Source: Candidatus Amesbacteria bacterium RIFCSPLOWO2_01_FULL_48_25
GTDB lineage: Bacteria; Patescibacteriota; Microgenomatia; CAZETR01; Amesbacteraceae
NCBI GenBank assembly: GCA_001773695.1
Contig: MEXN01000005.1
Coordinates: 3,687 to 67,686, forward strand
Length of the DNA stretch: 64,000 nucleotides
Direction of reading: 5' to 3'
Part shown: positions 1-64,000 of the stretch, piece by piece
Layout of the letters: the number at the start of each line of letters is the position of its first letter
Position numbering within the stretch: position 1 is the first letter of the stretch
Notes under the pieces: generated by a model
The model's database searches: none
What the model was told of the DNA's origin: nothing
What the model saw: the letters and a program-made list of their open reading frames with translations, nothing else
Program-made: the position numbers and the translations under genes

Positions 1-79
1 GCGACCTGTTTGACGGTGTAGGTTTTGGGCATCGGCAGTTTTTACAAGTTTGTGAGGCTAAATTTACAAGTTCTTACAA

Positions 80-985
80 GTGTGTAAAACCAGTGTGAAG
101 CCTTTTTATATATGTGTCAATAGCCTTTTGGAGATGGCTTTGGTAAGCTGGATTAAGATGGGAATAAAAAAGGGCCTAGAGATACCTTGGTTGGAGGGGG
201 TGAAACCCCGGGTAAAAGAGGTGTTCTATTTAGGGAGTTGGCGGGAGGAAGTGTTTACCAAGTGTGTGGCAGTGGTGGGTAGCCGGCGGATGACCCAGTA
301 TGGAGAGAGGGTGGTGGAGAAACTGGTGCCGGGGTTGGTGGATCAGGGATACACAATTGTGTCGGGGTTCATGTATGGGGTGGATCAGGCGGCCCATAGG
401 ATGACTGTGGCCTGTGGAGGTAGAACTGTGGCAGTTTTGGGATGGGGAATAAGTTACCCAATGTCTAATGACGAATGTCTAATGTCTAATAAAATTGTTG
501 ATTCTGGAGGGCTGATTATCTCGGAGTGGGAGAAGCAGGAGCCGATGTTGTGGACGTTTCCTCTAAGAAACCGGATTGTGGCGGCGATGGTGTCGGACAT
601 TTATGTGGTGGAGGCGGCTTCTGTCTCCGGAGCGTTGATTACCGTGGGGTGGGGAAGAAAGTTGGGGAAAAAGATTTGGGCTGTGCCGGGACCGGTGACA
701 AGCAAAGTGTCTGAGGGAACGAACAAGTTAATAGCCGATGGGCTGGCGAAGATGTGGGTGCCAAATGAGAATAAAAGAGCGGGAGAGTTTAAGAGTATAA
801 GTGGAGGTACTAACATAGGTGATTTATATACTGTGTTGCAGAATGATGCATTGACAATTGATGAGCTGGTGAGAAAGACGAGAAAGAGTGCCCAGGAGGT
901 GGGAGCTGCGCTTACTATGATGACCTTGAGAGGAGAAGTGAGTGAGAGGGAGGGAAAGTATTATATCAATGACCAGTTGACCTAA
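80..985 (+). CDS. dprA: DNA-processing protein A (DprA/Smf), Rossmann-like DprA domain plus C-terminal winged helix; true start is probably an internal Met (~137-161)
   Basis: ORF translation contains the DprA core 'VVGSRRMTQYGERVV...GYTIVSGFMYGVDQAAH' and C-terminal wHTH-like tail; long ORF with coding periodicity. Confidence 0.8.
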   Translation: MCKTSVKPFYICVNSLLEMALVSWIKMGIKKGLEIPWLEGVKPRVKEVFYLGSWREEVFTKCVAVVGSRRMTQYGERVVEKLVPGLVDQGYTIVSGFMYGVDQAAHRMTVACGGRTVAVLGWGISYPMSNDECLMSNKIVDSGGLIISEWEKQEPMLWTFPLRNRIVAAMVSDIYVVEAASVSGALITVGWGRKLGKKIWAVPGPVTSKVSEGTNKLIADGLAKMWVPNENKRAGEFKSISGGTNIGDLYTVLQNDALTIDELVRKTRKSAQEVGAALTMMTLRGEVSEREGKYYINDQLT

Positions 986-1013
986 TTGATCTAATTGACA
1001 TACTATAATAGTA

Positions 1014-1394
1014 GTGGGATCGAAAACAAGAGTTTTGATTGTTGACGATGATGGGGATTTTTGTGATTTTTACAAGCGGATATTGGAAGAAGAGGGGTAT
1101 GAGGTAGAAGTGGCCGGGGATGGACATGAGGGATTGGCGAAAGCACTGGCCGGGGGGTACAGGCTGATTTTACTGGATATCAGGATGCCGGGAATGGATG
1201 GAATGGAAGTGTTGAAGCAACTGCATGAGGGTGTGCCGAAAAGGGAAAATGGGAAGGTTGTGATGATGACGAGCTATGCTGATTCGGATATGTCTACGGG
1301 GGCGCGGATGATGGGGGCAGCAGGATATGTGATGAAGGTGAGCGGAGCCGACCCCGGTCAGTTTGTGAAGATGGTTAAGGGTTATTTGGAATGA
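1014..1394 (+). CDS. stand-alone CheY-like response-regulator receiver domain protein
   Basis: 'RVLIVDDDGDF...LILLDIRMPGMDGMEVLKQL' receiver signature (phospho-acceptor Asp in LDIRMPG context); no output domain. Confidence 0.75.
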   Translation: MGSKTRVLIVDDDGDFCDFYKRILEEEGYEVEVAGDGHEGLAKALAGGYRLILLDIRMPGMDGMEVLKQLHEGVPKRENGKVVMMTSYADSDMSTGARMMGAAGYVMKVSGADPGQFVKMVKGYLE

Positions 1395-1416
1395 GACCGT
1401 GTAATATGTGAGTTAA

Positions 1417-1515
1417 TGCTGGTGAAGGTGGGGAGTGTAGCTAATGTGGGATTGCAAAGCTTTGGGGTGGATGTGGAGGTGTCGGAAGGTGTCGAGAGGG
1501 GGGATATTATGTGAA
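1417..1515 (+). pseudogene. truncated duplicate of the 5' end of comM (first ~22 codons: MLVKVGSVANVGLQSFGVDVEV...), then diverges and terminates
   Basis: nt 1441-1480 are identical to 2551-2590 (start of intact comM at 2523); upstream 25 nt similar but diverged; reading frame stops after 32 codons. Confidence 0.55.
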
Positions 1516-1857
1516 CGACCAATGGCCAGCATTGGTAGGATTAATGGAAACTATTCTTCAGGCAGGTCTACAGATATTACTTTGAAGAGTTCCCCAGTGG
1601 TTCGTATGGGACATTTGTCGCAGACTCGATATAATGGGGTTCCCGGGCACTTGAACAGGATTTTTGCTTCCGGTGAGGTGGGCCAGCCGACGGCTACATT
1701 ACTGATAGGTTTTTTAGACCTAAGGTCGGGACAAAGTTTGGGGGCAAGGGTTGAGAGGATCCACAGCCTTGCCAGTTCGAGAAGCGGTTTGAACCCAGCG
1801 GGGTCGAGTAAAACATACTCCTTTTCTTGCAGTGACATACTATAAGGTATTTTACGG

Positions 1858-1875
1858 GTTGTTGTTGTTGTTGTT
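1858..1875. repeat. (GTT)6 trinucleotide microsatellite
   Basis: gttgttgttgttgttgtc seen directly; generates the 'MTTTTTTT' start of an antisense ORF. Confidence 0.9.
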
Positions 1876-1898
1876 GTCAAGGTTTACAATAGTCGGGT

Positions 1899-2180
1899 AT
1901 GGGGACGGATCAGATTATCAGTGCGATTAAGCCGGTGCTTTTGAAGCACGGGGTGATGAAGGCGGAGCTGTTTGGATCGGCGGCTCGGGGTGAGATGGGT
2001 CCAGGCAGTGATGTTGATGTGCTGGTCGAGTTGCCCAAAAAAACTGGTCTTTTGGATTTAATAAGATTACGTAGAGATTTGAAGACCCGGCTGGAGAGGA
2101 ATGTGGATGTGGTTACGTATCGGGCCTTGAATTCGCGGCTGATTCCTTATGTGATGGCTGACACAATGAGAGTAATATGA
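1899..2180 (+). CDS. mntA: minimal nucleotidyltransferase (MNT/MntA-like antitoxin)
   Basis: 'GSAARGEMGPGSDVDVLVE' = GS-X9-DxD nucleotidyltransferase motif; 93 aa; overlaps next gene by 4 nt (ATGA). Confidence 0.8.
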   Translation: MGTDQIISAIKPVLLKHGVMKAELFGSAARGEMGPGSDVDVLVELPKKTGLLDLIRLRRDLKTRLERNVDVVTYRALNSRLIPYVMADTMRVI

Positions 2181-2533
2181 AGAGGAGAGATCCCGATGTC
2201 TATTTGGGGCATATTGAAGATGCTATTCGAGATGTGAACCAGTATTTAGGTGACTATACTTGGGAGGAGTTTTTGGATGACGGCAAGACTCAAGATGCTG
2301 TCATGAGGAAGTTGGAGGTAATAGGAGAGGCGGTGAAAAATTTTCCCGAGGAGTTTCTTGAAAAATGGCCTGATGTTCCCTGGAGAGACATTGCGGACTT
2401 CCGCAATGTCTTGATTCACGAGTATTTCGATGTGGATTTGGAAGAGGTGTGGAACACGGTGAAAAACGACTTACCGGTTTTGGGGGAGAGGATTAGGGGA
2501 GTTCGGGAGAAGATTAAAAAAGATGCTGGTTAA
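2177..2533 (+). CDS. hepT: HepT-like HEPN toxin (DUF86)
   Basis: 'FRNVLIHEY' R-X4-HxY HEPN motif; translationally coupled to upstream MNT gene; 3' end overlaps comM start. Confidence 0.8.
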   Translation: MKRRDPDVYLGHIEDAIRDVNQYLGDYTWEEFLDDGKTQDAVMRKLEVIGEAVKNFPEEFLEKWPDVPWRDIADFRNVLIHEYFDVDLEEVWNTVKNDLPVLGERIRGVREKIKKDAG

Positions 2534-4067
2534 AGTTAGGTCGGTGGCGAATGTGGGATTGCAAAGCTTTGGGGTGGATGTGGAGGTGGATGTGGCGGAA
2601 GCCGGATTTCCTGGATTTAATATAGTAGGCTTGGCTGGTAAGGCAGTGGAGGAAGCGCGAGAGCGGGTAAAGACAGCGATTGTCAATTCCGGCCTGGATT
2701 TTCCGCCAAAAAAAATTACAGTGAATTTGGCCCCGGCTGATTTGCCTAAGGACGGGGGAGCTTATGACTTGCCGATGGCAGTAGGAATACTCGCGGCCAG
2801 CGAGCAAGTCCCAAAACTCAAACCCCAAGACTCAATATTTTATGGTGAATTGTCGTTAGATGGATCATTGCGGGGAACGAAAGGAGTATTGCTCGTTGGA
2901 TTGTTCGCGAAAAAAGGTGATGGTGTTTTTGTTCCCATCGAGTCCGCCAACGAGGCGGCAGTAGTGGAGAATATAAATGTATACCCGGTGAGAAACCTCA
3001 GGGAATTGGTGGACCATTTGAATAACATAAAAGAGATTAAGAGATTGAGTAATTTGGAGATTGGGGAGCTAGTAGACGATGTGTCGGTGGAGTTTGATTT
3101 GGCGGAAGTGGCGGGGCAGGAACAGGCCAAGCGGGCGCTGACGATAGCGGCCGCCGGAGGACACAACTTGTTAATGTGGGGACCTCCGGGGACAGGAAAG
3201 ACGATGTTGGCCCGGGCGATGCCGGGAATACTCCCTCCATTAAATGTGCCGGAGGCGTTGGAGGTGACGAGAATTTATTCGGTCTCCGGCTTGTTGATTG
3301 CCGGAGAATCATTGCTCCGGCGAAGGCCGTTTAGGAGTCCGCATCATGGAATATCTCCGGCGGGAATGGTGGGGGGCGGGAGCAACCCAATGCCAGGAGA
3401 AGTATCACTGGCCCACTTGGGGGTTTTGTTTTTGGATGAGATGGCGGAATTTCCACGGTCGGTGTTGGAGTCTATGCGCCAACCAATGGAAGACGGGGTA
3501 GTGGGGATTGTGCGGGCGACGGCGCATGTTTCTTACCCTGCTAGTTTTACCCTCTTGGCTGCGGTTAACCCTTGCCCGTGCGGATATTTGGGGCATCCCC
3601 GGCGGGAATGTAAATGCACGGATAAAATGATTCGGAAGTATAGGGCAAAGATCTCTGGCCCAATTCTGGACAGAATAGATTTGCATGTGCAGGTGCCGAC
3701 GGTGGAAACAAATAAGTTGACAAGTGATCAGTTATCAGCCCGCCTGCCGGACGGGCAGGTTAATCAGTTAAGTTCAAAAGTTATTAGAGATAAAGTTATT
3801 TTGGCAAGAAAAATACAGGTGGAGAGATTTGGGGATGATGGATTGTATACTAACTCTCAAATGCGCAATAAGCAGGTGAAGAAATATTGTAAGTTGGATG
3901 GGGAGACGCTGAGGATATTGAAGCTGGCGGTGGAGAAATGGGATTTATCGGCGAGGGCGTATTTCCGTTTAATAAAAGTGGCGCGGACAATTGCCGATCT
4001 GGACGAGTCGGAGAATATCGCGGTTAGATATATGGCAGAAGCGCTACAATATAGGCAACTGGTATGA
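2523..4067 (+). CDS. comM: ComM/YifB Mg-chelatase-like AAA+ ATPase (competence-associated)
   Basis: N-terminal Lon-protease-like subdomain, Walker A 'GPPGTGKTMLA', 'VLFLDEMAEF' Walker B, C-terminal Mg-chelatase subunit ChlI-like region. Confidence 0.85.
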   Translation: MLVKVRSVANVGLQSFGVDVEVDVAEAGFPGFNIVGLAGKAVEEARERVKTAIVNSGLDFPPKKITVNLAPADLPKDGGAYDLPMAVGILAASEQVPKLKPQDSIFYGELSLDGSLRGTKGVLLVGLFAKKGDGVFVPIESANEAAVVENINVYPVRNLRELVDHLNNIKEIKRLSNLEIGELVDDVSVEFDLAEVAGQEQAKRALTIAAAGGHNLLMWGPPGTGKTMLARAMPGILPPLNVPEALEVTRIYSVSGLLIAGESLLRRRPFRSPHHGISPAGMVGGGSNPMPGEVSLAHLGVLFLDEMAEFPRSVLESMRQPMEDGVVGIVRATAHVSYPASFTLLAAVNPCPCGYLGHPRRECKCTDKMIRKYRAKISGPILDRIDLHVQVPTVETNKLTSDQLSARLPDGQVNQLSSKVIRDKVILARKIQVERFGDDGLYTNSQMRNKQVKKYCKLDGETLRILKLAVEKWDLSARAYFRLIKVARTIADLDESENIAVRYMAEALQYRQLV

Positions 4068-5752
4068 AGAAATTGGCTCTAGTGATCTGGTTGGCGCTGG
4101 TCTTGCCGACTAAGGTGGGGGCACAAGAATATGAGGTAACCAGTTTTTCTAGCAGGATTGAAATATTGAGGAACACGGATTTGCGTATTACGGAGACGAT
4201 AGAGGCTAATTTTAATATTCCCAAGCACGGAATTTTTAGATACATTCCAAGTAAATATAAAGTGGAGGGCAAGACTTGGGATACGCACTTGCGAGTAGAG
4301 CGGGTAAACGAGAGATACACTTTGACTCATGAGGGAAATAACGTAGTTATAAAAATTGGGGATCCCAATGTGACTTCGACAGGGCCAAAAACGTACGAGA
4401 TTACTTATGTAGTTGAGAATATGGTGCTGGATTTTTCTAACCATGATGAAGTGTATTGGAACGTAACCGGAGCCGATTGGGATACAACAATTGACAAGGC
4501 GAGTGTTCAGGTGGTTACCCCGTGGGCTAAGATAATTAAATCTGACTGTTTTGCCGGAGTAAGCGGGACGAGCGATAGAAGTTGTCGAACGGTTGGGGAC
4601 AGCTGGACGGCCGGGGGATTGGGGGAGGGAAAGGAGATGACGATTGTGGTGGGACTAGACAAGGAAAATCTACTGGAATGGCCTGGGTGGTGGGACAGAA
4701 ACTGGCGGGAAATAGGGAAATATTTGCTGAGTTTAGCTCCGGCTTTAATTATGGGAAGTATTTGGTATGTCCGAGGGAGAGATTTAAAGTATATAGGAAG
4801 TAACGTTTATGTTAAACAGGAGGCGGCAATAGTTCGGAAGACTGGTGTGGGGGAGAGGGAACATTTGCCATTGGTGTATTCACCGATTGCCGGTTTAACT
4901 CCGGCGGAAGTGGGGACGATTATCGACCAGCGGGTAGATCTGGCTGATGTGACGGCGGAAATTTTGGAATTGGCCAGGTTGGGCTATGTCAAAATTAAAA
5001 AAGTCGATAAAGATTATTTGTTTGAGCGGACGGATAAAAATGATGAAGCTTTGAAAGACTTTCAGAAGTCACTGTTAACAAATATTACTGATTCTGTCCG
5101 GTTTGCTCCGGATGTGGGGAGTACTAGCAGACAAACTTCGCTTGCCAAGATGAAGCAGAAATTTAGCAAGTCCCTAGACGAGTTTAAAGATAAATTGTAT
5201 GAGCATTTGGCAAGTGCGCGGATATTTGACGGGAGGCCGGATAATATCCGAAGGATTGTGGTGGGAATAGGAGCGTTTGCGGGTTGGATGACAATTGGGA
5301 TATTTGGCGCGGTAGTTTTGGCGCAAGGGCCGTGGGGAGTGGTTCTTTTGGTCTCATCGGCAATTGCCGGAGTATTTGCTTATCAGCTGCCAAGACGGAC
5401 GGCGTGGGGACATTCGTTGTATAGGCAAACGGTGGGACTCAAGTACTTTTTGGGTAAGGGGAAATGGCGGTATGAAGTTGCGGAGAAATATTTGTTTTTG
5501 GAGGAAGTATTTCCGCTGGCGGTATCTTTGGGGGTAGTGTCTAAACTGGTTTCTGATATGAAGGGACTGGGCCTGGCGGCTCCGGAGTATGTGGGTGGCT
5601 TTGGTGGAAACATTGGGAGTTTCCATAGCCAGATAAGCTCGACTCTGCCGTCTGTGAAATCGGGCGGAAGTGGCGGGTGGAGCGGGGGGTCGGGATTTTC
5701 CGGCGGGTCTTCCGGCGGCGGGGGAGGCGGTGGAGGGGGAGGGAGCTGGTGA
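4064..5752 (+). CDS. DUF2207-family membrane protein with signal peptide, internal TM segments and Gly-rich C-terminal tail
   Basis: N-terminal signal 'MKKLALVIWLALVLP', extracellular beta-rich N-domain, two TM helices mid-protein, C-terminal 'GGSGGWSGGSGFSGGSSGGGGGGGGGG'; start overlaps comM stop (ATGA). Confidence 0.65.
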   Translation: MKKLALVIWLALVLPTKVGAQEYEVTSFSSRIEILRNTDLRITETIEANFNIPKHGIFRYIPSKYKVEGKTWDTHLRVERVNERYTLTHEGNNVVIKIGDPNVTSTGPKTYEITYVVENMVLDFSNHDEVYWNVTGADWDTTIDKASVQVVTPWAKIIKSDCFAGVSGTSDRSCRTVGDSWTAGGLGEGKEMTIVVGLDKENLLEWPGWWDRNWREIGKYLLSLAPALIMGSIWYVRGRDLKYIGSNVYVKQEAAIVRKTGVGEREHLPLVYSPIAGLTPAEVGTIIDQRVDLADVTAEILELARLGYVKIKKVDKDYLFERTDKNDEALKDFQKSLLTNITDSVRFAPDVGSTSRQTSLAKMKQKFSKSLDEFKDKLYEHLASARIFDGRPDNIRRIVVGIGAFAGWMTIGIFGAVVLAQGPWGVVLLVSSAIAGVFAYQLPRRTAWGHSLYRQTVGLKYFLGKGKWRYEVAEKYLFLEEVFPLAVSLGVVSKLVSDMKGLGLAAPEYVGGFGGNIGSFHSQISSTLPSVKSGGSGGWSGGSGFSGGSSGGGGGGGGGGSW

Positions 5753-5753
5753 T

Positions 5754-5972
5754 ATGTCTGAAAAAGCAACACTCGATATAATTTGTTGCAGTGAAAGAGA
5801 GGCTTTGCCGTTGGATGGGGAAGCTTTGAAAAAGGATTATTGCGAGTATGAAGATATTTGTCCGCTGGGAGAACTGAGAATGCAGCTGAGGGTGGCCAAA
5901 GGGGTGCTGGCTCGGGCGATATGCGTGTGCGGAACCGATGAAGTGGGACTAGTGAGATATGAAAAAACTTAA
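5754..5972 (+). CDS. small Cys-rich hypothetical protein (72 aa), possibly co-transcribed with yraN
   Basis: ORF starts 2 nt after DUF2207 stop, 6 Cys residues, overlaps yraN start by 14 nt; not independently supported. Confidence 0.3.
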   Translation: MSEKATLDIICCSEREALPLDGEALKKDYCEYEDICPLGELRMQLRVAKGVLARAICVCGTDEVGLVRYEKT

Positions 5973-6315
5973 CCGGGAGATTGGTAGGATCGGTGAACTA
6001 GCAGCTGAGGAATTTTTGGTAAAAAAGGGATTAGAAGTGGTTTTGAGAAATTTTAGTACTCGATTCGGGGAAATAGATTTGATAATGAATGATAAGAGCG
6101 TATTGGTGTTTGTGGAGGTAAAAGCTAAAAAGGGACTGGTTTTTGGGTCACCGGAGGAAATGTTTACTCGGGGGAAGTACAACAAGGTAAAACGAATGGC
6201 GACGGTGTATTTAAAGGGCCGGGACGTGCTCTGTAGAATTGATATGGTGGCGGTGGTTTTGAACGAATCAAACCAACCAGTTTCTGTAAAGCACTATGAG
6301 AATGTGGTGATGTAA
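5959..6315 (+). CDS. yraN: YraN-family (UPF0102) predicted endonuclease
   Basis: 'GEIDLIM...VFVEVKAK' PD-(D/E)xK-like core typical of UPF0102. Confidence 0.7.
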   Translation: MKKLNREIGRIGELAAEEFLVKKGLEVVLRNFSTRFGEIDLIMNDKSVLVFVEVKAKKGLVFGSPEEMFTRGKYNKVKRMATVYLKGRDVLCRIDMVAVVLNESNQPVSVKHYENVVM

Positions 6316-6317
6316 CT

Positions 6318-6596
6318 TTAGGTTTTGGGTCTTTTTGAGTATTCGGCGGCGAATTCGTCGAGCTTAGTTCCGTAGGGATTCTTTTTCTCTTTGGCGTGAA
6401 ATTCGCCAAGTATTCCAGCCACCAGAGTGTCGAGTATTTTAAGTCCGATTGACCTGTCTCTACTAGGGCTGAATAAATCTGGTTCCAGTTCGGTTGCGGC
6501 TAATTCGGCTGCTCTCGTTTCTAGATTACCTAATCCTCTGGCATCGGAAAGATGAAGGACGCGGCCCCAAGCTTGGAGAAACTCGGCGAGTGACAT
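6318..6596 (-). CDS. hypothetical protein (92 aa) downstream of rplK; not rplA
   Basis: ORF abuts rplK stop; no recognisable L1 motifs. Confidence 0.3.
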   Translation of the reverse strand: MSLAEFLQAWGRVLHLSDARGLGNLETRAAELAATELEPDLFSPSRDRSIGLKILDTLVAGILGEFHAKEKKNPYGTKLDEFAAEYSKRPKT

Positions 6597-7021
6597 TAAA
6601 TTACTTTTATCCCCATGGAGCGGGCAGTACCCATGACCGTTTTGAGGGCACTATCTAACGAGTCGGTGTTTAGATCGGCCAGTTTTTGGGCGGCGATGTC
6701 GCGGGCTTGGTCCATCGTAAGGGAGCCTGCGGTTTCGCGGCCGGGTTTTTGGGAAGCGATTTTGAGGCCAAGGGTTTTTTTGATTATGGCGGAGACGGGG
6801 GGGAGCTTGGTGATGAAAGTGAATGACCGGTCCTCATAGACGGTGATGACTGCCGGGATGATGTTGCCTTTTTGGTCACGGGTTTTGTCGTTGTAGGCTT
6901 TGACGAAGTCCATGATGGGTAACCCGTGCTGGCCCAAAGCTGGGCCGACGGGAGGGGCGGGGGTAGCCTCGCCTGCCGGGAGATTTAGTTTGACGACGAC
7001 CTTGATCTTTTTCGGGGCCAT
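6596..7021 (-). CDS. rplK: 50S ribosomal protein L11
   Basis: 'KLNLPAGEATPAPPVGPALGQHGLPIMDFVKAYN' is the canonical L11 N-terminal domain. Confidence 0.9.
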   Translation of the reverse strand: MAPKKIKVVVKLNLPAGEATPAPPVGPALGQHGLPIMDFVKAYNDKTRDQKGNIIPAVITVYEDRSFTFITKLPPVSAIIKKTLGLKIASQKPGRETAGSLTMDQARDIAAQKLADLNTDSLDSALKTVMGTARSMGIKVI

Positions 7022-7665
7022 TATATTTTCTTAACTTGTAAAAAGTCGAGTTCTACTGGGGTTTCGCGGCCGAAAATGGAGACTAAAACCCGGAGTTTTC
7101 CGTGTTCTTCGTCCAGAGATTCGATTGAACCCAAAAAGTCGGTGAACGGGCCATCGGTGATTTTGACGGCCTCGCCGACGGTGAAATTGGTTTTGAATTT
7201 GGCCGCTCCCATTTGGGCAAATTGCATAATGGCGTCGACCTCGGCTTGGGAGAGGGGGGTAGGCTTGTTGCCCATACCGACGAACCCGGTAATGCCTTGG
7301 GTGGTTCTAACGACTAGCCAGGAATCGTCGTCGGCGATCATTTTGACCAAGAGATAGCCGGGGAAAATTTTCTCGCGGACTTGAAACTTTTTGCCGTGTT
7401 TGATGTGAATTTTGTTTTGAGTGGGGATCAAAAGCTCGAAAACCTTATCGGTTTGGCCGAGGGTGGCGACACGTTGGCGGAGGGCGTCGGCGACCCGGGC
7501 CTCGTGACCGGAGTAGGTGTGAACGACGTACCAGTGGACGGAATTGGAATCTGGGACGTTGGAGTTGATGATCATGTGGCCGGGGATGTTTTTGCCCCCT
7601 AGTCCACGCTCGGAGATAGCGGTAGGACTGTCGGTAGTAGTTATTTGATCGTCATGGGGAGTCAT
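7021..7665 (-). CDS. nusG: transcription termination/antitermination factor NusG (with N-terminal extension)
   Basis: NGN domain 'WYVVHTYSGHE', C-terminal KOW 'FTVGEAVKITDGPF'; stop/start juxtaposed with rplK (ATAATG overlap). Confidence 0.9.
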   Translation of the reverse strand: MTPHDDQITTTDSPTAISERGLGGKNIPGHMIINSNVPDSNSVHWYVVHTYSGHEARVADALRQRVATLGQTDKVFELLIPTQNKIHIKHGKKFQVREKIFPGYLLVKMIADDDSWLVVRTTQGITGFVGMGNKPTPLSQAEVDAIMQFAQMGAAKFKTNFTVGEAVKITDGPFTDFLGSIESLDEEHGKLRVLVSIFGRETPVELDFLQVKKI

Positions 7666-7670
7666 AGGGG

Positions 7671-7850
7671 TTATTTGAAGATTAGAGATAAGGATTTGGT
7701 GAAAGTTAGATCCAGGGCGCCGATGTAGGCGCCGACGAGCAGGGAAATAGCTATGACGATAACTGTGAGTTTGGCGGTTTCGTCGCGGCTTGGCCAGCGG
7801 ACTTGTTTGAGCTCGGACAGCGTGTCACGCAGATATGCGATAGGGTTCAT
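7671..7850 (-). CDS. secE: preprotein translocase subunit SecE (59 aa; below ORF-track size cutoff)
   Basis: my translation of minus strand: MNPIAYLRDTLSELKQVRWPSRDETAKLTVIVIAISLLVGAYIGALDLTF...; canonical 'VRWPSR' + single TM; secE-nusG-rplK order is universally conserved. Confidence 0.7.
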   Translation of the reverse strand: MNPIAYLRDTLSELKQVRWPSRDETAKLTVIVIAISLLVGAYIGALDLTFTKSLSLIFK

Positions 7851-7884
7851 ACAAAAAAAGAGTCTTCTCGACTCGTGTCAAGTA

Positions 7885-8907
7885 TTATATATGATTTATG
7901 AGTTTTTTCAAGATGGGGGCGAGGAGATGGGGGTCGTGGCGGATGCGATTGAGATGGCTGGTGACTGAAAAGATTGGGGCAGAGATGACTAAAACATCAG
8001 ATTTTTTTAGTGGTGTGAGCAGTCCTGGGTTCCAGCCTAGGAAGTGAGAGTGCTCATGAGAGTAATTTTGGGCTACTTTGGGATATTTAGCTTCGAACTG
8101 AGACTCGCTGAGATGAGGAACTATTATGGTATCAAAAGGGCTAGGTGTCCTGGAGTAAGTTTGAAAAACTTTTTGAAAGTCGATTGGAGAGAATTTGTGG
8201 GTTTGGTTGCGGGTTGAGACCAAGTTGGTGATGAGGATTTTATGGGCCCGGGATTTTTTTAGGGCAAGAGATATTCCTTTTGGGAGAAGGTTGGCTATGA
8301 CCGAGCCGTAGATACTGCCTGGGCAGAAAATGATGTGGGTGGCGTCAGTGAGCGCCGTGAGAGCTTGTGGAGTAGCGGGTACTTGGGGATTGAGCCAGAT
8401 AGAAAAAATGGAGTCGGTGGACATGGAGTGACGATCAAGCTCGTGTTCACCACGGAACTCGGAACCGGATATAGTAGAGAAGCAAATGGTGGTTGGGGAG
8501 AGAGTGATGGGGATGGCGGCTCCGGAAAATTTTAAGGAAAGTAGGTTTTCTAGATGCTTTTGGACTTGGAGAAAATCGCCGGAGTATTTTTCCAAAAGAG
8601 CATAATAAAGGGTGTAGCCAAGGTTTCTATTGCGGCCATCGGTGTAAGTGACCAGATCGGTGAAGGCTTGGATCTGGGGGAGGTTTTGATAGCTTGGGGA
8701 AATAAGGGCTAAAAGATTGCGCATCAGATCGCTGACGGCAATCACCTGGTCTCTCTCGTCTGATCTGATAGTGCCCGTTTTGCCGCCGGAGTCCATAGAG
8801 GCGGAAATGGCATTAATGTTATTAAAGCCGGCCAGGGTCAGGGCTCTGACTACTGTCGGAGCTCCGGTTCCGCCACCAATGGTAACAATGCGGGGTTGAG
8901 ATTTCAT
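7885..8907 (-). CDS. YvcK/CofD-family (UPF0052, gluconeogenesis factor / 2-phospho-L-lactate transferase-like) protein
   Basis: N-terminal 'IVTIGGGTGAPTVVRAL' Rossmann-like P-loop and 'SASMDSGGKTG' characteristic of UPF0052. Confidence 0.65.
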   Translation of the reverse strand: MKSQPRIVTIGGGTGAPTVVRALTLAGFNNINAISASMDSGGKTGTIRSDERDQVIAVSDLMRNLLALISPSYQNLPQIQAFTDLVTYTDGRNRNLGYTLYYALLEKYSGDFLQVQKHLENLLSLKFSGAAIPITLSPTTICFSTISGSEFRGEHELDRHSMSTDSIFSIWLNPQVPATPQALTALTDATHIIFCPGSIYGSVIANLLPKGISLALKKSRAHKILITNLVSTRNQTHKFSPIDFQKVFQTYSRTPSPFDTIIVPHLSESQFEAKYPKVAQNYSHEHSHFLGWNPGLLTPLKKSDVLVISAPIFSVTSHLNRIRHDPHLLAPILKKLINHI

Positions 8908-8930
8908 TCTTGGCGACTTAGTATACCAGT

Positions 8931-9962
8931 ATGTGGATTGGTTTAGCTTATAACGTAAAACATGAGGAAACGGGGCGGGAGATGGGGAAGCTGGTGGAGC
9001 TGGATTTTGACTCTTGGGAGGTGATAGAAGGACTAAAAAAGACGTTGGAGAGGCTGGGGCATACTGTGGCTATGGTCGAGGCGGATGAAGAGGCGTTTGA
9101 TAAATTGAGAAATTTAAAGGGAAAGGTAGATATTGTTTTTAATATTGCCGAGGGCTTACATGGAGACGCGCGGGAGGCGCAGGTGCCGCTTTTTTGCGAG
9201 ATACTGGGGCTAGCTTATACACATTCCGGGCCGACGACGCATGCAGTGAAGCTGGATAAGCACATGGCAAAACTGGCGGTAAAGGGAGCCGGAGTAAAAG
9301 TGCCGGAGGGATTTGTGGTCAGACATGCTGAAGTGCCTGAATTGCCGGAGGTGAAAATGCCAGTAATAGTTAAACCCAATGCCCAGGGGTCAAGTATCGG
9401 GGTGTTTGATACCAATGTGGTGAAAGAAAAGGAAAAGCTGGCGGGTGTAATAAAGGAAGTTTCCAAGGGCGGAAAGTGGGAAGTGGTGGTGGAGGAATAT
9501 ATCGAGGGGCGGGAATTTACGGTCTCTCTGTTGGGTAACGATCCTGTAGAAGTATTGCCGATCATAGAGCAAAAATTCGGTTTCTTGCCGCCGGGGATGA
9601 ATAGAATTGCGGGATATGAGGTGAAATGGATATACGAGACGCAGTTGGCTGATATTACCGAGGCATATAGCTGCCCAGCTGATATAGATCGTGATTTGAG
9701 AGAGGAGATAGAGAAAACGTCGGTAAATATTTTTAAGTCACTAAATGTCAAAGATTGTGCAAGGATTGATTTTAGACTGGATGAGCGTGATAATTTGTAT
9801 TTTTTGGAGATAAACACGTTGCCGGGGTTGAATCCCGATCCGGCCGGGCCGTCTTATTTTGTGTACGCTGCATTTAAAGCTGGAATGACATATGAGCAAC
9901 TGGTTGAGAGGATACTATTGGAGGGCTGCAGGAGGTGGGGGTTGACAGAAAAGGGGTTGTGA
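8931..9962 (+). CDS. ddl: D-alanine--D-alanine ligase (ATP-grasp)
   Basis: ATP-grasp motifs 'IVKPNAQGSSIGV', 'EEYIEGREFTVSLLG', 'LYFLEINTLPGL'. Confidence 0.8.
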   Translation: MWIGLAYNVKHEETGREMGKLVELDFDSWEVIEGLKKTLERLGHTVAMVEADEEAFDKLRNLKGKVDIVFNIAEGLHGDAREAQVPLFCEILGLAYTHSGPTTHAVKLDKHMAKLAVKGAGVKVPEGFVVRHAEVPELPEVKMPVIVKPNAQGSSIGVFDTNVVKEKEKLAGVIKEVSKGGKWEVVVEEYIEGREFTVSLLGNDPVEVLPIIEQKFGFLPPGMNRIAGYEVKWIYETQLADITEAYSCPADIDRDLREEIEKTSVNIFKSLNVKDCARIDFRLDERDNLYFLEINTLPGLNPDPAGPSYFVYAAFKAGMTYEQLVERILLEGCRRWGLTEKGL

Positions 9963-10351
9963 ATATAGTATCGGGGTGATGTCGGTGACTTTGGGAGAGT
10001 TAAAAAAAAGCTTTCCTGGTGATGGACAATATTATATTGGATTTAGGGCAGGGGGGATGGTTGTGATAGAAGGTAGGGGTGGGGAAAAGATAGGGGGAAA
10101 AATTTTGAAGGGGGTGGATGTGTTTGGGCGAGTTGCGAGTGAAGGTGGTGACATATCGGCAGCAGCAGCGTTGATTGCCCTGGGGGAATTACCGGCTGAA
10201 ACACGGGAAGAATTTTGTTAAGGTAAAGCGTAAGGATATGTGACTTGAAACGAGCCGGTTTGGGGGAGGAGAGAGGGATGGCTTGGGTGGGGGAGGGGAC
10301 CAAGAATGTAAAAGTCAGAAGAAGCAGAGCGAGACAGTAAATAACAGGTAG

Positions 10352-11242
10352 TTGACAACAGGTGGGGAGTTGATCCAATATGGAGTTGCGACGCATATGC
10401 GAGATAAAAAAGTGGTAGCGGGTGTGGGTTTGGCAGTATTAGTGTTTGGAGTGGCGGTGGGGGTGAGTTTGGTGCAGCAGAGGTTGGACATTAGGAAGAA
10501 GGCGGCGGGGGGAGCGGCTTCGTATTTGAAGCTGGAAAAAACATTTACGGTGAATCCGGCAGTTGGAACACTATTTGATGTATATGTGACTTTAAATACC
10601 GACGGGGTGGCGGTGGGGGCGGTAGATGCGGTGGTTAATTTTAGCCGGGGAGCGTTGGAACTGGTGGATGTGATAGTGACACCTAGGACAGGTAATGCTG
10701 GGGGTGAGCTGCGGGCGTTTTTGCCGGTAACTGGGACGACGACCAAAACATTTGATAAAGTAAAAGTGGTTGCCCAGGCAAATACTACCGGGGGAATTGT
10801 GTTGGGGGCGGTGGCGCAAGACTTAAATACTGGGGCTGTGCTTAGTGGCTTTAACGGGAGTTTGGGCACCGGTAACCCATTGGCTGTCTTGCGGTTTAAA
10901 GGGCTGACCGGGGGGACGACTAGTTTGAATTGGCAATATTCCACTGGGGCGACGAATGACACCAATATGGTAAGCGTATCGTCGCCGACGGATATTTTGG
11001 CAAGTGTAGCAGGATTGAGTGTGACGGTGGCTTCGTCTGTCACCGGGACGCCAGTGCCTCCACCTACGGGAGCGTTTCTAGTTGGGGATATTAATAGGGA
11101 CGGGTGTGTCAACGTCCAGGATTACATACTGCTCTCTAATGCCTACGGGACGAATAACTCGGCTGCAGATTTGAATGGGGATGGGATAGTCAATGTCCAG
11201 GATTACATATTGTTAAGCAACAACTTTGGCCGATGTTCGTGA
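10352..11242 (+). CDS. membrane-anchored (N-terminal TM) cohesin-like domain protein with C-terminal type-I-like dockerin
   Basis: TM 'VVAGVGLAVLVFGVAVGV'; cohesin-like beta-sandwich segment 'FTVNPAVGTLFDVYVTLNTDGVAVGAVDAVVNF'; duplicated Ca-binding dockerin 'GDINRDGCVNVQDYILLS...LNGDGIVNVQDYILLS'. Likely true start Met at ~10397. Confidence 0.6.
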   Translation: MTTGGELIQYGVATHMRDKKVVAGVGLAVLVFGVAVGVSLVQQRLDIRKKAAGGAASYLKLEKTFTVNPAVGTLFDVYVTLNTDGVAVGAVDAVVNFSRGALELVDVIVTPRTGNAGGELRAFLPVTGTTTKTFDKVKVVAQANTTGGIVLGAVAQDLNTGAVLSGFNGSLGTGNPLAVLRFKGLTGGTTSLNWQYSTGATNDTNMVSVSSPTDILASVAGLSVTVASSVTGTPVPPPTGAFLVGDINRDGCVNVQDYILLSNAYGTNNSAADLNGDGIVNVQDYILLSNNFGRCS

Positions 11243-11266
11243 AAAAGATCATATTGACAAGCGATT

Positions 11267-12883
11267 ATGAATAGTAGCACTATGGATAGTATGCGAGATT
11301 TGTTGAGGCGGCATTTGCTGGCTGCACTAGTCATTTTGCTGATGCTGCCGCTGGGAGTGATTTTGGCGCTGCGGCAGACGAGGTTGGGGAGTAAGGCAGC
11401 GGGCACGGCAATATTGTCAATTGCGCCTACTAATGTGCTGATAGCTCCGAACACGGCGGGGACGTTTGATGTCTTTTTGGATCCGCGGGGTGAGAATGTG
11501 GCGGGGATGGATGTGACGATTAGATACGATTTTAATGTGATTGGGGTAACCGACGTAACGCCGGGGGCGTTTTTCAACTCAGCTGCAGGGAGTCCTCAGG
11601 TGCTTCTTAAGGATATTACTACTGAACCGGGAATTGTCAGATATTCGGTGGCCTTTCCTTTGGGGAGCCAGGTGACTTCTTCTACAGCTGGGGTGGCGGC
11701 TACTATACGTTTTACGAGCCGGACGGCTGGTTCGACTGTGCTTGATATCTTGAGTGTATATGGGACGTTTAGGACAGTGGTGACTAACGGTCTGGGGGCG
11801 GATGTGTTGGGGACTATTAATGATGGAAATCTGATTGTGAACGGTCCGCCTACCGGTCAGGGTAGACTGTATTTTGCTGGTCCCAATCCGGCTAATCCTC
11901 AGGCAATTGGTACTACCTTTAATATGGAGGTGCGGGCGGGTACTGGAGGCCAGAGTATTGATGGCCTGGATGCAAGAATTAGATTTGACTCTAACGTGAT
12001 GAGGGTAGTGAGTTTGTCCCAAGGACCGGTTTTCGCTTCGTATCCGGCGATAACATATTGTAATGCCAACCAGACGTGTGCTGCTGGCATGGTGCCGGGG
12101 CAGATAGAAATATCGGCTAATATTGGGAGTGGTGACACTGCTACGCCGGTTAACGGGGATCCGGTGATAGTCGCTGGTATAGTATTTATGCCGTTTGCTA
12201 ACACTGCCGGGACGAGTATTTCATATCTTTTTAATGGAGTGGGGGACAGGAACGACAGTAATATGGTGTTGTATGGCTCGGGTACGCTCCAGGATCCGAT
12301 TGATATACTGGGTTCGGTGACAAATGCCAATATCGTAATCGGAGAAGGGGGGGCTACTCCCACCAATACGCCGGTCCCGACTGTGACTGGGGCGCCGACG
12401 CTAACGCCAACGCCGGGAGCGGGATTGGTGACTTTCAGGTTTGCTTTCGAAGGAAGATTGCGGGCAGGCGTGAGCCGGGCTAAGACTGTGACTGTTATCA
12501 AACGGACGCTGCCTACTGGGACTGAGACTATATCTACGGTAAACACGAATTCAAATGGCGAGGCAGCAATCAGTGTTTCGCCTGGCAGCTATATCTTTTA
12601 TGCCGATACGGCTGGTTATCTGAAACGTAGATTTGGAACGCTGACTTCCCCTGTAGTCATTGCGACGGGGCAGACGGTGGTGGACTTTACGAGCACCCCA
12701 CTTAAGGGAGGGGATTTGACGAGCGATGGAATAGTGAATGCGGTTGACTATACGTCGGTGTTCTTGCAAGCCTTCTTGAGTACTAATCAGACAGTGGATT
12801 TGGACGGCAGCGGGCTGGTTAATAATTTGGACTTCAGCATCATGAGAAGGAACTGGTTCCAGGTAGACGATATATTGCAATAA
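11267..12883 (+). CDS. N-terminal TM protein with two cohesin-like modules, Pro/Thr linker, and C-terminal dockerin
   Basis: TM 'LLAALVILLMLPLGVILAL'; two 'ap-x-ag-tfdv...d-x-v-g-d-v..f' cohesin-like segments; C-terminal 'GDLTSDGIVNAVDY...DLDGSGLVNNLDFSIM' dockerin repeats. Confidence 0.6.
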   Translation: MNSSTMDSMRDLLRRHLLAALVILLMLPLGVILALRQTRLGSKAAGTAILSIAPTNVLIAPNTAGTFDVFLDPRGENVAGMDVTIRYDFNVIGVTDVTPGAFFNSAAGSPQVLLKDITTEPGIVRYSVAFPLGSQVTSSTAGVAATIRFTSRTAGSTVLDILSVYGTFRTVVTNGLGADVLGTINDGNLIVNGPPTGQGRLYFAGPNPANPQAIGTTFNMEVRAGTGGQSIDGLDARIRFDSNVMRVVSLSQGPVFASYPAITYCNANQTCAAGMVPGQIEISANIGSGDTATPVNGDPVIVAGIVFMPFANTAGTSISYLFNGVGDRNDSNMVLYGSGTLQDPIDILGSVTNANIVIGEGGATPTNTPVPTVTGAPTLTPTPGAGLVTFRFAFEGRLRAGVSRAKTVTVIKRTLPTGTETISTVNTNSNGEAAISVSPGSYIFYADTAGYLKRRFGTLTSPVVIATGQTVVDFTSTPLKGGDLTSDGIVNAVDYTSVFLQAFLSTNQTVDLDGSGLVNNLDFSIMRRNWFQVDDILQ

Positions 12884-13743
12884 TGGTCAGGGTAGGCTTA
12901 TGGTTGGCGGTGACGGTCTTTTTGGTGGGAGGGCTGGTGGGTACGGCCGGGGCGGCAGCAGAGCCGAGCTTAGGGTTTGTACCGGTTTCGAAGGTAATTA
13001 AGGTGGGGGAGAGGTTTACGGCTCAGATAGTAATGGATACTGCGGGAGCTGAAGTGGGAGGGGCGGATATGATGCTAGTTTACGATCCGGAGAAGGTAAC
13101 TGTGGTGGAAGTGGTGCCGGGGACTTTATTTGATGATTATCCAATTGCCGCATTTGATAACGAAACGGGTAAAATATCTTTTTCCGGGATTGTTTCATCC
13201 AAAGACAGGTTGTATAGCGGGAGGGGAACTTTGGGATCGGTTACATTTATGGGGCGGGCGGCGGGGGTGAGCATTGTCAAGTTTGAATTTACGCTGGGAG
13301 ATACCCGGGATTCGAATATAGCCGTGACTTATGAGCCGGGGGATATTTTAGCTAAGGTTGATAATTTGACGATAGTAGTTGGGGGCGGCGACGAAGTAGT
13401 GGAGGCGGAAGTGACCCCAACGCCGGCTGGGAATGTGAGTCCAACCCCCACACCGGTGGTTGGATTGTGGGACCGGGTGCTTATAGCACTAGGCTTAAAG
13501 AGCGGGCAGGGGTATCCCGGCGATCTGAATGGCCCGTTGGTGTCCCAGGCGCCCAAGAGAGATTTGGGGGCTACCGAGCCGGCAATGGAGACAGTGGGAG
13601 GTCAGGGGGGTAAGTTGTGGATGTGGTGGGTGCTACTGGCGCTGGTTTTGATCCTAATAATAGTGATAGGGGTAATATGGTGGAGGAGACGGCGTCGTGA
13701 AAGAAAAGAGAAGCCGGTTGTAGGAGGTACGCTTGGGAAGTGA
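12883..13743 (+). CDS. secreted cohesin-domain protein with Pro/Thr linker and C-terminal TM anchor plus poly-Arg stop-transfer (anchoring scaffoldin-like)
   Basis: signal peptide 'MVRVGLWLAVTVFLVGGLVGTAGAAA'; cohesin-like 'VPVSKVIKVGERFTAQIVMDTAGAEVGGADMMLVYDPEKVTVVEVVPGTLFDDYP'; C-terminal 'WWVLLALVLILIIVIGVIWWRRRRRERKEK'; start overlaps previous stop (ATAATG). Confidence 0.6.
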   Translation: MVRVGLWLAVTVFLVGGLVGTAGAAAEPSLGFVPVSKVIKVGERFTAQIVMDTAGAEVGGADMMLVYDPEKVTVVEVVPGTLFDDYPIAAFDNETGKISFSGIVSSKDRLYSGRGTLGSVTFMGRAAGVSIVKFEFTLGDTRDSNIAVTYEPGDILAKVDNLTIVVGGGDEVVEAEVTPTPAGNVSPTPTPVVGLWDRVLIALGLKSGQGYPGDLNGPLVSQAPKRDLGATEPAMETVGGQGGKLWMWWVLLALVLILIIVIGVIWWRRRRRERKEKPVVGGTLGK

Positions 13744-14246
13744 AGATTGAGTAGCGGTGGCTCTCGAGCTGGTAATAAACGAATACAAGGCATTGAGAGA
13801 AAAATTGAGGAAACTGGGGTTGTAGACTACTGATATCCGATAGTATAATCTCGAAATGAGTCTGGAAAAACTAGAGATTCCTACCGGGAAGTATAAATGC
13901 ATTAATAATGTGTTGGGGAAGGGGGTTATGATTGGTCCGGGTGACGTAAGAAATTTAAGGGAGAGGGGTACTGGTGGTGTGACTTATTCTGGAATGAGGG
14001 GAAAAAGATGTGACAATTGTCTGGCCAACTGTCCTTTAGGGGGGTTGATGGCCAGAATTGCTGAGGAGAGTAAGAGTATATATCCTGACGTGGAGTAACT
14101 GGCAGTGATTTTGCAGGCCCTGGTACATTCAGTTCGCATGAATGTACCCTGGATGGAAAGTATGTGCGTGGTTCGACTACGCTCACCACTCCTGATATCT
14201 TCGTTTCACTTCGACATCAGAACGAACCTGGTACGCTCAAAATTGA

Positions 14247-15281
14247 CTAGAGAAAATAGGTGGAGAGGGCGAAGCGGTATTGATCTATCAACAACCTTTT
14301 GATGTGGTAGAGATTGTTGGTTTCAAAAAACAAAATTAGGGCTTGTTTATACTCGTTTTCATCAATGTTCCGATACGAAAGAGGGTAGTAGTCATGGGCA
14401 ATCAAGACTGCGTTTGAAAGCATACGGGAGGTTCGCTTGTTGCCATCCGCGAACGGCTGGAGATAAGAAATTATGGCTGAAATGACCAGAGCTTTTTCCA
14501 AGGGAAATCGGATTTGGTTAACACAATCTAAAACCCGTTTGAAATATTCGGTGATTTGCCACTGATTATCCGGGGGTAGATAAGCGGTTCCCGAGATGCC
14601 TACCTGAACCTGACGAATACCCGTTGAAATATTCAGACCTGACGTTAAGGAGTTGTGCAGTTGGAGAACTGAAGACGGGGAGAGTTGTTTAAAGTCATGG
14701 GGATTTTGCAATATAGTTTCAAAAGCCGCTTTATGATTAAGAATCATGGTTGCGTCGTATAAAGATTTGCCCCGGGCTTGCCTGGCGTCTTTTATTAATC
14801 CCTCAGTTTCTAAAAGAGTGTAGGTATTGCCTTCAATTTTGGAAGATTTCCAAGATAGTTCAATGACAAATCTTTCGAGTTCCCGATAATTTGGTTTTTT
14901 GGGGAAGGGTTTGTAAATATGTTCAAGTTCTGTAAATTCTTCCGTGGTGAACAAACCGGGCAGTTGAGTAAATATTACCGGGTTGAATTGTTTTTGGACG
15001 TTTGGACGCTGGTCCGGATCAAGCTCGAAGTATCCGGCTAAGTTTATCGGTTTTAGCAGGGGGTGAGTGGAAGGAATAAAATATGAGGTGTTTCGGCCAG
15101 CTCCCCGGCCTTGGATTTGGCCGGTGGATATGAGATGTTTCAGGTCGCGGACGAGAGTGGGCTTGGAAACCGGGTAGACCGAAGCCAAAAGGGAGGACAG
15201 TTCCGCCCTGGTGGCCTGATCTTTTGTGCCTAGTATGCCAAGAATTTTTTGCAGCCTGGGAGTGTTTTTCGTCTCATTCAT
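14247..15281 (-). CDS. Fic/Doc-family protein (AMPylase-type fold) with N-terminal winged-helix
   Basis: Fic motif 'QPFADGNKRTSR' (HPFx[DE]GNGR-like, His replaced by Gln in my reading of the ORF-track protein); N-terminal HTH 'ATRAELSSLLASVYPVSKPTLVRDLKHL'. Confidence 0.8.
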   Translation of the reverse strand: MNETKNTPRLQKILGILGTKDQATRAELSSLLASVYPVSKPTLVRDLKHLISTGQIQGRGAGRNTSYFIPSTHPLLKPINLAGYFELDPDQRPNVQKQFNPVIFTQLPGLFTTEEFTELEHIYKPFPKKPNYRELERFVIELSWKSSKIEGNTYTLLETEGLIKDARQARGKSLYDATMILNHKAAFETILQNPHDFKQLSPSSVLQLHNSLTSGLNISTGIRQVQVGISGTAYLPPDNQWQITEYFKRVLDCVNQIRFPLEKALVISAIISYLQPFADGNKRTSRMLSNAVLIAHDYYPLSYRNIDENEYKQALILFFETNNLYHIKRLLIDQYRFALSTYFL

Positions 15282-15641
15282 ATGCGTTTATCGTATCATT
15301 TTGAGACGAAAGTGTCAAGTTTGCAGGCCTTGGTGGACTATGTGGGAACGTATTTCAGCCTGAATTGGAGGATGTATAGAGGGTTGGCTTTTGGATGACT
15401 AGGGGGTTGTTGTGCCTATGAAGTAGATTGAGTTTGGAGATGCCAGGGATGCGGTACCAACGATAGTTGCCGAAGGGGAGACGGGTGCCGTGTTGAAGTG
15501 TAAATGAGGCAGGTCGTCTAGGTGCTCGTGCACAAACAGCGGAGTAACGACTGATGTGGCTATAAGACAGTAAACGATTGGTTTTGTTGACATGGATATA
15601 TTTTACTCTGACAATCAATGATTTGGTGGTAGAATTTAGGT

Positions 15642-16109
15642 ATGTTAACGCTAGTACCAAGGGATTTTAAGGTTCCAGAGAGGTTAGATTGTCCGAGATT
15701 TGTAATCAGGAAATTGTGTGCGAGCGACGTGTATTTGGACTATATGGCAGTGATGTCCAGCGTTGACATTATTAAGAGGACCCGGGGTGGAAAGTGGCCA
15801 ACACCGGCATTAACTTTTGAGGACGATTTGATTGACTTGGCTTGGCACCAGAGAGAGTTTGAATTTAAGAGCAGTTTCGCCTATACGGTTGTGAACAAAG
15901 AAGGAACGGAATGTTTAGGTTGTTTGTATTTTTTTAAGCCAGGAACGAGGAAAAATCCTCCGGAGAACGCAGATGTGGATGTAAGTTTTTGGGTCACCCA
16001 GAAAGGGTATGAGGTCGGTTTATATCCGGAGCTTTATCAAGTTATCAAGGATTGGCTGAATGAGTGGCCGTTTAAGAAACCATATTGGTCAAATTCCGAA
16101 TTACCCTAG
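15642..16109 (+). CDS. GNAT-family N-acetyltransferase-like protein
   Basis: size, beta-alpha pattern and 'ECLGCLYFFKPG...VDVSFWVTQ' resemble the GNAT acetyl-CoA-binding region; weak. Confidence 0.45.
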   Translation: MLTLVPRDFKVPERLDCPRFVIRKLCASDVYLDYMAVMSSVDIIKRTRGGKWPTPALTFEDDLIDLAWHQREFEFKSSFAYTVVNKEGTECLGCLYFFKPGTRKNPPENADVDVSFWVTQKGYEVGLYPELYQVIKDWLNEWPFKKPYWSNSELP

Positions 16110-16110
16110 A

Positions 16111-16188
16111 ATGAAAACAGCTTTAGTTACGGGGGTTTCAACTGGGATTGGGAGGGCGGTGGTACAAGCAGCTTCGTGCTTGTACTAA
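16111..16188 (+). pseudogene. 5' remnant of a short-chain dehydrogenase gene (first ~20 codons: MKTALVTGVSTGIGRAVVQAAS) followed by premature stop
   Basis: my translation from ATG at 16111 gives the classic SDR N-terminus 'TALVTGVSTGIGRAV' (cf. intact paralog at 18422 'FAIVTGASTGIGRAV'); reading frame ends after ~25 codons immediately before the GIY-YIG gene. Confidence 0.5.
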
Positions 16189-16212
16189 AGTACGATTAGC
16201 TTTGTGAACGTA

Positions 16213-16473
16213 CTAAAGCGGTTTGTCCAACGTGTTTTTGAGCATAGAGTGAATGCGTTTCCAGCCGGCGGTTGTTTTAAAGTACTTTTCGCATTCTAGA
16301 GCGTCAGGTTGACTTGTAAAGGCAGAATAATAGATTAAATCATATGGCGCATTGGGCTTCGTAGCTTTGTTTTCTGATGAGTTATGCGATTTTAATCTGG
16401 CTTTCAAGTCGGTTGTGTAACCAAGATACAGTTTATTATTTTTTTGGCTTCGAAGTATGTAGAAGTAAAACAT
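16213..16473 (-). CDS. GIY-YIG nuclease-family protein (UPF0213-like, 86 aa)
   Basis: 'FYFYILRSQKNNKLYLGYTTDLKARLKSHN' = GIY...YIG...R...H motif set. Confidence 0.8.
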   Translation of the reverse strand: MFYFYILRSQKNNKLYLGYTTDLKARLKSHNSSENKATKPNAPYDLIYYSAFTSQPDALECEKYFKTTAGWKRIHSMLKNTLDKPL

Positions 16474-16630
16474 ACAGGGCAGGATACGTTCATGTAAACT
16501 GAACGTATCAGGCTACAATTCAGGCTCGTTGTTTAAGCGAGGCAAGGTGGGCAGGATGGCTTGCTACGTTCACGAGCGGAGCGAGCTGAATGTAGCAGGC
16601 CTGGATGGAAAGTATTCGAACCTGGTACGC

Positions 16631-16954
16631 TCAAATTTGAATAGCTGGAGGGTTAGTGGATCTAATGGCTCCGAGGGTAGTAAGGGGTGAGGCTGAAGCG
16701 TATTCTTCCGGCGTTACTCCATAGGCGTGCAGGTCATAAGGGAAGCCAACGCTAGCACGGTAGATGATTTTTAGTCTGGAATCCGGGTCGTATTTGGAGA
16801 AATCGGATGATAGGATAAGCAGATCCACATCGCTGTCTTCTTTGTTGGTGCCGGCTGGTAGTGAGCCGTACAAGATGGCTTGGTCCACGGAGACATACTT
16901 TTGTAGGCGGCCTAGGTATTGTTTGATTAGTGGGGTAATTGTTGTTTGATCCAT
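16631..16954 (-). CDS. nucleotidyltransferase-domain protein (antitoxin-like partner of HEPN); start at internal Met with strong RBS
   Basis: 'LYGSLPAGTNKEDSDVDLLIL' GS-X9-DxD motif; minus-strand AGGAGG-N7-ATG at ~16955-16970 (MDQTTITPL...); the longer track ORF (to 17047) overlaps the HEPN gene. Confidence 0.7.
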   Translation of the reverse strand: MDQTTITPLIKQYLGRLQKYVSVDQAILYGSLPAGTNKEDSDVDLLILSSDFSKYDPDSRLKIIYRASVGFPYDLHAYGVTPEEYASASPLTTLGAIRSTNPPAIQI

Positions 16955-17307
16955 ATAAAAACCTCCTGGGTTTTGGAGTAAGTAGGCTCGACTGATTCTT
17001 TGGAGGTGTAAACGAACCTTTGGAAGTCGGGATAGCGGACACGCCAAAAGTGGCGGGTAATTTCTGCTAGGTCTTCAAGCCAAATTTCAGGGAATTTTAA
17101 TGTGGTTTGACGAGCCAGAGCATCCAGATTATGGGATTTGGGTGGAAGCTGGTTTGCAAACTGGACGATGCAGCCCTTTAGTAACTTTTCTAGAGCTTGG
17201 TGGCAGCAGTAGACGGCCATAGAGTATCTGGAACCGTTGTAAAGAAATTCAGCGTCTTTTAGACTTTCTTCGGCTTGATCCAGCCACGTCTTGGCTTCGT
17301 CTTTCAT
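16927..17307 (-). CDS. HEPN-domain protein
   Basis: four-helix pattern with 'RYPDF' / 'HQALEKLLKG' typical of HEPN partners of minimal NTases; gene order HEPN-NTase, overlapping. Confidence 0.65.
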   Translation of the reverse strand: MKDEAKTWLDQAEESLKDAEFLYNGSRYSMAVYCCHQALEKLLKGCIVQFANQLPPKSHNLDALARQTTLKFPEIWLEDLAEITRHFWRVRYPDFQRFVYTSKESVEPTYSKTQEVFIWIKQQLPH

Positions 17308-17482
17308 GGACTTAGTATACCACGGCTGGAATTACAAGTTTTTGCAGGCCCTATTGGACGTAATCAGGAACGCTTGGGTGAATCTGAATAGCTTTGATTT
17401 TGGGATGGAGGGGGTGGGGAGGCTGCTGAAACCGGAATTGGCTTTTGCGTAAATAGGCGGGAGGGGATAGAATTCGGATGGT

Positions 17483-17953
17483 ATGGATATTGAGGGACTA
17501 CGGAAGTTTTTGATTGATTCAAACAGGGCTGGTTATGCCGGAGGGGAGGAGAAGAAATGGATTAAGGAACCGGACGGGTCGACCCGGATTCCATTTGAGA
17601 AGGGGGAGTGGAGGTCAGATGACCATTTTTACGGTGGTGAGCCGTATGTGGGAATGATGATTGTTTCTTATGAAAGCCGTGCGGTTTGGTCAATGATTTA
17701 CTACGGCTGGGTGGTGGAAGGTGTGGAAGCGGAGGCTGTATATGGGATATTGAGAGGTGCGTTGATGCAAATGCCGGAGGAATACCCATACCGAGGGCCG
17801 CAGGAGTACAAACGGGGCGACTTTGTATACCGAAATAAGTGGGATGGAGAGTTGGACAGATTTTCAGGTGAAGAGACGATTGAGCAAAGGGGAAAGCTGA
17901 TTTACAAGGCGGATTACCGTGGAGGAGAGGTAGATAAAAGGAGGGGAGTATGA
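17483..17953 (+). CDS. conserved hypothetical soluble protein (Trp/Tyr/Gly-rich), first gene of a translationally coupled 3-4 gene operon
   Basis: ORF with good coding pattern; stop overlaps next start (ATGA). Confidence 0.45.
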   Translation: MDIEGLRKFLIDSNRAGYAGGEEKKWIKEPDGSTRIPFEKGEWRSDDHFYGGEPYVGMMIVSYESRAVWSMIYYGWVVEGVEAEAVYGILRGALMQMPEEYPYRGPQEYKRGDFVYRNKWDGELDRFSGEETIEQRGKLIYKADYRGGEVDKRRGV

Positions 17954-18438
17954 ATACAACTAAGGACGCTTCGGGTAAAGCAATTGTGGATTTTATGGGG
18001 GCAGTTCTTCCCGATGGTAGGAAAATAGAAGATTTATTAAAGAGGGGTTTTACTGACAGTATGGTTAATGTATTGAGGGAGTTTGGGGTCATGGGGGTGG
18101 TTACGTACGTTGGTGGCACATTGATTTTAGTATTCTTCCCTTTTCAATCTGACTTGAATAGGCAAATATTGTTTGCTTTTACAGGTCTGTTTCTTTTATC
18201 TCTTTCTACTTTTATTTCGTACTTTCGCATTAAAGCTCATAGAGAAAGAGAGAAGGGATTAATAGAGATGACCCAGAATACTGGGAATAGACTGGCCGAG
18301 CAGTTGGGCAAAAATATGTCCAGCGAACAGGTTGTATCAATAACCCAAACAATTTGGCAGGACCAAAAGGATCTTATAAGTGCAATATTTGGATTTGCTG
18401 GATTAGGAGGTAGGGCAAACGATGAAGTTGAAAGATAA
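17950..18438 (+). CDS. hypothetical membrane protein (cytoplasmic N-domain, 2 TM helices, coiled-coil C-terminus)
   Basis: hydrophobic segments 'VVTYVGGTLILVFFPF' and 'ILFAFTGLFLLSLSTFISYF'. Confidence 0.45.
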   Translation: MNTTKDASGKAIVDFMGAVLPDGRKIEDLLKRGFTDSMVNVLREFGVMGVVTYVGGTLILVFFPFQSDLNRQILFAFTGLFLLSLSTFISYFRIKAHREREKGLIEMTQNTGNRLAEQLGKNMSSEQVVSITQTIWQDQKDLISAIFGFAGLGGRANDEVER

Positions 18439-19156
18439 ATTTGCAATTGTTACGGGTGCGTCTACAGGGATTGGGAGAGCCGTGGCGGTGGAATTGGGAA
18501 AAAAGGGATATATGGTTGGATTGGTAGCCAGGAGAAAGGAAAAGATGGAGGAGACGAAGAAGATGGTTGAGAAAGTGGGGGGCGTGGCAGAAGTGTTCGT
18601 TTACGACCTGGCTAATGTGTTACAAGTTACTAATTTGATACAGAAAGTTAAGGAGTGGACTGGCAGATTGGATGTTTTGGTGTATGTGGCGGGAGTGTGG
18701 CATGGTGAGGGAGAAGTTTACGCTGGGAAAGAATTTGCCACTTTTGACCAGAAAGTGATTTTGGATACTTATGCGGTGGGATTTACTGCCCCGACACTTA
18801 TGGTTCATGGATTGTTACCAATAATGGGTCAGGGGAGTGTGATTGTGAACTTGTCCGGTACCTTTGAGAATGGAGCCAAGGGTTGGTTGCCATACTTTGC
18901 GTCTAAACGGGCACTGGAGGACTTTACTTTGGGTCTGGCGGAGGAGTTAAAGGATAAGGGAATAAGGGCGAATTGTGTGTCGCCGTCGGATACGGCGACG
19001 GAAGAATACAAGAAATATTTCCCGGAGGACGCTAAGGACGCCAACTTGGTTGAGGATGTAGCTAGGGTTATTGTCGAGATGATAGAAAGTGGGGAGAGTG
19101 GAAAATTTCTGGGGATAAAGAGGGGGAGATCGACTTTTGAGGCATTTCACAAGTAG
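18422..19156 (+). CDS. short-chain dehydrogenase/reductase (SDR) family oxidoreductase
   Basis: 'AIVTGASTGIGRAVA' TGxxxGxG cofactor motif; 'YFASKRALEDF' YxxxK catalytic motif. Confidence 0.8.
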   Translation: MKLKDKFAIVTGASTGIGRAVAVELGKKGYMVGLVARRKEKMEETKKMVEKVGGVAEVFVYDLANVLQVTNLIQKVKEWTGRLDVLVYVAGVWHGEGEVYAGKEFATFDQKVILDTYAVGFTAPTLMVHGLLPIMGQGSVIVNLSGTFENGAKGWLPYFASKRALEDFTLGLAEELKDKGIRANCVSPSDTATEEYKKYFPEDAKDANLVEDVARVIVEMIESGESGKFLGIKRGRSTFEAFHK

Positions 19157-19181
19157 CTTGTAGATATGTTTTGCAAAAAAG

Positions 19182-20135
19182 ATGAATTCTCCTGTTAGGA
19201 AAGTCAGCAAGCCAAATACACCAATTCTTTGGTTTGATACGGGGTTTATTTGGAGTCGCCGAAACGATTTAAATTTTTGGCAACAACTCTCCACTGTCAT
19301 TTTGGGTAGGAAAGTAATTGTGGTTGACACTGGGCAGTTCACAGAAATACAGGAGCGTTATTCATCGAAATTTACTATGAATCCAGAGTCGGAACTCTTG
19401 CTTAGACGGTATGAACTCTTAGTTCAAGACTACTCTTCGACGGATCATAACAGTTTTCTTAGTAAACAAATCTCAAGAGCCATGAAAGCATGTGTCGAGC
19501 AGAAGGACGAAGTAATATATGATTTTTATGATTTGTTTGACCCACTAATTAACTTTTTGACGCCTTTTTTGGATATCCAAAATAGATTATTTAAGAGAAG
19601 GTGGGGTACTCCAAGTGCTTTCAAATCACTTAGTAAAAGCATGGCCGATGATTGGGAATCCCTAGGTAGTCAAGCTAAATCTAAGAGGATTAGCCTTTTG
19701 AAACAGCGAGAGCTAGAGTTACTTGGTCTTCACGAAGCTCTTAAGAAGGTGATTGAATCCGGTGACCAAGTTAAGATGGAAAACTTAGTGAAACATCACT
19801 TAAGGAATTGGGAAAATGCATCAGGTGAAAGCAGTATTGATTCAATGCTTGGATTTTTCAAGTCGCCATATTACAAGACTATTCCTTATATTGAAATTCA
19901 TTCTTGGCTCATTTCTGACCTAATGACATCTAACAAATCAAGGAAATTTAATCGGGGGGACTACTTTGATGTTGTAATGATTTCTATGATGTACCCTTTT
20001 GCAGATTATATGGTGGTGGATAATGATATGAGGGATCGTATTGTTGATAAGCTTAAATTCTCTAAGAGGTACCCAGAGTTTACATGCAGTCTGATAGCTC
20101 CTGGAGAAGTGGATGAATTGTTAAGAAAACTATGA
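19182..20135 (+). CDS. hypothetical protein (317 aa), no recognisable motif
   Basis: long ORF only. Confidence 0.45.
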   Translation: MNSPVRKVSKPNTPILWFDTGFIWSRRNDLNFWQQLSTVILGRKVIVVDTGQFTEIQERYSSKFTMNPESELLLRRYELLVQDYSSTDHNSFLSKQISRAMKACVEQKDEVIYDFYDLFDPLINFLTPFLDIQNRLFKRRWGTPSAFKSLSKSMADDWESLGSQAKSKRISLLKQRELELLGLHEALKKVIESGDQVKMENLVKHHLRNWENASGESSIDSMLGFFKSPYYKTIPYIEIHSWLISDLMTSNKSRKFNRGDYFDVVMISMMYPFADYMVVDNDMRDRIVDKLKFSKRYPEFTCSLIAPGEVDELLRKL

Positions 20136-20334
20136 CTGACTTTTTAGGGATAGAGGGTTTCATTGCTCAATTTTAGTACTTTGTACTGCCAAATAGGGGG
20201 TATGGCCGCAAATGAGCCTCGTCGGGTAGGAGATATACTACTTCCCTCCTCCTAATACGAAGATTGGATTTTTAGAAAAAAGTCGGGTCTTACGGTTAGT
20301 CTATGAGACTGTAGTTAAACAGTGAAAGAGTAAC

Positions 20335-21033
20335 TTAAGATTTTATTTCCATGTCAGAATCGTTTGTTGTAGGTATAGAAGTAGGAGTGGGAGAATAGTA
20401 TTCAGGAATATTCATGTTCTCTTCAGGACAGTCTGGAGGAGGAACTTGGGCAAAGTACTTTCTCCAGTCCTTTATTTCCAGCCCCTTATCAAACGCATCA
20501 AAGTATAAATCTTGGTTTGCCCACCTTTCCTCCTGGAACTTACTCATTAATTCTGTTGGACTACCTTCAAACTGGAATTCCGTGCCGGTTTCTTTGGCCT
20601 TGTCTCCTGCTTTATTCATATCGCTGACTACCTTGTAATATTTGTAATACGCTTCATACATGGCTAGCTGATACTTCCCGGCAGTCTTTACGTAATCAGG
20701 AGCAAGAAGTTTGAAATCCCAGCGATTCATAAAGGCACTTTGTTTGTCTAACCAGTTTCTCTCCAGCTCGATATACTTGTCGGCAGAAGTTAAGAGTACA
20801 CCAAGGTCGCCGCTAAACTGCTCAGCAGATGGTGTTGCTCGACCTGACACAGCAGCTCCAAGTGCCAGATGAGTATTTCTGACTTTGATAAGAGTGGGAT
20901 TCACGCTGTTGCAGCGATCGTTGAATAATTTCCAACCCTCTATGGCCAACGAGTGGTATTTGTATGTGTATATACCAAGTCCTAACGCTCCAACTAATAA
21001 AGTTGCCAATATAAATTTAAATATCAGTTTCAT
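20335..21033 (-). CDS. hypothetical N-terminally anchored/secreted protein (232 aa)
   Basis: N-terminal TM/signal 'FKFILATLLVGALGLGIY'; flanked by ~50-bp imperfect direct repeats. Confidence 0.45.
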   Translation of the reverse strand: MKLIFKFILATLLVGALGLGIYTYKYHSLAIEGWKLFNDRCNSVNPTLIKVRNTHLALGAAVSGRATPSAEQFSGDLGVLLTSADKYIELERNWLDKQSAFMNRWDFKLLAPDYVKTAGKYQLAMYEAYYKYYKVVSDMNKAGDKAKETGTEFQFEGSPTELMSKFQEERWANQDLYFDAFDKGLEIKDWRKYFAQVPPPDCPEENMNIPEYYSPTPTSIPTTNDSDMEIKS

Positions 21034-21325
21034 AAATTATGGGTAGATTCTAACACTCTAGGGTCAGTTTACGGTATACAATTTGTTTTGGATGGTTGTC
21101 ATTGCAGAGGGGGGTATACCCGCAAAATGAGCCTCTTCCCCACGAGGTACTTCCTCCTACCCAAACACATCTTTCAGACAGTTTTCTAATTTCAAAAAAA
21201 GGATGCTTATTTTCCAAAATCAAATACCACCCTATATTTTTTGGAAAAATAACAATTTTCCAATTAGTAAAGTATTTATTTTCTATGGCTAACCTGAGCC
21301 TGTCTAATTGATCTATAATTAACCT

Positions 21326-21796
21326 ATGAAAAATAAAGTTAAACCGACAGAGAAACAGAAACTTGCAGTGATGGGGATATTGCAAGGCAAGTCAGCCAGA
21401 AGAGCCATGATTGACGCTAAGTATACGGAGGTATCAGCATCACACCCTAAGCAGAACCTCATCGACAGGCCAGGGGTGCAGTCCTATGTGGCAAAACTGG
21501 ACAAGGCCTCCCAGGCAAAGTTTGGCATATCCCTGGAAAGTAAGATGATTGACACCACTCTGGAAGGCCTGGAAGCCACCAAGCTATTCGGGAAGGATGC
21601 AGTAAAGCATCCGGACTGGGGATCCAGATATAACTTCCTGAAACTGGTGAGTGATGTCACTGGTAAAACTAAATCCTCAGAGCCAACCTCAGAAACAAAC
21701 CAGCAATATAATTTCTTCCAAGTCAACACAGTCGAACGAGAGGCTTTCCATAATAAATTGAAGGAGTTTTTAAGGAAGAATAATGACAAAGAATAA
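21326..21796 (+). CDS. phage terminase small-subunit-like protein (HTH N-terminus)
   Basis: N-terminal 'PTEKQKLAVMGILQGKSARRAMIDAKYTEVSA' resembles TerS/P27-family DNA-binding region; moderate. Confidence 0.4.
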   Translation: MKNKVKPTEKQKLAVMGILQGKSARRAMIDAKYTEVSASHPKQNLIDRPGVQSYVAKLDKASQAKFGISLESKMIDTTLEGLEATKLFGKDAVKHPDWGSRYNFLKLVSDVTGKTKSSEPTSETNQQYNFFQVNTVEREAFHNKLKEFLRKNNDKE

Positions 21797-22347
21797 AAGC
21801 GGTTGCGGTTCAAAGGGGGAAGAAAGGTGAGCGTGGGGACAGAGCTACCGCTGTGTGCAAACTTTTCTAATTATTACTTTAACAAGAAAGTTTTACTATT
21901 TATTTTGCTTCTTTCCTTTTATAAGTTGGCATAAAATACAATTCTGCTTCCACTTCCTTATTCTTTTTCTCCAAATACAGCTCCGGGTTTTGCTTAACCA
22001 TCTCCACCAACTCGCTCACAATATTGTTCAGACTGATTAAAAACACCAGCTTCTTCTTCTTCTTTTGTGGCGGTTCTACTGTCTGGTCTTTTGGAAGTTT
22101 GTGAGCCTTTTCTCACTGTGACTTAGACATTCCCGTAAACATCTGAAAACCCGCTATACCGTCTTTTCCAATTAGGTCTTCCATAAGTTGCTTCATACGG
22201 CTCATGCTGCCTCCTTTTTTGGATATTCCGGTTTTTTCCGAAAGAAAATTACCTGTGTTTTATCAGATTCCCTTTCCTCAAGTAGTCTTCCCTCTTCCTT
22301 TGCTTTTTTGTTTAATTTATCAATGAATTGCTGAGTAGTAAGTTTTT

Positions 22348-22560
22348 TCACTCGTATCCTTTCTCATCCAGACATCTTTTTCTAAGACTTTGATACTGAT
22401 CGAATGTAAAACTCGCTCCCTTTGAAATTGCAGTATTTGCTAGATCAGAGGCATATTTCCAACACACTTTTCTGTCTTCGGTTGGCCGCCATTGGAACCA
22501 ATAAAACAATCCAGTTAGTAAAAGTAGGATAAGAATAGTTAATAATTCCTTATATTTCAT
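22348..22560 (-). CDS. small single-TM protein, paralog of 22575..22889 (shared 'FYWFQWR' juxtamembrane motif)
   Basis: 'LILLLLTGLFYWFQWRPTEDRKVCWKY' vs neighbour 'VWFYWFQWRTSKIRKECYQK'. Confidence 0.45.
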   Translation of the reverse strand: MKYKELLTILILLLLTGLFYWFQWRPTEDRKVCWKYASDLANTAISKGASFTFDQYQSLRKRCLDEKGYE

Positions 22561-22574
22561 TTATAACTTAAAAA

Positions 22575-22889
22575 TTATATTTTCATTCCATTTTTGAGTA
22601 AACATTGGTTGTACCAACCCTCTACTGTTTTTTGTGAAGTTAAACGGTGCCACCAGCCCCATTTGGCATCCCAGCGGTCTTGCAATGGGTTTGGCATCCA
22701 ATCTTTTCCCCAGGCCCACTTGTCGTCTCCGCTCCGATTACTTTCATTTCTATATTCGTCTATAGCGAAGGATTTTTGGTAACACTCTTTCCTAATTTTT
22801 GAAGTTCGCCATTGAAACCAGTAGAACCATACGGAAGCAGCAATAACTAGTAGGGCAAGAATTAAATAGACCGGCCCATTGTTTTTCAT
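22575..22889 (-). CDS. small single-TM, Trp-rich protein, paralog of 22348..22560
   Basis: see paralog; Trp-rich ectodomain 'DKWAWGKDWMPNPLQDRWDAKWGWWHR'. Confidence 0.45.
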   Translation of the reverse strand: MKNNGPVYLILALLVIAASVWFYWFQWRTSKIRKECYQKSFAIDEYRNESNRSGDDKWAWGKDWMPNPLQDRWDAKWGWWHRLTSQKTVEGWYNQCLLKNGMKI

Positions 22890-23010
22890 GGAAGTATTGA
22901 GAGTATTTTACCATTATTGGCTGATTATTGGGAATTATGCAGAACTAATGCTGAATAATTACAAGGTTTTTTGTCCACAGTGATAAAATCGGCAAAGATG
23001 AAGATTAAGT

Positions 23011-23463
23011 ATGAAAATGGATATCAATAGCCATCTGTCCTATCTTTCCTATAAAGAGGATTGCTTGAAAAAAGGGATAGTCCCTGAACCTGAAATCCCC
23101 TTAGAAATAAGTAATAATCCATACGTTCTTGGTTCCAAGGCCGATATTTACCCAGCACAAGAAGTATTACCTTCCAATACAATATCCAAACGATTTATGG
23201 GGGAGAACAGGCAAAAGATTATTGCCCTCATTGAAAACTCAGGTTTGAAAAGGAAAAACCAGATCAAAGTTTATTTGAATAGGCTCAGCGGCTTCGATTA
23301 CGTAGCTGTGGGTGGACTTATAGGAAAGAAATACCAGCCAAAAAACCGGTCCAGCCTAAGAAATTTGGAGTTTAGAGTTAGGAAATTTCTTAAACCAGGT
23401 TTTTATATAGAAACCGAGAAAAATAAGCCTTACCGAAGAAAGTTGATTTCTCTAACTGATTAA
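23011..23463 (+). CDS. hypothetical protein (150 aa)
   Basis: ORF only. Confidence 0.35.
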   Translation: MKMDINSHLSYLSYKEDCLKKGIVPEPEIPLEISNNPYVLGSKADIYPAQEVLPSNTISKRFMGENRQKIIALIENSGLKRKNQIKVYLNRLSGFDYVAVGGLIGKKYQPKNRSSLRNLEFRVRKFLKPGFYIETEKNKPYRRKLISLTD

Positions 23464-24100
23464 TTTCGAGAGAAAATAATACTTAGCTTCATTTCTTCTG
23501 CGTAATCTAATACCACCCTCCCTGGATTTTTTGAAAATAGCCTTGATTTCTAACGCTTCCAGTAGTGACTTCTAACTTTTGACCCGATTATCCTGTGGAA
23601 ATATGAATATGGGTGAATCATCAAATGTTTATGAAAGTGAAGACGAGCAAATTGCACCGATTTTGTTGACACGTCTGGGAAGAAATGTAACCGATGAAGA
23701 GGTGGTTGAGGCTAAATTTAATTTAAGTGGTTTTGCCAAAGTGTTGTTAAAGATGGCGATGGAGAGGAAGTATGGAAGGGCTAATAATTAGAGTCGTTAT
23801 TCCCATCTCTGATTTCCCCAGATTCAGGATTTCTAACCCTTTTACTGGCAGGGTGTCGTATCGGAAAACTATACGGGGAACATGGGACCTTCTGGAAAAG
23901 CGTTTTACCTCCGTTTGCAAGGCTGGCTCGGGGCATAAAACGGCTGTTTTGGTAAAAGATGGCTTGGGACACATCAACGAAACTTATGAGAGTTCAAATC
24001 CCGGATACCTGGGCTTTGCGGCGAGGTGCTTCTTGGAAGAGTTTATGAAATCCGGTATGCGGAGGAGGTTGGAGGTTGACTATCCACCTACTGATGAAAT

Positions 24101-24331
24101 ATGAATAGCTATAAAACCAAAGATTTGTATGAGGCGGCGTTGCTGTATGCAATTGGTGTACGACTGACTGGACTTGAGGGAGAGCCTAGACAGTTATGGT
24201 TTGTGTTTGAGAGACGGGAGGATACACAGCGATTGGCAGATTCCTACTGGGCAGGGGAGGTGAAGGTTGTAGCCAAACGATATGCCGATGCTATTCGATC
24301 GTTAAAGGATAGGTTGTTTGCGAGGGGGTAG
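24101..24331 (+). CDS. small hypothetical protein typical of phage/mobile-element cargo (76 aa)
   Basis: ORF; start overlaps previous ORF stop (ATGA). Confidence 0.35.
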   Translation: MNSYKTKDLYEAALLYAIGVRLTGLEGEPRQLWFVFERREDTQRLADSYWAGEVKVVAKRYADAIRSLKDRLFARG

Positions 24332-24339
24332 AGATTAGT

Positions 24340-24702
24340 ATGGAGATGAATATAAAAAGAATTGCTTTTCAGGACTGGCGAATAGAAACGCTGGAAATTC
24401 AGATTAGGCCGGTGGTGAGAGGGGATAAGATAAGAGCGTTTGTGGTTTGGACTTTCAAGACTTCGAAGGGAGATTTGAAAATAAGAGGCGGGACAATCAA
24501 ATTAAAAGAGTTGCCAAGTGGAGAGGAGCTGCTATCGTTTGACGCTCCGGCATATAGAGCTGGCCCTCGATATTTCAAGTCCTTTTTTCTGGAAAGCGAT
24601 GAGTTTCGTCGGATTTGTGCGGAAACGGTTAAGTTTTACTGTGAACAAACCGGCGAGGTTCCGCCGAATTATATTTTTTTGGATGGAGATGGCCAGAGAT
24701 AG
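24340..24702 (+). CDS. SpoVG-like small beta-rich protein (tentative)
   Basis: 'IETLEIQIRPVVRGDKIRAFVVWTFKTSKGDLKIRGGTIK' loosely resembles SpoVG fold sequences; weak. Confidence 0.3.
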   Translation: MEMNIKRIAFQDWRIETLEIQIRPVVRGDKIRAFVVWTFKTSKGDLKIRGGTIKLKELPSGEELLSFDAPAYRAGPRYFKSFFLESDEFRRICAETVKFYCEQTGEVPPNYIFLDGDGQR

Positions 24703-24811
24703 TAACCATAATAGTAACTATATGGTAACGGTGACTATATGGTTACAGTAGCTATCTCTTGTAAGAAATGAGTATTAGTTATATAACAGTATTAGTGTTT
24801 TAGAACTGAAG

Positions 24812-26362
24812 ATGAATATGAAAGCGGTACTGTATGCCAGGGTGTCCAGTAGAGAGCAGGAGCAGGGGTATTCATTGGCGGCACAGACAAAGTTGATTAA
24901 GGATTATGCGGAGAGGAACGGTGTTGAGATAATTAGACAATTTGTTTGTTCAGAAAGTGCAAAGGAGGATGGTAGGAAGGTATTTTCCGAGATGGTTGAG
25001 TTTCTAAAAACGAAGCCAGACGTGGAGCTTTTGCTATGCGAGAAGGTCGATAGACTTCTAAGGGGGAATCTGAAAGACAGAGTAGAAGTGGACGACTTGG
25101 TGAGTAAGTATGAAAAGAAAGTAGTGTTTGTAAAGGATGGCACGTCCTACTCTGGGGATTCAAAATCGACGGAAAAATTGACTTATGGAATTCAGGCAGA
25201 GCTGGCGAGGTTTTACCTAAATAACTTGTCTGATGAAGTGAAAAAAGGTTTGACGGAGAAGGCGTCCAGGGGTGAGTATCCGGGTACTCCGCCGTTTGGC
25301 TACGTGAGGAAGGAGGGTAAGATTTTAGTGCATCCGGAGACTTCGGTGGCAGTGAGAAAGGCGTTTGAGTGGTACGCCTCCGGTTCTTACTCGATAAGGC
25401 AGCTTAGGAATAAGCTGGTTGCGGAAGGGTTGGCAACTAAGCTAAACAAGGGGATATTGGGAAGCAGCGATGTGGGCCACATGCTAAGAAATCCGTTTTA
25501 CTATGGGGAGTTTAGGTGGAATGGGAAGGTTTACCCCAGTAACAGTACTTATGAACCGTTGATGAGCAGGGATTTGTGGAATAGAGTGCAGGAAACATTA
25601 GATGAGCAGAATAAACCCAGGACTCGGAGGCATAACTTTAACTTCACCATGTTGTTGCGATGTGGGGAGTGCGGGTACAGCGTGACGGCGGAGAAGAAGA
25701 CTAAATTTTACAAGAAGACTGACAGGAAGGCCGAATACACTTACTATCATTGCACTAGGCCCGATTACGGACGGATAAAATGCCATCAGAAGCCAATTAC
25801 GGAGGAGGAGATGGTGGGCCAACTTACTGGAATTGTGGATTCCATTTCAATTACGGAGGAAGTGGTGGAATTGATGAAAAGTATTCTGCGAAAGGGAGTT
25901 GATGAGGAGCACGTGTATCACACTCAAGCCATTGAAGCTCTAAGTCAGAGATATAAGGAATTTCAGGAGAAAAAGCGGAGGTTGCTGGATGGGTATTTGG
26001 ATGGTGCCGTTAAAGAGGCAACATACCAGGAGAAGGATGAGGAATTGGAAAGGGAACTAAGGGAGGTCGTGGCTCAAAGAGAGAAGCACGAAAGTGGAAA
26101 TAGAGTCTACTATGAGCAAATTGAGAATTTCATTGAAGTGTGCCACCGGGCTCCGGAACTATTCAGAAGTTCCAGTCCTAAGCTAAAACGGGAACTTTTG
26201 AGGTATGTTGTATCGGACCTCCGGTTGATAGACGGAAAAGTCCTATGTACCTACAAATTTCCGTTCTCGGAACTTCTGAAAACAAAGGAAAATGGTAATT
26301 GGCAGGGGCGGAAGGAATCGGACCTTCGTCATTGGTTTTGGAGACCAAGAGCCTACCACTGA
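24812..26362 (+). CDS. large serine recombinase (resolvase/invertase N-domain + recombinase domain + zinc-ribbon + coiled coil)
   Basis: 'AVLYARVSSREQEQGYSLAAQ' catalytic-Ser motif; 'LLRCGECGYSV...YYHCTRPD' zinc ribbon; long coiled-coil C-terminus. Confidence 0.85.
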   Translation: MNMKAVLYARVSSREQEQGYSLAAQTKLIKDYAERNGVEIIRQFVCSESAKEDGRKVFSEMVEFLKTKPDVELLLCEKVDRLLRGNLKDRVEVDDLVSKYEKKVVFVKDGTSYSGDSKSTEKLTYGIQAELARFYLNNLSDEVKKGLTEKASRGEYPGTPPFGYVRKEGKILVHPETSVAVRKAFEWYASGSYSIRQLRNKLVAEGLATKLNKGILGSSDVGHMLRNPFYYGEFRWNGKVYPSNSTYEPLMSRDLWNRVQETLDEQNKPRTRRHNFNFTMLLRCGECGYSVTAEKKTKFYKKTDRKAEYTYYHCTRPDYGRIKCHQKPITEEEMVGQLTGIVDSISITEEVVELMKSILRKGVDEEHVYHTQAIEALSQRYKEFQEKKRRLLDGYLDGAVKEATYQEKDEELERELREVVAQREKHESGNRVYYEQIENFIEVCHRAPELFRSSSPKLKRELLRYVVSDLRLIDGKVLCTYKFPFSELLKTKENGNWQGRKESDLRHWFWRPRAYH

Positions 26363-26759
26363 CTGACGCCCCTATGATGATAGGATTTTAGCATTTTTGA
26401 CGGTGGGCTTGACGGGTGGAGTAAGATTGAGAATGTGGCGTGTGGGCTAATAGCCATTGCATCGGCTAAGTAGGGGGAGTAGTATTCTGGCTGGTGGGAG
26501 CAGAGATTACTTGTCAGAGAGTGTGGATTTCAAGGTTGGATATAGCAAAGTTGCTGCGGGCTTTATGGGGGCAGGGAGACGATAAAGCGGTGCGGGCGGC
26601 GAGGATTTTGAACCAAGTGAGGATGGTTCGGGAAGAGTGTCCGTTGGCTGGGAAGAATGGATGTGATCCGGCGAAATGCCCGGCGGGGTACATAGTGGAG
26701 ATGGGTAGGGAGTGATTTTGGTGTTGACAAATGTTAATCAGTGAGAGATTATTGCAGCC

Positions 26760-27095
26760 ATGGTGAGGCGGTTTCCTAAAGCGCAAAATTATCTGGACAC
26801 GGTTGATTGGATGCGCGCGGATGAGCTGGATAGGATTGCCCGGGAGCTTCTAAACGATGGGGCGTTTTTTGAAAGAGTGGACGATGTATTGGGGCGCAAG
26901 TTCCGGCACGGGAAGACGGAAACGACGGGGATGGACCGGGACGGGAGGTTGGCCAAGATTCGTCGGGAAACCCTCCAAGGGAAGTGGTTTAGATACATGA
27001 TTGAGGGGGCTAATGGGCAGTGGTACGAGCCGGAGGAGAAAATTTGGGTGTTGGCTATGGTGGAACTCTTTCGGAGGAGAAAGAAGACTACTTGA
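26760..27095 (+). CDS. hypothetical protein (111 aa)
   Basis: ORF only. Confidence 0.35.
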   Translation: MVRRFPKAQNYLDTVDWMRADELDRIARELLNDGAFFERVDDVLGRKFRHGKTETTGMDRDGRLAKIRRETLQGKWFRYMIEGANGQWYEPEEKIWVLAMVELFRRRKKTT

Positions 27096-27279
27096 GTTTA
27101 GACGACTCCTTGTGAAGCTGGTATTTTCGGCAGTGGCGGCAATATTTTTTTAGCTCCAGCTTATCGGGAGTGTTGATTTTGTTTTTCTGACTAAGGTAAT
27201 TTTGGGACTTGCAGACCGAGCAGATAAACGCGAAATATTGACGGGCGCCTTTTTTAGCCATGGGGGGATTTTAGTTTAA

Positions 27280-27316
27280 AAGGCACTCCCTTGGCAAGGG
27301 GGAGTGCTTTTGGGAT
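27280..27316. terminator. bidirectional rho-independent terminator (GC hairpin GCACTCCC-TTGGCAA-GGGGGAGTGC flanked by A/T runs on both sides)
   Basis: perfect 8-9 bp GC-rich stem with T-tract downstream on both strands, located between convergent genes 26760..27095(+) and 27327..27650(-). Confidence 0.6.
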
Positions 27317-27326
27317 CAGTTTCTAT

Positions 27327-27650
27327 TTATTGCAGCGGTTGAACTTGGTTGGGGTCTAGCGGAGATGCAACCGCTGGAGCAGCGGGAGTTGCCGGAGTTA
27401 TCGGTACTGTCGGAGCCGCGGTGGCTGTAGTACCCATAGTCATGTCTGGAATTGATGCCGGAATCACTGGAGGTACGGGAGATATGGCTTCCATTGGTTC
27501 TGCCGAAGTTGAGGTGATGGGCATGGCGGCAGTACTAACGGCTGGGTTTTCGGTGCCGCAATTTTGGCAGACCCAGACTTTGGAGCCGTCGGTAAGCGCG
27601 ACCTCTTGGCAGTTGACGCACTTGATTTGAGATTGATCCAAAGAAATCAC
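27327..27650 (-). CDS. zinc-ribbon protein with Pro/Thr/Ala-rich C-terminal tail
   Basis: 'CVNCQEVALTDGSKVWVCQNCGTEN' C-x2-C...C-x2-C ribbon; divergent from pilB-like gene. Confidence 0.45.
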   Translation of the reverse strand: MISLDQSQIKCVNCQEVALTDGSKVWVCQNCGTENPAVSTAAMPITSTSAEPMEAISPVPPVIPASIPDMTMGTTATAAPTVPITPATPAAPAVASPLDPNQVQPLQ

Positions 27651-27718
27651 CGCCTTTCGTTAATATTCAATGTTTAATATTTAGTGTTTAATAGTATTTA
27701 TAATAAACCATCCTTGAC

Positions 27719-28945
27719 GTGGTTGTAAAGACGGGTGATCATGGATGTATGGAATTGGGGTCGGGATTGTTTAATCTGTCGGGGATGAGTTCGCCTGTGG
27801 CTATTGTGGACCAGGTGATTTCGGAGGCGATTCGGGTTACGGCGTCCGACATACTTTTGGAGCCGGAGGAGAAAGAAGTCCGGGTGAGATTGCGGGTGGA
27901 CGGGGTGTTGCAGACTTACGGGACGATGGCCCACGGGGCATATGACCAGGTGCTGTCGCGGATAAAAGTGCTGGGTAACATGGATGTGACGGAAAATAGA
28001 AAGCCCCAGGAGAGTAAGATCCGGGTGGAAGTGGAGGGACACCCGTATGTCCTGCGGGCGGGGATTGTTACTACTAATTTTGGCCAGATGGCGGCCTTGC
28101 GGGTGTTGGACTTGCCTCAGTATACACAGTTTACTCAATTGGGGGTGTCTGAGGCTTTAGCTTCTAAAATTAGAAGTAATATATCTGGTCGATACGGATT
28201 GTTTTTAGTGTGCGGGCCGACGGGGTCAGGGAAAACGACCACGGTTCACGCGTGCCTTAAGCACTTGAATACGGGCGAAGTAAATATCATGACAATTGAA
28301 GACCCGGTGGAATATGTCATGCCGGGGGTGAACCAAATTGAGGTGGGAGAAGATGTGGGATTGGATTTTGTCCGGGGTTTGCGGCAAATATTGCGACTGA
28401 ACCCGGATATAGTTTTTGTGGGGGAGATTAGGGACGCGGAGACGGCTAAAATTGCGGTTCAGGCGTCTCTTACGGGCCATCTGGTGATTTCCACAATTCA
28501 TGGGAGAAATAGTGTGGGGGCGATTTATAGACTTTTGGACTTGGGAATAGACCGATTTATGATCAACTATGCTTTGCGGGCGGTGGTGTCGCAGCGGTTG
28601 ATGCGGCGGATATGTGAGCATTGTAGGGAAGATTATCGGGCGACGCCTGAGGAGTTGGCTCTGTATGCCCGAGAGACGGGCAAAAAACCATTGCAGCTCT
28701 TAACAGGCCGCGGCTGTGAAATGTGCCACCAGAGCCGGTTTCGCGGCCGGGTGGGGATATATGAGATGCTGGAGATGGACGAGGAGACGCGCCAGCTGAT
28801 TTTTTCGGGAGCGGATGAAGAAGTGTTTAAAAAGGAGCTACTTAGGAAAGGGTTTAAGACTATGAACGAAGAGGGAATAAGACTGGTGGACGAAGGAGTG
28901 ACGTCCATCCCCGAGTTTATCCGGACGATGTATGATGCCAGATGA
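27719..28945 (+). CDS. type II/IV secretion-system ATPase (PilB/GspE/PilT family), compact form lacking the long N-terminal domains
   Basis: Walker A 'CGPTGSGKTTT', Asp box, Walker B 'IVFVGEIRD', His box, tetracysteine 'CEHC...CEMC'. Confidence 0.8.
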   Translation: MVVKTGDHGCMELGSGLFNLSGMSSPVAIVDQVISEAIRVTASDILLEPEEKEVRVRLRVDGVLQTYGTMAHGAYDQVLSRIKVLGNMDVTENRKPQESKIRVEVEGHPYVLRAGIVTTNFGQMAALRVLDLPQYTQFTQLGVSEALASKIRSNISGRYGLFLVCGPTGSGKTTTVHACLKHLNTGEVNIMTIEDPVEYVMPGVNQIEVGEDVGLDFVRGLRQILRLNPDIVFVGEIRDAETAKIAVQASLTGHLVISTIHGRNSVGAIYRLLDLGIDRFMINYALRAVVSQRLMRRICEHCREDYRATPEELALYARETGKKPLQLLTGRGCEMCHQSRFRGRVGIYEMLEMDEETRQLIFSGADEEVFKKELLRKGFKTMNEEGIRLVDEGVTSIPEFIRTMYDAR

Positions 28946-29502
28946 GCGCTTGGGTTGACATGTTTAATCCTATAGTCTATACTGGGGCGGATGGGTAAGT
29001 CTGAACGGGGTTATGATGCAGAGCAAAAGGCGAGAGAGGCTGCCACTAAGGCAGTATGGAGGGCTCGGGCTCGTGAGGAAGCAGTGGGGTTTGTTGTCAA
29101 CTCGGTGGCATTTGGAGCGGCCGCAACTTTGTGTGTGGCGGGAAGAACTTGAGGGCATACAAACGCGGCCGAAATGGCTGCAGGTGCAGCGTTGGGATGT
29201 GCTTTTAACATTATGAAACATGTCAGGGAATTGAGGTTTATTGGAAAAGAGAAGTTCGAAGGTTCTGTGCTGGCCGATTTAGTGTTTACTGCTGGGCCAC
29301 TTGGTGTGGCGATGGTTGGTGTGGGGTTTCAGGCATATGAGGTGTTTTTGCGCCATCAATATTCGTATTTTTGGTCAGGACTGATCTTTGCATTGGGAGC
29401 CGATATGGGATTGAGTGGAGCGACCCACAGTTTATTTGGGATAGCGAAGTTAGAGGAAGACTAGTGGCGGAGCGAGGGTAAATTGCTGATTTGGTGAGGT
29501 GA

Positions 29503-29576
29503 GCCTGGGCTGGGAATCGGACCCAGGACCTCATTCTTACCAAGAATGCGTTCTGCCACTGAACTACCCAGGCTGG
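29503..29576 (-). tRNA. tRNA-Thr (anticodon GGU)
   Basis: minus-strand read: GCCTGGG-TA-GTTCAGTGGCAGAAC-G-CATTC-TTGGTAA-GAATG-AGGTC-CTGGG-TCCGATT-CCCAG-CCCAGGC-T; cloverleaf folds by eye; coordinates +/- 2 nt. Confidence 0.65.
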
Positions 29577-29626
29577 TGGATTTGATTTTACGGGGGGGGA
29601 GGGGTTTTGGGAAGAGGAGAGAGATT

Positions 29627-32329
29627 TTAATTCGTGACGAAGAACCAAACTTTGGCTACACCAGAGGCTCGGTTTTGGATGCCGCTTGGTCCACATATTA
29701 AAGGAATGTTGCATGTGGTTAAGTGGGTTTCAGAATCATCCGAGGTGGCAGCGATGGAATGCCAGCCATTTTGAAGTTTATTAAGATCGATTAGGACAGG
29801 CTGGAGTGATGTTATATTCCCAGGTTGAGCTAGAAGCACTAAACCAGCGCGGGCTTGAACCTGGGGCCAAGTTCCGGTCGCGGGAATAGCGTGACTTTTG
29901 TCCATTGCAATTGTGAGTTTGCTACTAGTTTCTTGAGAGGCTCTTGCTCGGAAGGTATAACCTGATGGGTAAGCACTCTTTGAAAGTGGCCTAAGAGGCA
30001 CACAGTCTATCACGGCGACAGTATATCCGGCGTCTGTATACCAACCTCTTCCTGAAAAAGACGAATATCTAGTTGATCCGGGGCCGGGATTATTACAAAG
30101 CATTTGACCAGTAACAGCGTCGGCGTGGGCCGTGTCTGATGTACTACCATTTGCTACTTGAAAAGGAACTGCGCTGGAATTGAGGAATTCCTTGCCGTCA
30201 AGAGTATGTGAAACCGAGCGGAGTCTGAATTCGTGCCATTGATTACTCAAGCTGTTGGTATCAAAGTTTACATCGAAGTTAAATGCACAGTTTGTGCTAA
30301 TTGAACCGTCGTATGGACATCTGGTATTTGTACTAACATAACGTCTTGTATGACTTTCGTCATAAACCTCGACCGTTGATAAAGTACTAGGGTTATCGTG
30401 CATGACGATACGGATGTTGAAGTTCATGGTTCCTGTAACCTGTTGACCCAAAGGAACATTAGCGGCCCAGTGCACATGTCCGTAACTTGGCATCCACCAG
30501 CCTTGCAGTTCGATTGGAATTCTTCTTTGATCAAAAGCTACTTGGCCATTGACAAGGTAAGGGGGCGACTCGGCACACCAGAGGCCACCGCAGTCTGATG
30601 TTGACCCGGGTGGGGGGTTTGGAAAGGTGCCGGGGGGGAGAGTGGGGCCGGGGGTGGAGGTGGGACCAGATGTCGGAATGGGGGTGGGGGTACGAGTAGG
30701 TGTGGGGATACTAGTGGTGGGGGTAGGACCGGTAGAAGTCGGGGTGGGGGAAGAGGGGGGAGAGGGAAGGAAATTGACACGCCAGATGAGGTAGTCAACC
30801 CCATTGACCATTGAGTCGGTGTTGAAGTCGGCTGGCGAAGTAGTTAGGCCGTAGTCGCGAGCCCAAAGGCCCAGATCTACTAGATCCACATCCCCATCGT
30901 GATCGGCGTCACCTGGGAGAAATGAGGAGGTGGGGGCGGGGGATCCGGTAGGAACGGAAGTGGGGGTTGGGGTGGAGAGAGGATTGCCGGAGATGGGAGT
31001 ATTCATGACGGATTGGATTTCGGTGGATGATAACTCGCGGTTGTAAATTCGAACCTCGTCGATGATGCCGGAGAAGAAATCGTTAAAGCTGGAACCCGAT
31101 GGATGAGCACCAATATATATAGTGTCGGTGACCGAGCTAGGTTGGGCCCCAAAGGGAGAGGCGAAAGTAGTGCCCATCCATGTGCCGTCGAGATAAGCTC
31201 GGAGATTGCCGGTGCCATCATAAGTTACCGCCAGATGGTGCCATTGGTTATTGGGAATTGTGCCGGACCAGATATCATCCCGGGTGCCGTCGTAGAAGCC
31301 GACTTGGCCGTTGGCCAGGAAAAAGTGACGGTTGGGGCCGACGGAGACGATGGTTTCCCGAGAGCTGTTAGTGGGATTGTTGATCCAGGCCATAAAGGTG
31401 TAGGGGAGGATAGTAACGGAAGAGTCCTGGGTGCGGCTGGAAGTGCCGTTGAATGATAGGCCATTTGAAAACTTGCCGGTAGTCCAGGTAGTGTTGGAGA
31501 GGGCGGCGTGGCGGGAGTTGCCGGAGGTATCAAAAGCGGTGGTGCCGGAGCCTTCGTTGAAACTGTATGCGGCTAGTTGGTCTGGAGCGGCAGAGTCGGT
31601 ATTGTATTGGTCGGATTTGGCCCACCAGATGAAAGTTGCACTTCCGGGGAAGTCGGCGCGGGGATGGTCGGAGTTGGCGAAGGAATGAATTTGGGCGGCT
31701 TGGGTGTCTGACAAGGTTCCGGTTCCGGCGGCAACCCAATAATAATCGGAATTAGGCTGGCGACCTGAGCCTTGGACAAGGGTAGACCCGATTAGAAACG
31801 GCGCTTGGGCAGGTATGGAGCTGGTAGAGGTGGTAACGAACTGATTTCCATCAACACTGATTTTTAGTTGGGTGGGAGTCCAGGCGGCGATAATGGTTTT
31901 GGTATCGCCGATGCTGAAGGATTGAGTAGCTGATGCGTGGATAGTGCCGCCGGAGCCACTGTTGCGGGCGAAGTGAAACTGATCCGTTCCGACGTCGTAA
32001 TACACAAAGAGGTCCTTGGGGTCAGATTCGCTCATGTCCCAGATGATGGGGTCTGGGGAAAGAGTAGTAGTTGAGGGGAAGCCCACTTTCATTCTCACTG
32101 CGACCCAGCCTTGGGTGGGGTTTATGAGATTTGTTTCCGGGAGCTGGGCGGAGTCGCTACTGCGGGAGATATTGGCGCTGGAGTCGGCGTTGTAAGTGAC
32201 GCCAGAGGTACATAGTGAGCCCGGAGTAGTACAAGACGTTTGGGCCAGAGCGATTTGTGGAGAGAAAAGCTGGGATAAAAGCATGAGGAGACCCGCTAAA
32301 CCTAGGGCAAATACGAGTATCGTTCTCAT
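29627..32329 (-). CDS. giant secreted protein: tandem LamG/concanavalin-like lectin domains, internal dockerin, Pro/Thr linker, C-terminal unknown domain
   Basis: signal peptide; LamG-like 'WINNPTNSSRETIVSVG...WHHLAVTYDGTGNLRAYLDG...IDEVRIYNRELSSTEIQ'; dockerin 'GDADHDGDVDLVDLGLWARDYG...FNTDSMVNGVDYLIW'; PTPT linkers. Confidence 0.7.
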   Translation of the reverse strand: MRTILVFALGLAGLLMLLSQLFSPQIALAQTSCTTPGSLCTSGVTYNADSSANISRSSDSAQLPETNLINPTQGWVAVRMKVGFPSTTTLSPDPIIWDMSESDPKDLFVYYDVGTDQFHFARNSGSGGTIHASATQSFSIGDTKTIIAAWTPTQLKISVDGNQFVTTSTSSIPAQAPFLIGSTLVQGSGRQPNSDYYWVAAGTGTLSDTQAAQIHSFANSDHPRADFPGSATFIWWAKSDQYNTDSAAPDQLAAYSFNEGSGTTAFDTSGNSRHAALSNTTWTTGKFSNGLSFNGTSSRTQDSSVTILPYTFMAWINNPTNSSRETIVSVGPNRHFFLANGQVGFYDGTRDDIWSGTIPNNQWHHLAVTYDGTGNLRAYLDGTWMGTTFASPFGAQPSSVTDTIYIGAHPSGSSFNDFFSGIIDEVRIYNRELSSTEIQSVMNTPISGNPLSTPTPTSVPTGSPAPTSSFLPGDADHDGDVDLVDLGLWARDYGLTTSPADFNTDSMVNGVDYLIWRVNFLPSPPSSPTPTSTGPTPTTSIPTPTRTPTPIPTSGPTSTPGPTLPPGTFPNPPPGSTSDCGGLWCAESPPYLVNGQVAFDQRRIPIELQGWWMPSYGHVHWAANVPLGQQVTGTMNFNIRIVMHDNPSTLSTVEVYDESHTRRYVSTNTRCPYDGSISTNCAFNFDVNFDTNSLSNQWHEFRLRSVSHTLDGKEFLNSSAVPFQVANGSTSDTAHADAVTGQMLCNNPGPGSTRYSSFSGRGWYTDAGYTVAVIDCVPLRPLSKSAYPSGYTFRARASQETSSKLTIAMDKSHAIPATGTWPQVQARAGLVLLAQPGNITSLQPVLIDLNKLQNGWHSIAATSDDSETHLTTCNIPLICGPSGIQNRASGVAKVWFFVTN

Positions 32330-32379
32330 TTGGAGTATCTCTTAAGTAAAAAGGTTTTTGGGGGGAGAGTCAAGAGGGG

Positions 32380-34818
32380 TTACTGTCTGATGGTTCCGGT
32401 GACGGGATCGTAGCCGCCCTGGATGAATTCGTAGTCGGACCAGGGGATGGAGCTGAGAGCGCTGAAGGTCAGGCCCAGATTTTGCCACGCGGTTTTATTT
32501 AACTCAAGCTGTACCCGGTTTCCTGCGCCGGTGTTGTCTCCTACAGTGCAGCCGTAAGTTTGAAGGGCCCTGGCTATTACTAGGGCGGGTGGGGTTAGGC
32601 CTTTGGTTGAGAGATTTACACTGGGTTTGATGCGGGCGACAATGCCTTCGGGGACGATGCCGCCTTTGGCACCTTCGTCACCGGACATCGGCCAGTAGTG
32701 GTTGGCGTAATTGGTTCCAGTGGCCCACCAGAAGCACTCCAGGCGGTGGTTGATGGCGCCGGCTTGGACCTCGTCCACCCGGATGGCGCGGGCGGGGGGA
32801 GGGATACCTCGGTGACCGAAATTTAAGACTGTGGTATAGCCGGTGACTCCGAAAGCTAGGCCATTGGAGTCCAGAACGTAATGCTTGAATGATGCATAAG
32901 ACCAGGAGTTGCTGGTGCTGTTGTATACGGCTTTCCACATTTCTATGACCTGGTTCCAGCCCCGATCGTAGACGATGAGCGCTCCGTCAGAGCCCGATGC
33001 TGGTTTGGCGCCAAGAGGGATACGGTAAGGGATGGTAACAGTGACGGGATTGTTGGTGACTGGGTCTATGTAGGTGTAGTTGTAGTTATAGGTGGGGTCG
33101 GAGGCGGTAGCCCAGTAGATGGGGTAGCCAAAGTCTTGGAGAGCGTCGGGGGCGGCGGTAAGCCCAAGATAGTCGAGATTCTCCGAAGATGTTTGGCTAT
33201 CTGTAATATAGGTGGAGCTGTGAATATCGATGGGAGCATTGGCCGGCATGGGGACGTTCCAGTAACTGTCGTTGGTGTGGGAGCGATAGACGGAGCCTAC
33301 TGGTGGAGGAGTGGGAGTGGGGCCTGATGGAGTGGGGGTAGGAGTCGGGGTGCGGGTGGGAGTGGGGCCGGTAGTGGTGGGGGTAGGAGTAGTGGGAGGA
33401 GAGGGGGCGGGGAGGAAATTGGTGCGCCAGATGAGGTAGTCGAGGCCGTTGACTGTAGAATCCGAGTTGAAGTTAGCCGGGGAGATGGACAGACCGTAAT
33501 CCCGGGCCCATAATCCCAGATCACCTAGGTCTACGTCCCCGTCATGGTCGGCGTCACCAGGGGGGAACGAAGTGGAGGAAGTGGAGATGACCAGGGCCGG
33601 GCGGCAGCTGGGAATGGCAGTGGGACAGGTGGCTTCGGAAGAGTAAATATCCAGGCCGTCAATGTCGGTCTGGTCCAGGCCGACAGAGTAATAATTACCC
33701 CGGTTGGCAGAGACAGAAGAAGTGATGTCGATTAGTTTAGTTTCGCCAAGGGTTCCCCCGGGGTTGGTAGCCAGAACTGTTCCTAGGGGGTAACTGGTGG
33801 AATTGGAGTAAGTTAGAGTGCTTTCGGACCAAGAGGAATTGGAAATGAATTTAACCGATTGGGTGGAAGTGGAGTCTGAGTTTGTGGCCTGGGAAACGGT
33901 AAGCCGGAGTTTGGCCGAGGTAATGGTGGTGTTACTTAGATTTCTCAGGTCAAACTTGAGAAATGAGATTTTAGTGGTGGGTGAAGCATCTACTCCCAAG
34001 ACACCGCTTGAACCATAGTTTGAGGAAGGGCTGCCCGAGTCCACGTAAGTGTCTTCAATTGCTGTAAGAGTAAATGTACCTCCGGGTGGAAGTGTGGGGG
34101 TGGGAGTAGGTGCGGTCGAGGAAATGGTGATATTGAGTTGGGAAGTGGGGGCCGCCAAGATATCTTCGACGGTGGTTGCGGCGGTGACATTGGAGTCGGT
34201 GGTTGAGGAGAGGGAAGTGAAGACGAATTTGATGGGATTGGTTCCGGCGGGAGCGGTAGATTTGACCTGGAAAGTGAAAGTGGCCACATCGACAGTGGAA
34301 CCATTGGTGGAGTAGGCGGCGGTGGGGGCATTGGCACCCCAGTTGAAGCGAACAAAGCCGAATTCGGCAACGCCCCGACCGGAGGGGCAACCAGACGAGC
34401 CGCCGTTGTTGGCACAATTTATGACCCTTAACAAATCGAATGTTCCTGTACTGGTGACGGGGGCAAAGGTGGCCGAGGTGGAGTTGAGGTTGGTGTCTCC
34501 AGTGGGATTGATGGTGATACCGGTTAAGGAGAGCTGGTCGGCGTTGAAGCTGGTTAGGATGTCGCTGCCGGATATGGATTGGGTGTTGGTATTGAGCCTG
34601 ACGGTGACGGGAAATGAGTTACCGGGTGAGTAGGTGGTTGGGGAAAGAGGGGCAAAGGTGAGGGTGGCCGTGTCGGCGAGGGCGGCTTTCTTTTTGAAGA
34701 GCTGGGTTTGACGGACCGCAGTCAAGCCGAGAAATAAACCCAGAAGGAGAAGGAGGATGATAAACAGACCGCGGCGATTGTTGGGCATAAGATGAAAACT
34801 GTTAGGGCCAGGTAACAC
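32380..34818 (-). CDS. giant N-terminally anchored surface protein with internal dockerin and Pro/Thr linker; C-terminal domain of unknown function
   Basis: TM 'LFIILLLLLGLFLGL'; dockerin 'GDADHDGDVDLGDLGLWARDYG...FNSDSTVNGLDYLIW' near-identical to that of 29627..32329; PTPT linker. Confidence 0.65.
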   Translation of the reverse strand: MLPGPNSFHLMPNNRRGLFIILLLLLGLFLGLTAVRQTQLFKKKAALADTATLTFAPLSPTTYSPGNSFPVTVRLNTNTQSISGSDILTSFNADQLSLTGITINPTGDTNLNSTSATFAPVTSTGTFDLLRVINCANNGGSSGCPSGRGVAEFGFVRFNWGANAPTAAYSTNGSTVDVATFTFQVKSTAPAGTNPIKFVFTSLSSTTDSNVTAATTVEDILAAPTSQLNITISSTAPTPTPTLPPGGTFTLTAIEDTYVDSGSPSSNYGSSGVLGVDASPTTKISFLKFDLRNLSNTTITSAKLRLTVSQATNSDSTSTQSVKFISNSSWSESTLTYSNSTSYPLGTVLATNPGGTLGETKLIDITSSVSANRGNYYSVGLDQTDIDGLDIYSSEATCPTAIPSCRPALVISTSSTSFPPGDADHDGDVDLGDLGLWARDYGLSISPANFNSDSTVNGLDYLIWRTNFLPAPSPPTTPTPTTTGPTPTRTPTPTPTPSGPTPTPPPVGSVYRSHTNDSYWNVPMPANAPIDIHSSTYITDSQTSSENLDYLGLTAAPDALQDFGYPIYWATASDPTYNYNYTYIDPVTNNPVTVTIPYRIPLGAKPASGSDGALIVYDRGWNQVIEMWKAVYNSTSNSWSYASFKHYVLDSNGLAFGVTGYTTVLNFGHRGIPPPARAIRVDEVQAGAINHRLECFWWATGTNYANHYWPMSGDEGAKGGIVPEGIVARIKPSVNLSTKGLTPPALVIARALQTYGCTVGDNTGAGNRVQLELNKTAWQNLGLTFSALSSIPWSDYEFIQGGYDPVTGTIRQ

Positions 34819-37786
34819 TTGCAGAACAAGATTCGTAGAAAGTGGTGGCTAGAATGTAGGGACTTGCTATTATATTGCCACTGAAAAGGAAGACCAGATC
34901 TTTGGTTTGTCCGACGGCGGTAACCCTGTTACCCGTCGACCAGGAGCTAATTGTGGCTGTGCAAACACCCGTGGTTGAATTGCATGACCCGGTTGAGCCT
35001 GTCCAAATAATCACACCAGCAAGGGTAATCTTTTGAAGTTGGCCTTTATAGTACGGCCAGGTGAGAGAAATGCTGGAAATTGTGGCATTAGCTGTGGATT
35101 TTGTTGGGTCATTAAATATCCTGGAGTAAAAGCTGTTTCCGCCCGCTCCTTGGGAAGTCAGGTTGACGTAGCAGACAGGGATAGGGGTGGGGGTGGGAGG
35201 AGCTGGGGTTGGGGTGCGGGTGGGAGTAGGAGGGATGGGAGTAGGGGTGCGGGTGGGAGTAGGGGCTGTTGTGGTGGCAGTGGGAGAGAGGGTGGGGGAT
35301 GGGGTGGAAGCGGGGAGAGGACCGGCGAGGGAGGCGAAATCAAGGGAATTGACTTTGAAGTCCCCATTTTGGTCCAGGATTGAGCTGAGCCAGGAGAGAA
35401 GGAGATTTTTGATGGTGGCGATGGGGGTGGGTGAGATGGTTGGTCCCAGGCTGGTTAATACAGCTCCGTCGTCATAAATCAAACCAACCCCGGGAGCATA
35501 GCGCTTGGTACTGGGGGGAGTTTCATTTACCAATAAGACATTGTTGAAGGTGCCAGCGGGAACTGTATATGTCCCAAATGATATGTGTAGAGCCCGATCT
35601 TCAGCGAATCCTGGAGCAAATTCTTGATAATAAGACTGGCCTACTGCTGGAGAGGCCGGCATGATTATACCCGGCCTGAAATTTGGGTGAGCTGGATCGT
35701 CATAAGCAATCCAGGAGCCTGCTATGGGATTTCCGTTGCCGTCGAACACATCCTCGCCATAGTAGCAGACGGTGCCATTGGGGGCCTGAACAAACCAGTT
35801 ATTCGATACTTCAACAAGAGTACCATTTAGCCACTCTCTCTCCTCTATCACGCGGGTGGTTATGCCGCCTATAACTTTTGTTTGATTTAAGACACTGAAC
35901 TGAACCTTAAGTCCTCCACCTTCGAGTATGTGTACCAGGCCGACTGGCAGGGGGAAGTAGGGATTGTTGATGTTAAGAGAGAAAGGACCGTTGGCGCGGT
36001 CGCAGACGGCAATATCGATCTCGCCCGTTGAAGGCTGAGTGGGAGTGGGAGCACCTGAAGGAGTGGGAGTGGGAGGAATTGGAGTTGGGGTTCGGGTGGG
36101 AGTAGGGCCGGAGGTGGGTGAGGGACCGGGAGTGTTGGTGGGTCCAACACCGCCAGAATTTAGGGTAATGGTATCGCGGTTAACTCCTGTTTGGTCAATA
36201 TAGCTGGCAGTCATGGTGTCGCCATTGACCTGGAAATATAGAAAACCGGCGTCGGAGTCGCCGGAAGCCGATTTGGCGGCACAGCCCGGACCAGGACTGG
36301 TAGAAGTGCAACTGGAAGAGCCACTTTTACCACCATTCCCGATAGTATAGGCCTGGACGTTGGGGTAAAAACCGGGTTTTCGGTTCCAGCGTTCGAAAAC
36401 GTGGGAGTGGCCCCAAAGAACCAGATCGGCTCCGGCATCGGAGGCCATGCGAATTAAGTTGTCTATGATAGCTGTATTTGTGGAGTGAGATCCGGCAGAC
36501 CAGCCGTTGTGGTGCCAATAGACGACCTTCCAAGGCTGGTTTGAGGTAATCAAGTTATTGTAAGCCCAGGCTACCTGGGGATCGGAAGCGGAAGGATTGG
36601 TAGCATTGTAAGCGTAGCTACTGTTGGAATTTAGGGCTACGAAGTGAACGTTGCCATAATCAAACGCGTAAGTTGATATTTGGGACGACATTTTTCCTCC
36701 ACCGGGTAGACTATGGTCGGCCATTACCGTGGGGCAAGAAGTCTCGTGATTGCCGCAGGTGACGTAAAAAGGAGAGAACGACATCGTATTTTGGCCGGGA
36801 GAGGCATCAGAGTAGCGATCGAAATAAAGAGTATTGTTGTTACTAAAACTGGTGCTGTATGGGTAAGCGATGTCGCCGGCAACTATGGTCACATCCGGTC
36901 TTTTGGCAAAAACTTGTTTGGCAACGTTATTTTGGCGGGTGCCGTTGTCGCCAGAATCTCCCCAAATGGCCCAGGTGAAGGGGGTGGATGAGCCGACGGC
37001 GGGAGGAGTTTTGAAATAGTGGTTGGGATCACCGGCCGGGGTTAAGGCCGTTCCTGTGGTAGTGGTAACTTGATAGTAATATGAGGTGTTTGGAGCCAGG
37101 CCGGTGATTTTGGCGTGGTTATTATTCCCGCCGGTACAAGGAAAGCTGGAGTTGTTACCGCAATTTATTAACTGCTCGGCGTCACTAGTCACTTGGCTGC
37201 CGTAAGAAGTCGTCAATCCGTACTTGACGATGAGCTGGTTCTGGGTATTGGTTACCCATCTGAAATCATATGAAGCGGTGGTGGCTTTTTGTAAAAAAAC
37301 CTTTCTGGTGAGGTTTGCGGAACCAGGAATTGGTGTCGGGGTTGGGATTGGGGTATTTGTTGGAACGAGGGTGGGGACGGGGGTGTTGGTAGGGACGGTT
37401 TGGTTTGTTAAACACAAGCAATTTGTCCACTGAACTTCGTGCCTATCGATTGCCCCAGCCGGGCAATATATGGTGCCTTGGGTATTTTCGATAAAGTTAG
37501 AGCAGGTACCACTCAATTCAATGCATGAATTATTTGTTGAATCCCTGGCGAAGTACTTGTTGTTTGATGCAGACGAGTCGGTGCCAACATCATAGCATTG
37601 AAATCCGTATCCTTGGTTTGCGCATACGTCATTACATGTAGCCCCATTAGAAGTCGGACCTGCCTCACCTCCATTGAAAACTACTCTTGAGGTGGTTTGT
37701 GACAGGACCGGTCTTGGTAGAAGTATTAGGAGGAGGAAGAGGGTGAGGATGAACGAGAATTTTTTGGACATTATAGTTAGATTCAA
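34802..37786 (-). CDS. giant secreted protein containing an FN3 + purple-acid-phosphatase-type metallophosphoesterase domain, Cys-rich N-domain, Pro/Thr linkers and a half-dockerin-like segment
   Basis: metallophosphatase motifs 'WGDSGDN', 'GDIAYP', 'GNHE', 'VYWHHNGWS', 'WGHSHVFER'; signal peptide; 'DQNGDFKVNSLDFASL' dockerin-like half site. Confidence 0.7.
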   Translation of the reverse strand: MNLTIMSKKFSFILTLFLLLILLPRPVLSQTTSRVVFNGGEAGPTSNGATCNDVCANQGYGFQCYDVGTDSSASNNKYFARDSTNNSCIELSGTCSNFIENTQGTIYCPAGAIDRHEVQWTNCLCLTNQTVPTNTPVPTLVPTNTPIPTPTPIPGSANLTRKVFLQKATTASYDFRWVTNTQNQLIVKYGLTTSYGSQVTSDAEQLINCGNNSSFPCTGGNNNHAKITGLAPNTSYYYQVTTTTGTALTPAGDPNHYFKTPPAVGSSTPFTWAIWGDSGDNGTRQNNVAKQVFAKRPDVTIVAGDIAYPYSTSFSNNNTLYFDRYSDASPGQNTMSFSPFYVTCGNHETSCPTVMADHSLPGGGKMSSQISTYAFDYGNVHFVALNSNSSYAYNATNPSASDPQVAWAYNNLITSNQPWKVVYWHHNGWSAGSHSTNTAIIDNLIRMASDAGADLVLWGHSHVFERWNRKPGFYPNVQAYTIGNGGKSGSSSCTSTSPGPGCAAKSASGDSDAGFLYFQVNGDTMTASYIDQTGVNRDTITLNSGGVGPTNTPGPSPTSGPTPTRTPTPIPPTPTPSGAPTPTQPSTGEIDIAVCDRANGPFSLNINNPYFPLPVGLVHILEGGGLKVQFSVLNQTKVIGGITTRVIEEREWLNGTLVEVSNNWFVQAPNGTVCYYGEDVFDGNGNPIAGSWIAYDDPAHPNFRPGIIMPASPAVGQSYYQEFAPGFAEDRALHISFGTYTVPAGTFNNVLLVNETPPSTKRYAPGVGLIYDDGAVLTSLGPTISPTPIATIKNLLLSWLSSILDQNGDFKVNSLDFASLAGPLPASTPSPTLSPTATTTAPTPTRTPTPIPPTPTRTPTPAPPTPTPIPVCYVNLTSQGAGGNSFYSRIFNDPTKSTANATISSISLTWPYYKGQLQKITLAGVIIWTGSTGSCNSTTGVCTATISSWSTGNRVTAVGQTKDLVFLFSGNIIASPYILATTFYESCSASVTWP

Positions 37787-37831
37787 TAATCGTTCTTGAC
37801 AGGGTTGTTTGTCAAGGACTAGGATGAAAAG

Positions 37832-38230
37832 GTGAAGGTTAGACTTTTGTTGTTTGTTTTGACTGTAGTTGGTCTAATTGCGCTGGGTTACTATTTGTTC
37901 CAAAGATCGAAGCCAGAACCGGTTGAGGAGGTGCTGAATAGGGTGCAGACGGTAAATGTCCGGGCGGATGGGGGGAAATTTGTGCCGGATAGTTTTAAGG
38001 TGGAGCTATTTGATATGGTGAAGCTGAATATTTCGGCTGTAGACCGGGATTACGTTTTTAAAGTTAGGGATTACCCCAGAATGGATGTGAGCGTTCCTGC
38101 TGGGAAAACTATTGTTGCCACCATAGAATTTTTGGGGGTGGGAGATTATGTCTTTGAATGCGGGCAGGGGTGTACCGGAACGATTACCGTGGTCCAGGAG
38201 AGGGATACAGAAGGAGAAGAGCCGAATTAA
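37832..38230 (+). CDS. small N-terminally anchored cupredoxin-like protein (tentative)
   Basis: TM 'LLLFVLTVVGLIALGYYLF'; C-terminal beta-rich 'GDYVFECGQGCTGTITVV' reminiscent of a cupredoxin/plastocyanin-like ligand loop; weak. Confidence 0.35.
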   Translation: MKVRLLLFVLTVVGLIALGYYLFQRSKPEPVEEVLNRVQTVNVRADGGKFVPDSFKVELFDMVKLNISAVDRDYVFKVRDYPRMDVSVPAGKTIVATIEFLGVGDYVFECGQGCTGTITVVQERDTEGEEPN

Positions 38231-39524
38231 TGTAAGGGAGGAGATTCGGCGGAGCTGTCGCTTTAGCTTTTTGATATAGGTTTCTAGACTCTGCCGGTTT
38301 GCCGAGCGTGAACTTTATTCCGGCTAGATTGATCATGTCCGGGTAGCCAAGATAAAAATAGAGTTTATGGGGGTGGGTTTTAGTGGCTTGCTCTAATTCT
38401 GACTCGGCTTGGATATAATCCCCCTTGAATAGGTAATAGTTGCCCAAGTAAGAGTGGGCTTCGGAAAAATCCGGATCGGTGGCAACTTCCGGGGTGAAGA
38501 GGGTGGCGTCGTTTTGGTATTGGAAGCCGGCGAAGAAAGTCGAGACAGAGGCGATGGCAATCCAGAGGTAAAGAAGCGGACTACCGAGCCGGCGGGTTAT
38601 CAAGACCAGACCCAGGGCGAAGGGAATGAGGGGCAGATAAGCATAGTGGGGCGAACCCACCCTGGGAACCGGAATGATGTTCAGGCCAGGGGCGAGCATG
38701 ATGGCAAACAGGACTAGGAATTTTTTGTTTTTGATTTTTAGGAATGCGATGATGAGGAGAAAGAGCGAAAATAGGGATTTGGGGTCGGTGATTTTTAAGA
38801 TGGGCACCACGTCGCTCAACGTCGGTTTGAGGGGGGCGACGAGCATAAATAGCCAACGGTTGAGAAGATCAAGGCGAGTGCCGATATTTTCGGATAGGGA
38901 AAGGCTGACGGCCGGTGTGCCCCAGACTTGGGGAACGGCGGAGTATCGCAGGGTGCTGTAAACTAAAATGAGAGAAGCAAGCAACAAGAGCGGCGAGCGA
39001 TGAAACTTTTTGGTGAGCAAAATTAATGCAGGAACTATAATGAGGGCGGTTTCTTTGGAAAACAGGGCCAGGGCGAAAGCGGCGGAGGTGGGTAAGGCAC
39101 GATTAAGATTGTAAAAATATAAGGTGAGCATGATACCGATGAGAACCAGTGATTCCTGGCGTTGGAAGATCAGACCGACGACGGGGGAGGCGACAGGATG
39201 GACGCCGATGACAAGAGTCGTAAGAAGTTTCTCTTTGGCAGTGAGGTGGAAAAATACCGATAGAAAAAGGGGGGTTAAGGCGGCCACCAGAAGATGCAAA
39301 AAAATCGAGGTGAGATGAAATCCGGGCAACCACTGGCCATAGATAGCCGAGTCGAGACTGTATGAGATGGTAACCGCGGGGCGATAAAAGCTGGTGTGAC
39401 CAAAAGGGGAGGTGAAGGCCTTGTAAATTTGAGACAGGGGTAGGACGGCGGCGCGCCTTTGGATGTCATTGTGCTCGAGCCAAAGAAAATCTCGGTTTAA
39501 GAAGCTTAAGTGGATCAAGAACAA
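38184..39524 (-). CDS. polytopic membrane protein (O-antigen-ligase / PMT glycosyltransferase-39-like) with C-terminal TPR
   Basis: ~10 TM helices followed by 'AHSYLGNYYLFKGDYIQAESELEQATKTHP' TPR-like repeats; true start likely downstream of 39524 overlap-free Met. Confidence 0.5.
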   Translation of the reverse strand: MFLIHLSFLNRDFLWLEHNDIQRRAAVLPLSQIYKAFTSPFGHTSFYRPAVTISYSLDSAIYGQWLPGFHLTSIFLHLLVAALTPLFLSVFFHLTAKEKLLTTLVIGVHPVASPVVGLIFQRQESLVLIGIMLTLYFYNLNRALPTSAAFALALFSKETALIIVPALILLTKKFHRSPLLLLASLILVYSTLRYSAVPQVWGTPAVSLSLSENIGTRLDLLNRWLFMLVAPLKPTLSDVVPILKITDPKSLFSLFLLIIAFLKIKNKKFLVLFAIMLAPGLNIIPVPRVGSPHYAYLPLIPFALGLVLITRRLGSPLLYLWIAIASVSTFFAGFQYQNDATLFTPEVATDPDFSEAHSYLGNYYLFKGDYIQAESELEQATKTHPHKLYFYLGYPDMINLAGIKFTLGKPAESRNLYQKAKATAPPNLLPYINSALLLLYPSPGPR

Positions 39525-39563
39525 AAAAATGAGGACGGTTTTGGGGTTTATGGATAGAGATTA

Positions 39564-39923
39564 CTACTTTTTGGGTGGGGATTTGCGGATTTCTTCGAGA
39601 TGTTTGGCCAGATCTTCACAGTAGACGGTCCAGGAGTGGTGGTTGGGACTGGAGAGGTACCCTAGGTTGTGGCAGAGATCGATCATAGCGGCGATTTTGG
39701 CTACGGTTTTGATGCTCCTGTCCAGGCTGTGAAACGAATCGTCTGGGCCTTTGGAGGAGTAATGTTCGGCAATATCTTGGAGGACGGAAGTTCCCATGGC
39801 GCGGAGTTGTTTTATGACGCCATTTTTCTCATAGTCGGGTAATTTTCCGGTGAGGTTGAAAATGTCCTTGGTGAAAATGAGGGTCTTTTCGTAGGCGATT
39901 TTGTTTTGAAAGCGGAAATACAT
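39564..39923 (-). CDS. four-helix-bundle protein (23S rRNA intervening-sequence-protein-like family)
   Basis: size (119 aa) and all-alpha pattern 'AYEKTLIFTKDIFNLTGKLPDYEKNGVIKQLRAMGTSVLQDIAE' similar to TIGR02436-type proteins. Confidence 0.5.
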   Translation of the reverse strand: MYFRFQNKIAYEKTLIFTKDIFNLTGKLPDYEKNGVIKQLRAMGTSVLQDIAEHYSSKGPDDSFHSLDRSIKTVAKIAAMIDLCHNLGYLSSPNHHSWTVYCEDLAKHLEEIRKSPPKK

Positions 39924-39939
39924 GGTTTTAGTTTAACAC

Positions 39940-41265
39940 TCATGTGGGTTTGTTTAAAAGTATAGCCAATCCTAAACCTGTCACAATAACAGCAGATAGG
40001 ATCGAGATATACTTTTCTGTGTTTGCAAAATGGGGTATTTTTTGCAAAGTCATTTTTTTGGAAACAACCACCAAGACACCTCCAATAACCAAAGCGCTGG
40101 CAAGGCCAAGACTAAAAATCACCAAAAGAATAATCCCGAACAATATCTTTCGCACCGAGACGGCAACTACCAAAATAGCCAGAGCATCAACACAAGGAAC
40201 AATCCCTCCAGAGATACCCAAGGGCATCAGGTTTTTCCAATCAATCTTACTCACATTATCTTCGTGCAAATGTGGATGTAGATGCTCATGCTGGGGTTTA
40301 AACAAATCAACTATCCTAGTAACCAGAAGGTATAGTCCAAACCCGGTAACCAGAATCCCCGATACGACATTCAACCACTTAATAATGGTGACCGGCACAA
40401 TATATTGAGTAAGAAGCAGAGCCAGAAGACCCAAAATAAAAACGCTGGCGGTGTGGGTAATAGTGATTATCAGACCTAGTTGAACGGCATGAGTAATCGT
40501 TCCTTTCTCACCGACTAGATAACCGGCAACGATAGCTTTGCCGTGTCCTGGGGTTAACGCATGAAGCATGCCTATTACAAAAGCAGCAAAGAGGGCAAGC
40601 CCGGCTAGTTTCGTTGGTACTTTGTCAACTTTTACGTAAGTGTTTAAAAAAATGTTTATTCTGGATCCAGCACTTATACCCAGAACCGAAGGGCTATTTT
40701 TCTGGCCCTCACTAACTTTAATTTTGACCGAGTCGGATTCTACTTTTTCCAAAACATCCGCCTTTAGACCTTCTGTACCTTTGGCTGACAGTTCAAACTC
40801 CCCTAATTTTTTGTCCTTTCCTTGGTAGTGGTAACTCCAAATTTGTCCTGGCAAAAATTTCCCGCTAGTTTCAAACTCGATACTAACGTTAGCTGGCCGG
40901 GGTAAATAAAAGGCGTAGTAGCCTGGAAACGATAACTTATGGGCTGAAAAGTCATATCTGGTTCCATCTAATTCCAACCATGACGAGTCTTGGCCCTTTA
41001 TCATCCAGGAGTCTTTTTCTTTCTGGGAAATTTCCCGATCTTTATTTATGTCGATACTTTCCCAAATTTTATTTTTGTCCAAGGGGTATAATATCAATTG
41101 GATAGTCAGCTTTGCCTGACGAGGGGATATCTCCAATATTTGTCTCTGGTCGTAAGTTATGGTATTTCCAAACTCGTCGACGGGGTGAGCTTGGGCGGTG
41201 CCTGGGTTGGACAAAACTAAAAGAGTGAGGAGGGTGAGTGCAAAGGGTTTCATGAAAGTCTGCAA
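39940..41265 (-). CDS. fusion of a periplasmic beta-sandwich domain and a 6-7 TM transporter-like domain with 'LHALTPGHGKA' motif (putative Ni/Co-type metal transporter)
   Basis: signal peptide, soluble N-domain, then TM region with HxxxPGHGK and second His-rich loop 'HEHLHPHLHED'; family assignment tentative. Confidence 0.45.
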   Translation of the reverse strand: MQTFMKPFALTLLTLLVLSNPGTAQAHPVDEFGNTITYDQRQILEISPRQAKLTIQLILYPLDKNKIWESIDINKDREISQKEKDSWMIKGQDSSWLELDGTRYDFSAHKLSFPGYYAFYLPRPANVSIEFETSGKFLPGQIWSYHYQGKDKKLGEFELSAKGTEGLKADVLEKVESDSVKIKVSEGQKNSPSVLGISAGSRINIFLNTYVKVDKVPTKLAGLALFAAFVIGMLHALTPGHGKAIVAGYLVGEKGTITHAVQLGLIITITHTASVFILGLLALLLTQYIVPVTIIKWLNVVSGILVTGFGLYLLVTRIVDLFKPQHEHLHPHLHEDNVSKIDWKNLMPLGISGGIVPCVDALAILVVAVSVRKILFGIILLVIFSLGLASALVIGGVLVVVSKKMTLQKIPHFANTEKYISILSAVIVTGLGLAILLNKPT

Positions 41266-41299
41266 GATTTGTGCTTGCCCCGAGCGAAGTCGAAGGGTG

Positions 41300-41384
41300 C
41301 CGGGAGCAGGATTCGAACCTACGTAGCCATAAAGGCGCGGCTTTTACAGAGCCGTGTATTTGACCGCTCTACCATCCCGGCTTT
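41300..41384 (-). tRNA. tRNA-Tyr (anticodon GUA) with long variable arm
   Basis: minus-strand read: GCCGGGA-TG-GTAGAGCGGTCAAATAC-ACGG?-CGGCT-CTGTAAA-AGCCG-[long variable arm CGCCTTTATGGCTACGT]-AGGTTCGAATCCT-...TCCCGGC-A; coordinates +/- 3 nt. Confidence 0.65.
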
Positions 41385-41418
41385 GGAGTTAATTTTACAG
41401 CAAAAGTGCTATTATTGA

Positions 41419-41751
41419 TTGGTGAAGATTAACTTAAGGCTTTTGTATTTGTATCTGTTTTCGTTTGTGGGTTTGCTGATTGTGGTCATCGGGTCGATAA
41501 GACTGGTGGATTTGGGACTCAAGGTGTTTGTGTTTAAGGACGCGGACAAATTTGAATATGTGGCGCCGGCAAGAGTCGAGGGAGAAAAAATGCAGGTGGA
41601 TGTAGTGGAAGAGAAGAAGCGGTCAGAAAGAGAATTTGTGCGGCAGAGGCAGAGGGAGTTTACGGGGTCGATATCTATGATCGCGGTTGGGTTGCCTCTT
41701 TATTTGTACCACTGGAAGACGATTCAGAAGGAGCACGAGAAGGAGTCTTGA
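41419..41751 (+). CDS. hypothetical small membrane protein
   Basis: N-terminal TM 'LLYLYLFSFVGLLIVVIGSI'; ORF between two tRNAs. Confidence 0.35.
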   Translation: MVKINLRLLYLYLFSFVGLLIVVIGSIRLVDLGLKVFVFKDADKFEYVAPARVEGEKMQVDVVEEKKRSEREFVRQRQREFTGSISMIAVGLPLYLYHWKTIQKEHEKES

Positions 41752-41762
41752 ATTTTTTGAGA

Positions 41763-41833
41763 GCCGCCCCCCAGATTTGAACTGGGAACCTTCGCTTTAC
41801 AAAAGCGTTGCTCAACCGTTGAGCTAGGGCGGC
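41763..41833 (-). tRNA. tRNA-Thr (anticodon UGU)
   Basis: minus-strand read: GCCGCCC-TA-GCTC-AACGGTT-GAGC-A-ACGCT-TTTGTAA-AGCGA-AGGTT-CCCAG-TTCAAAT-CTGGG-GGGCGGC; one non-WC pair at top of anticodon stem. Confidence 0.6.
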
Positions 41834-42046
41834 GGGAATTAATTTTACCAATAAAATGTCCCGCCAGTCAGGCAATTGAGGTTTTTCCCCAAGTCCTTTT
41901 TTAGGTGGGCGAGCTCCCCTTCTGACTTTCGCTTTGAAGGGATGTCCAGTCTGGTACAGGACCAAGCTGGAATTATGCAGGCCCTACTTGGAAAAAACAG
42001 TCGAGAAAAAATGACTCAATCGGTCCTTCTTGGCAGGACAAGTTAA

Positions 42047-42631
42047 TTATAACAAGATATGCAACAGGAAATTTGAGATGGGGAAGAGGATGGAGCCTAT
42101 GATGCCGGTGGCAATGAGAAGAATCAGGATAAAATAGCTGGTTTGGGGGTTAGTTAGAAGCGGTGAGCGGATGGCAAATATTTTTGAGCCGTCCAAGGGC
42201 GGTAAGGGGATAAGATTGAAGAGAGCGAGATTGATATTTAAAGAGACTAGAGAATAGAGAATAGTGTTTAGGGAAGGGGGGAGAGAAGGGAAACGGAAAA
42301 GCTGGGCGAGGAGAATGGCTACGATTATGTTACTGACCGGGCCGGCGAGGGCGATTTTGGCTGTGTCTTTCCGGGGGTCCTTGAGATTGTAGGGGTCAAA
42401 TGGTGAGGGTTTGCCCCAGCCGAAGGCGCCGGTTATGAGAATGACCACGGTGCCTAGGGGGTCGAGATGGGCTAGGGGGTTTAGAGTTAGCCGACCCAGG
42501 GCGCGGGGAGTGGGGTCTCCTAGGTAATCGGCCATGTAGCAATGGGCGGCTTCATGAATGCCGATAGCGATAATTAATCCGCCAAAGAATAAGATGAACG
42601 CGTAGGGGTTGGAAAAAAGGAGGGGGAGCAT
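42047..42631 (-). CDS. compact site-2 protease-like zinc metalloprotease (peptidase M50 family)
   Basis: 'GIHEAAHCYMADYLGD' HExxH in first TM, multi-TM, 'LDGSK' second metal-ligand region. Confidence 0.75.
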   Translation of the reverse strand: MLPLLFSNPYAFILFFGGLIIAIGIHEAAHCYMADYLGDPTPRALGRLTLNPLAHLDPLGTVVILITGAFGWGKPSPFDPYNLKDPRKDTAKIALAGPVSNIIVAILLAQLFRFPSLPPSLNTILYSLVSLNINLALFNLIPLPPLDGSKIFAIRSPLLTNPQTSYFILILLIATGIIGSILFPISNFLLHILL

Positions 42632-42649
42632 GTTAAAATCAATTCTATC

Positions 42650-42868
42650 ATGTCATACGTTTGTGATAATTGTGGTCGAGGAGTGCAGTACGGCGAGTCG
42701 GGTCGGCACGGCCGGGGGGTAGCTGGAGGCAGGTGGAAGAAGAGGGCGCAGCGGACGAGAAAAGTATTTAAGCCTAACCTGCATAAATATATGGGTTCAA
42801 AATATTGCACGAAGTGTTTGAGGAAGATAAAGGGTCAAAGGATTACGGTTGTGGCGGCGGCGGCTTAG
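42650..42868 (+). CDS. rpmB: 50S ribosomal protein L28
   Basis: 'CDNCGRGVQYGESGRHGR...KRAQRTRKVFKPNLHKY' matches L28 N-terminal consensus (C..CG..p..G...sH....kr.f.pNl). Confidence 0.7.
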   Translation: MSYVCDNCGRGVQYGESGRHGRGVAGGRWKKRAQRTRKVFKPNLHKYMGSKYCTKCLRKIKGQRITVVAAAA

Positions 42869-43120
42869 GGAAGGTGCGATCTACGACAAGATTTGAGGCG
42901 ACGAATTCTGTGACTGTGCCGAGGGCTGAGTAGAAGAACGCGGCCTGAAGTGGTTCCTGATTTATAATTCCCAGTAAAGCAATGGTGGTGACCCTGATGG
43001 TTTCCAGGGCGAAGTAAGACGCGATTTCGATTTTAGAGAAAATCTGTTTTTTGGCGGTCCGATTTATCTGGACCATGCGGATGGGTATGATGTAAGGGAT
43101 TAGTACTGACTCGAACCTGA

Positions 43121-43963
43121 TTAGGAATCTCTCCATGGTTGGGGTTCTTTCCCTGCGTATTGTACCAAAACCGGACTTAAGGATACAAGTTTGACTCGTT
43201 TGCCGGAAGGATCGATACTCCAAATTCCTGGCCAACCGACGAATGCACGATGCATTCGCGCAATGTCCAATTCACAAATCCCAAGATCCAAATAATTTTT
43301 TAATTTTTCAAATTCTATAAAACCGCTTTGGCGGGTGATTTTTTGAGTGAATGAGGCTTCGGCTTCGTTTTGGGGTTTATACCTCACCCCTTCGGTTCCC
43401 CTCTCCTGATTCAGGAGAGGGGGAAGGGGAGAGGTTAGAAAAAGTTTTGCGCCTTTTTCAAAAAGCCTATTTCCCAGGGTAATCCAGGTGTCGTTGGGGA
43501 GGATGACGTCTTTTTGCTGGGCGACAATAGGGCCGTGGTCCATGAGCGCGTCCAGCTGGATGATGGTAACGCCGGTTTGGGTCACGCCGTCTAATATCTG
43601 CTGTTGCAGGGGACTTGGACCACGGTATTTAGGTAGAAGGGACGGATGAATGTTGTAAATATGGTCATTAAATTTGTCCAGAATTGATTGGGGGATAATT
43701 TTGCCGTAGGCGGCGACGAGACCTATAACGCCCCCCTTCCCCCCTCTTAAATTAAGAGGGGGGATTGAGGAGGGTGATATATAAACTGGGATATGGTGTT
43801 TCAGGGCGAGGAGTTTGACGGGGTTGTGAGTGAGTTTGAGTCCGCGACCGGCGGGTTTATCCGGTGTTGTTACTGTAGCTGCAACCTGAAACCCGGAACC
43901 TAGAACCTTTTCTAACACTATTACTGAGAATGGCGAGGAGCCAAAGAAGACAAGACTTGACAT
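43121..43963 (-). CDS. fmt: methionyl-tRNA formyltransferase carrying two in-frame palindromic insertions
   Basis: 'MSSLVFFGSSPFSVIVLEKVL', 'IYNIHPSLLPKYRGPSPLQQQILDG', 'MHRAFVGWPGIW'; start at internal Met of the longer track ORF. Confidence 0.8.
   Translation of the reverse strand: MSSLVFFGSSPFSVIVLEKVLGSGFQVAATVTTPDKPAGRGLKLTHNPVKLLALKHHIPVYISPSSIPPLNLRGGKGGVIGLVAAYGKIIPQSILDKFNDHIYNIHPSLLPKYRGPSPLQQQILDGVTQTGVTIIQLDALMDHGPIVAQQKDVILPNDTWITLGNRLFEKGAKLFLTSPLPPLLNQERGTEGVRYKPQNEAEASFTQKITRQSGFIEFEKLKNYLDLGICELDIARMHRAFVGWPGIWSIDPSGKRVKLVSLSPVLVQYAGKEPQPWRDS
43388..43435. repeat. GC-rich palindromic element inside fmt (CCCCTCTCCTGA|TTCAGGAGAGGGG), in frame
   Basis: perfect 25-bp palindrome seen directly; fmt ORF continuous through it. 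Confidence 0.8.
43733..43775. repeat. GC-rich palindromic element inside fmt (CCCCCCTCTTAA-A-TTAAGAGGGGGG), in frame
   Basis: seen directly; encodes 'IPPLNLRGGKGG' between conserved Fmt segments. Confidence 0.8.
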
Positions 43964-43985
43964 GAGGAGATTATAATAGATATAT

Positions 43986-44357
43986 ATGGCACCGGTATGG
44001 ATTGAAGTGATGAGAGAGAGAGTGGATAGGGTGGGTAGTTTGTACCGCAGGGTGAGGGGTACCAAACCCGCACCGGCGATTTCTGTAGATCAGAGAGAGG
44101 CTGTGATTTTGGGAGAAGTTACGGGGTACGAAAGAACTGTAGCTACGCCGCGAGGACCGAAACTGGTGACCGGCAGGGCGACAGTTGTAGAAGCAGACGG
44201 TGATGAGATGTGTTTGCCGGGGGGAACTGAAGTGGGTGACCGAATGTCGATTCGGGGATTTAGTGGATTGGCACCGGGGTTGGTGGAGCAGGTTGGGAAT
44301 GCCGTAGAGTTGGATAGGGCAAAGAAGAAGGCTAGGCTGAAGGAGCGTAGGAGTTAA
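43986..44357 (+). CDS. hypothetical protein (123 aa)
   Basis: ORF only. Confidence 0.35.
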   Translation: MAPVWIEVMRERVDRVGSLYRRVRGTKPAPAISVDQREAVILGEVTGYERTVATPRGPKLVTGRATVVEADGDEMCLPGGTEVGDRMSIRGFSGLAPGLVEQVGNAVELDRAKKKARLKERRS

Positions 44358-45057
44358 TCAAGTCGTCCTTGAATTTTAATACTGAATCCGGTGGACCTTC
44401 GATTTCGTTTATGAATTCAAGCGCTGCTTCTTGCCCAGGTGTGAGTTCGGGTTCGTCCGGAACTTTAATTTCTGGTGGTGAGGCCCTTTCTGCGGCTCTG
44501 CGCCTCAATCCGGCCTCTCTTTGGACAACGATTGGAATGTGGAAAGGGCCAAGGGGGTTGGGGAGACGTTGGGGGTTTCGAGTGACTTGGATGGGGCGAC
44601 GGCGGAGGATCCGGTTTCCTACGTAGGCTATTACGGCGATGGCTATTATCGCTCCACCGACCAAAGTGGCATTGGGGCCTTGGATCTCTGGGTTTTTGGA
44701 AACAGTGACAGGCATTTCGGTGGGATGGGAGGGCTGGACTATGGATGTGGAGTAGAGACAAGATTCGGGGCTATTGGGGTCAACAAACTCTATTTGGCCG
44801 GTGGAGGTGATTTGACAGTTGCCGGATACAGTGGCGTTGGCAATCATCAGGGCGAGGGCGGTGTCTGGATTACTTATCGGGCTCACTTGCTGGTGTAATA
44901 TTTGCTCTGCGACTTGGAAATTGTTCAGATCCGGTTCGCCTGGGGGAGGTTGGACCAATTGGACAGCGTATCCGTCTCTGGTGGCGTAAGGAACGAACCA
45001 ATTACTAAAGGCCGGGGCATAGTTGACAGGCGCTTCTGGTGTAGGAATACTTCCCAT
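44332..45057 (-). CDS. hypothetical Pro-rich protein with one TM segment
   Basis: 'GGAIIAIAVIAYVGNRIL' TM; ORF only. Confidence 0.4.
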   Translation of the reverse strand: MGSIPTPEAPVNYAPAFSNWFVPYATRDGYAVQLVQPPPGEPDLNNFQVAEQILHQQVSPISNPDTALALMIANATVSGNCQITSTGQIEFVDPNSPESCLYSTSIVQPSHPTEMPVTVSKNPEIQGPNATLVGGAIIAIAVIAYVGNRILRRRPIQVTRNPQRLPNPLGPFHIPIVVQREAGLRRRAAERASPPEIKVPDEPELTPGQEAALEFINEIEGPPDSVLKFKDDLINSYAPSA

Positions 45058-45081
45058 AACTTATAGTATAGCGCGGGTTGT

Positions 45082-45690
45082 CTAGATTGTCACCTCGTGC
45101 CAGGTGTCGCCTTCGGCTTTGTATAATTTGGCGTTTTGTTCTAGGACCCGGTCTATAAATAGTATGCCGTTGAGGTGGTCCATTTCATGCTGAATGATAT
45201 GGGCAGGAAAGCCCGAAAAGACTGAGGTCTTTTCAATAATATCACCCTCGCCTTCGGCACCCCCTCTTAAATTCTCGCTTTCGGCTCGTGCCTTCGTCGT
45301 AAGAGGGGGATGGGGGGTGATACTGTGGAGAGTTTGATATTTGACGGTTACAGACATGGCGCGGGTGATGGGGGAATAGTGGCCGGGAAGGGAGAGGCAA
45401 CCCTCGTAGGTGCCGGATTTGCCATGGGGCAATTGGCGACGCTGGGAATATTTTATAATTTCGGGGTTGATGAAGACCTGGGGTATATCGTCTGGCTTGG
45501 GACGAGTGATAAAAATGCGCAAAGAGATTCCAATCTGGGGAGCGGCCAGCCCGACGCCAACTGGGTTTTTGGCGGTAATTAGTACTTTTTTCATATAATT
45601 GATGATATTTAGTACTCTAGAATCTAAGGAGGCGACGGACCTGGCGGTTTGGCGGAGTACGGGGTCGGGGACTTGGACGATTGTCGTCAT
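45082..45690 (-). CDS. def: peptide deformylase carrying an in-frame palindromic insertion
   Basis: 'GVGLAAPQIG', 'EGCLSLPG', 'QHEMDHLNG' three PDF motifs; ~27-aa insertion before motif III. Confidence 0.85.
   Translation of the reverse strand: MTTIVQVPDPVLRQTARSVASLDSRVLNIINYMKKVLITAKNPVGVGLAAPQIGISLRIFITRPKPDDIPQVFINPEIIKYSQRRQLPHGKSGTYEGCLSLPGHYSPITRAMSVTVKYQTLHSITPHPPLTTKARAESENLRGGAEGEGDIIEKTSVFSGFPAHIIQHEMDHLNGILFIDRVLEQNAKLYKAEGDTWHEVTI
45258..45318. repeat. long variant of the GC-rich palindromic element inside def (outer arms CCCCTCTTAA...TAAGAGGGGG with inner hairpin)
   Basis: seen directly; in frame. Confidence 0.75.
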
Positions 45691-47723
45691 GGGGTGATTT
45701 TATCACCAGAGGGGGTTGCCTGCCTGCCGGCAGGCAGGGTGAGCTCTTCCAGGCGAACTTTTGGATCGTTGAAGTCCGGCTTTAAGTCGAGAGAAGCTTG
45801 GAAATACTGGCGGGCCAAATCCGGGTGGTCTAGGTAGATGGCTATGATACCGCGGTTGTAGGGAATACGGGGGTCGGTGGGGGAGATTTGTGTGGCCTTG
45901 GCTAAGGCCTCGTCTGCTTGGGCCAGGTACTTGGAGTCTAAGTCGGAAAGGAGAATAAACATGCGGGAGCGGTTTTTGAAGATGTTGGGATGATATGGGT
46001 TGACTGATGCGGCTTTGTCCGAGGCGGATATGGCCACTCTGGCGAGTTGGGAGGCGGAAGTAGGGTCGGACTCGTTTGAGGCCAAGGCCAAAAAGGCGGC
46101 GGTGACTGATAAATCTGAGGCGATGGAGGGTTCGGCGGGATTGCCTTCATATGCCTGGGTCAAAGATTGATAGGAGGAGAGCAGGTATTTTGGCTCCTGG
46201 GTGGCGGTGAAGGCGCGGAGATTATATGTGCCGGCGGCATAATCGACGTCGGCTAGCCAGTAGCGGGAGATAGCAAACAACAAATAGCAAACAGCAAATC
46301 CGGGAATAAATAACAAGAATATTTGGGGTTTCGAGATTTGGGTTGATTTGTGTTCTTGGGGTTCATTGTTTAGAGCGATGGCCATGGCGGGGAAGAGGAA
46401 CAAAAATATTTGGATAATGACGACGGAAAAGCCCCAGAAATTCGTGACGGATATAGAAAGCCAACCCGCAAACAAGGCGGTCAGTAACGCCCCCTCTGAG
46501 GGGGTGTTATTAAAAAAGCATCGAATCATAAAACCAAGCAAGACCAGGTAGGAGAGAAGGCCGAGTAAACCGGTATTGGCTAAGTAGTTTAGAAACTCAT
46601 TGTGGGCTTTGTTGTAGAGGAGTTCCCATTCGGTGGTGGTGTTGTGGGCCCGGGGCCGGTATTGATAGTAGGACATAGCAAATGTTTCCGGGCCGGTTCC
46701 TACTAGGAAGTTTTTGGTGCTGGCTTGCCAGATACTTAAGGCCCCGGACCAGACGATTTTTCTGATATTTCCGGATTCGGTGATGCCGCTGGTTTCCAGG
46801 GAAGTTTCGGTGGGGGAGGTCGTTTTGGTAGTGATGGGTGGGGGAGGAGAGGATTTAAATCTGGATTTCAGGAAATCTCCGGCGGGATTATTGATGGTGA
46901 GGGTGAGGGTGAGCGTGAGGGCTAAAAAGGCAAGAATTTTTAATTTTAAATTCGAAATTTTTAATGAATTTTTATTTTTTAAATTTTCAATTATTAAATT
47001 TCCCCAAAACAAGATTGATGATATGCCGAAGGCCATGAGGCCGGAGCGGGATTTGGTAAACAGTAATGCAGAAAAGTAAATAGTGAACAGTAAATAGTAA
47101 ATTGTAGGGAATTTTTTGGAAGATAAAATTTTGGAGAGGGGAACAAACATTAGGGCGACTAAATATGCGGCCATCCAGTTAGGCTGGCCCAATGTGGCAA
47201 AAACCCGGCCTTGGACATCTTGGACCCAGCAGGAAACGTCCCAGGTACCTGTCGTGAATACGCAGGATGGGGAGAAACCAAAATGCTCGAGAGTGCCGTA
47301 GATAGAAACAAGGGCGGAAGTGATCAGTGAATAGTTGATCAGTTTCAGGGTAGAGCGGCGGTCCATGTAGGTGACGTAGGCCCAATAGAGGAGGGAGTAA
47401 GCCAGTAATGATGCTAGACCTCCGTTAAATCTGGAATAGTAGCCGTGCCAGGAGACGTGGGTGGAAATAGAGAATAAGAGACTAAGAGATTGAGATATTA
47501 AGAAAATAAGAAGCGGCCAGTCTAGGGGGGTGCGCCTAAAAACGAATTTTTTTTGTAGAATGCAGTCGGCGAGCCAGGAGGAAACTATAACGGTTGTGAT
47601 GAGATAGGTGAGAATGATTTTATTAAATTCAAAAAGCTCGGAGGTGATTGAGAGGAAAAAGAGGGGGACGGAGAAGAAAAGAAGGTAAAACGACCAGCGG
47701 ATGATTCTACTTGGCCAGGACAT
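45687..47723 (-). CDS. O-antigen ligase (Wzy_C)-like polytopic membrane protein with C-terminal TPR domain; contains a short palindrome and an AT-rich low-complexity insert
   Basis: ~12 TM helices, loop 'GTGPETFAMSYYQYRP', C-terminal TPR-like 'ARQYFQASLDLKPDF'; start overlaps def stop. Confidence 0.6.
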   Translation of the reverse strand: MSWPSRIIRWSFYLLFFSVPLFFLSITSELFEFNKIILTYLITTVIVSSWLADCILQKKFVFRRTPLDWPLLIFLISQSLSLLFSISTHVSWHGYYSRFNGGLASLLAYSLLYWAYVTYMDRRSTLKLINYSLITSALVSIYGTLEHFGFSPSCVFTTGTWDVSCWVQDVQGRVFATLGQPNWMAAYLVALMFVPLSKILSSKKFPTIYYLLFTIYFSALLFTKSRSGLMAFGISSILFWGNLIIENLKNKNSLKISNLKLKILAFLALTLTLTLTINNPAGDFLKSRFKSSPPPPITTKTTSPTETSLETSGITESGNIRKIVWSGALSIWQASTKNFLVGTGPETFAMSYYQYRPRAHNTTTEWELLYNKAHNEFLNYLANTGLLGLLSYLVLLGFMIRCFFNNTPSEGALLTALFAGWLSISVTNFWGFSVVIIQIFLFLFPAMAIALNNEPQEHKSTQISKPQIFLLFIPGFAVCYLLFAISRYWLADVDYAAGTYNLRAFTATQEPKYLLSSYQSLTQAYEGNPAEPSIASDLSVTAAFLALASNESDPTSASQLARVAISASDKAASVNPYHPNIFKNRSRMFILLSDLDSKYLAQADEALAKATQISPTDPRIPYNRGIIAIYLDHPDLARQYFQASLDLKPDFNDPKVRLEELTLPAGRQATPSGDKITP

Positions 47724-47979
47724 GCTAATTAGTTTAGCATGTTGCCGTCTTTAATTTTGGGAAGCGATGGCCAGCGCCCCCAGGCCGAAAAGGGTAATGC
47801 CGCCTAGGCAATATACCCCAAGCATGGCGTCGGGAGAGATTTTGCCGGCCCCGATCTCGTAAACCTGGTTTAGGATGGCGGCCCCGGTGCCAATTGCTAG
47901 TGTAGCTATAGCTGCCAATTTGGTCCAAGAAGGGATATTCAATTTGGATTCGGGTTGATTTTCTGGGGGACGAATAGAC

Positions 47980-48447
47980 ATGTTATGTCATTATAACACT
48001 GACTATAGGATATGTCAAAAGAGATTGGATACTATAGGCTTGACATGGTGTTTGGTATGTGGTAGCCTTATATTTATGCCATACGGAAGCAATGAGGGTG
48101 ACCGATCTTTCGAAACTGTCGAACAGGCCAGGAATTCTGCCGTGGGATATGCAATGAGAGCTTTGGGATGGTTGGTTGGTTGTACTACACCCAAAAGAGA
48201 AGTAGATAATGCTGGAGACGAGAAGGCGGTGGTGTGGCAGGTAAAGGGAGAGAACGGGACGAAAAAATTCGTGAGAATCAGAGAAGATTTACATGATCCG
48301 AGTGGAAAAGTGGTGTTTGATGTAGAGACGTCTCAGAGTTCACCCAAGAGATCCACAAGTAAAGAGACCGTGCATTTTTTGGCTCAAGACTCTGATGCCG
48401 AAGCGGTTGCAGCAAAAAAATCAAGGAGACGGGGTAATGGCCAGTAG
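47980..48447 (+). CDS. hypothetical protein (155 aa)
   Basis: ORF only; overlaps next gene. Confidence 0.3.
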   Translation: MLCHYNTDYRICQKRLDTIGLTWCLVCGSLIFMPYGSNEGDRSFETVEQARNSAVGYAMRALGWLVGCTTPKREVDNAGDEKAVVWQVKGENGTKKFVRIREDLHDPSGKVVFDVETSQSSPKRSTSKETVHFLAQDSDAEAVAAKKSRRRGNGQ

Positions 48448-49330
48448 ATATGAGGTTTTTGAATTGTTATCAGGCATAGAATCATTGTCCCGCGAGCAGA
48501 GGGGAAATATAAGTCGAGTAAGTAAAAGAAAACTTCTTAATCAGGCCGGAACTACATATTTAGCAATGGTTGAGTACGAGTCTGGGAAAAAGGTAGAGGG
48601 GATTTGTAAAGAGTATGAGCGTGGCCAGGGAAGTGGGTGGTTGGAGGCGGCAACTAAGCAGGCGTTGGTCTTAAGCGCTTTGGAAATGCAGGATAATACT
48701 ACTGGAAAGTTGTTGGACGTGGTAGTGGGGGTAGATGAAAGTGACAGGGTTGATAAGGTTATGATAGTGCGGGGGAGGATTGAAGGTATGACACTCAGAG
48801 ATTTTGTTTCAGCAAGACCGCTTAGTGAAGTGAGAAGGCGCGTGGGAGTGTTGTTTTCCCAACTGGCACAAGTTTCTTCTGACGGAGTTTTGATTAATGT
48901 TGGTATGGCATATTGCGGTGACTTGTCCGCTCGAAATGTAATCGAGTCTGGGCGGGGATATGAGATTATTGAATGGGACGGGTTGCTTGGGCAGGGTGGG
49001 ATGTCAGATTTAACGGCCGGTTACGTGGCTCCGGAAGTGATTAATACAGAAGGTGCAGTGGCCGAGGTTCAGGCTGATACATATAGTCTGGGTTGTGTTT
49101 TGGCCAGGGCCTTAATCGGGCAGGAGAGATTTAGGAGTATAGTTCCAGTAGGAGATTTCGCTAAGTTTTTGACGTTTGATAAAATTAAAAATTTGGTTCC
49201 GCGTGAAGCTCACGATTTTTTTGCATTTACTTTGAGGAAGTCAAATAGAGACAGGGTGTTCTCGGGGGCTAGTAACCCAACGGTTCACTACCAGAGGTCG
49301 AAGGAATTGTTTATGGGACGGCTCAGTTAA
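48395..49330 (+). CDS. atypical eukaryotic-like protein-kinase-fold protein (HRD replaced by CGD, no obvious Gly-rich loop)
   Basis: 'YCGDLSARNVI' (cf. HRDLAARN), 'IEWDGL' (DFG-like), 'YVAPEV' (APE), 'DTYSLGCVLARALIG' (DxWSxG). Confidence 0.5.
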   Translation: MPKRLQQKNQGDGVMASRYEVFELLSGIESLSREQRGNISRVSKRKLLNQAGTTYLAMVEYESGKKVEGICKEYERGQGSGWLEAATKQALVLSALEMQDNTTGKLLDVVVGVDESDRVDKVMIVRGRIEGMTLRDFVSARPLSEVRRRVGVLFSQLAQVSSDGVLINVGMAYCGDLSARNVIESGRGYEIIEWDGLLGQGGMSDLTAGYVAPEVINTEGAVAEVQADTYSLGCVLARALIGQERFRSIVPVGDFAKFLTFDKIKNLVPREAHDFFAFTLRKSNRDRVFSGASNPTVHYQRSKELFMGRLS

Positions 49331-49332
49331 AA

Positions 49333-50157
49333 TTATTCAGATTGGCTGGAGGCAAGGTTGATGATGCGGACGGAGTGGCCGGTGGGGTGAGCTAAGATGT
49401 GTTTGGTTGCCGATTTTTCGGCTTCTACTTTTGCGTTTAGTAATATCTGGGGCTCATTGGGGTCTGGGGTTTGTCCACAATAGCGAACAAGTAGGAGGAA
49501 CAAATGCAGGCCGCGGCCGCGGTCGCATTTTTGACAGAAGACCATTACTCCAATGGCCGTTCCCCTCAATATTTCTTCGTCTTTTATTGTTGATGAATCT
49601 GTATCGTATGCAGGTGGAAAATCACATGGGGGAGGCCCTTCTTTGCTAAACTTGCTTCTTCGGGTCCAGTGGTGTCCTTTCATAGCTTATTAGGAGTTAT
49701 CGTCGGGGCTGGCGTAGGGTTCACCACCTTTTAACATGTGGTGGTTCCAGTTTTGGTGTTGGGGAAGATCTGCTAGTATGAACGTTCTCGCATCTAGTTT
49801 TAGGTTTGTGATTGCATCTCTATCTGCTAGTATAATCCGGCAAATTAATTGCTCAGCCTGATCGACGACGTTGGGTAGTTTGGCAGGCCGGGTGTGAGTG
49901 GGGAGGTTTTTTTCTGAGTCGGGGACGGGGAAGAAGAGGCAGTGGGGACCAGTACATTCACCGGAGCGATCGTGAGGGCATTGGAAGGGAAGAATTAGTA
50001 GATTTTTTCGTTGGCTAAGTTGGCGGGCGGAATTCCAGAGTTCGCAGGCCATGGGAGAGATTATAGCCGTCATACTCGAGTTCGCCAATGGCGGACAAGA
50101 GTTGGCGGATATATGACCAACGCAGTTTGCTACTGCAAACTGGAATACGTTGGGCAT
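49333..50157 (-). other. two adjacent Cys-containing ORFs (49690..50157 and 49333..49683) possibly one disrupted gene
   Basis: same strand, 7-nt gap; C-x2-C and scattered Cys/His; no confident family. Confidence 0.25.
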
Positions 50158-50182
50158 ATATATGATATATTGCGAGTGAGTT

Positions 50183-51238
50183 ATGTTTGATTACTTTTTC
50201 GGGTTGCTTTCGCATGACGTGGGGATTGATTTGGGGACGGCCAATACTCTGGTGCATGTCAAAGGCCGGGGGATTGTAATTCGCGAGCCGTCGGTTGTGG
50301 CTCGGCACAGAAAGACCCATCAGGTGTTGGCTATTGGTGAGGAGGCCAAAAAAATGCTGGGGCGGACGCCAGCTACAATTGAAGCCTTAAGGCCACTTAA
50401 AGACGGAGTGATTGCCGATTTTGATGCGACTGAGGCGATGCTGTCATACTACATCAGACTGGTGCATGAGTCGGGGCGGCTTATTCCTAGGATTCCCAAG
50501 CCCAGGGTGGTTATTGGAATTCCCTCGGGTGTGACCGAAGTGGAGAGGCGGGCGGTGCAGGAAGCGGCGCTTAGCGCCGGGGCCAGACAATGTTTTTTGA
50601 TTGAGGAGCCGATGGCGGCGGCTATCGGGGCGCAGTTGCCTATTGATGATGCTGGGGGGGTGATGGTGGTTGATATTGGCGGTGGGACGAGCGAGATGGC
50701 GGTAATTTCCTTGGGAGGGATAGTCTTGAACAAGTCGATCAGGATTGCCGGTGATGAGATGGACGAGGCGATTATCCACTATGTGAGGCTGAAATATAAT
50801 GTACTTTTGGGAGAGCGGACGGCGGAGGATGTGAAGTTTTCTTTAGGCAACGCCCATGTGTCTGCTTTTGAGAACCAAGTGAAGTATATGGTTGTTCGTG
50901 GGCGGGATTTGGAGAGCGGGCTTCCTAGAAGCCTAAAGATTACTTCAGACGAGATCCGAGAAGCGCTGATGCCAACTTTAAGAGAGATTACGTCGGCTGT
51001 TGCTGATTTGATTGAGGTGACTCCGCCGGAACTGGTGGCGGATGTATTGGAGCGGGGAATTGTGATGGCCGGAGGGGGGAGCATGATTGCCGGAATGAGT
51101 AAGCTAATGGAGGACGAGACGCGGATGCCGGTATATGTGGCGGACGATCCGATGACGGCTGTCGTTCGGGGGTGTGGCATGGTGTTGGAGGACGAGCAGC
51201 TTCTTAAAAGAGTGAGAGTGGTGGGAGGACTGAGATAG
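50183..51238 (+). CDS. mreB: rod-shape-determining actin homolog MreB
   Basis: 'VGIDLGTANTLV', 'VVDIGGGTSEMAVISLGG', actin-fold phosphate loops. Confidence 0.9.
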   Translation: MFDYFFGLLSHDVGIDLGTANTLVHVKGRGIVIREPSVVARHRKTHQVLAIGEEAKKMLGRTPATIEALRPLKDGVIADFDATEAMLSYYIRLVHESGRLIPRIPKPRVVIGIPSGVTEVERRAVQEAALSAGARQCFLIEEPMAAAIGAQLPIDDAGGVMVVDIGGGTSEMAVISLGGIVLNKSIRIAGDEMDEAIIHYVRLKYNVLLGERTAEDVKFSLGNAHVSAFENQVKYMVVRGRDLESGLPRSLKITSDEIREALMPTLREITSAVADLIEVTPPELVADVLERGIVMAGGGSMIAGMSKLMEDETRMPVYVADDPMTAVVRGCGMVLEDEQLLKRVRVVGGLR

Positions 51239-51278
51239 CAAATTGACCTAATTGACCTAATTGATCTAATGTCTAAGT

Positions 51279-52904
51279 ATGCGTAAATTCAGGCCGGGGT
51301 TGAGTTTTTCCGATTTTGTACAGCGGGGGGGGAAGGTATGGAAATTTAGGGCCGAGGAGCAGAGAGATTACCGGAGGGGATGGTTGGTGTGGCTGGGGGT
51401 TGTCGTGGTGTTTGGAGTATTGGGAGTACGACTTACCGGCTTGACGGTATTTTCAGGTGGAAAGTATCGGGTACTGGCGGATGAGAACCGGATTTCTAGG
51501 ATTAGGCTGCCGGCGCCCAGGGGAAAAATTTTGGATAGGAACGGAGTAGAGTTGCTCCGAGACGAGGCGACCGCGCACGTGGTGGGTTATGTGGGGGAGG
51601 TAAGCGAAGATGAGGTAGGGCTTTTGAAAGAAAAGGGGGCCAAATACACTCCTGGAAGTTTGATTGGCAGATCAGGGATAGAAGCTCAGTACGAAGAAAC
51701 TTTGCGGGGGGTGGATGGGGGGAGGCTGGTGGAGGTGGATAACGTAGGTGAGGCAGCCCGCGAGTTGGGCAGGCGGGAGCCGGTAGCGGGGACTGATTTG
51801 CGGTTATCAATAGACGCTGGCCTACAGGAAATAGCATATAAGTCATTAAATGGTCAAAAGGGGGCGGCGGCGGTTTCTGATCCGAGGACGGGAGAAATAT
51901 TGGCGCTGGTGTCGTCGCCGTCGTTTGATCCAAACGAGATTAGTACTAAGTATGAAGTACTAAGTGCAAAGGCGGACTTACCTTTTTTCAACCGGGCGAT
52001 TGGCGGTGTATATGCGCCGGGGTCGACTTTTAAGATAGTAACGACCACGGCAGCCCTTGAGTCGGGGAATGTCGAACCGGATTTTGTGTTTGAGGACCGG
52101 GGAGTGATAACCGTGGGTAGTTTTAGCTACACCAACTGGTTGTTTACCAAACGGGGGGGAATAGAAGGGGTGGTGGGATTTGATCGGGCTTTGACCCGCT
52201 CAACGGATACATTTTTTTATAAGGTGGGGGAGTTGACAGGGCCGGAAATCATAGTCGAGTGGGCCAAGAAAATGGGGTTGGGGGAGAAAACCGGGATTGA
52301 TTTGCCCGGAGAAGTGGCTGGATTGGTGCCGGACCCAACGGCTGGCTCAGGGCAAGGCTGGTATTTGGGGAACACGTATCACTTGGCGATTGGGCAAGAA
52401 GACTTGCTGGCGACGCCGTTGCAGATTAATGTGATGACTAATATTATTGCTTCGAACGGAAAGAAATGTAAGCCTAGGCTGGTTAATACCGCCCTCTCCA
52501 GTCCCCCTCCTAAATTAGGAGGGGGAAGTAAGGGGGAGGTATGTAGCGAGGTTAAGATTTCATCCGAAACCCTTGAAATTATTAAAAAGGGGATGGTGGG
52601 GGCGTGCAGTACCGGGGGAACGAGCTTTGTGATGTTTGATTGGAATGCGTCGGAGTCGTTTCCGAAGATTGCTTGTAAGACGGGGACCGCTGAGTATGTG
52701 GCCCAGAACGGCCGGATAAAAACCCACGCTTGGCTGACGGCCTTTGCTCCGGCTGATAACCCCGTGATTTCGGCTACGGTAGTGTTTGAGGGCGGGGGGG
52801 AAGGATCCAATGTGGCAGCGCCGGCGGTCCGGAAAATATTTGCTAAATATTTTGGGGTGGAAGACACTTATCCTTACGGGGCGATTAGGGGGGAGGGAGA
52901 ATAA
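51279..52904 (+). CDS. mrdA: penicillin-binding protein 2 (class B transpeptidase) with in-frame palindromic insertion
   Basis: N-terminal TM, dimerisation domain, transpeptidase motifs 'STFKIV' (SxxK), 'SNG'-like 'ASNG', 'KTGTA'. Confidence 0.85.
   Translation: MRKFRPGLSFSDFVQRGGKVWKFRAEEQRDYRRGWLVWLGVVVVFGVLGVRLTGLTVFSGGKYRVLADENRISRIRLPAPRGKILDRNGVELLRDEATAHVVGYVGEVSEDEVGLLKEKGAKYTPGSLIGRSGIEAQYEETLRGVDGGRLVEVDNVGEAARELGRREPVAGTDLRLSIDAGLQEIAYKSLNGQKGAAAVSDPRTGEILALVSSPSFDPNEISTKYEVLSAKADLPFFNRAIGGVYAPGSTFKIVTTTAALESGNVEPDFVFEDRGVITVGSFSYTNWLFTKRGGIEGVVGFDRALTRSTDTFFYKVGELTGPEIIVEWAKKMGLGEKTGIDLPGEVAGLVPDPTAGSGQGWYLGNTYHLAIGQEDLLATPLQINVMTNIIASNGKKCKPRLVNTALSSPPPKLGGGSKGEVCSEVKISSETLEIIKKGMVGACSTGGTSFVMFDWNASESFPKIACKTGTAEYVAQNGRIKTHAWLTAFAPADNPVISATVVFEGGGEGSNVAAPAVRKIFAKYFGVEDTYPYGAIRGEGE
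52497..52540. repeat. GC-rich palindromic element inside mrdA (CCCCCTCCTAA-A-TTAGGAGGGGG), in frame, encodes SPPPKLGGGSKGE
   Basis: seen directly. Confidence 0.8.
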
Positions 52905-52905
52905 A

Positions 52906-54138
52906 TTACCGGCAGACGCAATATGTCCATCTGGTGAGTTGGTTTGATGTGGACCCTTTTGAACAATAGTTTGATAAGAATGAACTGGTCATTAAAGTGG
53001 CACAGTTCCCACCTTCTGTGACGCAGTCGTAATTTACATAACATGACGATGGAGAGAATGGACAGTTGAGGTCGGCGGGGTCGGAGTATCCGGGAATTAT
53101 GATATCAACGCAAGAGAGGCCACGGCTGCTGCAGATCATGGCACAGGAATCGCCAGTGCCTGCGTTGAGTATCGGAGCGAGGGTGGGGGTGGGGGGAATG
53201 GGGGTGGGGGTGACCACATTAATAACATAACTTGCAAACGGTCCGGGACAGCGATAAACGGGTGGTCCACTAACACAGTCGCTGTTCCCTCGACATTCCG
53301 CAATACCATCATTCCATGCTCGGCAATCGATGACATATCTACCGCCAACCGTGGGAGTCCATGTGAATGACACGTTCCCCGGTCCGCCCGGTGAATCTTG
53401 CCAGAAATTCTGTGTCGCGCAATTATTACTTGTTACTGCCGTTCCCCTGCTGGTTACCGGTCCGTTGTAGTTTTCGTAAGTGAAAGTGTACGTCGCTGGA
53501 TTTCCTAGCACTATTGTTGAAGGTCCAGTCACATTCTTGCAATTGGGATATGGGGGTAGGGTTGGGGTGGGGGTGGGGGGGGACGAAAGACATTGGCAGA
53601 TGAGGGAGGAGATGCAGTAGGGTTGGTTTGGAGATGTGCAGTTGTTTTCAACCACTGATCCTATGTCGCACTGGCAGGTGTTTGGAGGAAGAAATGAGGT
53701 GGGGGTGGGGGGAATGGAAGTGGGTGGTGGGGTAGTGGGGACTCGGGTGGCTGTGGGTGGGGGAGGTGGGAAGGTCGGTTGGGGGGGGGAAGACGAGAAA
53801 CCTGAGGTAAAGGAAGGGATTTGGTAAGAGATGAGGTTGATCCCAAAAAACTGGGAGGCGAGGCGGATGATGAGTAAAATACATAAAAGAATGGTCAGAC
53901 CTACGAGAGCAGAAATGAGCCTTTTTCTGGCTTGACCCAGAGCTTCTTTGTCACCTCCAGCGGTTAAAAATTGATAGCCTCCCCAGATGAGCATGAACAG
54001 AAAGACAATGCCGCCGATTATGAGTGCCAGGGTGAGGACGGCCTGAAAGATGTTGGAGAGAATCGTTCCCAGCTTGTCTAATCCTAGCTGACCTAAGGCT
54101 GGAGTTAGAATTGGGTTTACCAGGGCAAATAGAGGCAT
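52906..54138 (-). CDS. fusion protein: N-terminal VirB2/TrbC-like (T4SS-pilin-like) two-TM hairpin domain + Pro/Thr linker + Cys-rich C-terminal domains
   Basis: 'ALIIGGIVFLFMLIWGGYQFLTAGGDKEALGQARKRLISALVGLTILLCILLII' two hydrophobic helices separated by charged loop; long PTPT linker; ~30 Cys in C-terminal half. Confidence 0.55.
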   Translation of the reverse strand: MPLFALVNPILTPALGQLGLDKLGTILSNIFQAVLTLALIIGGIVFLFMLIWGGYQFLTAGGDKEALGQARKRLISALVGLTILLCILLIIRLASQFFGINLISYQIPSFTSGFSSSPPQPTFPPPPPTATRVPTTPPPTSIPPTPTSFLPPNTCQCDIGSVVENNCTSPNQPYCISSLICQCLSSPPTPTPTLPPYPNCKNVTGPSTIVLGNPATYTFTYENYNGPVTSRGTAVTSNNCATQNFWQDSPGGPGNVSFTWTPTVGGRYVIDCRAWNDGIAECRGNSDCVSGPPVYRCPGPFASYVINVVTPTPIPPTPTLAPILNAGTGDSCAMICSSRGLSCVDIIIPGYSDPADLNCPFSPSSCYVNYDCVTEGGNCATLMTSSFLSNYCSKGSTSNQLTRWTYCVCR

Positions 54139-54150
54139 ATTATTGATTGC

Positions 54151-55467
54151 TTATTGGCAGCGACAATAGGTCCAGTCTACGAAGTGTCCAGTGCAGACAA
54201 CGTAACCACCGGCGATTTGTGGCTGTCTAGTTAGTGTGGTGTTGCAACTAGCCGGTTGACTGTATGAACAAGAGAAGCCGCTAAGTGTGTTGTAAGTTCC
54301 TCCGGTTCCGGTAGCATTGGTTCCGATGTCGATACATGTCCTGCCGGAATTGCCGCAAACCGTGTTACAAGATTGAGAGATGCCAGGCGCTGGTTCATTG
54401 AGAACCACGACGGGAACTGGGGTAGGGGTGGAAGTGGGGACGGAACATGGGCGGATTCCGGTACAGGAAGTACTGCTAACAGGACTTTCTAAGGCTTGCC
54501 TGTAGGCTGTGGCCGTGTAGGTATAACTAGTTCCACAAATGGCAGTGAAATCCGGATAAGTGAATGTTTGTCCAGTGCCGATGAGGGGATTGGGATTGTC
54601 GAATAGTCTGAATGCTAGGTCGTTTCTGTATATCCTGAACCCGTCTTCGTCTGTGGAGTTGTCTCTAAAGGTGACAGAAATTCTGTCTGTGAGATTTGTT
54701 GAGCAAGAGACCATGGTTGGAGCGATTAGGGGTGCGAGGGTGGGGGTGGGGGAGGGGCCGGAGCCGCCGCATTTACAGTTTGTCCATTGAGTGGGTCTCC
54801 CTTCGCAAATACCGCCGTCGCTATTTAAGTTGAGTGTGCATACATTTGTACCACCGAAGGCTAATTGGTCTGCGCATGTGCCGCCTACGAAAGCTCTCCT
54901 GGCACCATTCTCACCTGCAGCGTCCGTCCCTCTGCTCACGCAGGTGTACCCCCTGCTTGTACAAGCAGTTTGACAATTGCCCGAAGCGTTTATGGGGACT
55001 ATTGATATGAAGGAGGGGGTGGGGGTGGGCGCGCCTGGGGTTGGGGTGGGAGTGGGGTTTAATATGTCAATCGTCGGGGTGGGCGTGCTGCCGCCGGGGA
55101 AGGTGGGGAGGGGAATGAAAGCACCCGGGCCTTCTGAGAAAGTGGGGAGTTGGAAAGCCAAGAGGTTGACGCCAAAGAACTGGGAGGCGAGGCGGGTGAT
55201 GACCAGGATGCATAAAAGGATGATGATGCCAATAAGGGCGGAGGTGAGGCGTTTACTGGCCATGCCCATTTTTTCTTTGTCCCCTGCTGATGTCAAGAAC
55301 TCGTACCCGCCCCAGATGAGCATGAAAAAAAAGATGACAGCGCCTAGGGTGAGCGCTATGGAAAGAATTGCCTGGAGGAAGTTGGAGACGGTTGGTCCTA
55401 TCTTGTCGACTCCTAGCTGACCTAAGGCTGGGTCCAGGATGGGGTTTATGAAGGCGAAGAAGGGCAT
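54151..55467 (-). CDS. paralog of 52906..54138: VirB2/TrbC-like pilin N-domain fused to a different Cys-rich C-terminal region
   Basis: N-terminal 110 aa ~65% identical to neighbour ('MPFFAFINPILDPALGQLGVDKIG...MLIWGGYEFLTSAGDKEKMG'); divergent C-terminus. Confidence 0.55.
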   Translation of the reverse strand: MPFFAFINPILDPALGQLGVDKIGPTVSNFLQAILSIALTLGAVIFFFMLIWGGYEFLTSAGDKEKMGMASKRLTSALIGIIILLCILVITRLASQFFGVNLLAFQLPTFSEGPGAFIPLPTFPGGSTPTPTIDILNPTPTPTPGAPTPTPSFISIVPINASGNCQTACTSRGYTCVSRGTDAAGENGARRAFVGGTCADQLAFGGTNVCTLNLNSDGGICEGRPTQWTNCKCGGSGPSPTPTLAPLIAPTMVSCSTNLTDRISVTFRDNSTDEDGFRIYRNDLAFRLFDNPNPLIGTGQTFTYPDFTAICGTSYTYTATAYRQALESPVSSTSCTGIRPCSVPTSTPTPVPVVVLNEPAPGISQSCNTVCGNSGRTCIDIGTNATGTGGTYNTLSGFSCSYSQPASCNTTLTRQPQIAGGYVVCTGHFVDWTYCRCQ

Positions 55468-55490
55468 AGGGCGACTAATGCTACAATAGC

Positions 55491-57557
55491 ATGATTATGA
55501 ATTTGGTACTAGTGGAAAGCCCGACCAAGGCCAGGACTCTAGGGAAATTTTTGGGAACTGGTTTTGACATTGAGGCGACGTATGGTCATGTGAGGGATCT
55601 GCCAAAGAAGAAGATGGGGATAGAGATAAAGAGATTAAGTGATGGAGTGATGAAGTTTGAGCCGGAGTACGTGAGTACGAAAGAACAGGAGAAAAAGATC
55701 AAAGATATTAAGAGATTAAGTGATAAAGCAGAATGGATATATCTGGCGACAGATCCGGATCGGGAAGGAGAAGCGATTGCCTTTCATGTAGCGGAGCTAC
55801 TGAAAGTCAACAAATCCCAAGCCCCAAGCCCCAAATCCCAAATTAAGAGGATTGTATTTCATGAGATCACGGAACATGCCATAAAAGAGGCGTTGGGGCA
55901 TCCGCGGGGATTGGATATGAAGTTGGTTGACGCTCAGCAGGCGCGAAGAGTGTTGGACCGGTTGGTAGGGTATAAATTGTCTCCATTACTGTGGAAAAAG
56001 ATAAGAAGGGGGCTGTCGGCGGGGAGGGTGCAAAGCGTGGCAGTGCGATTGGTAGTGGAACGAGAAAGGGAGATTGAAGCTTTTAAACCAGAAGAGTATT
56101 GGCAAATCATGGTGGATTTGCTCAAGATCCAAGAACCAAGAAACAAGATACAAGTGACGTTGGTTGAGAAGAACGGGGAGAAAATGAAAATCGGAAATCA
56201 AGTTGAGGCGGAAAAAGTGGAAGGGGATTTGAGGGGGGCGGGATATGTGGTGGAGGGGGTGGAGATGAAGGAGTTTAAGCGGACCCCGCCGGCGCCGTTT
56301 ACAACTTCTACACTTCAGCAGGCGGGGGCAAATAAGCTGGGGTGGAGTGCCAAGCGGACGATGCAAGTGGCACAGGGTTTATATGAAGAGGGACTAATTA
56401 CTTATCACCGGACGGACTCGACAAACATTGCTGTTGAAGCAGCGCTTGCGGTTAGGCAGTTAATTAGTGATCGGTTTGGGAAAGAATATTCTTTAGAGAA
56501 ACCTAGATTCTATAAAACCAAAAGCAAAGTGGCGCAGGAGGCTCATGAGGCCATACGTCCTACGGACGTGAATACCACCTCGTCTCACGGCACCCCTCCT
56601 AATTTAGGAGGGGTCGGGGGTAGTATAAACCGCGACCAGGCGCGATTGTACGAGATGATTTGGAGGAGGTTCGTGGCGTGCCAGATGGCGGAGGTACGGG
56701 GGACGAGTGTTAAAATTAGTGTGGTTGCCGGTCAATACGGCTTGGAAGCAAGGGGTGAAACTATAACTTTTGATGGTTGGTACAAGGTGTTGGAAAAAGA
56801 CGCCGAAGAAAATTTATTGCCGCAGGTGAGTGAGGGGGAGAAGTTGGATTTTGTAGATTTAACAAAAGAGCAAAAATTTACTCAACCGCCAGCCCGGTAC
56901 AATGACGCCTCGCTGATTAAAGCATTGGAGGAGATGGGGATCGGGCGGCCCTCCACGTATGCGCCGACTTTGTCGACAATTCAAGACAGGCAATATGTAG
57001 AGAAGATCGAAAAGCGCTTTAAGCCAACTGAGTTGGGGGTGGCGGTGAATGATTTTTTGGTGGCCAACTTTCCCCGGGAAGTAAATTATGAGTTTACGGC
57101 CAATATGGAGTATGGTTTGGACGAAGTGGCCAATGGAGACAAGGAGTGGCAACCGCTGGTGTCTGATTTTTACGGGCCATTTGAGGCGGATTTAAAGAAT
57201 GTGGAGCAGACGGTGGCGAGAGTGAAAGTGGAAGTGGAGAAAACGGGGGAGAAGTGCCCGGAGTGCGAAGTTGGGGATGTGGTGATAAGAATAGGAAGGT
57301 TTGGAAGATTTTTGGCTTGCAGCCGGTATCCGGAGTGTAAATATAAAGCGAATTATCAGAACAAGATTGGGATGAAATGCCCCAAATGTAGTGAAGGGGA
57401 CGTAATAGTGAGAAAGACCAGAAAGGGCAAGAGTTTTTACGGCTGCAGCCGGTACCCCGATTGCGATTTTGCCAGTTGGACTAAGCCGCAAGTGAGTGGT
57501 CAAGATAAAAAAGAAGGAGGAGATGGACAAACGGGAAAGGGAAGAGCAGAACAGTGA
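55491..57557 (+). CDS. topA: DNA topoisomerase I with C-terminal zinc ribbons; carries one palindromic and one low-complexity in-frame insertion
   Basis: TOPRIM 'LVLVESPTKARTLGKFLG', 'YLATDPDREGEAIA', active-site region 'ITYHRTDST', C4 ribbons 'CPECE...C', 'CPKCSEG...C'. Confidence 0.9.
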   Translation: MIMNLVLVESPTKARTLGKFLGTGFDIEATYGHVRDLPKKKMGIEIKRLSDGVMKFEPEYVSTKEQEKKIKDIKRLSDKAEWIYLATDPDREGEAIAFHVAELLKVNKSQAPSPKSQIKRIVFHEITEHAIKEALGHPRGLDMKLVDAQQARRVLDRLVGYKLSPLLWKKIRRGLSAGRVQSVAVRLVVEREREIEAFKPEEYWQIMVDLLKIQEPRNKIQVTLVEKNGEKMKIGNQVEAEKVEGDLRGAGYVVEGVEMKEFKRTPPAPFTTSTLQQAGANKLGWSAKRTMQVAQGLYEEGLITYHRTDSTNIAVEAALAVRQLISDRFGKEYSLEKPRFYKTKSKVAQEAHEAIRPTDVNTTSSHGTPPNLGGVGGSINRDQARLYEMIWRRFVACQMAEVRGTSVKISVVAGQYGLEARGETITFDGWYKVLEKDAEENLLPQVSEGEKLDFVDLTKEQKFTQPPARYNDASLIKALEEMGIGRPSTYAPTLSTIQDRQYVEKIEKRFKPTELGVAVNDFLVANFPREVNYEFTANMEYGLDEVANGDKEWQPLVSDFYGPFEADLKNVEQTVARVKVEVEKTGEKCPECEVGDVVIRIGRFGRFLACSRYPECKYKANYQNKIGMKCPKCSEGDVIVRKTRKGKSFYGCSRYPDCDFASWTKPQVSGQDKKEGGDGQTGKGRAEQ
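56587..56620. repeat. GC-rich palindromic element inside topA (CCCCTCCTAA-T-TTAGGAGGGG), in frame, encodes TPPNLGGVGG
   Basis: seen directly. Confidence 0.8.
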
Positions 57558-57816
57558 TGTACCGGAGTGGGCTTGGTGGTTATATCAAATTTTGGCGACG
57601 GCAGTACTGGTGTCAGGTTTGACGCAGGCTGGGAGAGGAGTGGTGGAAGGGTACATTTTGCCCAAAGTCGCGCCGCTGGTCGTGGGTGAGTTGGCATTGG
57701 GCGCAGGAATGTGGGCGTACTTTTATTGGATGAATTGGGGAGGCGGGAGGGAGGTTTGATGTCAATAGGTATTTTGGGGATTGAAAGTGGGGGGTGAGTT
57801 TTGTTAAAAGTGGGGC

Positions 57817-58386
57817 GTGGTTTTGAGTGATCGGGATATTAGAAAGAGGGTAAAGGGTAAAGGGCTGGTAATTCGGCCGTTTAGAAGTGAGAATGTCCAG
57901 CCGTCGTCTGTGGATTTACTTTTGGGTAGCGAGTTTCTGGTGTTTGATACACACGGACAGAGTTTGATTGACACTAAAAATGAAATTAAGGGGCTGATGA
58001 AAAAGATAGTTGTTAAATCGGGGGAACCGTTGATCGTCCACCCGCGGGAGTTTGTACTGGGGACGACTCGAGAATGGGTGGAATTGCCGTCTGATTTGGT
58101 GGGACGACTGGAGGGAAAGTCGAGTTTGGGGCGGATTGGCCTGGTGATCCATTCGACGGCCGGGTACGTGGACCCGGGTTTTGCCGGGCAGTTGACGCTG
58201 GAGATATCTAACTTAGCTAATTTGCCCATTGCCTTGTACTCGGGGATGAAGATTTGTCAGTTTAGTTTGCAGCAAATGACTAGTCCAGCCCAGTATCCGT
58301 ACGGGCACAAAAAATTAAAGAGTCATTACATGGGGCAAAAAGGCGTGACCGGCGCCGATACCGGGAGTATTTGGGGGAGGAAATAA
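57817..58386 (+). CDS. dcd: dCTP deaminase
   Basis: 'LVIRPFRSENVQPSSVDL', 'GLVIHSTAGYVDPGFAGQLTLEI' dUTPase-like fold motifs of Dcd. Confidence 0.8.
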   Translation: MVLSDRDIRKRVKGKGLVIRPFRSENVQPSSVDLLLGSEFLVFDTHGQSLIDTKNEIKGLMKKIVVKSGEPLIVHPREFVLGTTREWVELPSDLVGRLEGKSSLGRIGLVIHSTAGYVDPGFAGQLTLEISNLANLPIALYSGMKICQFSLQQMTSPAQYPYGHKKLKSHYMGQKGVTGADTGSIWGRK

Positions 58387-59331
58387 ATGGCTTTGTCTAC
58401 TGAGACTAAGAGTTCAGAAAAAATTGTAAACGAAGGTGCGGAGAAGTGGTTAGGAGTTAGGATCCCTGTTTTGGATCATGGATATGTAATGCTAGTTGAT
58501 TACATGGGAAACGATCAAACGATTGAGAAGGCGGCTAGAGTATCGTATCAAGCGGGAACGAGACAAGTGAGTGAAACGCGAACTCTACTGAGATATTTGA
58601 TGAGAAATAGGCATACCAGCCCTTTTGAGATGAACGAATACGTGTTTCACATGAAGTTGCCGATTTTTGTGGCTAGACAGGTGGTCAGACATAGGACTGC
58701 GGGTTTGAATGAAGAATCGGCCAGGTATTCGATATTGGCTGACGAAGTGTATATTCCAGATGCGAATGTTCTGGCTGGACAATCGAAAAGTAACAGGCAG
58801 GGGCGAGACGAAGTGTTTGGTGCAGAGGAAGCTGAGGCTGTGAGGAAATTACTGATTGCCGAAGCGGGTATGGCAAGGAAAAACTATGAGTATTTGTTGA
58901 ATGACGATGGTATTGGGAATCCGGTTGACCAAAGTCGGGGAATGCTGGCTCGGGAATTGGCCAGACTTGGGTTGACTATGGGGCAATACACTCAATGGAT
59001 TTGGAAGATGGACTTGCATAATTTGTTGCATTTTCTTAGTTTAAGAATGGATGCCCATGCCCAGTATGAAACGAGGCAATATGCGAATGCTGTGGCTACA
59101 GTAGTAGCTGATGCGGTTCCGATTACTTATCAAGCTTTTGTGGACTATGAGTTGGAAGCGATTCGATTAACTAAGCCTGATCAGGTGGTTATTGGAAGCC
59201 TGATGGCGAGTTTGGGTGTGGTTTTGACAGAACAGCAGGTCGGTGACAGGGCAAAAGCATTAGGAATGAAGAATAAAAGGGAGCGGGAGGAATTACTGGA
59301 TAAACTACGTAGACTGGGTCTGGTAAAATAG
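58387..59331 (+). CDS. thyX: flavin-dependent thymidylate synthase ThyX
   Basis: 'RQVVRHRTAGLNEESARY' = RHRxxxxxxxS ThyX signature. Confidence 0.85.
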   Translation: MALSTETKSSEKIVNEGAEKWLGVRIPVLDHGYVMLVDYMGNDQTIEKAARVSYQAGTRQVSETRTLLRYLMRNRHTSPFEMNEYVFHMKLPIFVARQVVRHRTAGLNEESARYSILADEVYIPDANVLAGQSKSNRQGRDEVFGAEEAEAVRKLLIAEAGMARKNYEYLLNDDGIGNPVDQSRGMLARELARLGLTMGQYTQWIWKMDLHNLLHFLSLRMDAHAQYETRQYANAVATVVADAVPITYQAFVDYELEAIRLTKPDQVVIGSLMASLGVVLTEQQVGDRAKALGMKNKREREELLDKLRRLGLVK

Positions 59332-59439
59332 GGGTATGGCTGAAGGAAGAGAGAAGAACGAATATTTGGGGACGTTTTTAAAAATTGCGTTGGCGATTGG
59401 GATCTTGGCGTTGGTGCTTTAGGGTGATAAACTCGTGTT

Positions 59440-60039
59440 ATGAAGAAGGGATTGTTTGTGGTGTTGTATGGGCCGGACGGGGTGGGGAAAAGCCGGCAGA
59501 TGGAACTAATAGAAGAGCGGTTGCGGGAGCAGGGGGTGATGTACCGGCGGCTGAGGTATCCGATTTATGACTTAAAACCTACGGGGTCTAGGTTAGATGA
59601 GATGCTGCATAAAAATAAAAAACCTTTGGAAGAGGAGAAAATGCAGGAACTGTTTGCCCAAAATCGGCGGGATTTCGAACCGACCCTAAGGTCCTGGTTG
59701 AATTCCGGTGTGTGTGTGGCGGCGGAAAACTATACCGGTACGGGATTGGCGTGGGGAGCGGTGCGGGGTGTGGCCATGATTAAACTTGAAGAGATGAATA
59801 AAGGCATACTGGAGCCGGATGTGGCGATATTTCTGGACGGGCCGAAAAGAGCTGAATTGCCTATTGAGGGTCATCCATATGGGACGGAAGAAAACGAGGA
59901 TGAGTGGTATAGACTGCGGAAGATTTACTTGCAACTGGCGGATAAATACGGCTGGGTGCGGGTGGGCGGTGACGCACCGATATTGATTGTGGCTAACCGG
60001 ATCTGGGCCGTGGTCCGACCGGTGTTGGTAAGAAGATAG
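59440..60039 (+). CDS. divergent (d)NMP-kinase-fold protein, thymidylate-kinase-like paralog
   Basis: P-loop 'LYGPDGVGKSRQ' in Tmk-like context, LID-like region, ~200 aa; differs from canonical Tmk downstream. Confidence 0.55.
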   Translation: MKKGLFVVLYGPDGVGKSRQMELIEERLREQGVMYRRLRYPIYDLKPTGSRLDEMLHKNKKPLEEEKMQELFAQNRRDFEPTLRSWLNSGVCVAAENYTGTGLAWGAVRGVAMIKLEEMNKGILEPDVAIFLDGPKRAELPIEGHPYGTEENEDEWYRLRKIYLQLADKYGWVRVGGDAPILIVANRIWAVVRPVLVRR

Positions 60040-60066
60040 TTTTTCGGGTGTGGTATATTTCGGGCA

Positions 60067-60765
60067 GTGGCGGGGGAATACGACGGCTATTTTATTACTT
60101 TTGAAGGACCCGACGGTTCGGGTAAAAGCACGCAGTCGAAATTATTGGTCCAATACTTGGGGGGGTTGGGATACGATGTGATGCATACGTTCGAGCCGGG
60201 AGGGACGAAGATTGGTGAGCAGGTGCGAAACGTGTTGCACGATATGAGAAATACAGCAATGCAACCGAGAGCTGAGGCTTTGGGGTATCTGATGTCTCGG
60301 GCGCAGCTGATGGGAGAAAAAATCAGGCCCCGATTGGCTTGGGGAGGAATAGTGGTTAGCGATAGATATAACGATAGTACTCTGGCATATCAGGGGTACG
60401 GGCATGGTCTAGATTTGGATATGCTGAGAGTGGTTTGCGGTTTTGCCACCGGAGGGTTAACGCCGGATTTGACGTTACTCCTTGATTTGTCTGTCGAGGA
60501 GGGTTTGGAGCGTCGGAAAACTGGAGGAGGAGAATGGAATAGGTTGGATGCGATGGATGTGGAGTTTCATGGGCGGGTGAGAGGTGGTTATTTAGAAATG
60601 GCTCGGCAGGAACCGGACAGATGGGTAGTGATCGACGCTAAGGCGAGTGTTTGGGAGTTGCACAAGGCTGTGAGGGTGGTGGTGCAGGGAGTCTTAGGTT
60701 TAGGGATGGATGTGGATCGGATGCGATGGGAGGGAGAAGGCGGTATAATTCCCGGCAATGGATGA
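60067..60765 (+). CDS. tmk: thymidylate kinase
   Basis: 'ITFEGPDGSGKSTQ' P-loop, 'DRY' motif 'VVSDRYNDS', LID 'RR...GEWNRLD'. Confidence 0.8.
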   Translation: MAGEYDGYFITFEGPDGSGKSTQSKLLVQYLGGLGYDVMHTFEPGGTKIGEQVRNVLHDMRNTAMQPRAEALGYLMSRAQLMGEKIRPRLAWGGIVVSDRYNDSTLAYQGYGHGLDLDMLRVVCGFATGGLTPDLTLLLDLSVEEGLERRKTGGGEWNRLDAMDVEFHGRVRGGYLEMARQEPDRWVVIDAKASVWELHKAVRVVVQGVLGLGMDVDRMRWEGEGGIIPGNG

Positions 60766-61963
60766 AGTATTTGAATTGATCAAATCGGAAGAGAAGAGGC
60801 AGGGGGAGACACTGATGATGATCCCGTCGGAGAACTACGCCAGTAGGGCGGTAAGGCAGGCGATGGGGTCGGTACTAAATAATAAATACTCGGAAGGGTA
60901 TCCCGGAAAGAGATATTATCAAGGAAATAAATATGTTGATGATATAGAGAATATCGCTATAGAAAGAGTAAAAAAATTGTTCGCAGTGAAGTATGCGAAT
61001 GTCCAACCATATTCCGGCTCCCCGGCTAACGCCGCGGTGTTAATGGCATTGGTTGGGCCGGGAGAAAAAATTATGGGGATGAAATTGTCCGGAGGCGGGC
61101 ATTTGACGCATGGACATCCCAAGATCACTTTTTCGGGCAAGTATTATCAGAGTGGGCAATACGATGTAAATGATGAGGGGTGGATTGATTATGATGAGGT
61201 GGAGCGGATGGCGCGAGCCGAGAAACCGAAACTGATTATTGCAGGAACCACGGCGTATCCCAGAATCTTGGATTTTTCTAAGTTTGGAAAAATTGCCCAT
61301 GGTGTGGGGGCGTATTTGTTGGCGGATATATCCCACATTGCCGGGTTAGTGGTGGCTGGGACTCATCCATCGCCAGTGGGTCATGCTGATGTGGTTATGA
61401 CCACAACTCATAAGACATTGCGGGGGCCGCGGGGGGCAATTTTGATGACTGATAATGAGGAAACCGCTCGCAAAATCGACCGGGCGGTATTTCCGGGATT
61501 GCAAGGCGGTCCGCATAACAGTACGACTGCTGCTATTGCTGTCGCTTTGGTTGAAGCCGGTACGCCGGAGTTTAAAGAGTACGGGGTGCAGGTTGTAAAG
61601 AATGCTAAAGTTTTGAGTGATGAGCTAACAAAATTGGGGTTTAAGCTGACGACTGGCGGGACAGATAACCATCTGGTGGTTATAAATTTGGGCGGAGGCG
61701 GTAAGGAAGCGGCTGTGGCTTTGGAAGAGGCGGGAATTATAGTCAATTATAATGCCGTACCGCATGACTCCAATCCTCCGGCTAACCCTTCGGGACTCCG
61801 GTTGGGGACACCGGCGGTGACAACTCGGGGAATGGAAGAAGAGGAGATGAAACAAATTGCGCAGTGGATAAGCGATACGATTCGTATAAGGAATAACGTA
61901 TCAGGTATTAGGGAAATTAGAAATGAAGTGAAGAAGATGTGCAAAAAATTTCCGGTGCCGTGA
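60758..61963 (+). CDS. glyA: serine hydroxymethyltransferase
   Basis: 'VVMTTTHKTLRGPRGA' PLP-lysine motif; 'GLRLGTPAVTTRGM'. Confidence 0.9.
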   Translation: MDEVFELIKSEEKRQGETLMMIPSENYASRAVRQAMGSVLNNKYSEGYPGKRYYQGNKYVDDIENIAIERVKKLFAVKYANVQPYSGSPANAAVLMALVGPGEKIMGMKLSGGGHLTHGHPKITFSGKYYQSGQYDVNDEGWIDYDEVERMARAEKPKLIIAGTTAYPRILDFSKFGKIAHGVGAYLLADISHIAGLVVAGTHPSPVGHADVVMTTTHKTLRGPRGAILMTDNEETARKIDRAVFPGLQGGPHNSTTAAIAVALVEAGTPEFKEYGVQVVKNAKVLSDELTKLGFKLTTGGTDNHLVVINLGGGGKEAAVALEEAGIIVNYNAVPHDSNPPANPSGLRLGTPAVTTRGMEEEEMKQIAQWISDTIRIRNNVSGIREIRNEVKKMCKKFPVP

Positions 61964-62201
61964 GACTTGATGGTTGACAGGAGTGTGAAAAGAGGACTAA
62001 GGTGAGGTATGGATGAGAGGAAAGTTGTGTTTGCCAAGGATCTGGGTAAGACCGGGAGTGGGGAAGCGAGGGAGTTTTTAAGGGAACCAGAAAAAGTGGT
62101 TAGGTGGGCCTATTGGATACTGGGGTTGGCTGCACTGGCGGCCGTGGCGGCGTCTCAATTTGTGAGATAAATCCAACGTATTCCAGTCCGCCACTGGCGG
62201 A

Positions 62202-63014
62202 TTGCATTGGCTATATACTCGTCAGGAGCCTGACGATTATAATCGGGGCATGATTTTTGATGGGAAGAAGTTTGCGGGGGAAATTGAGAAGATATTAAGA
62301 GATGAAGTGATTAAGTTGGGGAAGAGGCTGAAGCTGGTGACGATTGTAGACCCGGCGAATCCAGCAAGCGTAACATATACAAATCTCAAAGCTGCTATGG
62401 CTGCACGCCTGGGTGTAGATTTTGAAATTCAAAAATCAAATAACAAATCACAAATCAAATCTAAAATCCAAAAACTAAACGTGGATTCAGATGTTGATGG
62501 GATTATGGTTCAGATGCCGTTCCCGAATGCCAAATTTCTAATTGATCTAATTGACCCAAGGAAAGATATAGACGGATTGAGAGAAGATTCGCCGTATAAG
62601 CCGGCGGTAGTGAGAGCGATTTGTGAAATCCTAATTTCTAATTTCGAATTTCTAAACAAATCTCAAGCCCCAAAATCCAAAACACAAATTTGTGTTGTGG
62701 GGTCGAAGGGGTTTGTGGGATCTAGGCTGATGCGGGAGTTGCCGGGAGCGGTGGGGATGGATAAGGGGGATTTTGACCCTTCGGTGTTGCTCAGAGCAAG
62801 TGTAATTGTAAGTGCTACGGGGCAGGCGGGGCTGATTAAGCCCGATATGGTTAAAGAGGGGGTGGTAGCTATTGATGTGGGGTATCCCAAAGGGGATTTT
62901 GACCCGGAAGTGGTGAAGAAAACCGCGTTTTTTACGCCGGTTCCGGGTGGAGTGGGGCCGGTAACGGTGGTGATGCTGTTTAAAAATTTGGTGGATGCTG
63001 TATTATTGGAGTAG
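62202..63014 (+). CDS. folD: bifunctional 5,10-methylene-THF dehydrogenase/cyclohydrolase FolD (true start probably Met at ~62250) with Lys/Gln-rich low-complexity segments
   Basis: 'DGIMVQMPFP', 'KPAVVRAI', 'VVGSKGFVGSRL', 'VSATGQAGLIKPDMVKEGVVAIDVG'. Confidence 0.75.
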   Translation: MHWLYTRQEPDDYNRGMIFDGKKFAGEIEKILRDEVIKLGKRLKLVTIVDPANPASVTYTNLKAAMAARLGVDFEIQKSNNKSQIKSKIQKLNVDSDVDGIMVQMPFPNAKFLIDLIDPRKDIDGLREDSPYKPAVVRAICEILISNFEFLNKSQAPKSKTQICVVGSKGFVGSRLMRELPGAVGMDKGDFDPSVLLRASVIVSATGQAGLIKPDMVKEGVVAIDVGYPKGDFDPEVVKKTAFFTPVPGGVGPVTVVMLFKNLVDAVLLE

Positions 63015-63258
63015 TGGCGATTGCAGTTCAAGATCAAGCAGTGGAGACTCCGGTGAAGTTGGAGGGGAGGGATATTGGAGAAGGCTTGTCGGACAAGCAA
63101 CTGGGGAGTTTGTTGAGTACTCAGATGCAGGCTGAGGGAGCAGCGTCTAAATTGTCAGAAGGCATCAATACTGGTGTTTCGGAGAGGGTAGCGGAGGATA
63201 AAGTGAGGATTGGTTTTTTGAGAGGGGTGATAAATAAGATAAGGTCAAAAACAGGTTT

Positions 63259-63756
63259 TTAGTGGGAGATTTCGCGGGTGATGGTGACTTCGGTGGAGCC
63301 GTCCCCATATGGTAACTCGCCTTTTATTGTGTCCGAGGTCCCGGGGCAATCTGGGTTGGGGTGGTGAGTTTCTGCAACAGGATTTTCGAGATGAAGGTCA
63401 ATGGTTGTTTCTTGGCCGTCGGCGAATTTTAGTTCTAGGTCTGCGGCATGAGGTTTAATGATAAGAGATAGATCCGAGTCGTGGTATATTTCCTGGTCGG
63501 GTTGGGAGGTGGAAAAGATTTTGTGGAGTAGGACTCTGGGAGAACAGTCGACGGGTGTAGGGGTAAGCATTGAACCTTCTGGGGTAGTGGTGGCTTCGGA
63601 ATAAAGAGCTGCACAAAAAGATGCCCCAACCAAGGTTCCAAGGGCCAGTACTAGGCCGTATTTGAGTTCGTGGCTGGTAAAGGTGGATTTGGGTCGCCCA
63701 TGACTGAGAGGTTTTCCGGCGTCTCCACGTCCGGCATAGTTCCTGATTCTAGGCAT
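63259..63756 (-). CDS. hypothetical secreted/anchored protein (165 aa)
   Basis: N-terminal TM 'GLVLALGTLVGASFCAALY'; ORF only. Confidence 0.35.
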   Translation of the reverse strand: MPRIRNYAGRGDAGKPLSHGRPKSTFTSHELKYGLVLALGTLVGASFCAALYSEATTTPEGSMLTPTPVDCSPRVLLHKIFSTSQPDQEIYHDSDLSLIIKPHAADLELKFADGQETTIDLHLENPVAETHHPNPDCPGTSDTIKGELPYGDGSTEVTITREISH

Positions 63757-64000
63757 AGCGCGAATTATACGCCTGTGATAAAATGCTTTGGAGGTTATTT
63801 CGCACCTCGCCTAATTTCTCCTTATAAATTTTGGCGGGGGAGGTAAAAAGGAGAAAGTATGAATACAGCTCACGATTTGATAATGTCTGAGTTAGATCGG
63901 ACTAATGTTGCAAGGTTGGCAGCTTTGGAGATGGTAAAGGTGGGTGCGATGACGGTGGAGGAGTGGAAAAGACTTGATGACGCGTTGGATGGAAGGGCGA

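Follow-up and report, generated by a model that had tools for sequence, protein, structure and literature searches.

Three adjacent envelope proteins and a putative non-cellulosomal cohesin-dockerin surface assembly in a Microgenomates bacterium

Attachment to other cells is the presumed way of life of CPR bacteria (Patescibacteria), and we know of almost no attachment molecules from them outside the Saccharibacteria. A contig of Candidatus Amesbacteria bacterium RIFCSPLOWO2_01_FULL_48_25, an ultrasmall inhabitant of groundwater, of which 64,000 nucleotides were analysed (here called the window), raises the question of whether proteins on such a cell surface could be joined by cohesins and dockerins: three consecutive minus-strand genes had been predicted to encode giant surface proteins with near-identical internal dockerins, distributed by recent module shuffling and forming the cargo of cohesin proteins encoded at 10-14 kb. 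The three open reading frames (P1, P2, and P3; Table 1) lie exactly at the coordinates predicted for them, and the cohesin genes exist. The reading that we favour, and hold to be reasonably probable, is that P1-P3 and the genes at 10.3-13.7 kb make up a non-cellulosomal cohesin-dockerin surface-assembly system in a CPR bacterium. It departs in several respects from the original prediction.

Table 1. Features of the three genes and of the candidate partner genes, in positions of the window and residues of the encoded proteins.
Feature	Position	Residues	Strand	Remarks
P1 gene	29627-32329		-	900 aa; OGC97015.1, 'hypothetical protein'
P1 first LamG-like stretch	31778-32047	95-184	-	sub-threshold, 17.2 bits (cut-off 27.6)
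P1 Laminin_G_3 / ConA-like lectin domain	31013-31435	299-439	-	PF13385, E 6e-24, 85.4 bits (cut-off 27.6)
P1 dockerin-type module	30761-30916	472-523	-	52 aa, two Ca loops
P1 C-terminal domain	29630-30598	578-900	-	conserved, 23 relatives, no Pfam family
P1 PT-rich linkers		450-468, 521-577
P2 gene	32380-34818		-	812 aa from GTG; OGC97016.1 / OGD03616.1
P2 sole hydrophobic helix (signal anchor)	34714-34770	17-35	-	from hydrophobicity
P2 cohesin	34114-34683	46-235	-	PF00963 profile and hhalign
P2 CBM96 / DNRLRE domain	33628-34077	248-397	-	PF24517, 85.9 bits (cut-off 26), E 3e-24; NF033679, 79.8 bits (cut-off 34)
P2 dockerin-type module	33406-33561	420-471	-	83% identical to the P1 module
P2 C-terminal domain	32383-33297	508-812	-	large uncharacterised family, 1914 representative clusters
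P2 PT-rich linkers		230-253, 465-510
P3 gene	34802-37786		-	994 aa from TTG; OGC97017.1
P3 purple-acid-phosphatase-type unit	36398-37288	167-463	-	predicted from Pfam profiles and motifs
P3 middle domain	35417-36013	592-790	-	widespread secreted family, 403 relatives, no Pfam family
P3 single-loop tag IKNLLLSWLSSILDQNGDFKVNSLDFASLAG	35318-35410	793-823	-	single Ca-loop helix-loop-helix; 12 bits, E 0.25
P3 PT-rich linkers		129-157, 548-588, 825-874
Candidate partner gene	10352-11242		+	TM anchor, cohesin-like domain (residues 48-229), bona fide C-terminal Dockerin_1 (31.1 bits, cut-off 22.9)
Candidate partner gene	11267-12883		+	TM anchor, two cohesin modules (residues ~47-165 and 198-361), C-terminal dockerin
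Candidate partner gene	12883-13743		+	signal peptide, cohesin (residues 28-167), C-terminal TM anchor, no dockerin

All three proteins are already public, each as a 'hypothetical protein'; P2 probably begins at ATG 34788 (802 aa) and P3 at ATG 37771 (989 aa). The database models of P1 and P2 have starts other than the mechanical ORF starts, or come from a sister bin. The genes are co-directional, with gaps of 13 nt and 50 nt, and probably form an operon, to judge from this spacing and a weak promoter match. They share the genome's native, extreme GC3 and strand skew; horizontal acquisition of the operon was therefore rejected. As predicted, each protein carries a secretion or anchor signal, in the form of one N-terminal hydrophobic segment with no further anchor, and long PT linkers; the repetition of linker DNA between the genes is only loose (60-84% over 55 nt).

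A type I dockerin (PF00404) consists of two tandem segments of ~22 residues, each formed by a 12-residue, EF-hand-like Ca2+ loop with Asp or Asn in positions 1, 3, 5, 9, and 12, and by the helix that follows it. This two-segment pattern is present in both P1 and P2: in P1, the 12-residue loops DADHDGDVDLVD and DFNTDSMVNGVD run into the helical stretches LGLWARDYG and YLIWRVNF, respectively, P2 reads as the same loop-helix pattern, and the duplication is visible in the module sequence as DxDxDG..D / DxNxD..D. P3, to which a dockerin had also been ascribed, has a single Ca-loop motif and no match to the dockerin profile. The modules of P1 and P2, scored on their own, fall short of the Dockerin_1 gathering threshold of 22.9 bits, with 13.4 bits (E 0.092) for the isolated P1 module and 13.2 bits (E 0.1) for that of P2, but their profiles do match dockerins. 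All 11 members of the module alignment match PF00404 (best E 1.3e-8), and the profile built from these 11 sequences matches solved type I dockerins (2y3n_B with E 4.9e-8, and ~20 further chains), the best of which are cellulosomal (2y3n_B, 4fl4_A, 1daq, 1ohz), although the more canonical sequences among the 11 may account for part of these matches. A seed profile of three sequences (P1, P2, and P0003, a protein from metagenome contig L001) further matches the Pfam-valid dockerin of the window (E 2.6e-9 in a database of 404 sequences), as well as dockerins of other proteins. By their profile relationships, the P1 and P2 segments are of dockerin type.

An unlikely, though by no means negligible, alternative is that P1-P3 are independent secreted lectins and enzymes, whose modules serve as Ca2+-binding, EF-hand-like stabilisers or spacers, or bind partners other than cohesins (glycan, host surface), so that no complex is formed. 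The sub-threshold Pfam scores of both modules, the EF-hand families that appear among the weak profile matches, and the one loop of P3 would all suit such proteins, and uncharacterised dockerins outside cellulosomes are widespread; Peer et al. in 2009 reportedly found cohesin- and dockerin-like modules across bacteria and archaea, the dockerin-like ones in many genomes with no demonstrated cohesin partner. Independent proteins are harder to reconcile with the window itself, which contains four dockerin-bearing and four cohesin-bearing proteins, and five cohesin modules across its 64 kb, of which one is on P2 and thus on the module's own polypeptide. They are also hard to reconcile with the conservation of the module, which far exceeds that of its flanks, as expected of a specific protein-protein interface.

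The quoted pair of modules lies between domains that are mutually unrelated and is identical in 43 of 52 residues (83%; pairwise BLASTP E 4e-28). Such identity amid unrelated flanks is what recent copying between the genes, by shuffling or gene conversion, could produce, with all three proteins as dockerin cargo; yet in the DNA only 115 of the 156 positions agree (74%; 71% over a 217-nt repeat), which makes 'near-identical' an overstatement, and synonymous sites are saturated (pS 0.78, against a dN of 0.11). The two modules are therefore the product of an old duplication under strong purifying selection, and the synonymous divergence led us to reject recent gene conversion between them. The same subtype also occurs on a separate contig (P0003, 80% identity), P3 has no dockerin, P2 has a cohesin, and the genes carry the native strand skew of the genome, all of which makes recent copying scarcely credible. 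The subtype is rare, with only two distant relatives in the JGI metagenome contigs, so that comparison with relatives can lend it little backing.

P2, which had been put down as an unknown protein, proceeds from a predicted N-terminal TM anchor through a cohesin, a PT linker, a CBM96 domain, the dockerin-like module, and a second PT linker to a domain resembling phage minor tail proteins. After the anchor helix comes a juxtamembrane motif, VRQTQLFKKKAA, that the other cohesin-bearing proteins share. Against PF00963, the cohesin is borderline (24.1 bits in the full-length protein and 28.2 bits for residues 46-235 alone, with a cut-off of 24.1), and in hhalign the profile of the P2 family aligns with the cohesins of ORF 11267-12883 (probability 95.7%, E 8.6e-9) and ORF 12883-13743 (probability 91.6%, E 8e-7); no solved cohesin was matched by sequence with the cohesin profile. 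With a cohesin of its own and a predicted membrane anchor at its N-terminus, P2 appears to be scaffoldin-like and not cargo only. P1, in turn, consists of a Sec signal peptide, a weak LamG-like stretch, a LamG domain, a PT linker, the dockerin-like module, another PT linker, and a C-terminal domain of two β-sandwiches; it has neither cohesin nor anchor and therefore shows a pure cargo architecture. The proposal that these proteins are cargo of the cohesins thus suits P1 but is too narrow for P2. Of the tandem LamG lectins proposed for P1, the second domain is strong and the first scores below threshold. That P1 has no other means of being retained at the surface also speaks against independent secretion.

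The succession of a TM segment, a cohesin, a further domain, and a dockerin is met again on an Amesbacteria-like contig and in Gottesmanbacteria, and this retention of cohesin plus dockerin in relatives is again not what independent proteins would lead one to expect. A scan of the genome collection with full-length P2 gave no match, and one with an alignment of four sequences (P0003 and ORF 10352 not among them) found only three loci.

In the surface assembly that we favour, P1-P3 would be exported as modular envelope proteins, their domains strung on Pro/Thr linkers. The N-terminal helix of P2 would keep this protein in the membrane, displaying its cohesin, its glycan-binding CBM96 module, its dockerin, and its phage-minor-tail-like domain, while the anchorless P1 would stay at the surface because its dockerin binds, in a Ca2+-dependent manner, to a cohesin, either that of P2 or one of the four others encoded at 10.3-13.7 kb. 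Because cohesin and dockerin are both present on P2, it could act as an adaptor or as a chain-forming scaffoldin; ORF 12883-13743, which has no dockerin, is therefore a candidate base anchor. Through dockerins and cohesin, the proteins would probably join at the cell surface in the manner of a cellulosome, and the P3 phosphoesterase, with its single-loop tag only, would be co-expressed with P1 and P2. The sequences show the domain content, the export signals, the homology of the dockerins and cohesins, and the purifying selection on the module, whereas we infer the operon, the cohesin-dockerin pairing, the substrates, and the role; the net role could be glycan binding or attachment, processing of envelope polymers, and release of phosphate, and a phosphate-scavenging and host-adhesion complex would be a reasonable, if tentative, reading.

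P3 starts with a signal peptide, a Cys-rich domain, and a PT linker, followed by the N-terminal domain of purple acid phosphatases (PAPs) and the metallophosphatase; after another PT linker come a conserved 200-aa domain, the single-loop tag, a PT linker, and the C-terminal domain. PAPs are recognised by five motif blocks with seven metal ligands, GDxG, GDxxY, GNH(D/E), VxxH, and GHxH, and the blocks are complete in P3, as GDSG (residue 276), GDIAY (304), GNHE (345), YWHH, and GHSH (459). As had been proposed, an FN3-like Pur_ac_phosph_N domain (PF16656, residues 167-245; 37.5 bits, cut-off 30) precedes the Metallophos domain (PF00149, residues 286-463; 39.2 bits, cut-off 21.5), and the assignment of P3 as a predicted purple-acid-phosphatase-type phosphoesterase holds. 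Its tag is best described as a half-dockerin-like element and not as a dockerin; the family of the middle domain, which precedes this tag in P3, has members joined to full dockerins in Gottesmanbacteria, and is fused to dockerins in 6 of 120 proteins from other organisms. Searches of PHROGs, NCBIfam, and Pfam gave no match for the middle, the C-terminal, or the Cys-rich N-terminal domain of P3.

Cellulosomes (Clostridium/Acetivibrio thermocellum, A. cellulolyticus, and ScaA/ScaB of Ruminococcus flavefaciens) share with the present proteins type-I-like dockerins, each of two Ca loops and two helices, together with cohesin modules, adaptor scaffoldins carrying both cohesin and dockerin, Pro/Thr linkers, and cell-anchored base components. 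Should this be a true cellulosome-like machine for breaking down plant or algal polysaccharides, with a scaffoldin organising glycoside hydrolases or lyases, then the joint presence of cohesin, dockerin, and CBM would be accounted for (the founding member of CBM96 binds alginate; PMC9971899), as might the different C-terminal domain of P0003 and another distinct domain behind a single-loop tag in the neighbouring gene, both of which look, by eye alone, like polysaccharide lyases. Such a machine is defined by dockerin-bearing glycoside hydrolases on a scaffoldin, however, and the searches of P1-P3 gave no match to any GH or PL family at E <= 1; with cargo of lectin, phosphatase, and phage-tail-like type, and a small-genome CPR bacterium as host, we regard it as improbable. 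P1-P3 differ from cellulosomal proteins in that they lack cellulases and all other catalytic modules of CAZymes, and in the internal, not C-terminal, placement of the P1 and P2 dockerins; anchoring is by N- or C-terminal TM helices instead of SLH domains or sortase, each protein has one cohesin or at most two, unlike the long scaffoldins, and cohesin-dockerin binding here, in a CPR host, is put forward on homology. Another counterpart is offered by PDB entries 2jnk and 2ozn, which we take to be GH84 toxin complexes of Clostridium perfringens, that is, non-cellulosomal cohesin-dockerin pairs. They likewise assemble non-cellulolytic secreted proteins, and 2jnk_A is matched by the 11-sequence profile (E 1.1e-4), but here the cargo would be of LamG, CBM96, PAP, and phage-tail-like type, the cohesin proteins are membrane-anchored, and the lineage is Microgenomates. 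Within the CPR, an essential dockerin-domain envelope protein of a Saccharibacterium, SEML1_0315, has been speculated to target host glycans (PMC10633639); it is alike by its description as an envelope protein with a dockerin domain, but there is no mention in that paper of a cohesin partner or of the present architecture, and it concerns another phylum-level lineage. A full-text search of a literature collection found no description of cohesin-dockerin systems in Microgenomates. If true, a 'plug-and-socket' system of this kind would offer a concrete model of CPR surface organisation that can be put to the test, in which a purple-acid-type phosphatase and a phage-tail-like domain are joined with lectin-like modules.

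The C-terminal domain of P2 resembles minor tail proteins of actinophages in sequence and in predicted fold. It is 25-28% identical to those of Gordonia phages (E down to 7e-10), matches phrog_17388 (E 8.5e-11), and is modelled with high confidence (pLDDT 95.5), the model aligning in Foldseek with the predicted fold of a minor tail protein (E 4e-18, TMq 0.70); Pfam has no family for it, and the PDB no match by sequence or by Foldseek. Asp, His, and Arg residues are conserved in it (D104, D111, GHRG, R222, and D254, counted within the domain). The tail proteins sit in the virion, whereas the P2 domain belongs to a cellular surface protein, and its family is found in fusion with dockerins in other organisms as well (7 of 150 proteins). 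We entertain, as a rather doubtful extension, that the Microgenomates (Amesbacteria, Gottesmanbacteria) have a self-assembling surface tether of anchored proteins with both a cohesin and a lineage-specific dockerin, which displays the actinophage-minor-tail domain and is used by the episymbiont, together with lectins and the phosphatase, to attach to and feed on its host; the phage-tail-type module would then recognise or cleave the host envelope. The family is large, uncharacterised, and shared with actinophage tail proteins; having a confident predicted fold but no solved relative, it would repay structural study.

The C-terminal domain of P1 gave no match in PHROGs, NCBIfam, or Pfam. It is modelled as two Ig/FN3-like β-sandwiches (pLDDT 80), for which Foldseek returned RbmA (E 2.6e-4) and local matches to AA10-like structures, and its relatives have His residues that are invariant or nearly so. 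An AA10-type LPMO was rejected because the domain is internal in P1 and the conserved His is not at the mature N-terminus, stand-alone homologues included.

Domain types of P2 and P3 also occur together elsewhere: in Chloroflexi and Actinobacteria, secreted CBM96-metallophosphatase proteins (annotated 'acid phosphatase type 7' / DNRLRE) carry the same CBM96 and PAP-type Metallophos domains. There, both are on one polypeptide, the usual fusion in other phyla, whereas here they are divided between adjacent genes, with cohesin and dockerin in addition. CBM96 and Metallophos are found together in 66 of 117 relatives of P2, and P3 is 27.5% identical over 432 columns to P0047, a CBM96-metallophosphatase protein.

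The three adjacent minus-strand genes P1, P2 and P3 lie exactly where the original prediction placed them, and their products, large exported multi-domain proteins, are already public as proteins of Candidatus Amesbacteria (CPR, Microgenomates), encoded on 217-kb contigs and each named 'hypothetical protein' (exact-sequence look-up). With the database starts, the gaps between the genes are 13 and 50 nt, and a sigma-70-like match ends at 37786, immediately upstream of the P3 ATG, from which we infer that they likely form one operon. As predicted, each protein has PT-rich stretches between its domains and a secretion or anchor signal; this is a single hydrophobic segment, always N-terminal, and none of the three has an LPXTG motif or a C-terminal TM anchor. 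By inspection, P1 (…IALA/QT) and P3 (…VLS/QT) look like carrying cleavable Sec signals and P2 a signal anchor. The domain anatomy assigned to them below is, in our judgment, highly probable.

Coordinates of P1-P3, their segments and neighboring features
Feature	Position	Strand	Details
P1	29627-32329	minus	900 aa; OGC97015.1
P2	32380-34818	minus	812 aa; ATG 34788 start gives 802 aa, OGC97016.1 / OGD03616.1
P3	34802-37786	minus	994 aa; ATG 37771 start gives 989 aa, OGC97017.1
P1 C-terminal region	29630-30598	minus	aa 578-900
P2 C-terminal domain	32383-33297	minus	aa 508-812
P3 single-Ca-loop helix-loop-helix tag	35318-35410	minus	aa 793-823 (31 aa); IKNLLLSWLSSILDQNGDFKVNSLDFASLAG
P3 Cys-rich N-terminal domain	37403-37699	minus	aa 30-128
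Juxtamembrane motif	34684-34713 (P2)	minus	also at N-termini of 10352-11242 and 11267-12883, and in P0008 and P0013; copies VRQTQLFKKKAA, VQQRLDIRKKAA, LRQTRLGSKAA, QQRQDLRSKA, KKRQELRTKA
Small secreted cupredoxin-like protein	37832-38230	plus	PF13473, 20.9 bits, under cut-off; divergent from P3
Multi-pass membrane proteins with C-terminal TPR repeats	38184-39524, 45687-47723	minus	flank operon region
Large serine recombinase (Resolvase + Recombinase + Zn ribbon)	24812-26362	plus	abuts tRNA-Trp, 26300-26373 (minus)
Exceptions to window skew	19182-21033, 20001-24000, 39940-41265

P1 (aa 472-523) and P2 (aa 420-471) share a 52-aa module, identical at 43 of 52 positions (BLASTP E 4e-28), beyond which they have no other real similarity (BLASTP). 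It contains two units of Ca-loop plus helix, with Asp or Asn at loop positions 1, 3, 5, 9 and 12. Taken singly, the modules reach about 13 bits with Pfam Dockerin_1, under the cut-off of 22.9, and a PDB search with a single module sequence returns mostly dockerins, yet at E 0.07-1.6. A profile of three sequences (P1, P2 and the 80% identical third copy in P0003, a P2 relative on another contig whose middle and C-terminal domains differ) matches the Pfam-valid dockerin of ORF 10352 (10352-11242) at E 2.6e-9, as well as dockerin modules in a dozen fetched proteins; an 11-sequence profile matches solved type I dockerins at E down to 4.9e-8, and all 11 members of the alignment match PF00404. The module is accepted as a putative divergent type-I-like dockerin. 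Of the dockerins proposed for all three proteins, those of P1 and P2 stand; P3 has no match to the module.

The two copies had been attributed to recent module shuffling, which is refuted by synonymous saturation: their DNA is identical at 115 of 156 positions, with pS 0.78 (saturated) and dN 0.11 (Nei-Gojobori count); the copies are therefore old and kept by purifying selection. The longest DNA repeat between the two genes (217 nt at 71%) spans the module and the start of the next linker.

P3 has instead a single-loop tag, adjoining its PT linkers (consensus IK[ND]LLLSWL.S I.D.NGD.KVNSLDFASL). A tag of this type also occurs at the mature N-terminus of the product of P0003's neighbor gene (contig L001, 5212-6618), and a similar element in P0291. 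The tag scores 12 bits (E 0.25) when compared with the first loop of the dockerin; it could represent half a dockerin or a docking tag of a second type.

P2, originally left unassigned, consists of an N-terminal TM helix, a cohesin (the receptor-type domain for dockerins), a CBM96/DNRLRE domain (E 3e-24), the dockerin, and a 305-aa C-terminal domain. Against PF00963 the cohesin scores 24.1 bits within the full-length protein and 28.2 bits by itself; hhalign pairs it with the window's two stronger cohesins (11.3-13.7 kb) at probabilities of 92-96%. In the window, dockerins occur in four proteins (P1, P2, ORF 10352, ORF 11267 at 11267-12883) and cohesins also in four (P2, ORF 10352, ORF 11267 with two modules, ORF 12883 at 12883-13743); the last of these has a C-terminal TM anchor and no dockerin. 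The architecture TM-cohesin-X-dockerin recurs in relatives, two Gottesmanbacteria genomes among them, and has in common a motif of the form RQxQLxxKA directly after the TM helix, which may serve in processing or sorting. Its regular expression matches 9 of 429 fetched proteins, only cohesin-bearing ones in this data set; within the window it matches P2 and ORF 10352, the copy in ORF 11267 having been spotted by eye.

These domains suggest a non-cellulosomal surface assembly, in which the membrane-anchored cohesin proteins (P2 and the three ORFs at 10.3-13.7 kb), ORF 12883 foremost with its anchor, would hold dockerin-tagged partners; the anchorless P1 would be kept at the surface in this way, and proteins that combine the two modules might serve as adaptors or chain formers. 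Such an assembly would offer binding of glycans through LamG and CBM96, hydrolysis of phosphoesters through P3 and, on P2, an envelope-directed domain of phage-tail-like type. We consider the actual cohesin-dockerin pairing somewhat favored by the odds; on the main alternative, the modules bind Ca but have no cohesin partner. A cellulosome for plant-biomass degradation is opposed by the absence of any GH or PL domain in P1-P3.

The C-terminal domain of P2 matches neither a Pfam family nor any PDB sequence. Its family comprises 1914 representative clusters (exhaustive HMMER search, E <= 1e-3), in which dockerin fusions recur. Its AF2 model (pLDDT 95.5) has no match in the PDB (Foldseek, best E 1.1) and four strong ones in BFVD (E 4e-18 to 6e-13, TMq 0.66-0.70), among them a minor tail protein of a Gordonia phage and a phage protein that has parallel beta-helix repeats; this agrees with the sequence searches, which find phrog_17388 'minor tail protein' (E 8.5e-11) and, by tblastn, 50 Gordonia phages. 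The domain may represent a new fold or enzyme family, and it is reasonable to infer that it binds or cuts a cell-envelope polymer.

In P3, the predicted FN3 and purple-acid-phosphatase type is borne out: Pur_ac_phosph_N and Metallophos are both above cut-off, and all five PAP motif blocks are present. CBM96 and Metallophos share one chain in 66 of 117 relatives found with P2; a common architecture therefore appears to be split between the adjacent P2 and P3. P3 also has a 200-aa domain of a widespread secreted family (403 matches), preceded by a full dockerin in Gottesmanbacteria, and a C-terminal domain. Its Cys-rich N-terminal domain belongs to no family in Pfam, NCBIfam or PHROGs; a weak pairwise alignment (E 0.004) joins it to the C-terminus of P0098, which comes from another metagenome and bears a dockerin, and eight cysteines coincide by eye.

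Of the tandem LamG domains predicted in P1, one is clear (aa 299-439) and the other (aa 95-184) is sub-threshold. The C-terminal 323 aa, a small family (23 matches) with no Pfam model, are modeled as two beta-sandwiches (pLDDT 80), a generic fold of the Ig/FN3-like kind in which histidines are conserved. In the PDB, the biofilm scaffold protein RbmA comes closest (E 2.6e-4, low TM-score), and Foldseek also gives local matches to AA10 LPMO / CBP21 folds. Several histidines (GHxH, MHDNP, others) are invariant or nearly so and may form a metal site; they are not at the mature N-terminus, which rules out a canonical LPMO.

Cohesin-dockerin systems are well known; they include adaptor scaffoldins and, outside cellulosomes, cases such as the C. 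perfringens toxins. Structures of the latter (PDB 2jnk/2ozn) are among the matches found here. Unlike in known systems, the dockerins are internal and of a lineage-restricted subtype (that of P1/P2 has only two distant relatives in JGI metagenomes), TM-anchored proteins combine one cohesin with one dockerin, and the cargo is non-CAZyme. Full-text literature searches found no description of such systems in Microgenomates; a dockerin-domain envelope protein is reported as essential in a Saccharibacterium (PMC10633639). The sequences of P1-P3 are already public with automatic domain names; the key step would be the predicted cohesin-dockerin binding.

The window has an extreme G/C strand disparity, with plus-strand GC skew of +0.27 to +0.45 and GC3 skew of about +0.5 to +0.64 in plus-strand and -0.53 to -0.66 in minus-strand genes, so that G:C at synonymous sites is roughly 4:1 independent of gene orientation. 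Comparable disparity is published for the Microgenomates order UBA1400 (Collierbacteria, Beckwithbacteria, Ch65; PMC7143001), where Amesbacteria are unmentioned; in this window it is seen in Amesbacteria as well. P1-P3 share this skew, which argues for long-resident genes. A few genes look like recent acquisitions, having zero skew and a lower GC3 (0.42). The serine recombinase lies immediately downstream of the low-GC stretch without skew at 20-24 kb, and this, together with the abutting tRNA, suggests an integrated mobile element. One of the two TPR membrane proteins has a Wzy_C / O-antigen-ligase domain, and they could glycosylate surface polymers or PT linkers.

Follow-up and report, generated by a model that had tools for sequence, protein, structure and literature searches.

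Nested palindromic repeats in frame in essential genes of an Amesbacteria genome belong to a cross-phylum family physically associated with DUF559 genes

Described repeat systems and the build of the six elements

The BoxC, PIT or TMECO repeats of Escherichia coli and other Proteobacteria are described triplex-motif elements (Holder et al., 2015, PMC4666352, and earlier work cited there). TMECO were linked with locally unstable DNA, stalled replication and small deletions, were reported as "always intergenic" and were connected neither with mobile elements nor with the function of flanking genes; a DUF559 link is absent from that account (Holder et al., 2015, PMC4666352). In published tests, PIT elements had neither promoter nor terminator activity. 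Like the elements analysed here, BoxC/PIT/TMECO repeats are GC-rich and dispersed, about 35-55 nt long, often in palindromic pairs and at hypervariable loci; they are multi-copy: MG1655 has 23, and the median over 5426 E. coli genomes is 17.

Rickettsia palindromic elements (RPEs), of about 100-150 bp, are a likeness in behaviour, being in-frame palindromic repeats whose extra peptide is tolerated at permissive sites of housekeeping genes. To our knowledge they are confined to Rickettsia and its relatives, and we know of no enzyme associated with them. REP/REPIN repeats are short dispersed palindromes whose RAYT gene, usually single-copy and vertically inherited, is flanked by cognate repeats, the repeat type tracking the gene lineage. 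Homing endonucleases and inteins, finally, place a small endonuclease-type ORF in frame in an essential gene.

We analysed a 64 kb stretch of an Amesbacteria genome (the window), for which a preliminary description had reported six GC-rich palindromes of about 15-25 bp, all in long ORFs. All six were located at or near the reported positions, each read through without a frame break, in fmt (twice), def, a Wzy-like gene, mrdA and topA, with Pfam support for the hosts (Formyl_trans_N; Pep_deformylase; Wzy_C; Transpeptidase and PBP_dimer; Toprim, Topoisom_bac and Zn ribbons). Each is larger than reported, its full extent being a nested palindrome of 25-84 bp, in which outer arms A and C (TA[A/T/C]C.CCCC ... 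GGGG.G[T/A/G]TA) enclose an inner palindrome B, with extra mini-hairpins in some elements. The elements themselves carry no strand assignment.

The first fmt element (43381-43435) has a variant core and lies in the linker that joins the N- and C-terminal domains; it consists of A arm ACCTCACCCCTTC, GGTT, inner palindrome CCCCTCTCCTGA-T-TCAGGAGAGGGG and C arm GAAGGGGAGAGGT, with a perfect stem of 12 bp (43398-43422) and the minus-strand peptide TSPLPPLLNQERGTEGV. The second (43726-43779), in the N-terminal domain, reads TAACGCCCCCC, tt, CCCCCCTCTTAAATTAAGAGGGGGG, attgag, GAGGGTGATA, with a 13 bp perfect stem (43738-43764) and the minus-strand peptide ISPSSIPPLNLRGGKGGV. The def element (45239-45322) is a long nested form, ATATCACCCTC being followed by the mini-hairpin gccttcggca, CCCCCTCTTAAATT, a 26-nt third-level insert, TAAGAGGGGG, atg and GGGGGTGATA; its perfect stem spans 10 bp with a 30-nt loop (45260-45309), and its minus-strand peptide is ITPHPPLTTKARAESENLRGGAEGEGD. 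The mrdA element (52487-52541), in the transpeptidase domain of PBP2, consists of TACCGCCCTCTCC, agt, CCCCCTCCTAAATTAGGAGGGGG, aagtaa and GGGGGAGGTA (perfect stem of 12 bp, 52502-52526; plus-strand peptide TALSSPPPKLGGGSKGEV). The topA element (56573-56625), whose outer stem is partly decayed, consists of ATACCACCTC, gtctcacggca, CCCCTCCTAATTTAGGAGGGG, tc and GGGGGTAGTAT (perfect stem of 11 bp, 56592-56614; plus-strand peptide TTSSHGTPPNLGGVGGS).

The sixth copy, in the Wzy_C/O-antigen-ligase-like gene, had been listed as a copy of the palindrome and is a bare outer shell: this minimal element (46484-46508; TAACGCCCCCTCTGAGGGGGTGTTA on the plus strand, NTPSEGAL on the minus strand) has arms A and C fused, lacks the inner palindrome and forms a perfect stem of 7 bp (46489-46503). 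At the junction of the Wzy-like gene and def, related modules (45691-45745), a palindrome CCTGCCTGCCGGCAGGCAGG (LPAGRQA) and GGGGTGAT-TTT-ATCACC, form the C-terminal tail of the Wzy-like ORF, adjoin the def start codon and have a fold energy of -31.3 kcal/mol; their arm sequences suggest that they are also family members. The LPAGRQA peptide recurs in a further Fmt homologue (P0028).

TMECO and the window elements share a succession of blocks, pyrimidine, purine complement and mirrored purine, with short loops between (loop 2 has about 3 nt and is often TTA). The elements here differ in that they have a loop 1 of 7 nt (TAAWTTA) and are four-block perfect nested palindromes, lie in frame inside ORFs and occur in CPR and many non-proteobacterial phyla. 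The strict TMECO pattern has no match in the window; three window elements fit a generic Y-R-R motif, which was found 0 times in 30 shuffles, and the Y-R-R mirror motif is perfect in the first fmt element (9-nt blocks, no mismatch) and in the mrdA element. Across the family, 56 of 135 copies have a perfect mirror third block, compared with 1 among 675 controls. Such polypyrimidine/polypurine blocks can fold as a nested hairpin or as an intrastrand triplex-type Y-R-R structure.

Enrichment, reading frame and host loops

The palindrome is far commoner than chance predicts, with 4 matches to CCCCTC-N3-14-GAGGGG in the 64 kb window against 0.11 expected, a number reached in 0 of 100 dinucleotide shuffles. 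When the window was folded in 64-nt windows (mean -12.5, sd 4.9 kcal/mol), the top three folds were three of the elements: the first fmt element (-41.8 kcal/mol), mrdA (-38.9) and the second fmt element (-36.0). Folded as single-stranded DNA, all six elements gave z values of -3.7 to -6.7, including -6.7 for 43381-43435, -5.2 for 43726-43779 and -4.5 for the minimal element. The stems also covary: at the single free position per arm of the search pattern, 132 of 135 copies are complementary, which keeps the inner palindrome perfect.

It had been proposed that two of the three frames avoid the internal TAA and that every copy uses a permissive frame. The canonical core has only one open frame per strand, the other two holding TAA, and TAG or TAA. 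In-frame use stands, and it reflects survivorship in essential genes rather than targeting. Because coding density here is about 87%, the location of all six copies in genes is unremarkable, and the lengths of the window elements showed no bias to multiples of three.

Compared with close relatives, the peptides are lineage-specific at all tested sites (both fmt sites, topA and mrdA), as the preliminary description had supposed. Against distant PDB orthologues they are net insertions at three sites only: def (+28 aa), topA (+9) and the second fmt site (+6). In the def product, the 28 or so residues in excess of PDB deformylases fall between the EGCLS and HExxH motifs. Relatives without the peptides at the same codons were found in the TopA, PBP2 and Fmt comparisons. 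Among 60 aligned Fmt homologues, the first fmt element occurs only in the window protein and its closest partial relative (P0007), and the second site is hypervariable and in some homologues empty. Of 60 TopA homologues, the window protein alone has the topA peptide, the other 59 being without it, and relatives at 82-83% identity carry another cassette, GQFSNSNFQFS, at this site. PBP2 of an Amesbacteria relative (L208, 63% identical) has SNNDQ in place of the mrdA peptide and is 14 aa shorter at this point. In the AlphaFold2 model of Fmt, otherwise confident (mean pLDDT 91.3), both element peptides are low-confidence coil, with pLDDT averages of 66 (43726-43779) and 53 (43381-43435) over the two 10-residue blocks that cover them. 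The earlier picture of a dispersed family of GC-rich palindromic mini-elements, in frame in variable loops or linkers of essential genes, is upheld.

Another reading takes the repeats to be functional cis-acting structures selected in place rather than selfish DNA, such as terminators, stabilisers, translational pause or stop-restart modules with an SD-like AGGAGG, or recombination hot spots formed by mRNA or DNA hairpins or triplexes. In its favour, the folds are highly stable and compensatory changes maintain a perfect stem; the right arm contains AGGAGG, the loop has stop codons in two frames and, beside DUF559 genes, an SD-like sequence by the ATG comes from the C arm and the stop codon from the A arm or the B loop. 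However, copies sit at non-conserved, lineage-specific positions in essential ORFs, close relatives do without them, and no consistent element position relative to genes emerged. Decayed copies exist (the topA outer stem; NSRGG in Fmt homologue P0042), and the published tests of PIT elements likewise argue against a regulatory role. We regard selection in place as improbable.

Spread across phyla and DUF559 neighbours

The family is not peculiar to CPR: loci with the exact 21-nt core, which have conserved outer arms in common, number at least 119 and come from Bacteroidota, Nitrospirae, Deltaproteobacteria/Thermodesulfobacteriota, Acidobacteriota, Spirochaetota, Chlamydiae, Gammaproteobacteria and many Patescibacteria. 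Outside CPR, most genomes carry the core chiefly between genes, and Deltaproteobacteria, Nitrospirae and Acidobacteria also have conserved genes with in-frame copies; Pfam-confirmed hosts are MnmA, FolD, YchF, LigA, Fmt, YggS, His_Phos_1, HypE, MacB and E2. The parallel with RPEs drawn earlier survives as one of behaviour (palindromic, in frame, housekeeping genes). The elements here are shorter, span several phyla, lie mostly between genes in non-CPR bacteria and are associated with DUF559. Triplex-block architecture and DUF559 flanks were beyond the reach of the preliminary description.

Of the protein clusters shared among loci near the repeats, DUF559 is the largest; no other protein family was enriched there, and no transposase, RAYT or integrase cluster was found near the 119 loci. 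The genes bracketed by element modules encode putative endonucleases of about 120 aa with a Vsr-like fold. Among 80 DUF559 loci retrieved through the protein alone, all of one subfamily picked from copies already beside repeats, 48 of 77 have a B-type hairpin no more than 120 nt upstream (controls 3/204) and 47 of 72 have one at such a distance downstream (controls 1/204). Arm motifs were found upstream in 51/77 (controls 9/204) and downstream in 51/72 (controls 7/204), and overall about 63% of these 80 genes have flanking modules, against about 1% of controls. Module order is clade-dependent, B-C-gene-A-B or A-B-gene-B-C, and no single model fits both.

Three Amesbacteria genomes have DUF559 at a syntenic dnaJ-nusA site, and in one (L204) it is inverted. 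The flanks of this DUF559, ATATCACCCC-(a/g)ccttcggca-CCCCTCTTAAWTTAAGAGGGG ... GGGGTGATAT, match the window def element, which aligns with them, long insert included; the window elements are homologous to the Amesbacteria DUF559 flanks. The arm types of solo copies and DUF559 flanks co-vary by clade. In a Saccharibacteria MAG, a whole DUF559 domain with its flanking hairpins lies in frame inside LeuRS, reminiscent of a homing endonuclease or intein; unlike those, it has no splicing domain, and the Amesbacteria DUF559 is syntenic and intergenic. The nearest solved structure to DUF559 is 3HRL, labelled merely "endonuclease-like protein", and a PADLOC "homing endonuclease" model matches it weakly.

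A classical class of mobile repeats, whether MITEs with TA duplications, REP/REPIN moved by RAYT, integron attC sites or RPE homologues, is the least probable reading and a very doubtful one. The TA...TA ends, with arms ..TAAC and GTTA.., are reminiscent of IS630-type TA duplications or of the AAC/GTT of attC, and the in-frame behaviour is RPE-like. The TA ends, however, belong to the palindrome, and excising the element plus TA restores the frame in some copies only. No cluster of the corresponding enzymes lies near the 119 loci; AAC/GTT lies at the outer stem end, against the inner end in attC R boxes, and cassette arrays with intI are absent; the GTAG/CGTC tag of REP/REPIN is not conserved; the 25-84 bp of the elements compare with about 100-150 bp for RPEs; and the elements have no Rfam family match.

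Possible routes of copying

By analogy with REPIN-RAYT, we lean towards the view that the six palindromes, copies of a modular non-coding repeat, are non-autonomous shells of a repeat system associated with DUF559. The differences are that REPIN-RAYT uses an HUH/Y1 transposase and the protein here is DUF559, a putative nuclease of the Vsr-fold PD-(D/E)XK type, that copies lie inside genes, and that mobilisation is proposed here. DUF559 would be the mobilising or maintaining enzyme, its usually single-copy, vertically inherited gene being housed within a pair of repeats, and A-B-C shells without the gene would be copied or maintained at other genome sites, most likely by nuclease nicking of the structured repeats with subsequent repair or copying. 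We know of no 120-aa PD-(D/E)XK nuclease among transposases. In a CPR genome of this coding density most insertions would hit genes, and the copies that persist would be those with the single open frame and a flexible Pro/Ser...Gly-rich peptide in tolerant loops or linkers. The window has no DUF559 gene, and since its copies differ from one another in sequence, none is demonstrably recent.

The main competitor, which we hold possible though unlikely, is spread independent of DUF559, by replication slippage and template switching that hairpins or triplexes induce, or by another transposase, DUF559 being cargo that preferentially lands in the repeats or is stabilised between them by homing or recombination into landing pads. 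The instability, stalling and deletions at TMECO, and their lack of mobile-element association, would fit such a route (Holder et al., 2015, PMC4666352). For the elements we found neither a target-site duplication nor a defined insertion junction, module order around DUF559 varies, and DUF559 is inverted in place in L204. An orthologous IF-2 site has a short variant in one case and a long one in another, as in nested growth, and the same loops in relatives also carry simple (AAAATTG)n cassettes, suggesting generally unstable sites. On the other hand, an identical 21-nt core with matching arms in many phyla is hard to obtain by slippage, and the long variant is dispersed (window def, IF-2 and the DUF559 flank of L204, and Fmt homologue P0009), which argues for copying over local growth. 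The clade-wise covariation of arm types and the lack of any other enriched protein family also tell against it, and the Amesbacteria DUF559 is syntenic rather than hopping.

Under the DUF559-associated reading, which takes the family to be of one kind with the BoxC/PIT/TMECO repeats, the link suggests what may spread these long-unexplained repeats. In Nitrospirae loci, TMECO-pattern copies adjoin elements of the present family. In E. coli, TMECO no. 9 lies 168 bp from ycjD, a DUF559 gene, and the ycjD stop codon is inside a degenerate TMECO-like hairpin.

Anatomy and Reading Frame of the Window Elements

All six palindromes originally reported in the window are present, and each is read through in frame inside an ORF. 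By Pfam, the host genes are fmt (site 2 at 43381..43435, in the linker between the N- and C-domains, and site 1 at 43726..43779, in the N-terminal domain), def (45239..45322), a Wzy_C-type gene, mrdA and topA. The elements are larger than the preliminary description had them, as outer arms extend each one past the core noted there. In the general layout, arm A (TA[A/T/C]C.CCCC) is followed by a short spacer and then by the inner palindrome B (CCCCTCYTAAWTTARGAGGGG or variants of it), after which a further spacer leads to arm C (GGGG.G[T/A/G]TA). In the Wzy-like gene A is fused straight to C and B is absent, while the def copy carries a GCCTTCGGC mini-hairpin plus an extra 26-nt insert within the loop of B. 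Because of this nested anatomy, i.e., a shell without B, B inside A and C, and an insert inside the B loop, the element family is hierarchical.

Chance or base composition as the origin of the palindromes is ruled out by four measurements. The pattern CCCCTC-N3-14-GAGGGG has 4 matches in the window, where 0.11 would be expected, and 4 was not reached in any of 100 dinucleotide shuffles. In a fold scan of every 64-nt segment of the 64 kb (mean −12.5 kcal/mol, SD 4.9), the top three folds are three of the elements, with −41.8, −38.9 and −36.0 kcal/mol. As single-stranded DNA, all six elements fold into nested hairpins with z-scores of −3.7 to −6.7, considering Watson-Crick folding only. Finally, a generic Y-R-R motif (pyrimidine block, purine complement, mirrored purine block) is found in three elements and in none of 30 shuffles; it is perfect in fmt site 2 and mrdA (9-nt blocks, 0 mismatches) and has 8-nt blocks with one mismatch in fmt site 1. 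A search with Rfam at gathering thresholds detected no known RNA family in the window besides four tRNAs.

Canonical B has just one open frame per strand, CCN CCT CYT AAW TTA RGA GGG, which encodes P-P-L/P-N/K-L-R/G-G, and not two of three frames free of TAA as had been proposed. Use of this open frame by the copies is what would be expected from survivorship in essential genes. Since coding DNA amounts to ~87%, the location of 6/6 copies in genes is not significant in itself.

The encoded peptides were compared with those of other proteins to see whether they are insertions. Compared with solved orthologues, the def product is ~28 aa longer, between catalytic motifs, the topA product is 9 aa longer and Fmt is 6 aa longer at site 2, whereas fmt site 1 and mrdA show no extra length. 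Close relatives provide the decisive comparison, and against them the TopA, PBP2 and both Fmt insertions are lineage-specific. The TopA segment TTSSHGTPPNLGGVGGS occurs in the window protein alone among 60 TopA homologues; at the same site, GQFSNSNFQFS is found in relatives at 82-83% identity and GKERLDGV in one at 74%. The PBP2 of an Amesbacteria relative (63% identical) has SNNDQ in place of the window NTALSSPPPKLGGGSKGEV, and both Fmt sites are hypervariable in 60 homologues, which contain an assortment of recurring cassettes or nothing. The window Fmt shares 100% identity with the NCBI Fmt of Candidatus Amesbacteria bacterium RIFCSPHIGHO2_01_FULL_48_32, a member of the CPR (Microgenomates). 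In its AlphaFold2 model (mean pLDDT 91.3), the sole two dips in confidence, 10-residue blocks averaging 66 and 53, are coil located exactly at both elements. No def, mrdA or topA orthologues were found among the loci matching the core pattern.

The hypervariable loops of related Amesbacteria (Fmt homologues P0002-P0060, TopA homologues P0242-P0257 and ~1660-1700 of locus L207) also hold the AT-rich cassettes ENCKLKIEN, SQFSIFNQ and QFSNSNFQFS, which are absent from the window. ENCKLKIEN and SQFSIFNQ seem to represent one (AAAATTG)n-type heptamer repeat read from opposite strands.

Distribution of the Repeat across Phyla

A scan for the 21-nt core in one genome per GTDB species returned at least 119 loci, in Pedobacter and other Bacteroidota, Nitrospirae, Deltaproteobacteria/Thermodesulfobacteriota, Acidobacteriota, Neomarinimicrobiota, Spirochaetota, Chlamydiae, Gammaproteobacteria and many Patescibacteria. 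The element is thus not confined to the CPR. The same A and C arms flank these cores in clade-specific variants (AAC[T/G]CCCCC, ATCACCCC and ACCACCCC). In 132 of the 135 copies, the position that the core pattern leaves free in each arm is complementary, and the C arm mirrors the right arm of B perfectly (7/7) in 56/135 copies compared with 1/675 controls. Among the loci listed, non-CPR copies are mostly intergenic. In-frame copies with Pfam-confirmed hosts nevertheless occur outside the CPR (YggS, histidine phosphatase, HypE, MacB and E2 acyltransferase), and CPR hosts include MnmA, FolD, YchF, LigA and Fmt. At one codon of IF-2 (~aa 254) in two Amesbacteria, a short PPLNLRGG is present in locus L200 (6332-6354) and a long PPLTARPRIESENLRGG in locus L204 (1980-2029), which indicates nested gain or loss in place within an inherited element. 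The long variant is itself dispersed, occurring in the window def, in IF-2 and at a DUF559 flank of L204, and in the Fmt homologue of another genome. Altogether, these data define a structured, dispersed, cross-phylum repeat with lineage-specific in-frame loop insertions.

In full elements of the Delta/Nitrospirae type (loci L007-L116), one outer-stem position repeatedly lacks complementarity, as TAAC[G]...[A]GTTA or TAAC[T]...[C]GTTA. This mismatch is present in 12/16 copies having TAAC[G/T]...GTTA arms, and the inner palindrome is almost always perfectly complementary. In a Daviesbacteria MAG (L072), a 2011-aa ORF contains an element at aa ~548, just past a Cys that by eye appears to open an intein. 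This putative intein, CVAEGTRIRV...VAHNT, sits in a giant repeat protein and, if genuine, would place the repeat within another selfish element.

We compared the elements with several known systems. Rickettsia palindromic elements (RPEs) are ~100-150 bp repeats in Rickettsia. The parallel with RPEs drawn in the preliminary description stands as far as behavior is concerned, since the window elements are likewise inserted in frame at permissive protein sites; compared by size and host only, they differ in being 25-84 bp long and in residing in Amesbacteria. An origin as an IS630-like MITE with TA target-site duplication was rejected, as the TA ends belong to the palindrome and the frame arithmetic does not fit a fixed duplication: removal of the element plus TA restores the frame in topA (51 nt) but not in fmt site 1 (52), mrdA (53) or the Wzy-like copy (23). 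No transposase was found near the 119 loci listed, nor was any integrase cluster. Integron attC sites carry R''(RYYYAAC)/R'(GTTRRRY) boxes with AAC/GTT beside an unpaired central spacer, and occur in cassette arrays with a nearby intI. In the repeat described here, a 10-bp stem carries AAC/GTT at its outer end, i.e., the box geometry is wrong, and the multi-copy loci are not ORF-attC arrays and have no intI, so attC was also rejected.

Association of the Repeat with DUF559 Genes

From the 119 loci listed, ORFs encoding 120 aa or more were clustered into cross-locus families. The biggest of these is a ~120-aa protein encoded beside or between palindromes, identified as DUF559 (PF04480, Pfam E about 1e-31) with a Vsr-like PD-(D/E)XK fold; among the loci listed, it is the sole protein family enriched beside the repeats. 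We then fetched 80 metagenomic DUF559 loci by protein alone, without selecting on the repeat; they represent one subfamily, whose query copies already adjoined repeats. In 48/77 cases the 120 nt upstream of the gene contain a B-type hairpin, as do the 120 nt downstream in 47/72 (3/204 and 1/204 in control windows taken at the same loci), an enrichment of 62-65% versus about 1%. Likewise, a GGGGTGGT-type arm is found upstream in 51/77 cases versus 9/204 controls and a ACCACCCC-type arm downstream in 51/72 versus 7/204. The DUF559 ORF often extends into the A arm, with its stop in the B loop, and the start codon is abutted by the C arm. Arm types co-vary by clade and the order of modules around the gene varies. 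The physical association of the repeat with DUF559 is tight.

In Amesbacteria, DUF559 proteins share 78-93% identity among genomes, and the gene holds a syntenic position between dnaJ and nusA in three of them, inverted in one. It is flanked by ATATCACCCC-(a/g)ccttcggca-CCCCTCTTAAWTTAAGAGGGG ... CCCCTCTTAAATTAAGAGGGG-agatcgga-GGGGTGATAT, and the window def element can be aligned with them, long insert included. Solo A-B-C elements thus look like gene-less shells of a DUF559 unit, and in its modules the window repeat fits a proposed class of DUF559-associated repeats. Using tblastn, no DUF559 gene was detected in the 64 kb window, and the dnaJ-nusA locus that is its home in other Amesbacteria is absent from it. 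In the LeuRS of a Saccharibacteria MAG (CAYXQM010000094.1, locus L095, 434-2911), a whole DUF559 domain (aa 267-371) is embedded in frame so that it separates the catalytic core from the editing domain, with GC-rich hairpin/triplex modules on its flanks; a second, solo element is found farther downstream in the same gene. The nearest solved structure to DUF559 is the uncharacterised 3HRL, and PADLOC gave only weak, uninformative matches, to methyl-directed restriction enzyme and homing endonuclease models. Membership of the REP/REPIN-RAYT system was rejected: there is no Y1 transposase (RAYT) beside the repeats at the loci listed, where DUF559 alone is enriched, and no conserved GTAG/CGTC tag at the hairpin foot, aligned copies ending in TA[A/T/C]C ... 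G[T/A/G]TA.

Escherichia coli YcjD is a DUF559 protein. The sequence CCCTCGCCCCTCTGGGGAGAGGGTTAGGGTGAGGGG is located 168 bp from the ycjD 3' end (L206, E. coli MG1655 1351204-1351760), and the ycjD stop codon lies within a degenerate TMECO-like hairpin. Holder et al. 2015 (PMC4666352) list CCCTCGCCCCTCTGGGGAGAGGGTTAGGGTGAGGGG in their Table 1 as no. 9 of the E. coli triplex-motif repeats (TMECO), which are the same as the BoxC/PIT element. TMECO has 23 copies in MG1655 and 3610 in 262 proteobacterial genomes; its single strand forms a triplex in vitro, and it was described as "always intergenic" and tied to local genomic instability, without a known function or any reported connection to mobile elements or flanking genes (PMC4666352). 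Neither ycjD nor any endonuclease is mentioned in that paper (PMC4666352). Over all 5426 complete E. coli genomes, a 46-mer containing TMECO no. 9 has a median of 17 matching places per genome. TMECO numbers 29 copies in E. coli 55989 and one in IHE3034, and it is reported to be missing from Salmonella.

The strict TMECO pattern, CCCTCNCCC-N3-6-GGGNGAGGG-N3-GGGNGAGGG (Holder et al. 2015), is matched on neither strand of the window. It is present in loci L024, L089, L100 and L110 and by E. coli ycjD, and in Nitrospirae loci strict copies adjoin A-B-C elements. The window elements do share the TMECO-like block logic (Y-R-R, short loops, class II C-G-G motif), and elements of their type are, like TMECO, multi-copy, dispersed and above shuffled expectation. 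They depart from TMECO in location, with 6/6 window copies inside ORFs and many in-frame copies in other phyla.

In the literature searched, which left most subscription-journal papers outside its coverage, no link between the repeats and DUF559 came up, and neither did any account of them in CPR. The earlier interpretation is retained for the RPE-like behavior, but the family is pan-bacterial, BoxC/PIT-like and DUF559-linked. By analogy with REPIN-RAYT, we propose that the repeat system works through a resident nuclease positioned between its cognate repeats. The DUF559 nuclease would nick or process these repeats and so promote the copying of gene-less shells, and selection would then retain only open-frame copies at permissive sites. 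The main rival explanation is that the repeats arise and spread independently, through structure-induced replication errors or another enzyme, with DUF559 genes doing no more than settling in their midst. The window has no DUF559 gene, there is no target-site duplication and module order is varied, all of which speak against a DUF559-driven process; on the other side stand the flank enrichment and the agreement of the def element with DUF559 flanks.

It is tempting to speculate, although we consider it somewhat doubtful, that DUF559/YcjD-type Vsr-fold nucleases serve as the dedicated enzymes in a hitherto unrecognised pan-bacterial repeat system functionally parallel to RAYT-REPIN, making and maintaining GC-rich hairpin/triplex repeats that include E. 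coli BoxC/PIT/TMECO and, in gene-dense genomes such as those of CPR, writing short peptides and occasionally the nuclease itself (as in Saccharibacteria LeuRS) in frame into essential proteins. If true, this would link the BoxC/PIT/TMECO repeats, known for decades without a function or mobility mechanism, with DUF559, a very common family of small nucleases that has no assigned function and includes YcjD, and with the many unusual, lineage-specific insertions seen in loops of CPR housekeeping proteins. The DUF559 link offers a lead, amenable to testing, on the spreader of BoxC/PIT-type repeats and on the role of DUF559. For annotation, the repeat accounts for recurrent PPL(N/K)LRGG-type peptides and for length variation in essential proteins of MAGs, and such segments should be read as repeat-derived rather than as functional motifs. 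After the RPEs of Rickettsia, this is a second clear case of selfish palindromic DNA moulding proteins, here across several phyla.

Other Features of the Window

The window (1-64000) shows extreme strand asymmetry, with G far exceeding C on the + strand and (G-C)/(G+C) of about 0.27-0.45 in 2-kb bins. This skew is independent of gene orientation (0.35 in + strand genes, 0.27 in − strand genes and 0.29 in intergenic DNA). Two islands, 20000-24000 and 39940-41265, are almost without skew; the first has a low G+C of 0.39-0.41 and small ORFs only, and may be recently acquired DNA.

The motif TAGATCAATTAG / TTGACCTAATTG is repeated at 977-995, 21304-21315, 51243-51270 and 62538-62551, with tandem copies directly upstream of mrdA. 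The sites at 977-995 and 51243-51270, which were placed against ORFs, fall at gene boundaries, and the motif could be a promoter or operator. G-rich GGTGGGGGTGGG-type repeats at 30679-30760, 35184-35260, 53181-53760 and 54738-55050 lie within − strand ORFs, where they would encode Pro/Thr-rich low-complexity linkers.

Follow-up and report, generated by a model that had tools for sequence, protein, structure and literature searches.

Patescibacteria depend on attachment to host cells. Arrays of VirB2-like pilins belonging to their T4SS have already been published (Quinonero-Coronel et al. 2025, PMC12102498), and in the single genetically tractable species of the phylum neither the T4SS nor its pilin array is dispensable (PMC10633639, PMC12857230), as described for the array of Ca. 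Southlakia epibionticum (Wang et al. 2023, PMC10633639; PMC12857230). For this machinery the wording chosen in PMC12857230 is a “potential to elaborate conjugative pili”. So far neither an adhesin has been found nor a pilus seen for the Patescibacteria T4SS, and the published loci hold pilin arrays with no adhesin detected (PMC12102498). In Streptococcus sanguinis, modular pilins of the PilB type occur as minor subunits and confer binding on an otherwise simple filament (PMC8179133).

Here we analyzed two adjacent genes in a 64-kb stretch of DNA, hereafter the window. An earlier note on this DNA had placed tandem paralogs at 52906-55467, and two ORFs on the same strand are present at just these coordinates, separated by a gap of 12 nt. 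Gene B (54151..55467, minus strand) encodes 438 aa arranged as a hairpin, a Pro/Thr linker, an 8-Cys module, a linker, a β-rich module with 4 cysteines, a linker and a second 8-Cys module. Gene A (52906..54138, minus strand) encodes 410 aa, in which the hairpin and Pro/Thr linker are followed by a 6-Cys mini-module, a linker, a β-rich module with 6 cysteines, a linker and a 10-Cys module. A and B are genuine tandem paralogs. The pair is flanked by mrdA/PBP2 (51279..52904, plus strand) and topA (55491..57557, plus strand). It had been described as lying beside mreB-mrdA, and mrdA does adjoin it, but the placement is not kept among fused homologs and therefore looks incidental. A functional tie to mreB-mrdA was rejected, since fused homologs adjoin FtsEX/M23 or ComEA/ComEC, or sit inside pilin arrays.

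Could the two frames be nothing but chance long open frames on a C-rich minus strand? The extreme GC skew of the window (+0.31) and its many antisense ORFs of 100-160 aa would be in keeping with this. However, the PF18895 match exceeds its cut-off, the hairpin family comprises 29,642 representatives at E≤1e-3 in an exhaustive profile search, no rival plus-strand ORF is longer than 147 aa, the third-position skew is that of genuine minus-strand genes, and dN/dS is low. The Pfam match, family size, third-position skew and dN/dS refute such a reading, which we consider practically impossible. The exact A protein is present on 15 contigs, and the exact B protein is found on NCBI contig DATEVR010000283.1 (Patescibacteria MAG GCA_035258405.1) under the NCBI name “pilin”; its precomputed Pfam annotation agrees with both PF18895 and that name. 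Because the Pfam match and thousands of homologs are accompanied by identical A/B DNA in many independent assemblies, the genes are real and not a minus-strand artefact. The apparent lack of B on contig L164 is an artefact of gene calling, as the DNA is 100% identical.

The hairpin domain comprises residues 1-105 in both proteins (B: 55153..55467; A: 53824..54138, both minus strand), and its identity between A and B is 64.8%, in line with the roughly 65% estimated before. Two hydrophobic helices separated by a short charged loop had also been proposed, and hydropathy places the helices at about residues 26-58 and 70-104. The loops, GGDKEALGQARKR and AGDKEKMGMASKR, are net positive (+2, counted from the sequence). 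An AF2 model of B from the single sequence gives a helical hairpin with helices at 20-59 and 64-98 (pLDDT 75-83). The suggestion that T4SS pilin models would match the hairpin held for one of the two models concerned: PF18895 (T4SS_pilin) matches residues 21-92 of A with 40.6 bits and residues 27-92 of B with 40.9 bits, above the curated gathering cut-off of 26.6, but PF04956 (TrbC/VirB2) matches neither protein even at E≤1. NCBIfam NF045849 (Mbov_0395 pilin-like conjugal transfer protein) scores 19.9 bits in A and 27.9 bits in B, below its 40-bit cut-off, and a 40-sequence family profile matched no solved pilin in the PDB. A PDB profile match of the hairpin to the transmembrane hairpin of a sensory rhodopsin transducer, at an E-value of about 1, was dismissed as noise.

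Across 38 stand-alone pilins, 16 positions show conservation of 85% or more; of these, A retains 14 and B 13. The family-specific residues are an xNP motif near the N-terminus, F..F, a glycine, the GGDK loop, an alanine, A..G and FG. Between A and B the hairpin has a dN/dS of 0.22/1.19, or about 0.18, which at a dS of about 1.2 indicates an old duplication and constraint beyond mere hydrophobicity. The proteins start with MPLFALVNPIL and MPFFAFINPIL. No cleavable Sec signal peptide was found in either, the conserved NP motif being preceded by just 7 residues, with no start codon available further upstream; short leaders are usual in this pilin subfamily (median 12 residues). Nor do A and B, with their two transmembrane helices, show the class III signal peptide and lone hydrophobic α1 helix at the N-terminus that mark type IV pilins, and the Pfam and NCBIfam scans returned no type IV pilin family for them.

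That the window holds no T4SS gene, as had been noted earlier, is borne out by a Pfam scan of its ORFs of at least 170 aa. VirB4, VirB6 and PrgI/VirB3 were not found in the 64 kb, and no further pilin hairpin occurs among all stop-to-stop frames of at least 40 codons in the window. The only secretion ATPase (27719..28945) was considered as a VirB11 and rejected, being of the GspE/PilB type found in type IV pili or T2SS. Stepping outward from the ends of the window, only housekeeping genes are met.

A search with full-length B returned 3 proteins only, as words from the Pro/Thr linkers swamped the candidates, and searches were therefore made domain by domain. Word-indexed searches gave 2 matches for the hairpin and 1 for the Cys module, and the exhaustive profile search was used instead. 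The nearest relatives in other genomes come mostly from Microgenomates-group MAGs, in arrays of 6-9 genes, with PrgI/VirB3-like genes close to related arrays. Stand-alone members stop right after an FFG...NL motif with nothing extra. C-terminal extensions of at least 60 aa occur in 29 of the 155 closest family proteins (150 library matches, earlier matches, and A and B), most of them Cys-rich, and in only 9 of 611 array pilins from 79 related loci. Three fused homologs (P0007, P0014 and P0024) bear the same Cys module as A and B. In P0062 the module lies N-terminal to the hairpin, and both hairpin ends are therefore placed on the same side. A canonical pilin array has P0014 as its final gene, adjoining a SpoIID-domain gene that also flanks arrays of other Patescibacteria genomes (mostly Microgenomates-group). 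Many relatives concatenate 2-8 hairpins, P0137 joins a PF04956 TrbC/VirB2 domain (60.8 bits) to five PF18895 hairpins, and P0149 carries a Hint/intein autoprocessing domain right after the hairpin.

The hairpin could have been co-opted simply to anchor proteins in the membrane by two passes: A and B would then be surface adhesins, or proteins with some other binding role, fixed in the cytoplasmic membrane, with Pro/Thr spacers that take the modules across the wall or S-layer and no involvement of a T4SS or pilus. We regard this as a serious contender, though somewhat short of an even chance. The 64-kb window has neither T4SS genes nor short pilins near the pair, the fused homologs P0008 and P0011 likewise sit in housekeeping contexts away from arrays, and a bulky ectodomain would be awkward in a filament. 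Moreover, an ordinary secreted enzyme-like protein uses the same Cys module (see below), and CPR bacteria are known to have large, Cys-rich surface proteins that vary between strains (PMC4736985). On the other hand, retention of 13-14 of the 16 family residues, including NP and GGDK, together with the low dN/dS, goes beyond the demands of an anchor. The gene for P0014 belongs to a canonical array, and the concatenation of hairpins in many relatives suggests hairpin-hairpin packing rather than simple anchoring.

The ectodomains begin, as the earlier note had it, with a Pro/Thr linker after the hairpin in both proteins. In B this first linker (residues 106-158; 54994..55152, minus strand) is encoded by G-runs of the plus strand, and its DNA holds the repeat families D2-D5 and D8. 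All modules are bordered by such G-run-encoded Pro/Thr linkers, and the G-rich linker DNA is repeated at each border. The cysteines number 23 in A and 21 in B (22 and 20 outside the membrane), fewer than the 25-30 each estimated previously. Nor are the C-termini unrelated, as had been thought: A and B share an 8-10-Cys module, once in A (residues 325-410) and twice in B (residues 159-237 and 357-438). The C-termini are thus shuffled, not unrelated. The modules fold independently, each with an even number of cysteines.

Copy 1 of the B module (54757..54993, minus strand) and copy 2 (54154..54399, minus strand), which ends in ...WTYCRCQ, match each other at 1e-8 in BLASTP. All three copies are recovered with an HMM whose training sequences came solely from outside the window, the terminal 10-Cys module of A (52909..53166, minus strand), homologous to both B modules, being found at an E-value of 5.7e-5. 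The same module lies just past the signal peptide, at residues 45-125 (37412..37654, minus strand), of a 994-aa protein encoded elsewhere in the window (ORF 34802..37786), with HMM matches of 9e-12 and 3e-12. This protein is metallophosphoesterase or purple-acid-phosphatase-like (Pfam Metallophos, Pur_ac_phosph_N), and its signal-peptide-like N-terminus is seen in the sequence. Because the module follows a signal peptide there, it is placed outside the cell, and it is an unclassified extracellular domain. A sequence-profile search of the PDB with the module returned nothing. AF2 predicts copy 2 of B from an 8-sequence alignment with a mean pLDDT of 74, and the model has no fold match in the PDB or BFVD; without an alignment the ectodomain of B stays below a pLDDT of 50 and is unusable.

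The mini-module of A (residues 154-184, CQCDIGSVVENNCTSPNQPYCISSLICQC; 53587..53679, minus strand) has a motif that recurs in P0007, P0008 and P0014. The middle modules, at about residues 199-309 in A (53212..53544, minus strand) and about 251-345 in B (54433..54717, minus strand), appear β-rich by eye and match nothing in Pfam even at E≤10, for which reason the labels “FN3-like” and “Ig-like” were dropped. No domain match pointing to a binding function in A or B was found in Pfam, the PDB or BFVD.

Sequence variants indicate that between close strains whole modules are deleted or exchanged at the linkers. The variant P0009 is A minus the mini-module, and P0002 is B minus module 1. The DNA of the A middle module is 98% identical in L087, where it is trailed by a B-like terminal module, and that of the B middle module is 87.7% identical to L088/P0003, where other modules come next. 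Contig breaks in four samples coincide exactly with the borders of B module 1: two contigs begin in linker 1, at 55046 and 55040, and ends are found at 54776 and 54750. Part of this variant evidence consists of short metagenome contigs, possibly misassembled at repeats. The picture of a conserved stalk that displays variable, disulfide-rich tips agrees with the strain-level deletions and swaps, but has to be amended in that the tips share a homologous module. Altered binding specificity is a likely consequence of the module variation.

The C-terminal region might instead be a pro-domain or cargo that is cut off after export, leaving a short pilin and a released Cys-rich protein. C-terminal trimming of TrbC in RP4 is a precedent. 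The linker is long and exposed, and the Hint/intein domain of P0149 shows that C-terminal processing of the hairpin occurs somewhere in the family. Yet A and B contain no protease site, Hint domain or conserved cleavage motif, the module may precede the hairpin (P0062), and stand-alone members already end right after FFG...NL. Cleavage of this kind seems to us improbable.

The reading we favour is that of A and B as modular pilins or pilin-anchored adhesins within the Patescibacteria VirB2-like pilin family PF18895. Given the PF18895 match, the conserved residues, the dN/dS, the array position of P0014, the domain composition of P0137 and the shuffling of modules, we put the chances of this at about even; that A and B are variable attachment proteins is probable. 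The hairpin would be inserted in the cell membrane without a Sec signal peptide, as in most stand-alone members of the subfamily, so that the loop faces the cytoplasm and the two ends lie outside the cell. The Pro/Thr spacers would keep the disulfide-bonded modules off the surface, and the modules may bind a surface ligand on the host cell or substrate. Together with the T4SS, short pilins are believed to make a pilus-like polymer, and the hairpin could allow A and B to become part of this polymer or to cap it. A 300-aa appendage on each subunit would be hard to pack in a filament, and therefore only minor or tip incorporation is plausible; A and B might then act as minor adhesin-bearing subunits, like the modular type IV pilins of S. 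sanguinis. In the literature searched no pilus is reported for any PF18895 protein, the name being an annotation.

A bolder proposal, which we consider doubtful, is that A and B belong to a class of modular T4SS (VirB2-type) pilins not described before, in which the hairpin is built into the Patescibacteria T4SS pilus and the Cys modules are the undetected adhesins that pick the host. Modules gained, lost or exchanged like cassettes, by recombination at the G-run (G-quadruplex-prone) linker DNA, would reset host specificity, and in the relatives with 2-8 hairpins or a Hint domain the same filament would have been elaborated further. Hairpins with exchangeable disulfide-rich modules would be obvious candidates for host recognition, and A and B give concrete proteins to seek in proteomes, cryo-ET and binding assays. 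With modules shuffled at the linker repeats, there is a simple and testable way in which specificity could vary from strain to strain, and the Cys module merits its own family definition. Were the hairpin no more than a membrane anchor, we would be left with a lineage-specific tethering of surface proteins, useful for annotation and unsurprising.

How does the pair compare with known systems? Tandem VirB2-like pilins are already known, and A and B resemble the published Patescibacteria arrays in their PF18895 domain, their phylum and their arrangement as tandem paralogs with divergent sequences. The array members are small (about 100-160 aa) and lie near virB4, whereas A and B, of 410 and 438 aa, carry modular Cys-rich ectodomains of roughly 300 aa and stand as a pair between mrdA and topA, in a 64-kb window where no T4SS gene was found. 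Their hairpins are 65% identical, compared to a published within-array maximum of 54%. Fusions of the hairpin to an ectodomain recur among the relatives; a term search of the text of PMC12102498 gave no mention of pilin fusions, and pilin hairpins fused to modular ectodomains were not found in the literature searched.

With TrbC/VirB2/TraA (PF04956; F-pilus, PMC5018250) A and B share two long hydrophobic helices and a short basic loop, and by analogy both termini would be outside and the loop would face the lumen or cytoplasm; P0137, with its PF04956 and PF18895 domains, provides an indirect tie between the families. Unlike those pilins, they have no PF04956 match, no profile match to solved pilins and no cleavable Sec signal peptide, and they combine a monoderm host with a large C-terminal ectodomain. 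To the Cys-rich proteins of CPR bacteria (Peribacteria, PMC4736985), which are extracellular, strain-variable and proposed to act in attachment, they are likened by description only. As an analogy only, the pilin fold and machinery (type 4 filament) being unrelated, A and B resemble S. sanguinis PilB, a modular type IV pilin (PMC8179133), in joining an N-terminal polymerisation or anchor module to a C-terminal functional module.

Genes A (52906..54138, minus strand; 410 aa) and B (54151..55467, minus strand; 438 aa) lie 12 nt apart in the same orientation, flanked on one side by mrdA/PBP2 (51279..52904, plus strand) with mreB upstream of it (50183..51238, plus strand), and on the other side by topA (55491..57557, plus strand). 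The strand bias of the window is extreme and long antisense ORFs are frequent in it. Despite this background, A and B are genuine genes and their dismissal as spurious ORFs can be set aside, because they match a curated family, have thousands of homologs, show the third-position skew of genuine minus-strand genes and face no competing plus-strand ORF above 147 aa. Identical A and B proteins are recorded in a Patescibacteria MAG (GCA_035258405.1, contig DATEVR010000283.1), and the pair is also found in many independent assemblies.

Residues 1-105 of the two proteins are 64.8% identical, in agreement with the ~65% given in an earlier note on this DNA, and the two hydrophobic helices described there are located at about residues 26-58 and 70-104 of both. 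Counted from the sequence, the charged loop between them (GGDKEALGQARKR in A, AGDKEKMGMASKR in B) carries a net charge of +2, and an AF2 model of the N-terminal part is a helical hairpin (pLDDT 75-83). The proposed pilin relationship holds for one of the two Pfam models named: PF18895 (T4SS_pilin) matches both proteins (40.6 and 40.9 bits, cut-off 26.6), whereas PF04956 (TrbC/VirB2) matched neither in the Pfam search; both also scored under the cut-off of NCBIfam NF045849. A classical Sec signal peptide is absent at the N-terminus. The NP motif is preceded by only 7 residues with no upstream start, and a short leader is usual in this subfamily (median 12 residues).

Could the hairpin be a membrane anchor only? 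From a library of 1.84 billion proteins, a profile of four hairpins retrieved 29,642 representatives at E ≤ 1e-3. Sixteen positions are shared by at least 85% of 38 stand-alone short pilins, and A keeps 14 and B 13 of these, including the xNP motif, F46/F48, G53, the GGDK loop, A70, A77, G80 and F98-G99. Since these positions are kept and dN/dS between the two hairpins is 0.22/1.19, the domain is under family-specific constraint and is no degenerate anchor. We consider the anchor-only explanation, the main rival, possible though somewhat doubtful. Because a 40-sequence family profile matches no solved pilin, the structural equivalence of the hairpin to VirB2/TraA is one that we infer; indirect support comes from P0137, a relative of 1038 aa in which a genuine TrbC/VirB2 domain (PF04956, 60.8 bits) and five PF18895 hairpins occur together, and which links the two families.

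The absence of T4SS genes from the window was confirmed among the scanned ORFs of at least 170 aa, and no further hairpin turned up there when all stop-to-stop frames of 40 codons or more were searched. A T2SSE-family ATPase (27719..28945, plus strand; 408 aa) was rejected as VirB11, being of GspE/PilB type. Its alignment to the GspE and PilB models covers just their C-terminal ~375 residues, so that their N-terminal domains are missing from it, and it is part of type IV pilus or T2SS machinery and not of a T4SS. The closest hairpin relatives (79 species-representative genomes, mostly Ames-, Woese-, Collier-, Gottesman- and Daviesbacteria of the Microgenomates group) form arrays that usually comprise 6-9 pilin genes and together contain 611 pilin ORFs. 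The arrays are bordered by genes for a SpoIID-domain protein and for two conserved proteins without known function, and 19 loci have a PrgI/VirB3-like gene no more than 10 kb away. These arrays agree with the published T4SS pilin arrays of Patescibacteria (PMC12102498). Similar arrays occur in many MAGs titled “uncultured Gammaproteobacteria” or “Pseudomonadales” (L005-L007, L010, L014 and others), titles that are probably taxonomic mislabels.

C-terminal extensions of at least 60 aa are found in only 9 of the 611 array ORFs but, mostly Cys-rich, in 29 of the 155 proteins closest to A/B, about half of these 155 having 2-8 hairpins in a single chain. Such multi-hairpin proteins include P0033 (8 hairpins in 820 aa), P0015, P0016, P0029, P0077 and P0104, and the three-hairpin ORF of P0007 is present on its contig, L083. 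Since fused homologs sit in differing contexts, the mreB-mrdA neighbourhood of A/B appears incidental: P0014 is the last gene of a canonical pilin array, P0008 is one of a tandem long-fusion pair adjoining FtsEX/M23, and P0011 adjoins ComEA/ComEC. In the 255-aa P0149, the hairpin is directly followed by a Hint/intein autoprocessing domain (PF14890, 40.9 bits; PT-HINT, Hint), which hints at cleavage, ligation or cyclisation chemistry at the C-terminal side of a pilin of this family. Such processing somewhere in the family speaks for a C-terminal region of A/B that is a cleaved pro-domain, an explanation that we nevertheless regard as quite improbable.

The C-terminal regions hold fewer cysteines than the ~25-30 first estimated, namely 23 in A and 21 in B (22 and 20 outside the membrane part), and their number is even in each module (6, 6 and 10 in A; 8, 4 and 8 in B). 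Nor are the two regions unrelated, as had been thought: they have in common a module of 8-10 cysteines with the pattern C-x3-C-x3-G-x2-C ... W-T-x-C-x-C, encoded on the minus strand at residues 325-410 of A and 159-237 and 357-438 of B. The two copies in B match each other (BLASTP E = 1e-8), and an HMM based solely on four proteins from other metagenomes picks up each of the three copies (E = 5.7e-5, 1e-6 and 5e-8). The same HMM finds a fourth copy (E = 3e-12) at residues 45-125, right after the signal peptide, of a 994-aa metallophosphoesterase/purple-acid-phosphatase-like protein (34802..37786, minus strand). Because it is present in this protein, the module is a mobile extracellular domain whose occurrence extends beyond pilins. 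It also occurs in P0007, P0014 and P0024, while the 6-Cys mini-module of A recurs in P0007, P0008 and P0014. We found no Pfam or NCBIfam family for any module, and the Cys-module profile matched no PDB sequence. Modelled with AF2 on an alignment of 8 sequences (mean pLDDT 74), the Cys module has a short helix and then beta strands, and Foldseek matched the model to nothing in PDB or BFVD. The large module is an unclassified extracellular disulfide domain; an FN3-like or Ig-like label for the middle modules was not borne out.

Every module border in A and B is a Pro/Thr linker, and the linker DNA carries G-runs on the plus strand (e.g. GGGTGGGGGTGGGGG, repeated six times across the two genes). 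The linkers at 53167-53212, 53545-53585, 53697-53786, 54425-54441, 54724-54758 and 54997-55054 have repeated G-runs (e.g. GGGTGGGGGTGGGGGGAATGGGGGTGGGGGTG) that, by sequence pattern, could form G-quadruplexes. Close variants differ by entire modules with junctions falling within linkers: P0009 corresponds to A minus the mini-module, P0002 to B minus the first of its Cys modules, and L088/P0003 has the B middle module followed by very different Cys-rich domains. In contig L087 (ENA ERZ4903137, 759 bp) the A middle module (98% DNA identity), with an in-frame stop (ENYN*PVTS), is followed by a B-like terminal module (88%) and then by the beginning of a third pilin gene, which resembles P0004. At this locus, related strains thus vary in how many genes they have and possibly in whether these are intact. 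The variant evidence comes partly from short contigs, which can be chimeric at repeats; the swapped module of L087 is only 88% identical, which argues against a simple chimera of the window strain's own reads. Assemblies of several samples break exactly at linker G-runs, and contigs of four other samples, 100% identical to the window, start at 55046, 55040, 54776 and 54750, positions that fall exactly at one or the other border of the module missing in P0002, a pattern that population heterogeneity or linker repeats would produce.

The window as a whole encodes many proteins with a predicted cell-surface or binding role, among them a cluster of cohesin/dockerin-domain proteins with giant LamG/CBM96/cohesin surface proteins (10352-13743, plus strand, and 29627-34818, minus strand). 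Over positions 1-64000 we counted 20272 G, 10747 C, 16489 A and 16492 T (GC skew +0.31). Third-codon-position skew follows the strand, at +0.45 to +0.64 for plus-strand genes and mostly between -0.28 and -0.70 for those on the minus strand, and the bias is therefore one of mutation, not of coding. A similar or stronger skew, at most 0.48, is seen in about 10% of the related Patescibacteria loci. The sole gene without third-position skew (-0.03), a NicO/DsbD_2-like membrane protein (39940-41265, minus strand; nickel/cobalt efflux by NCBIfam), has a lower GC3 (0.43), suggesting recent acquisition. A low-GC block (0.39-0.41) at about 20000-26400, with only small ORFs and no GC skew, ends in a large serine recombinase (24812..26362, plus strand) whose 3' end overlaps a tRNA-Trp (26300-26373, minus strand), and resembles a recent mobile-element insertion.

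Tandem VirB2-like pilins are already known in Patescibacteria, and B already carries the NCBI name “pilin”. The literature searched, with incomplete coverage, made no mention of hairpins extended by long, modular and Cys-rich ectodomains, of the unclassified Cys module that A and B share, of module exchange at linkers or of multi-hairpin concatemers. We favour, with middling confidence, the reading that A and B are minor, adhesin-bearing modular pilins. In P0062 the large module lies N-terminal to the hairpin, so that both hairpin ends should face the same side; with the module seen at either end and a positive loop, the hairpin would be N-out and C-out, with the ectodomain outside. In F-pili the lumen is lined by the loop that corresponds to this one, and the N- and C-termini lie on the filament surface (PMC5018250); entry of the hairpin into such a polymer would therefore place a C-terminal fusion on the outside. 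That A and B form a pilus, depend on a T4SS and bind a target we infer. Reviews describe the T4SSs of Patescibacteria as unique among monoderm systems in their pilin arrays, and an adhesin for them is undetected (PMC12102498, PMC12857230); in S. epibionticum the pilin array is essential (PMC10633639). If A and B are indeed minor adhesin-bearing pilins, their functional analogue would be PilB, the modular type IV pilin of S. sanguinis (PMC8179133).
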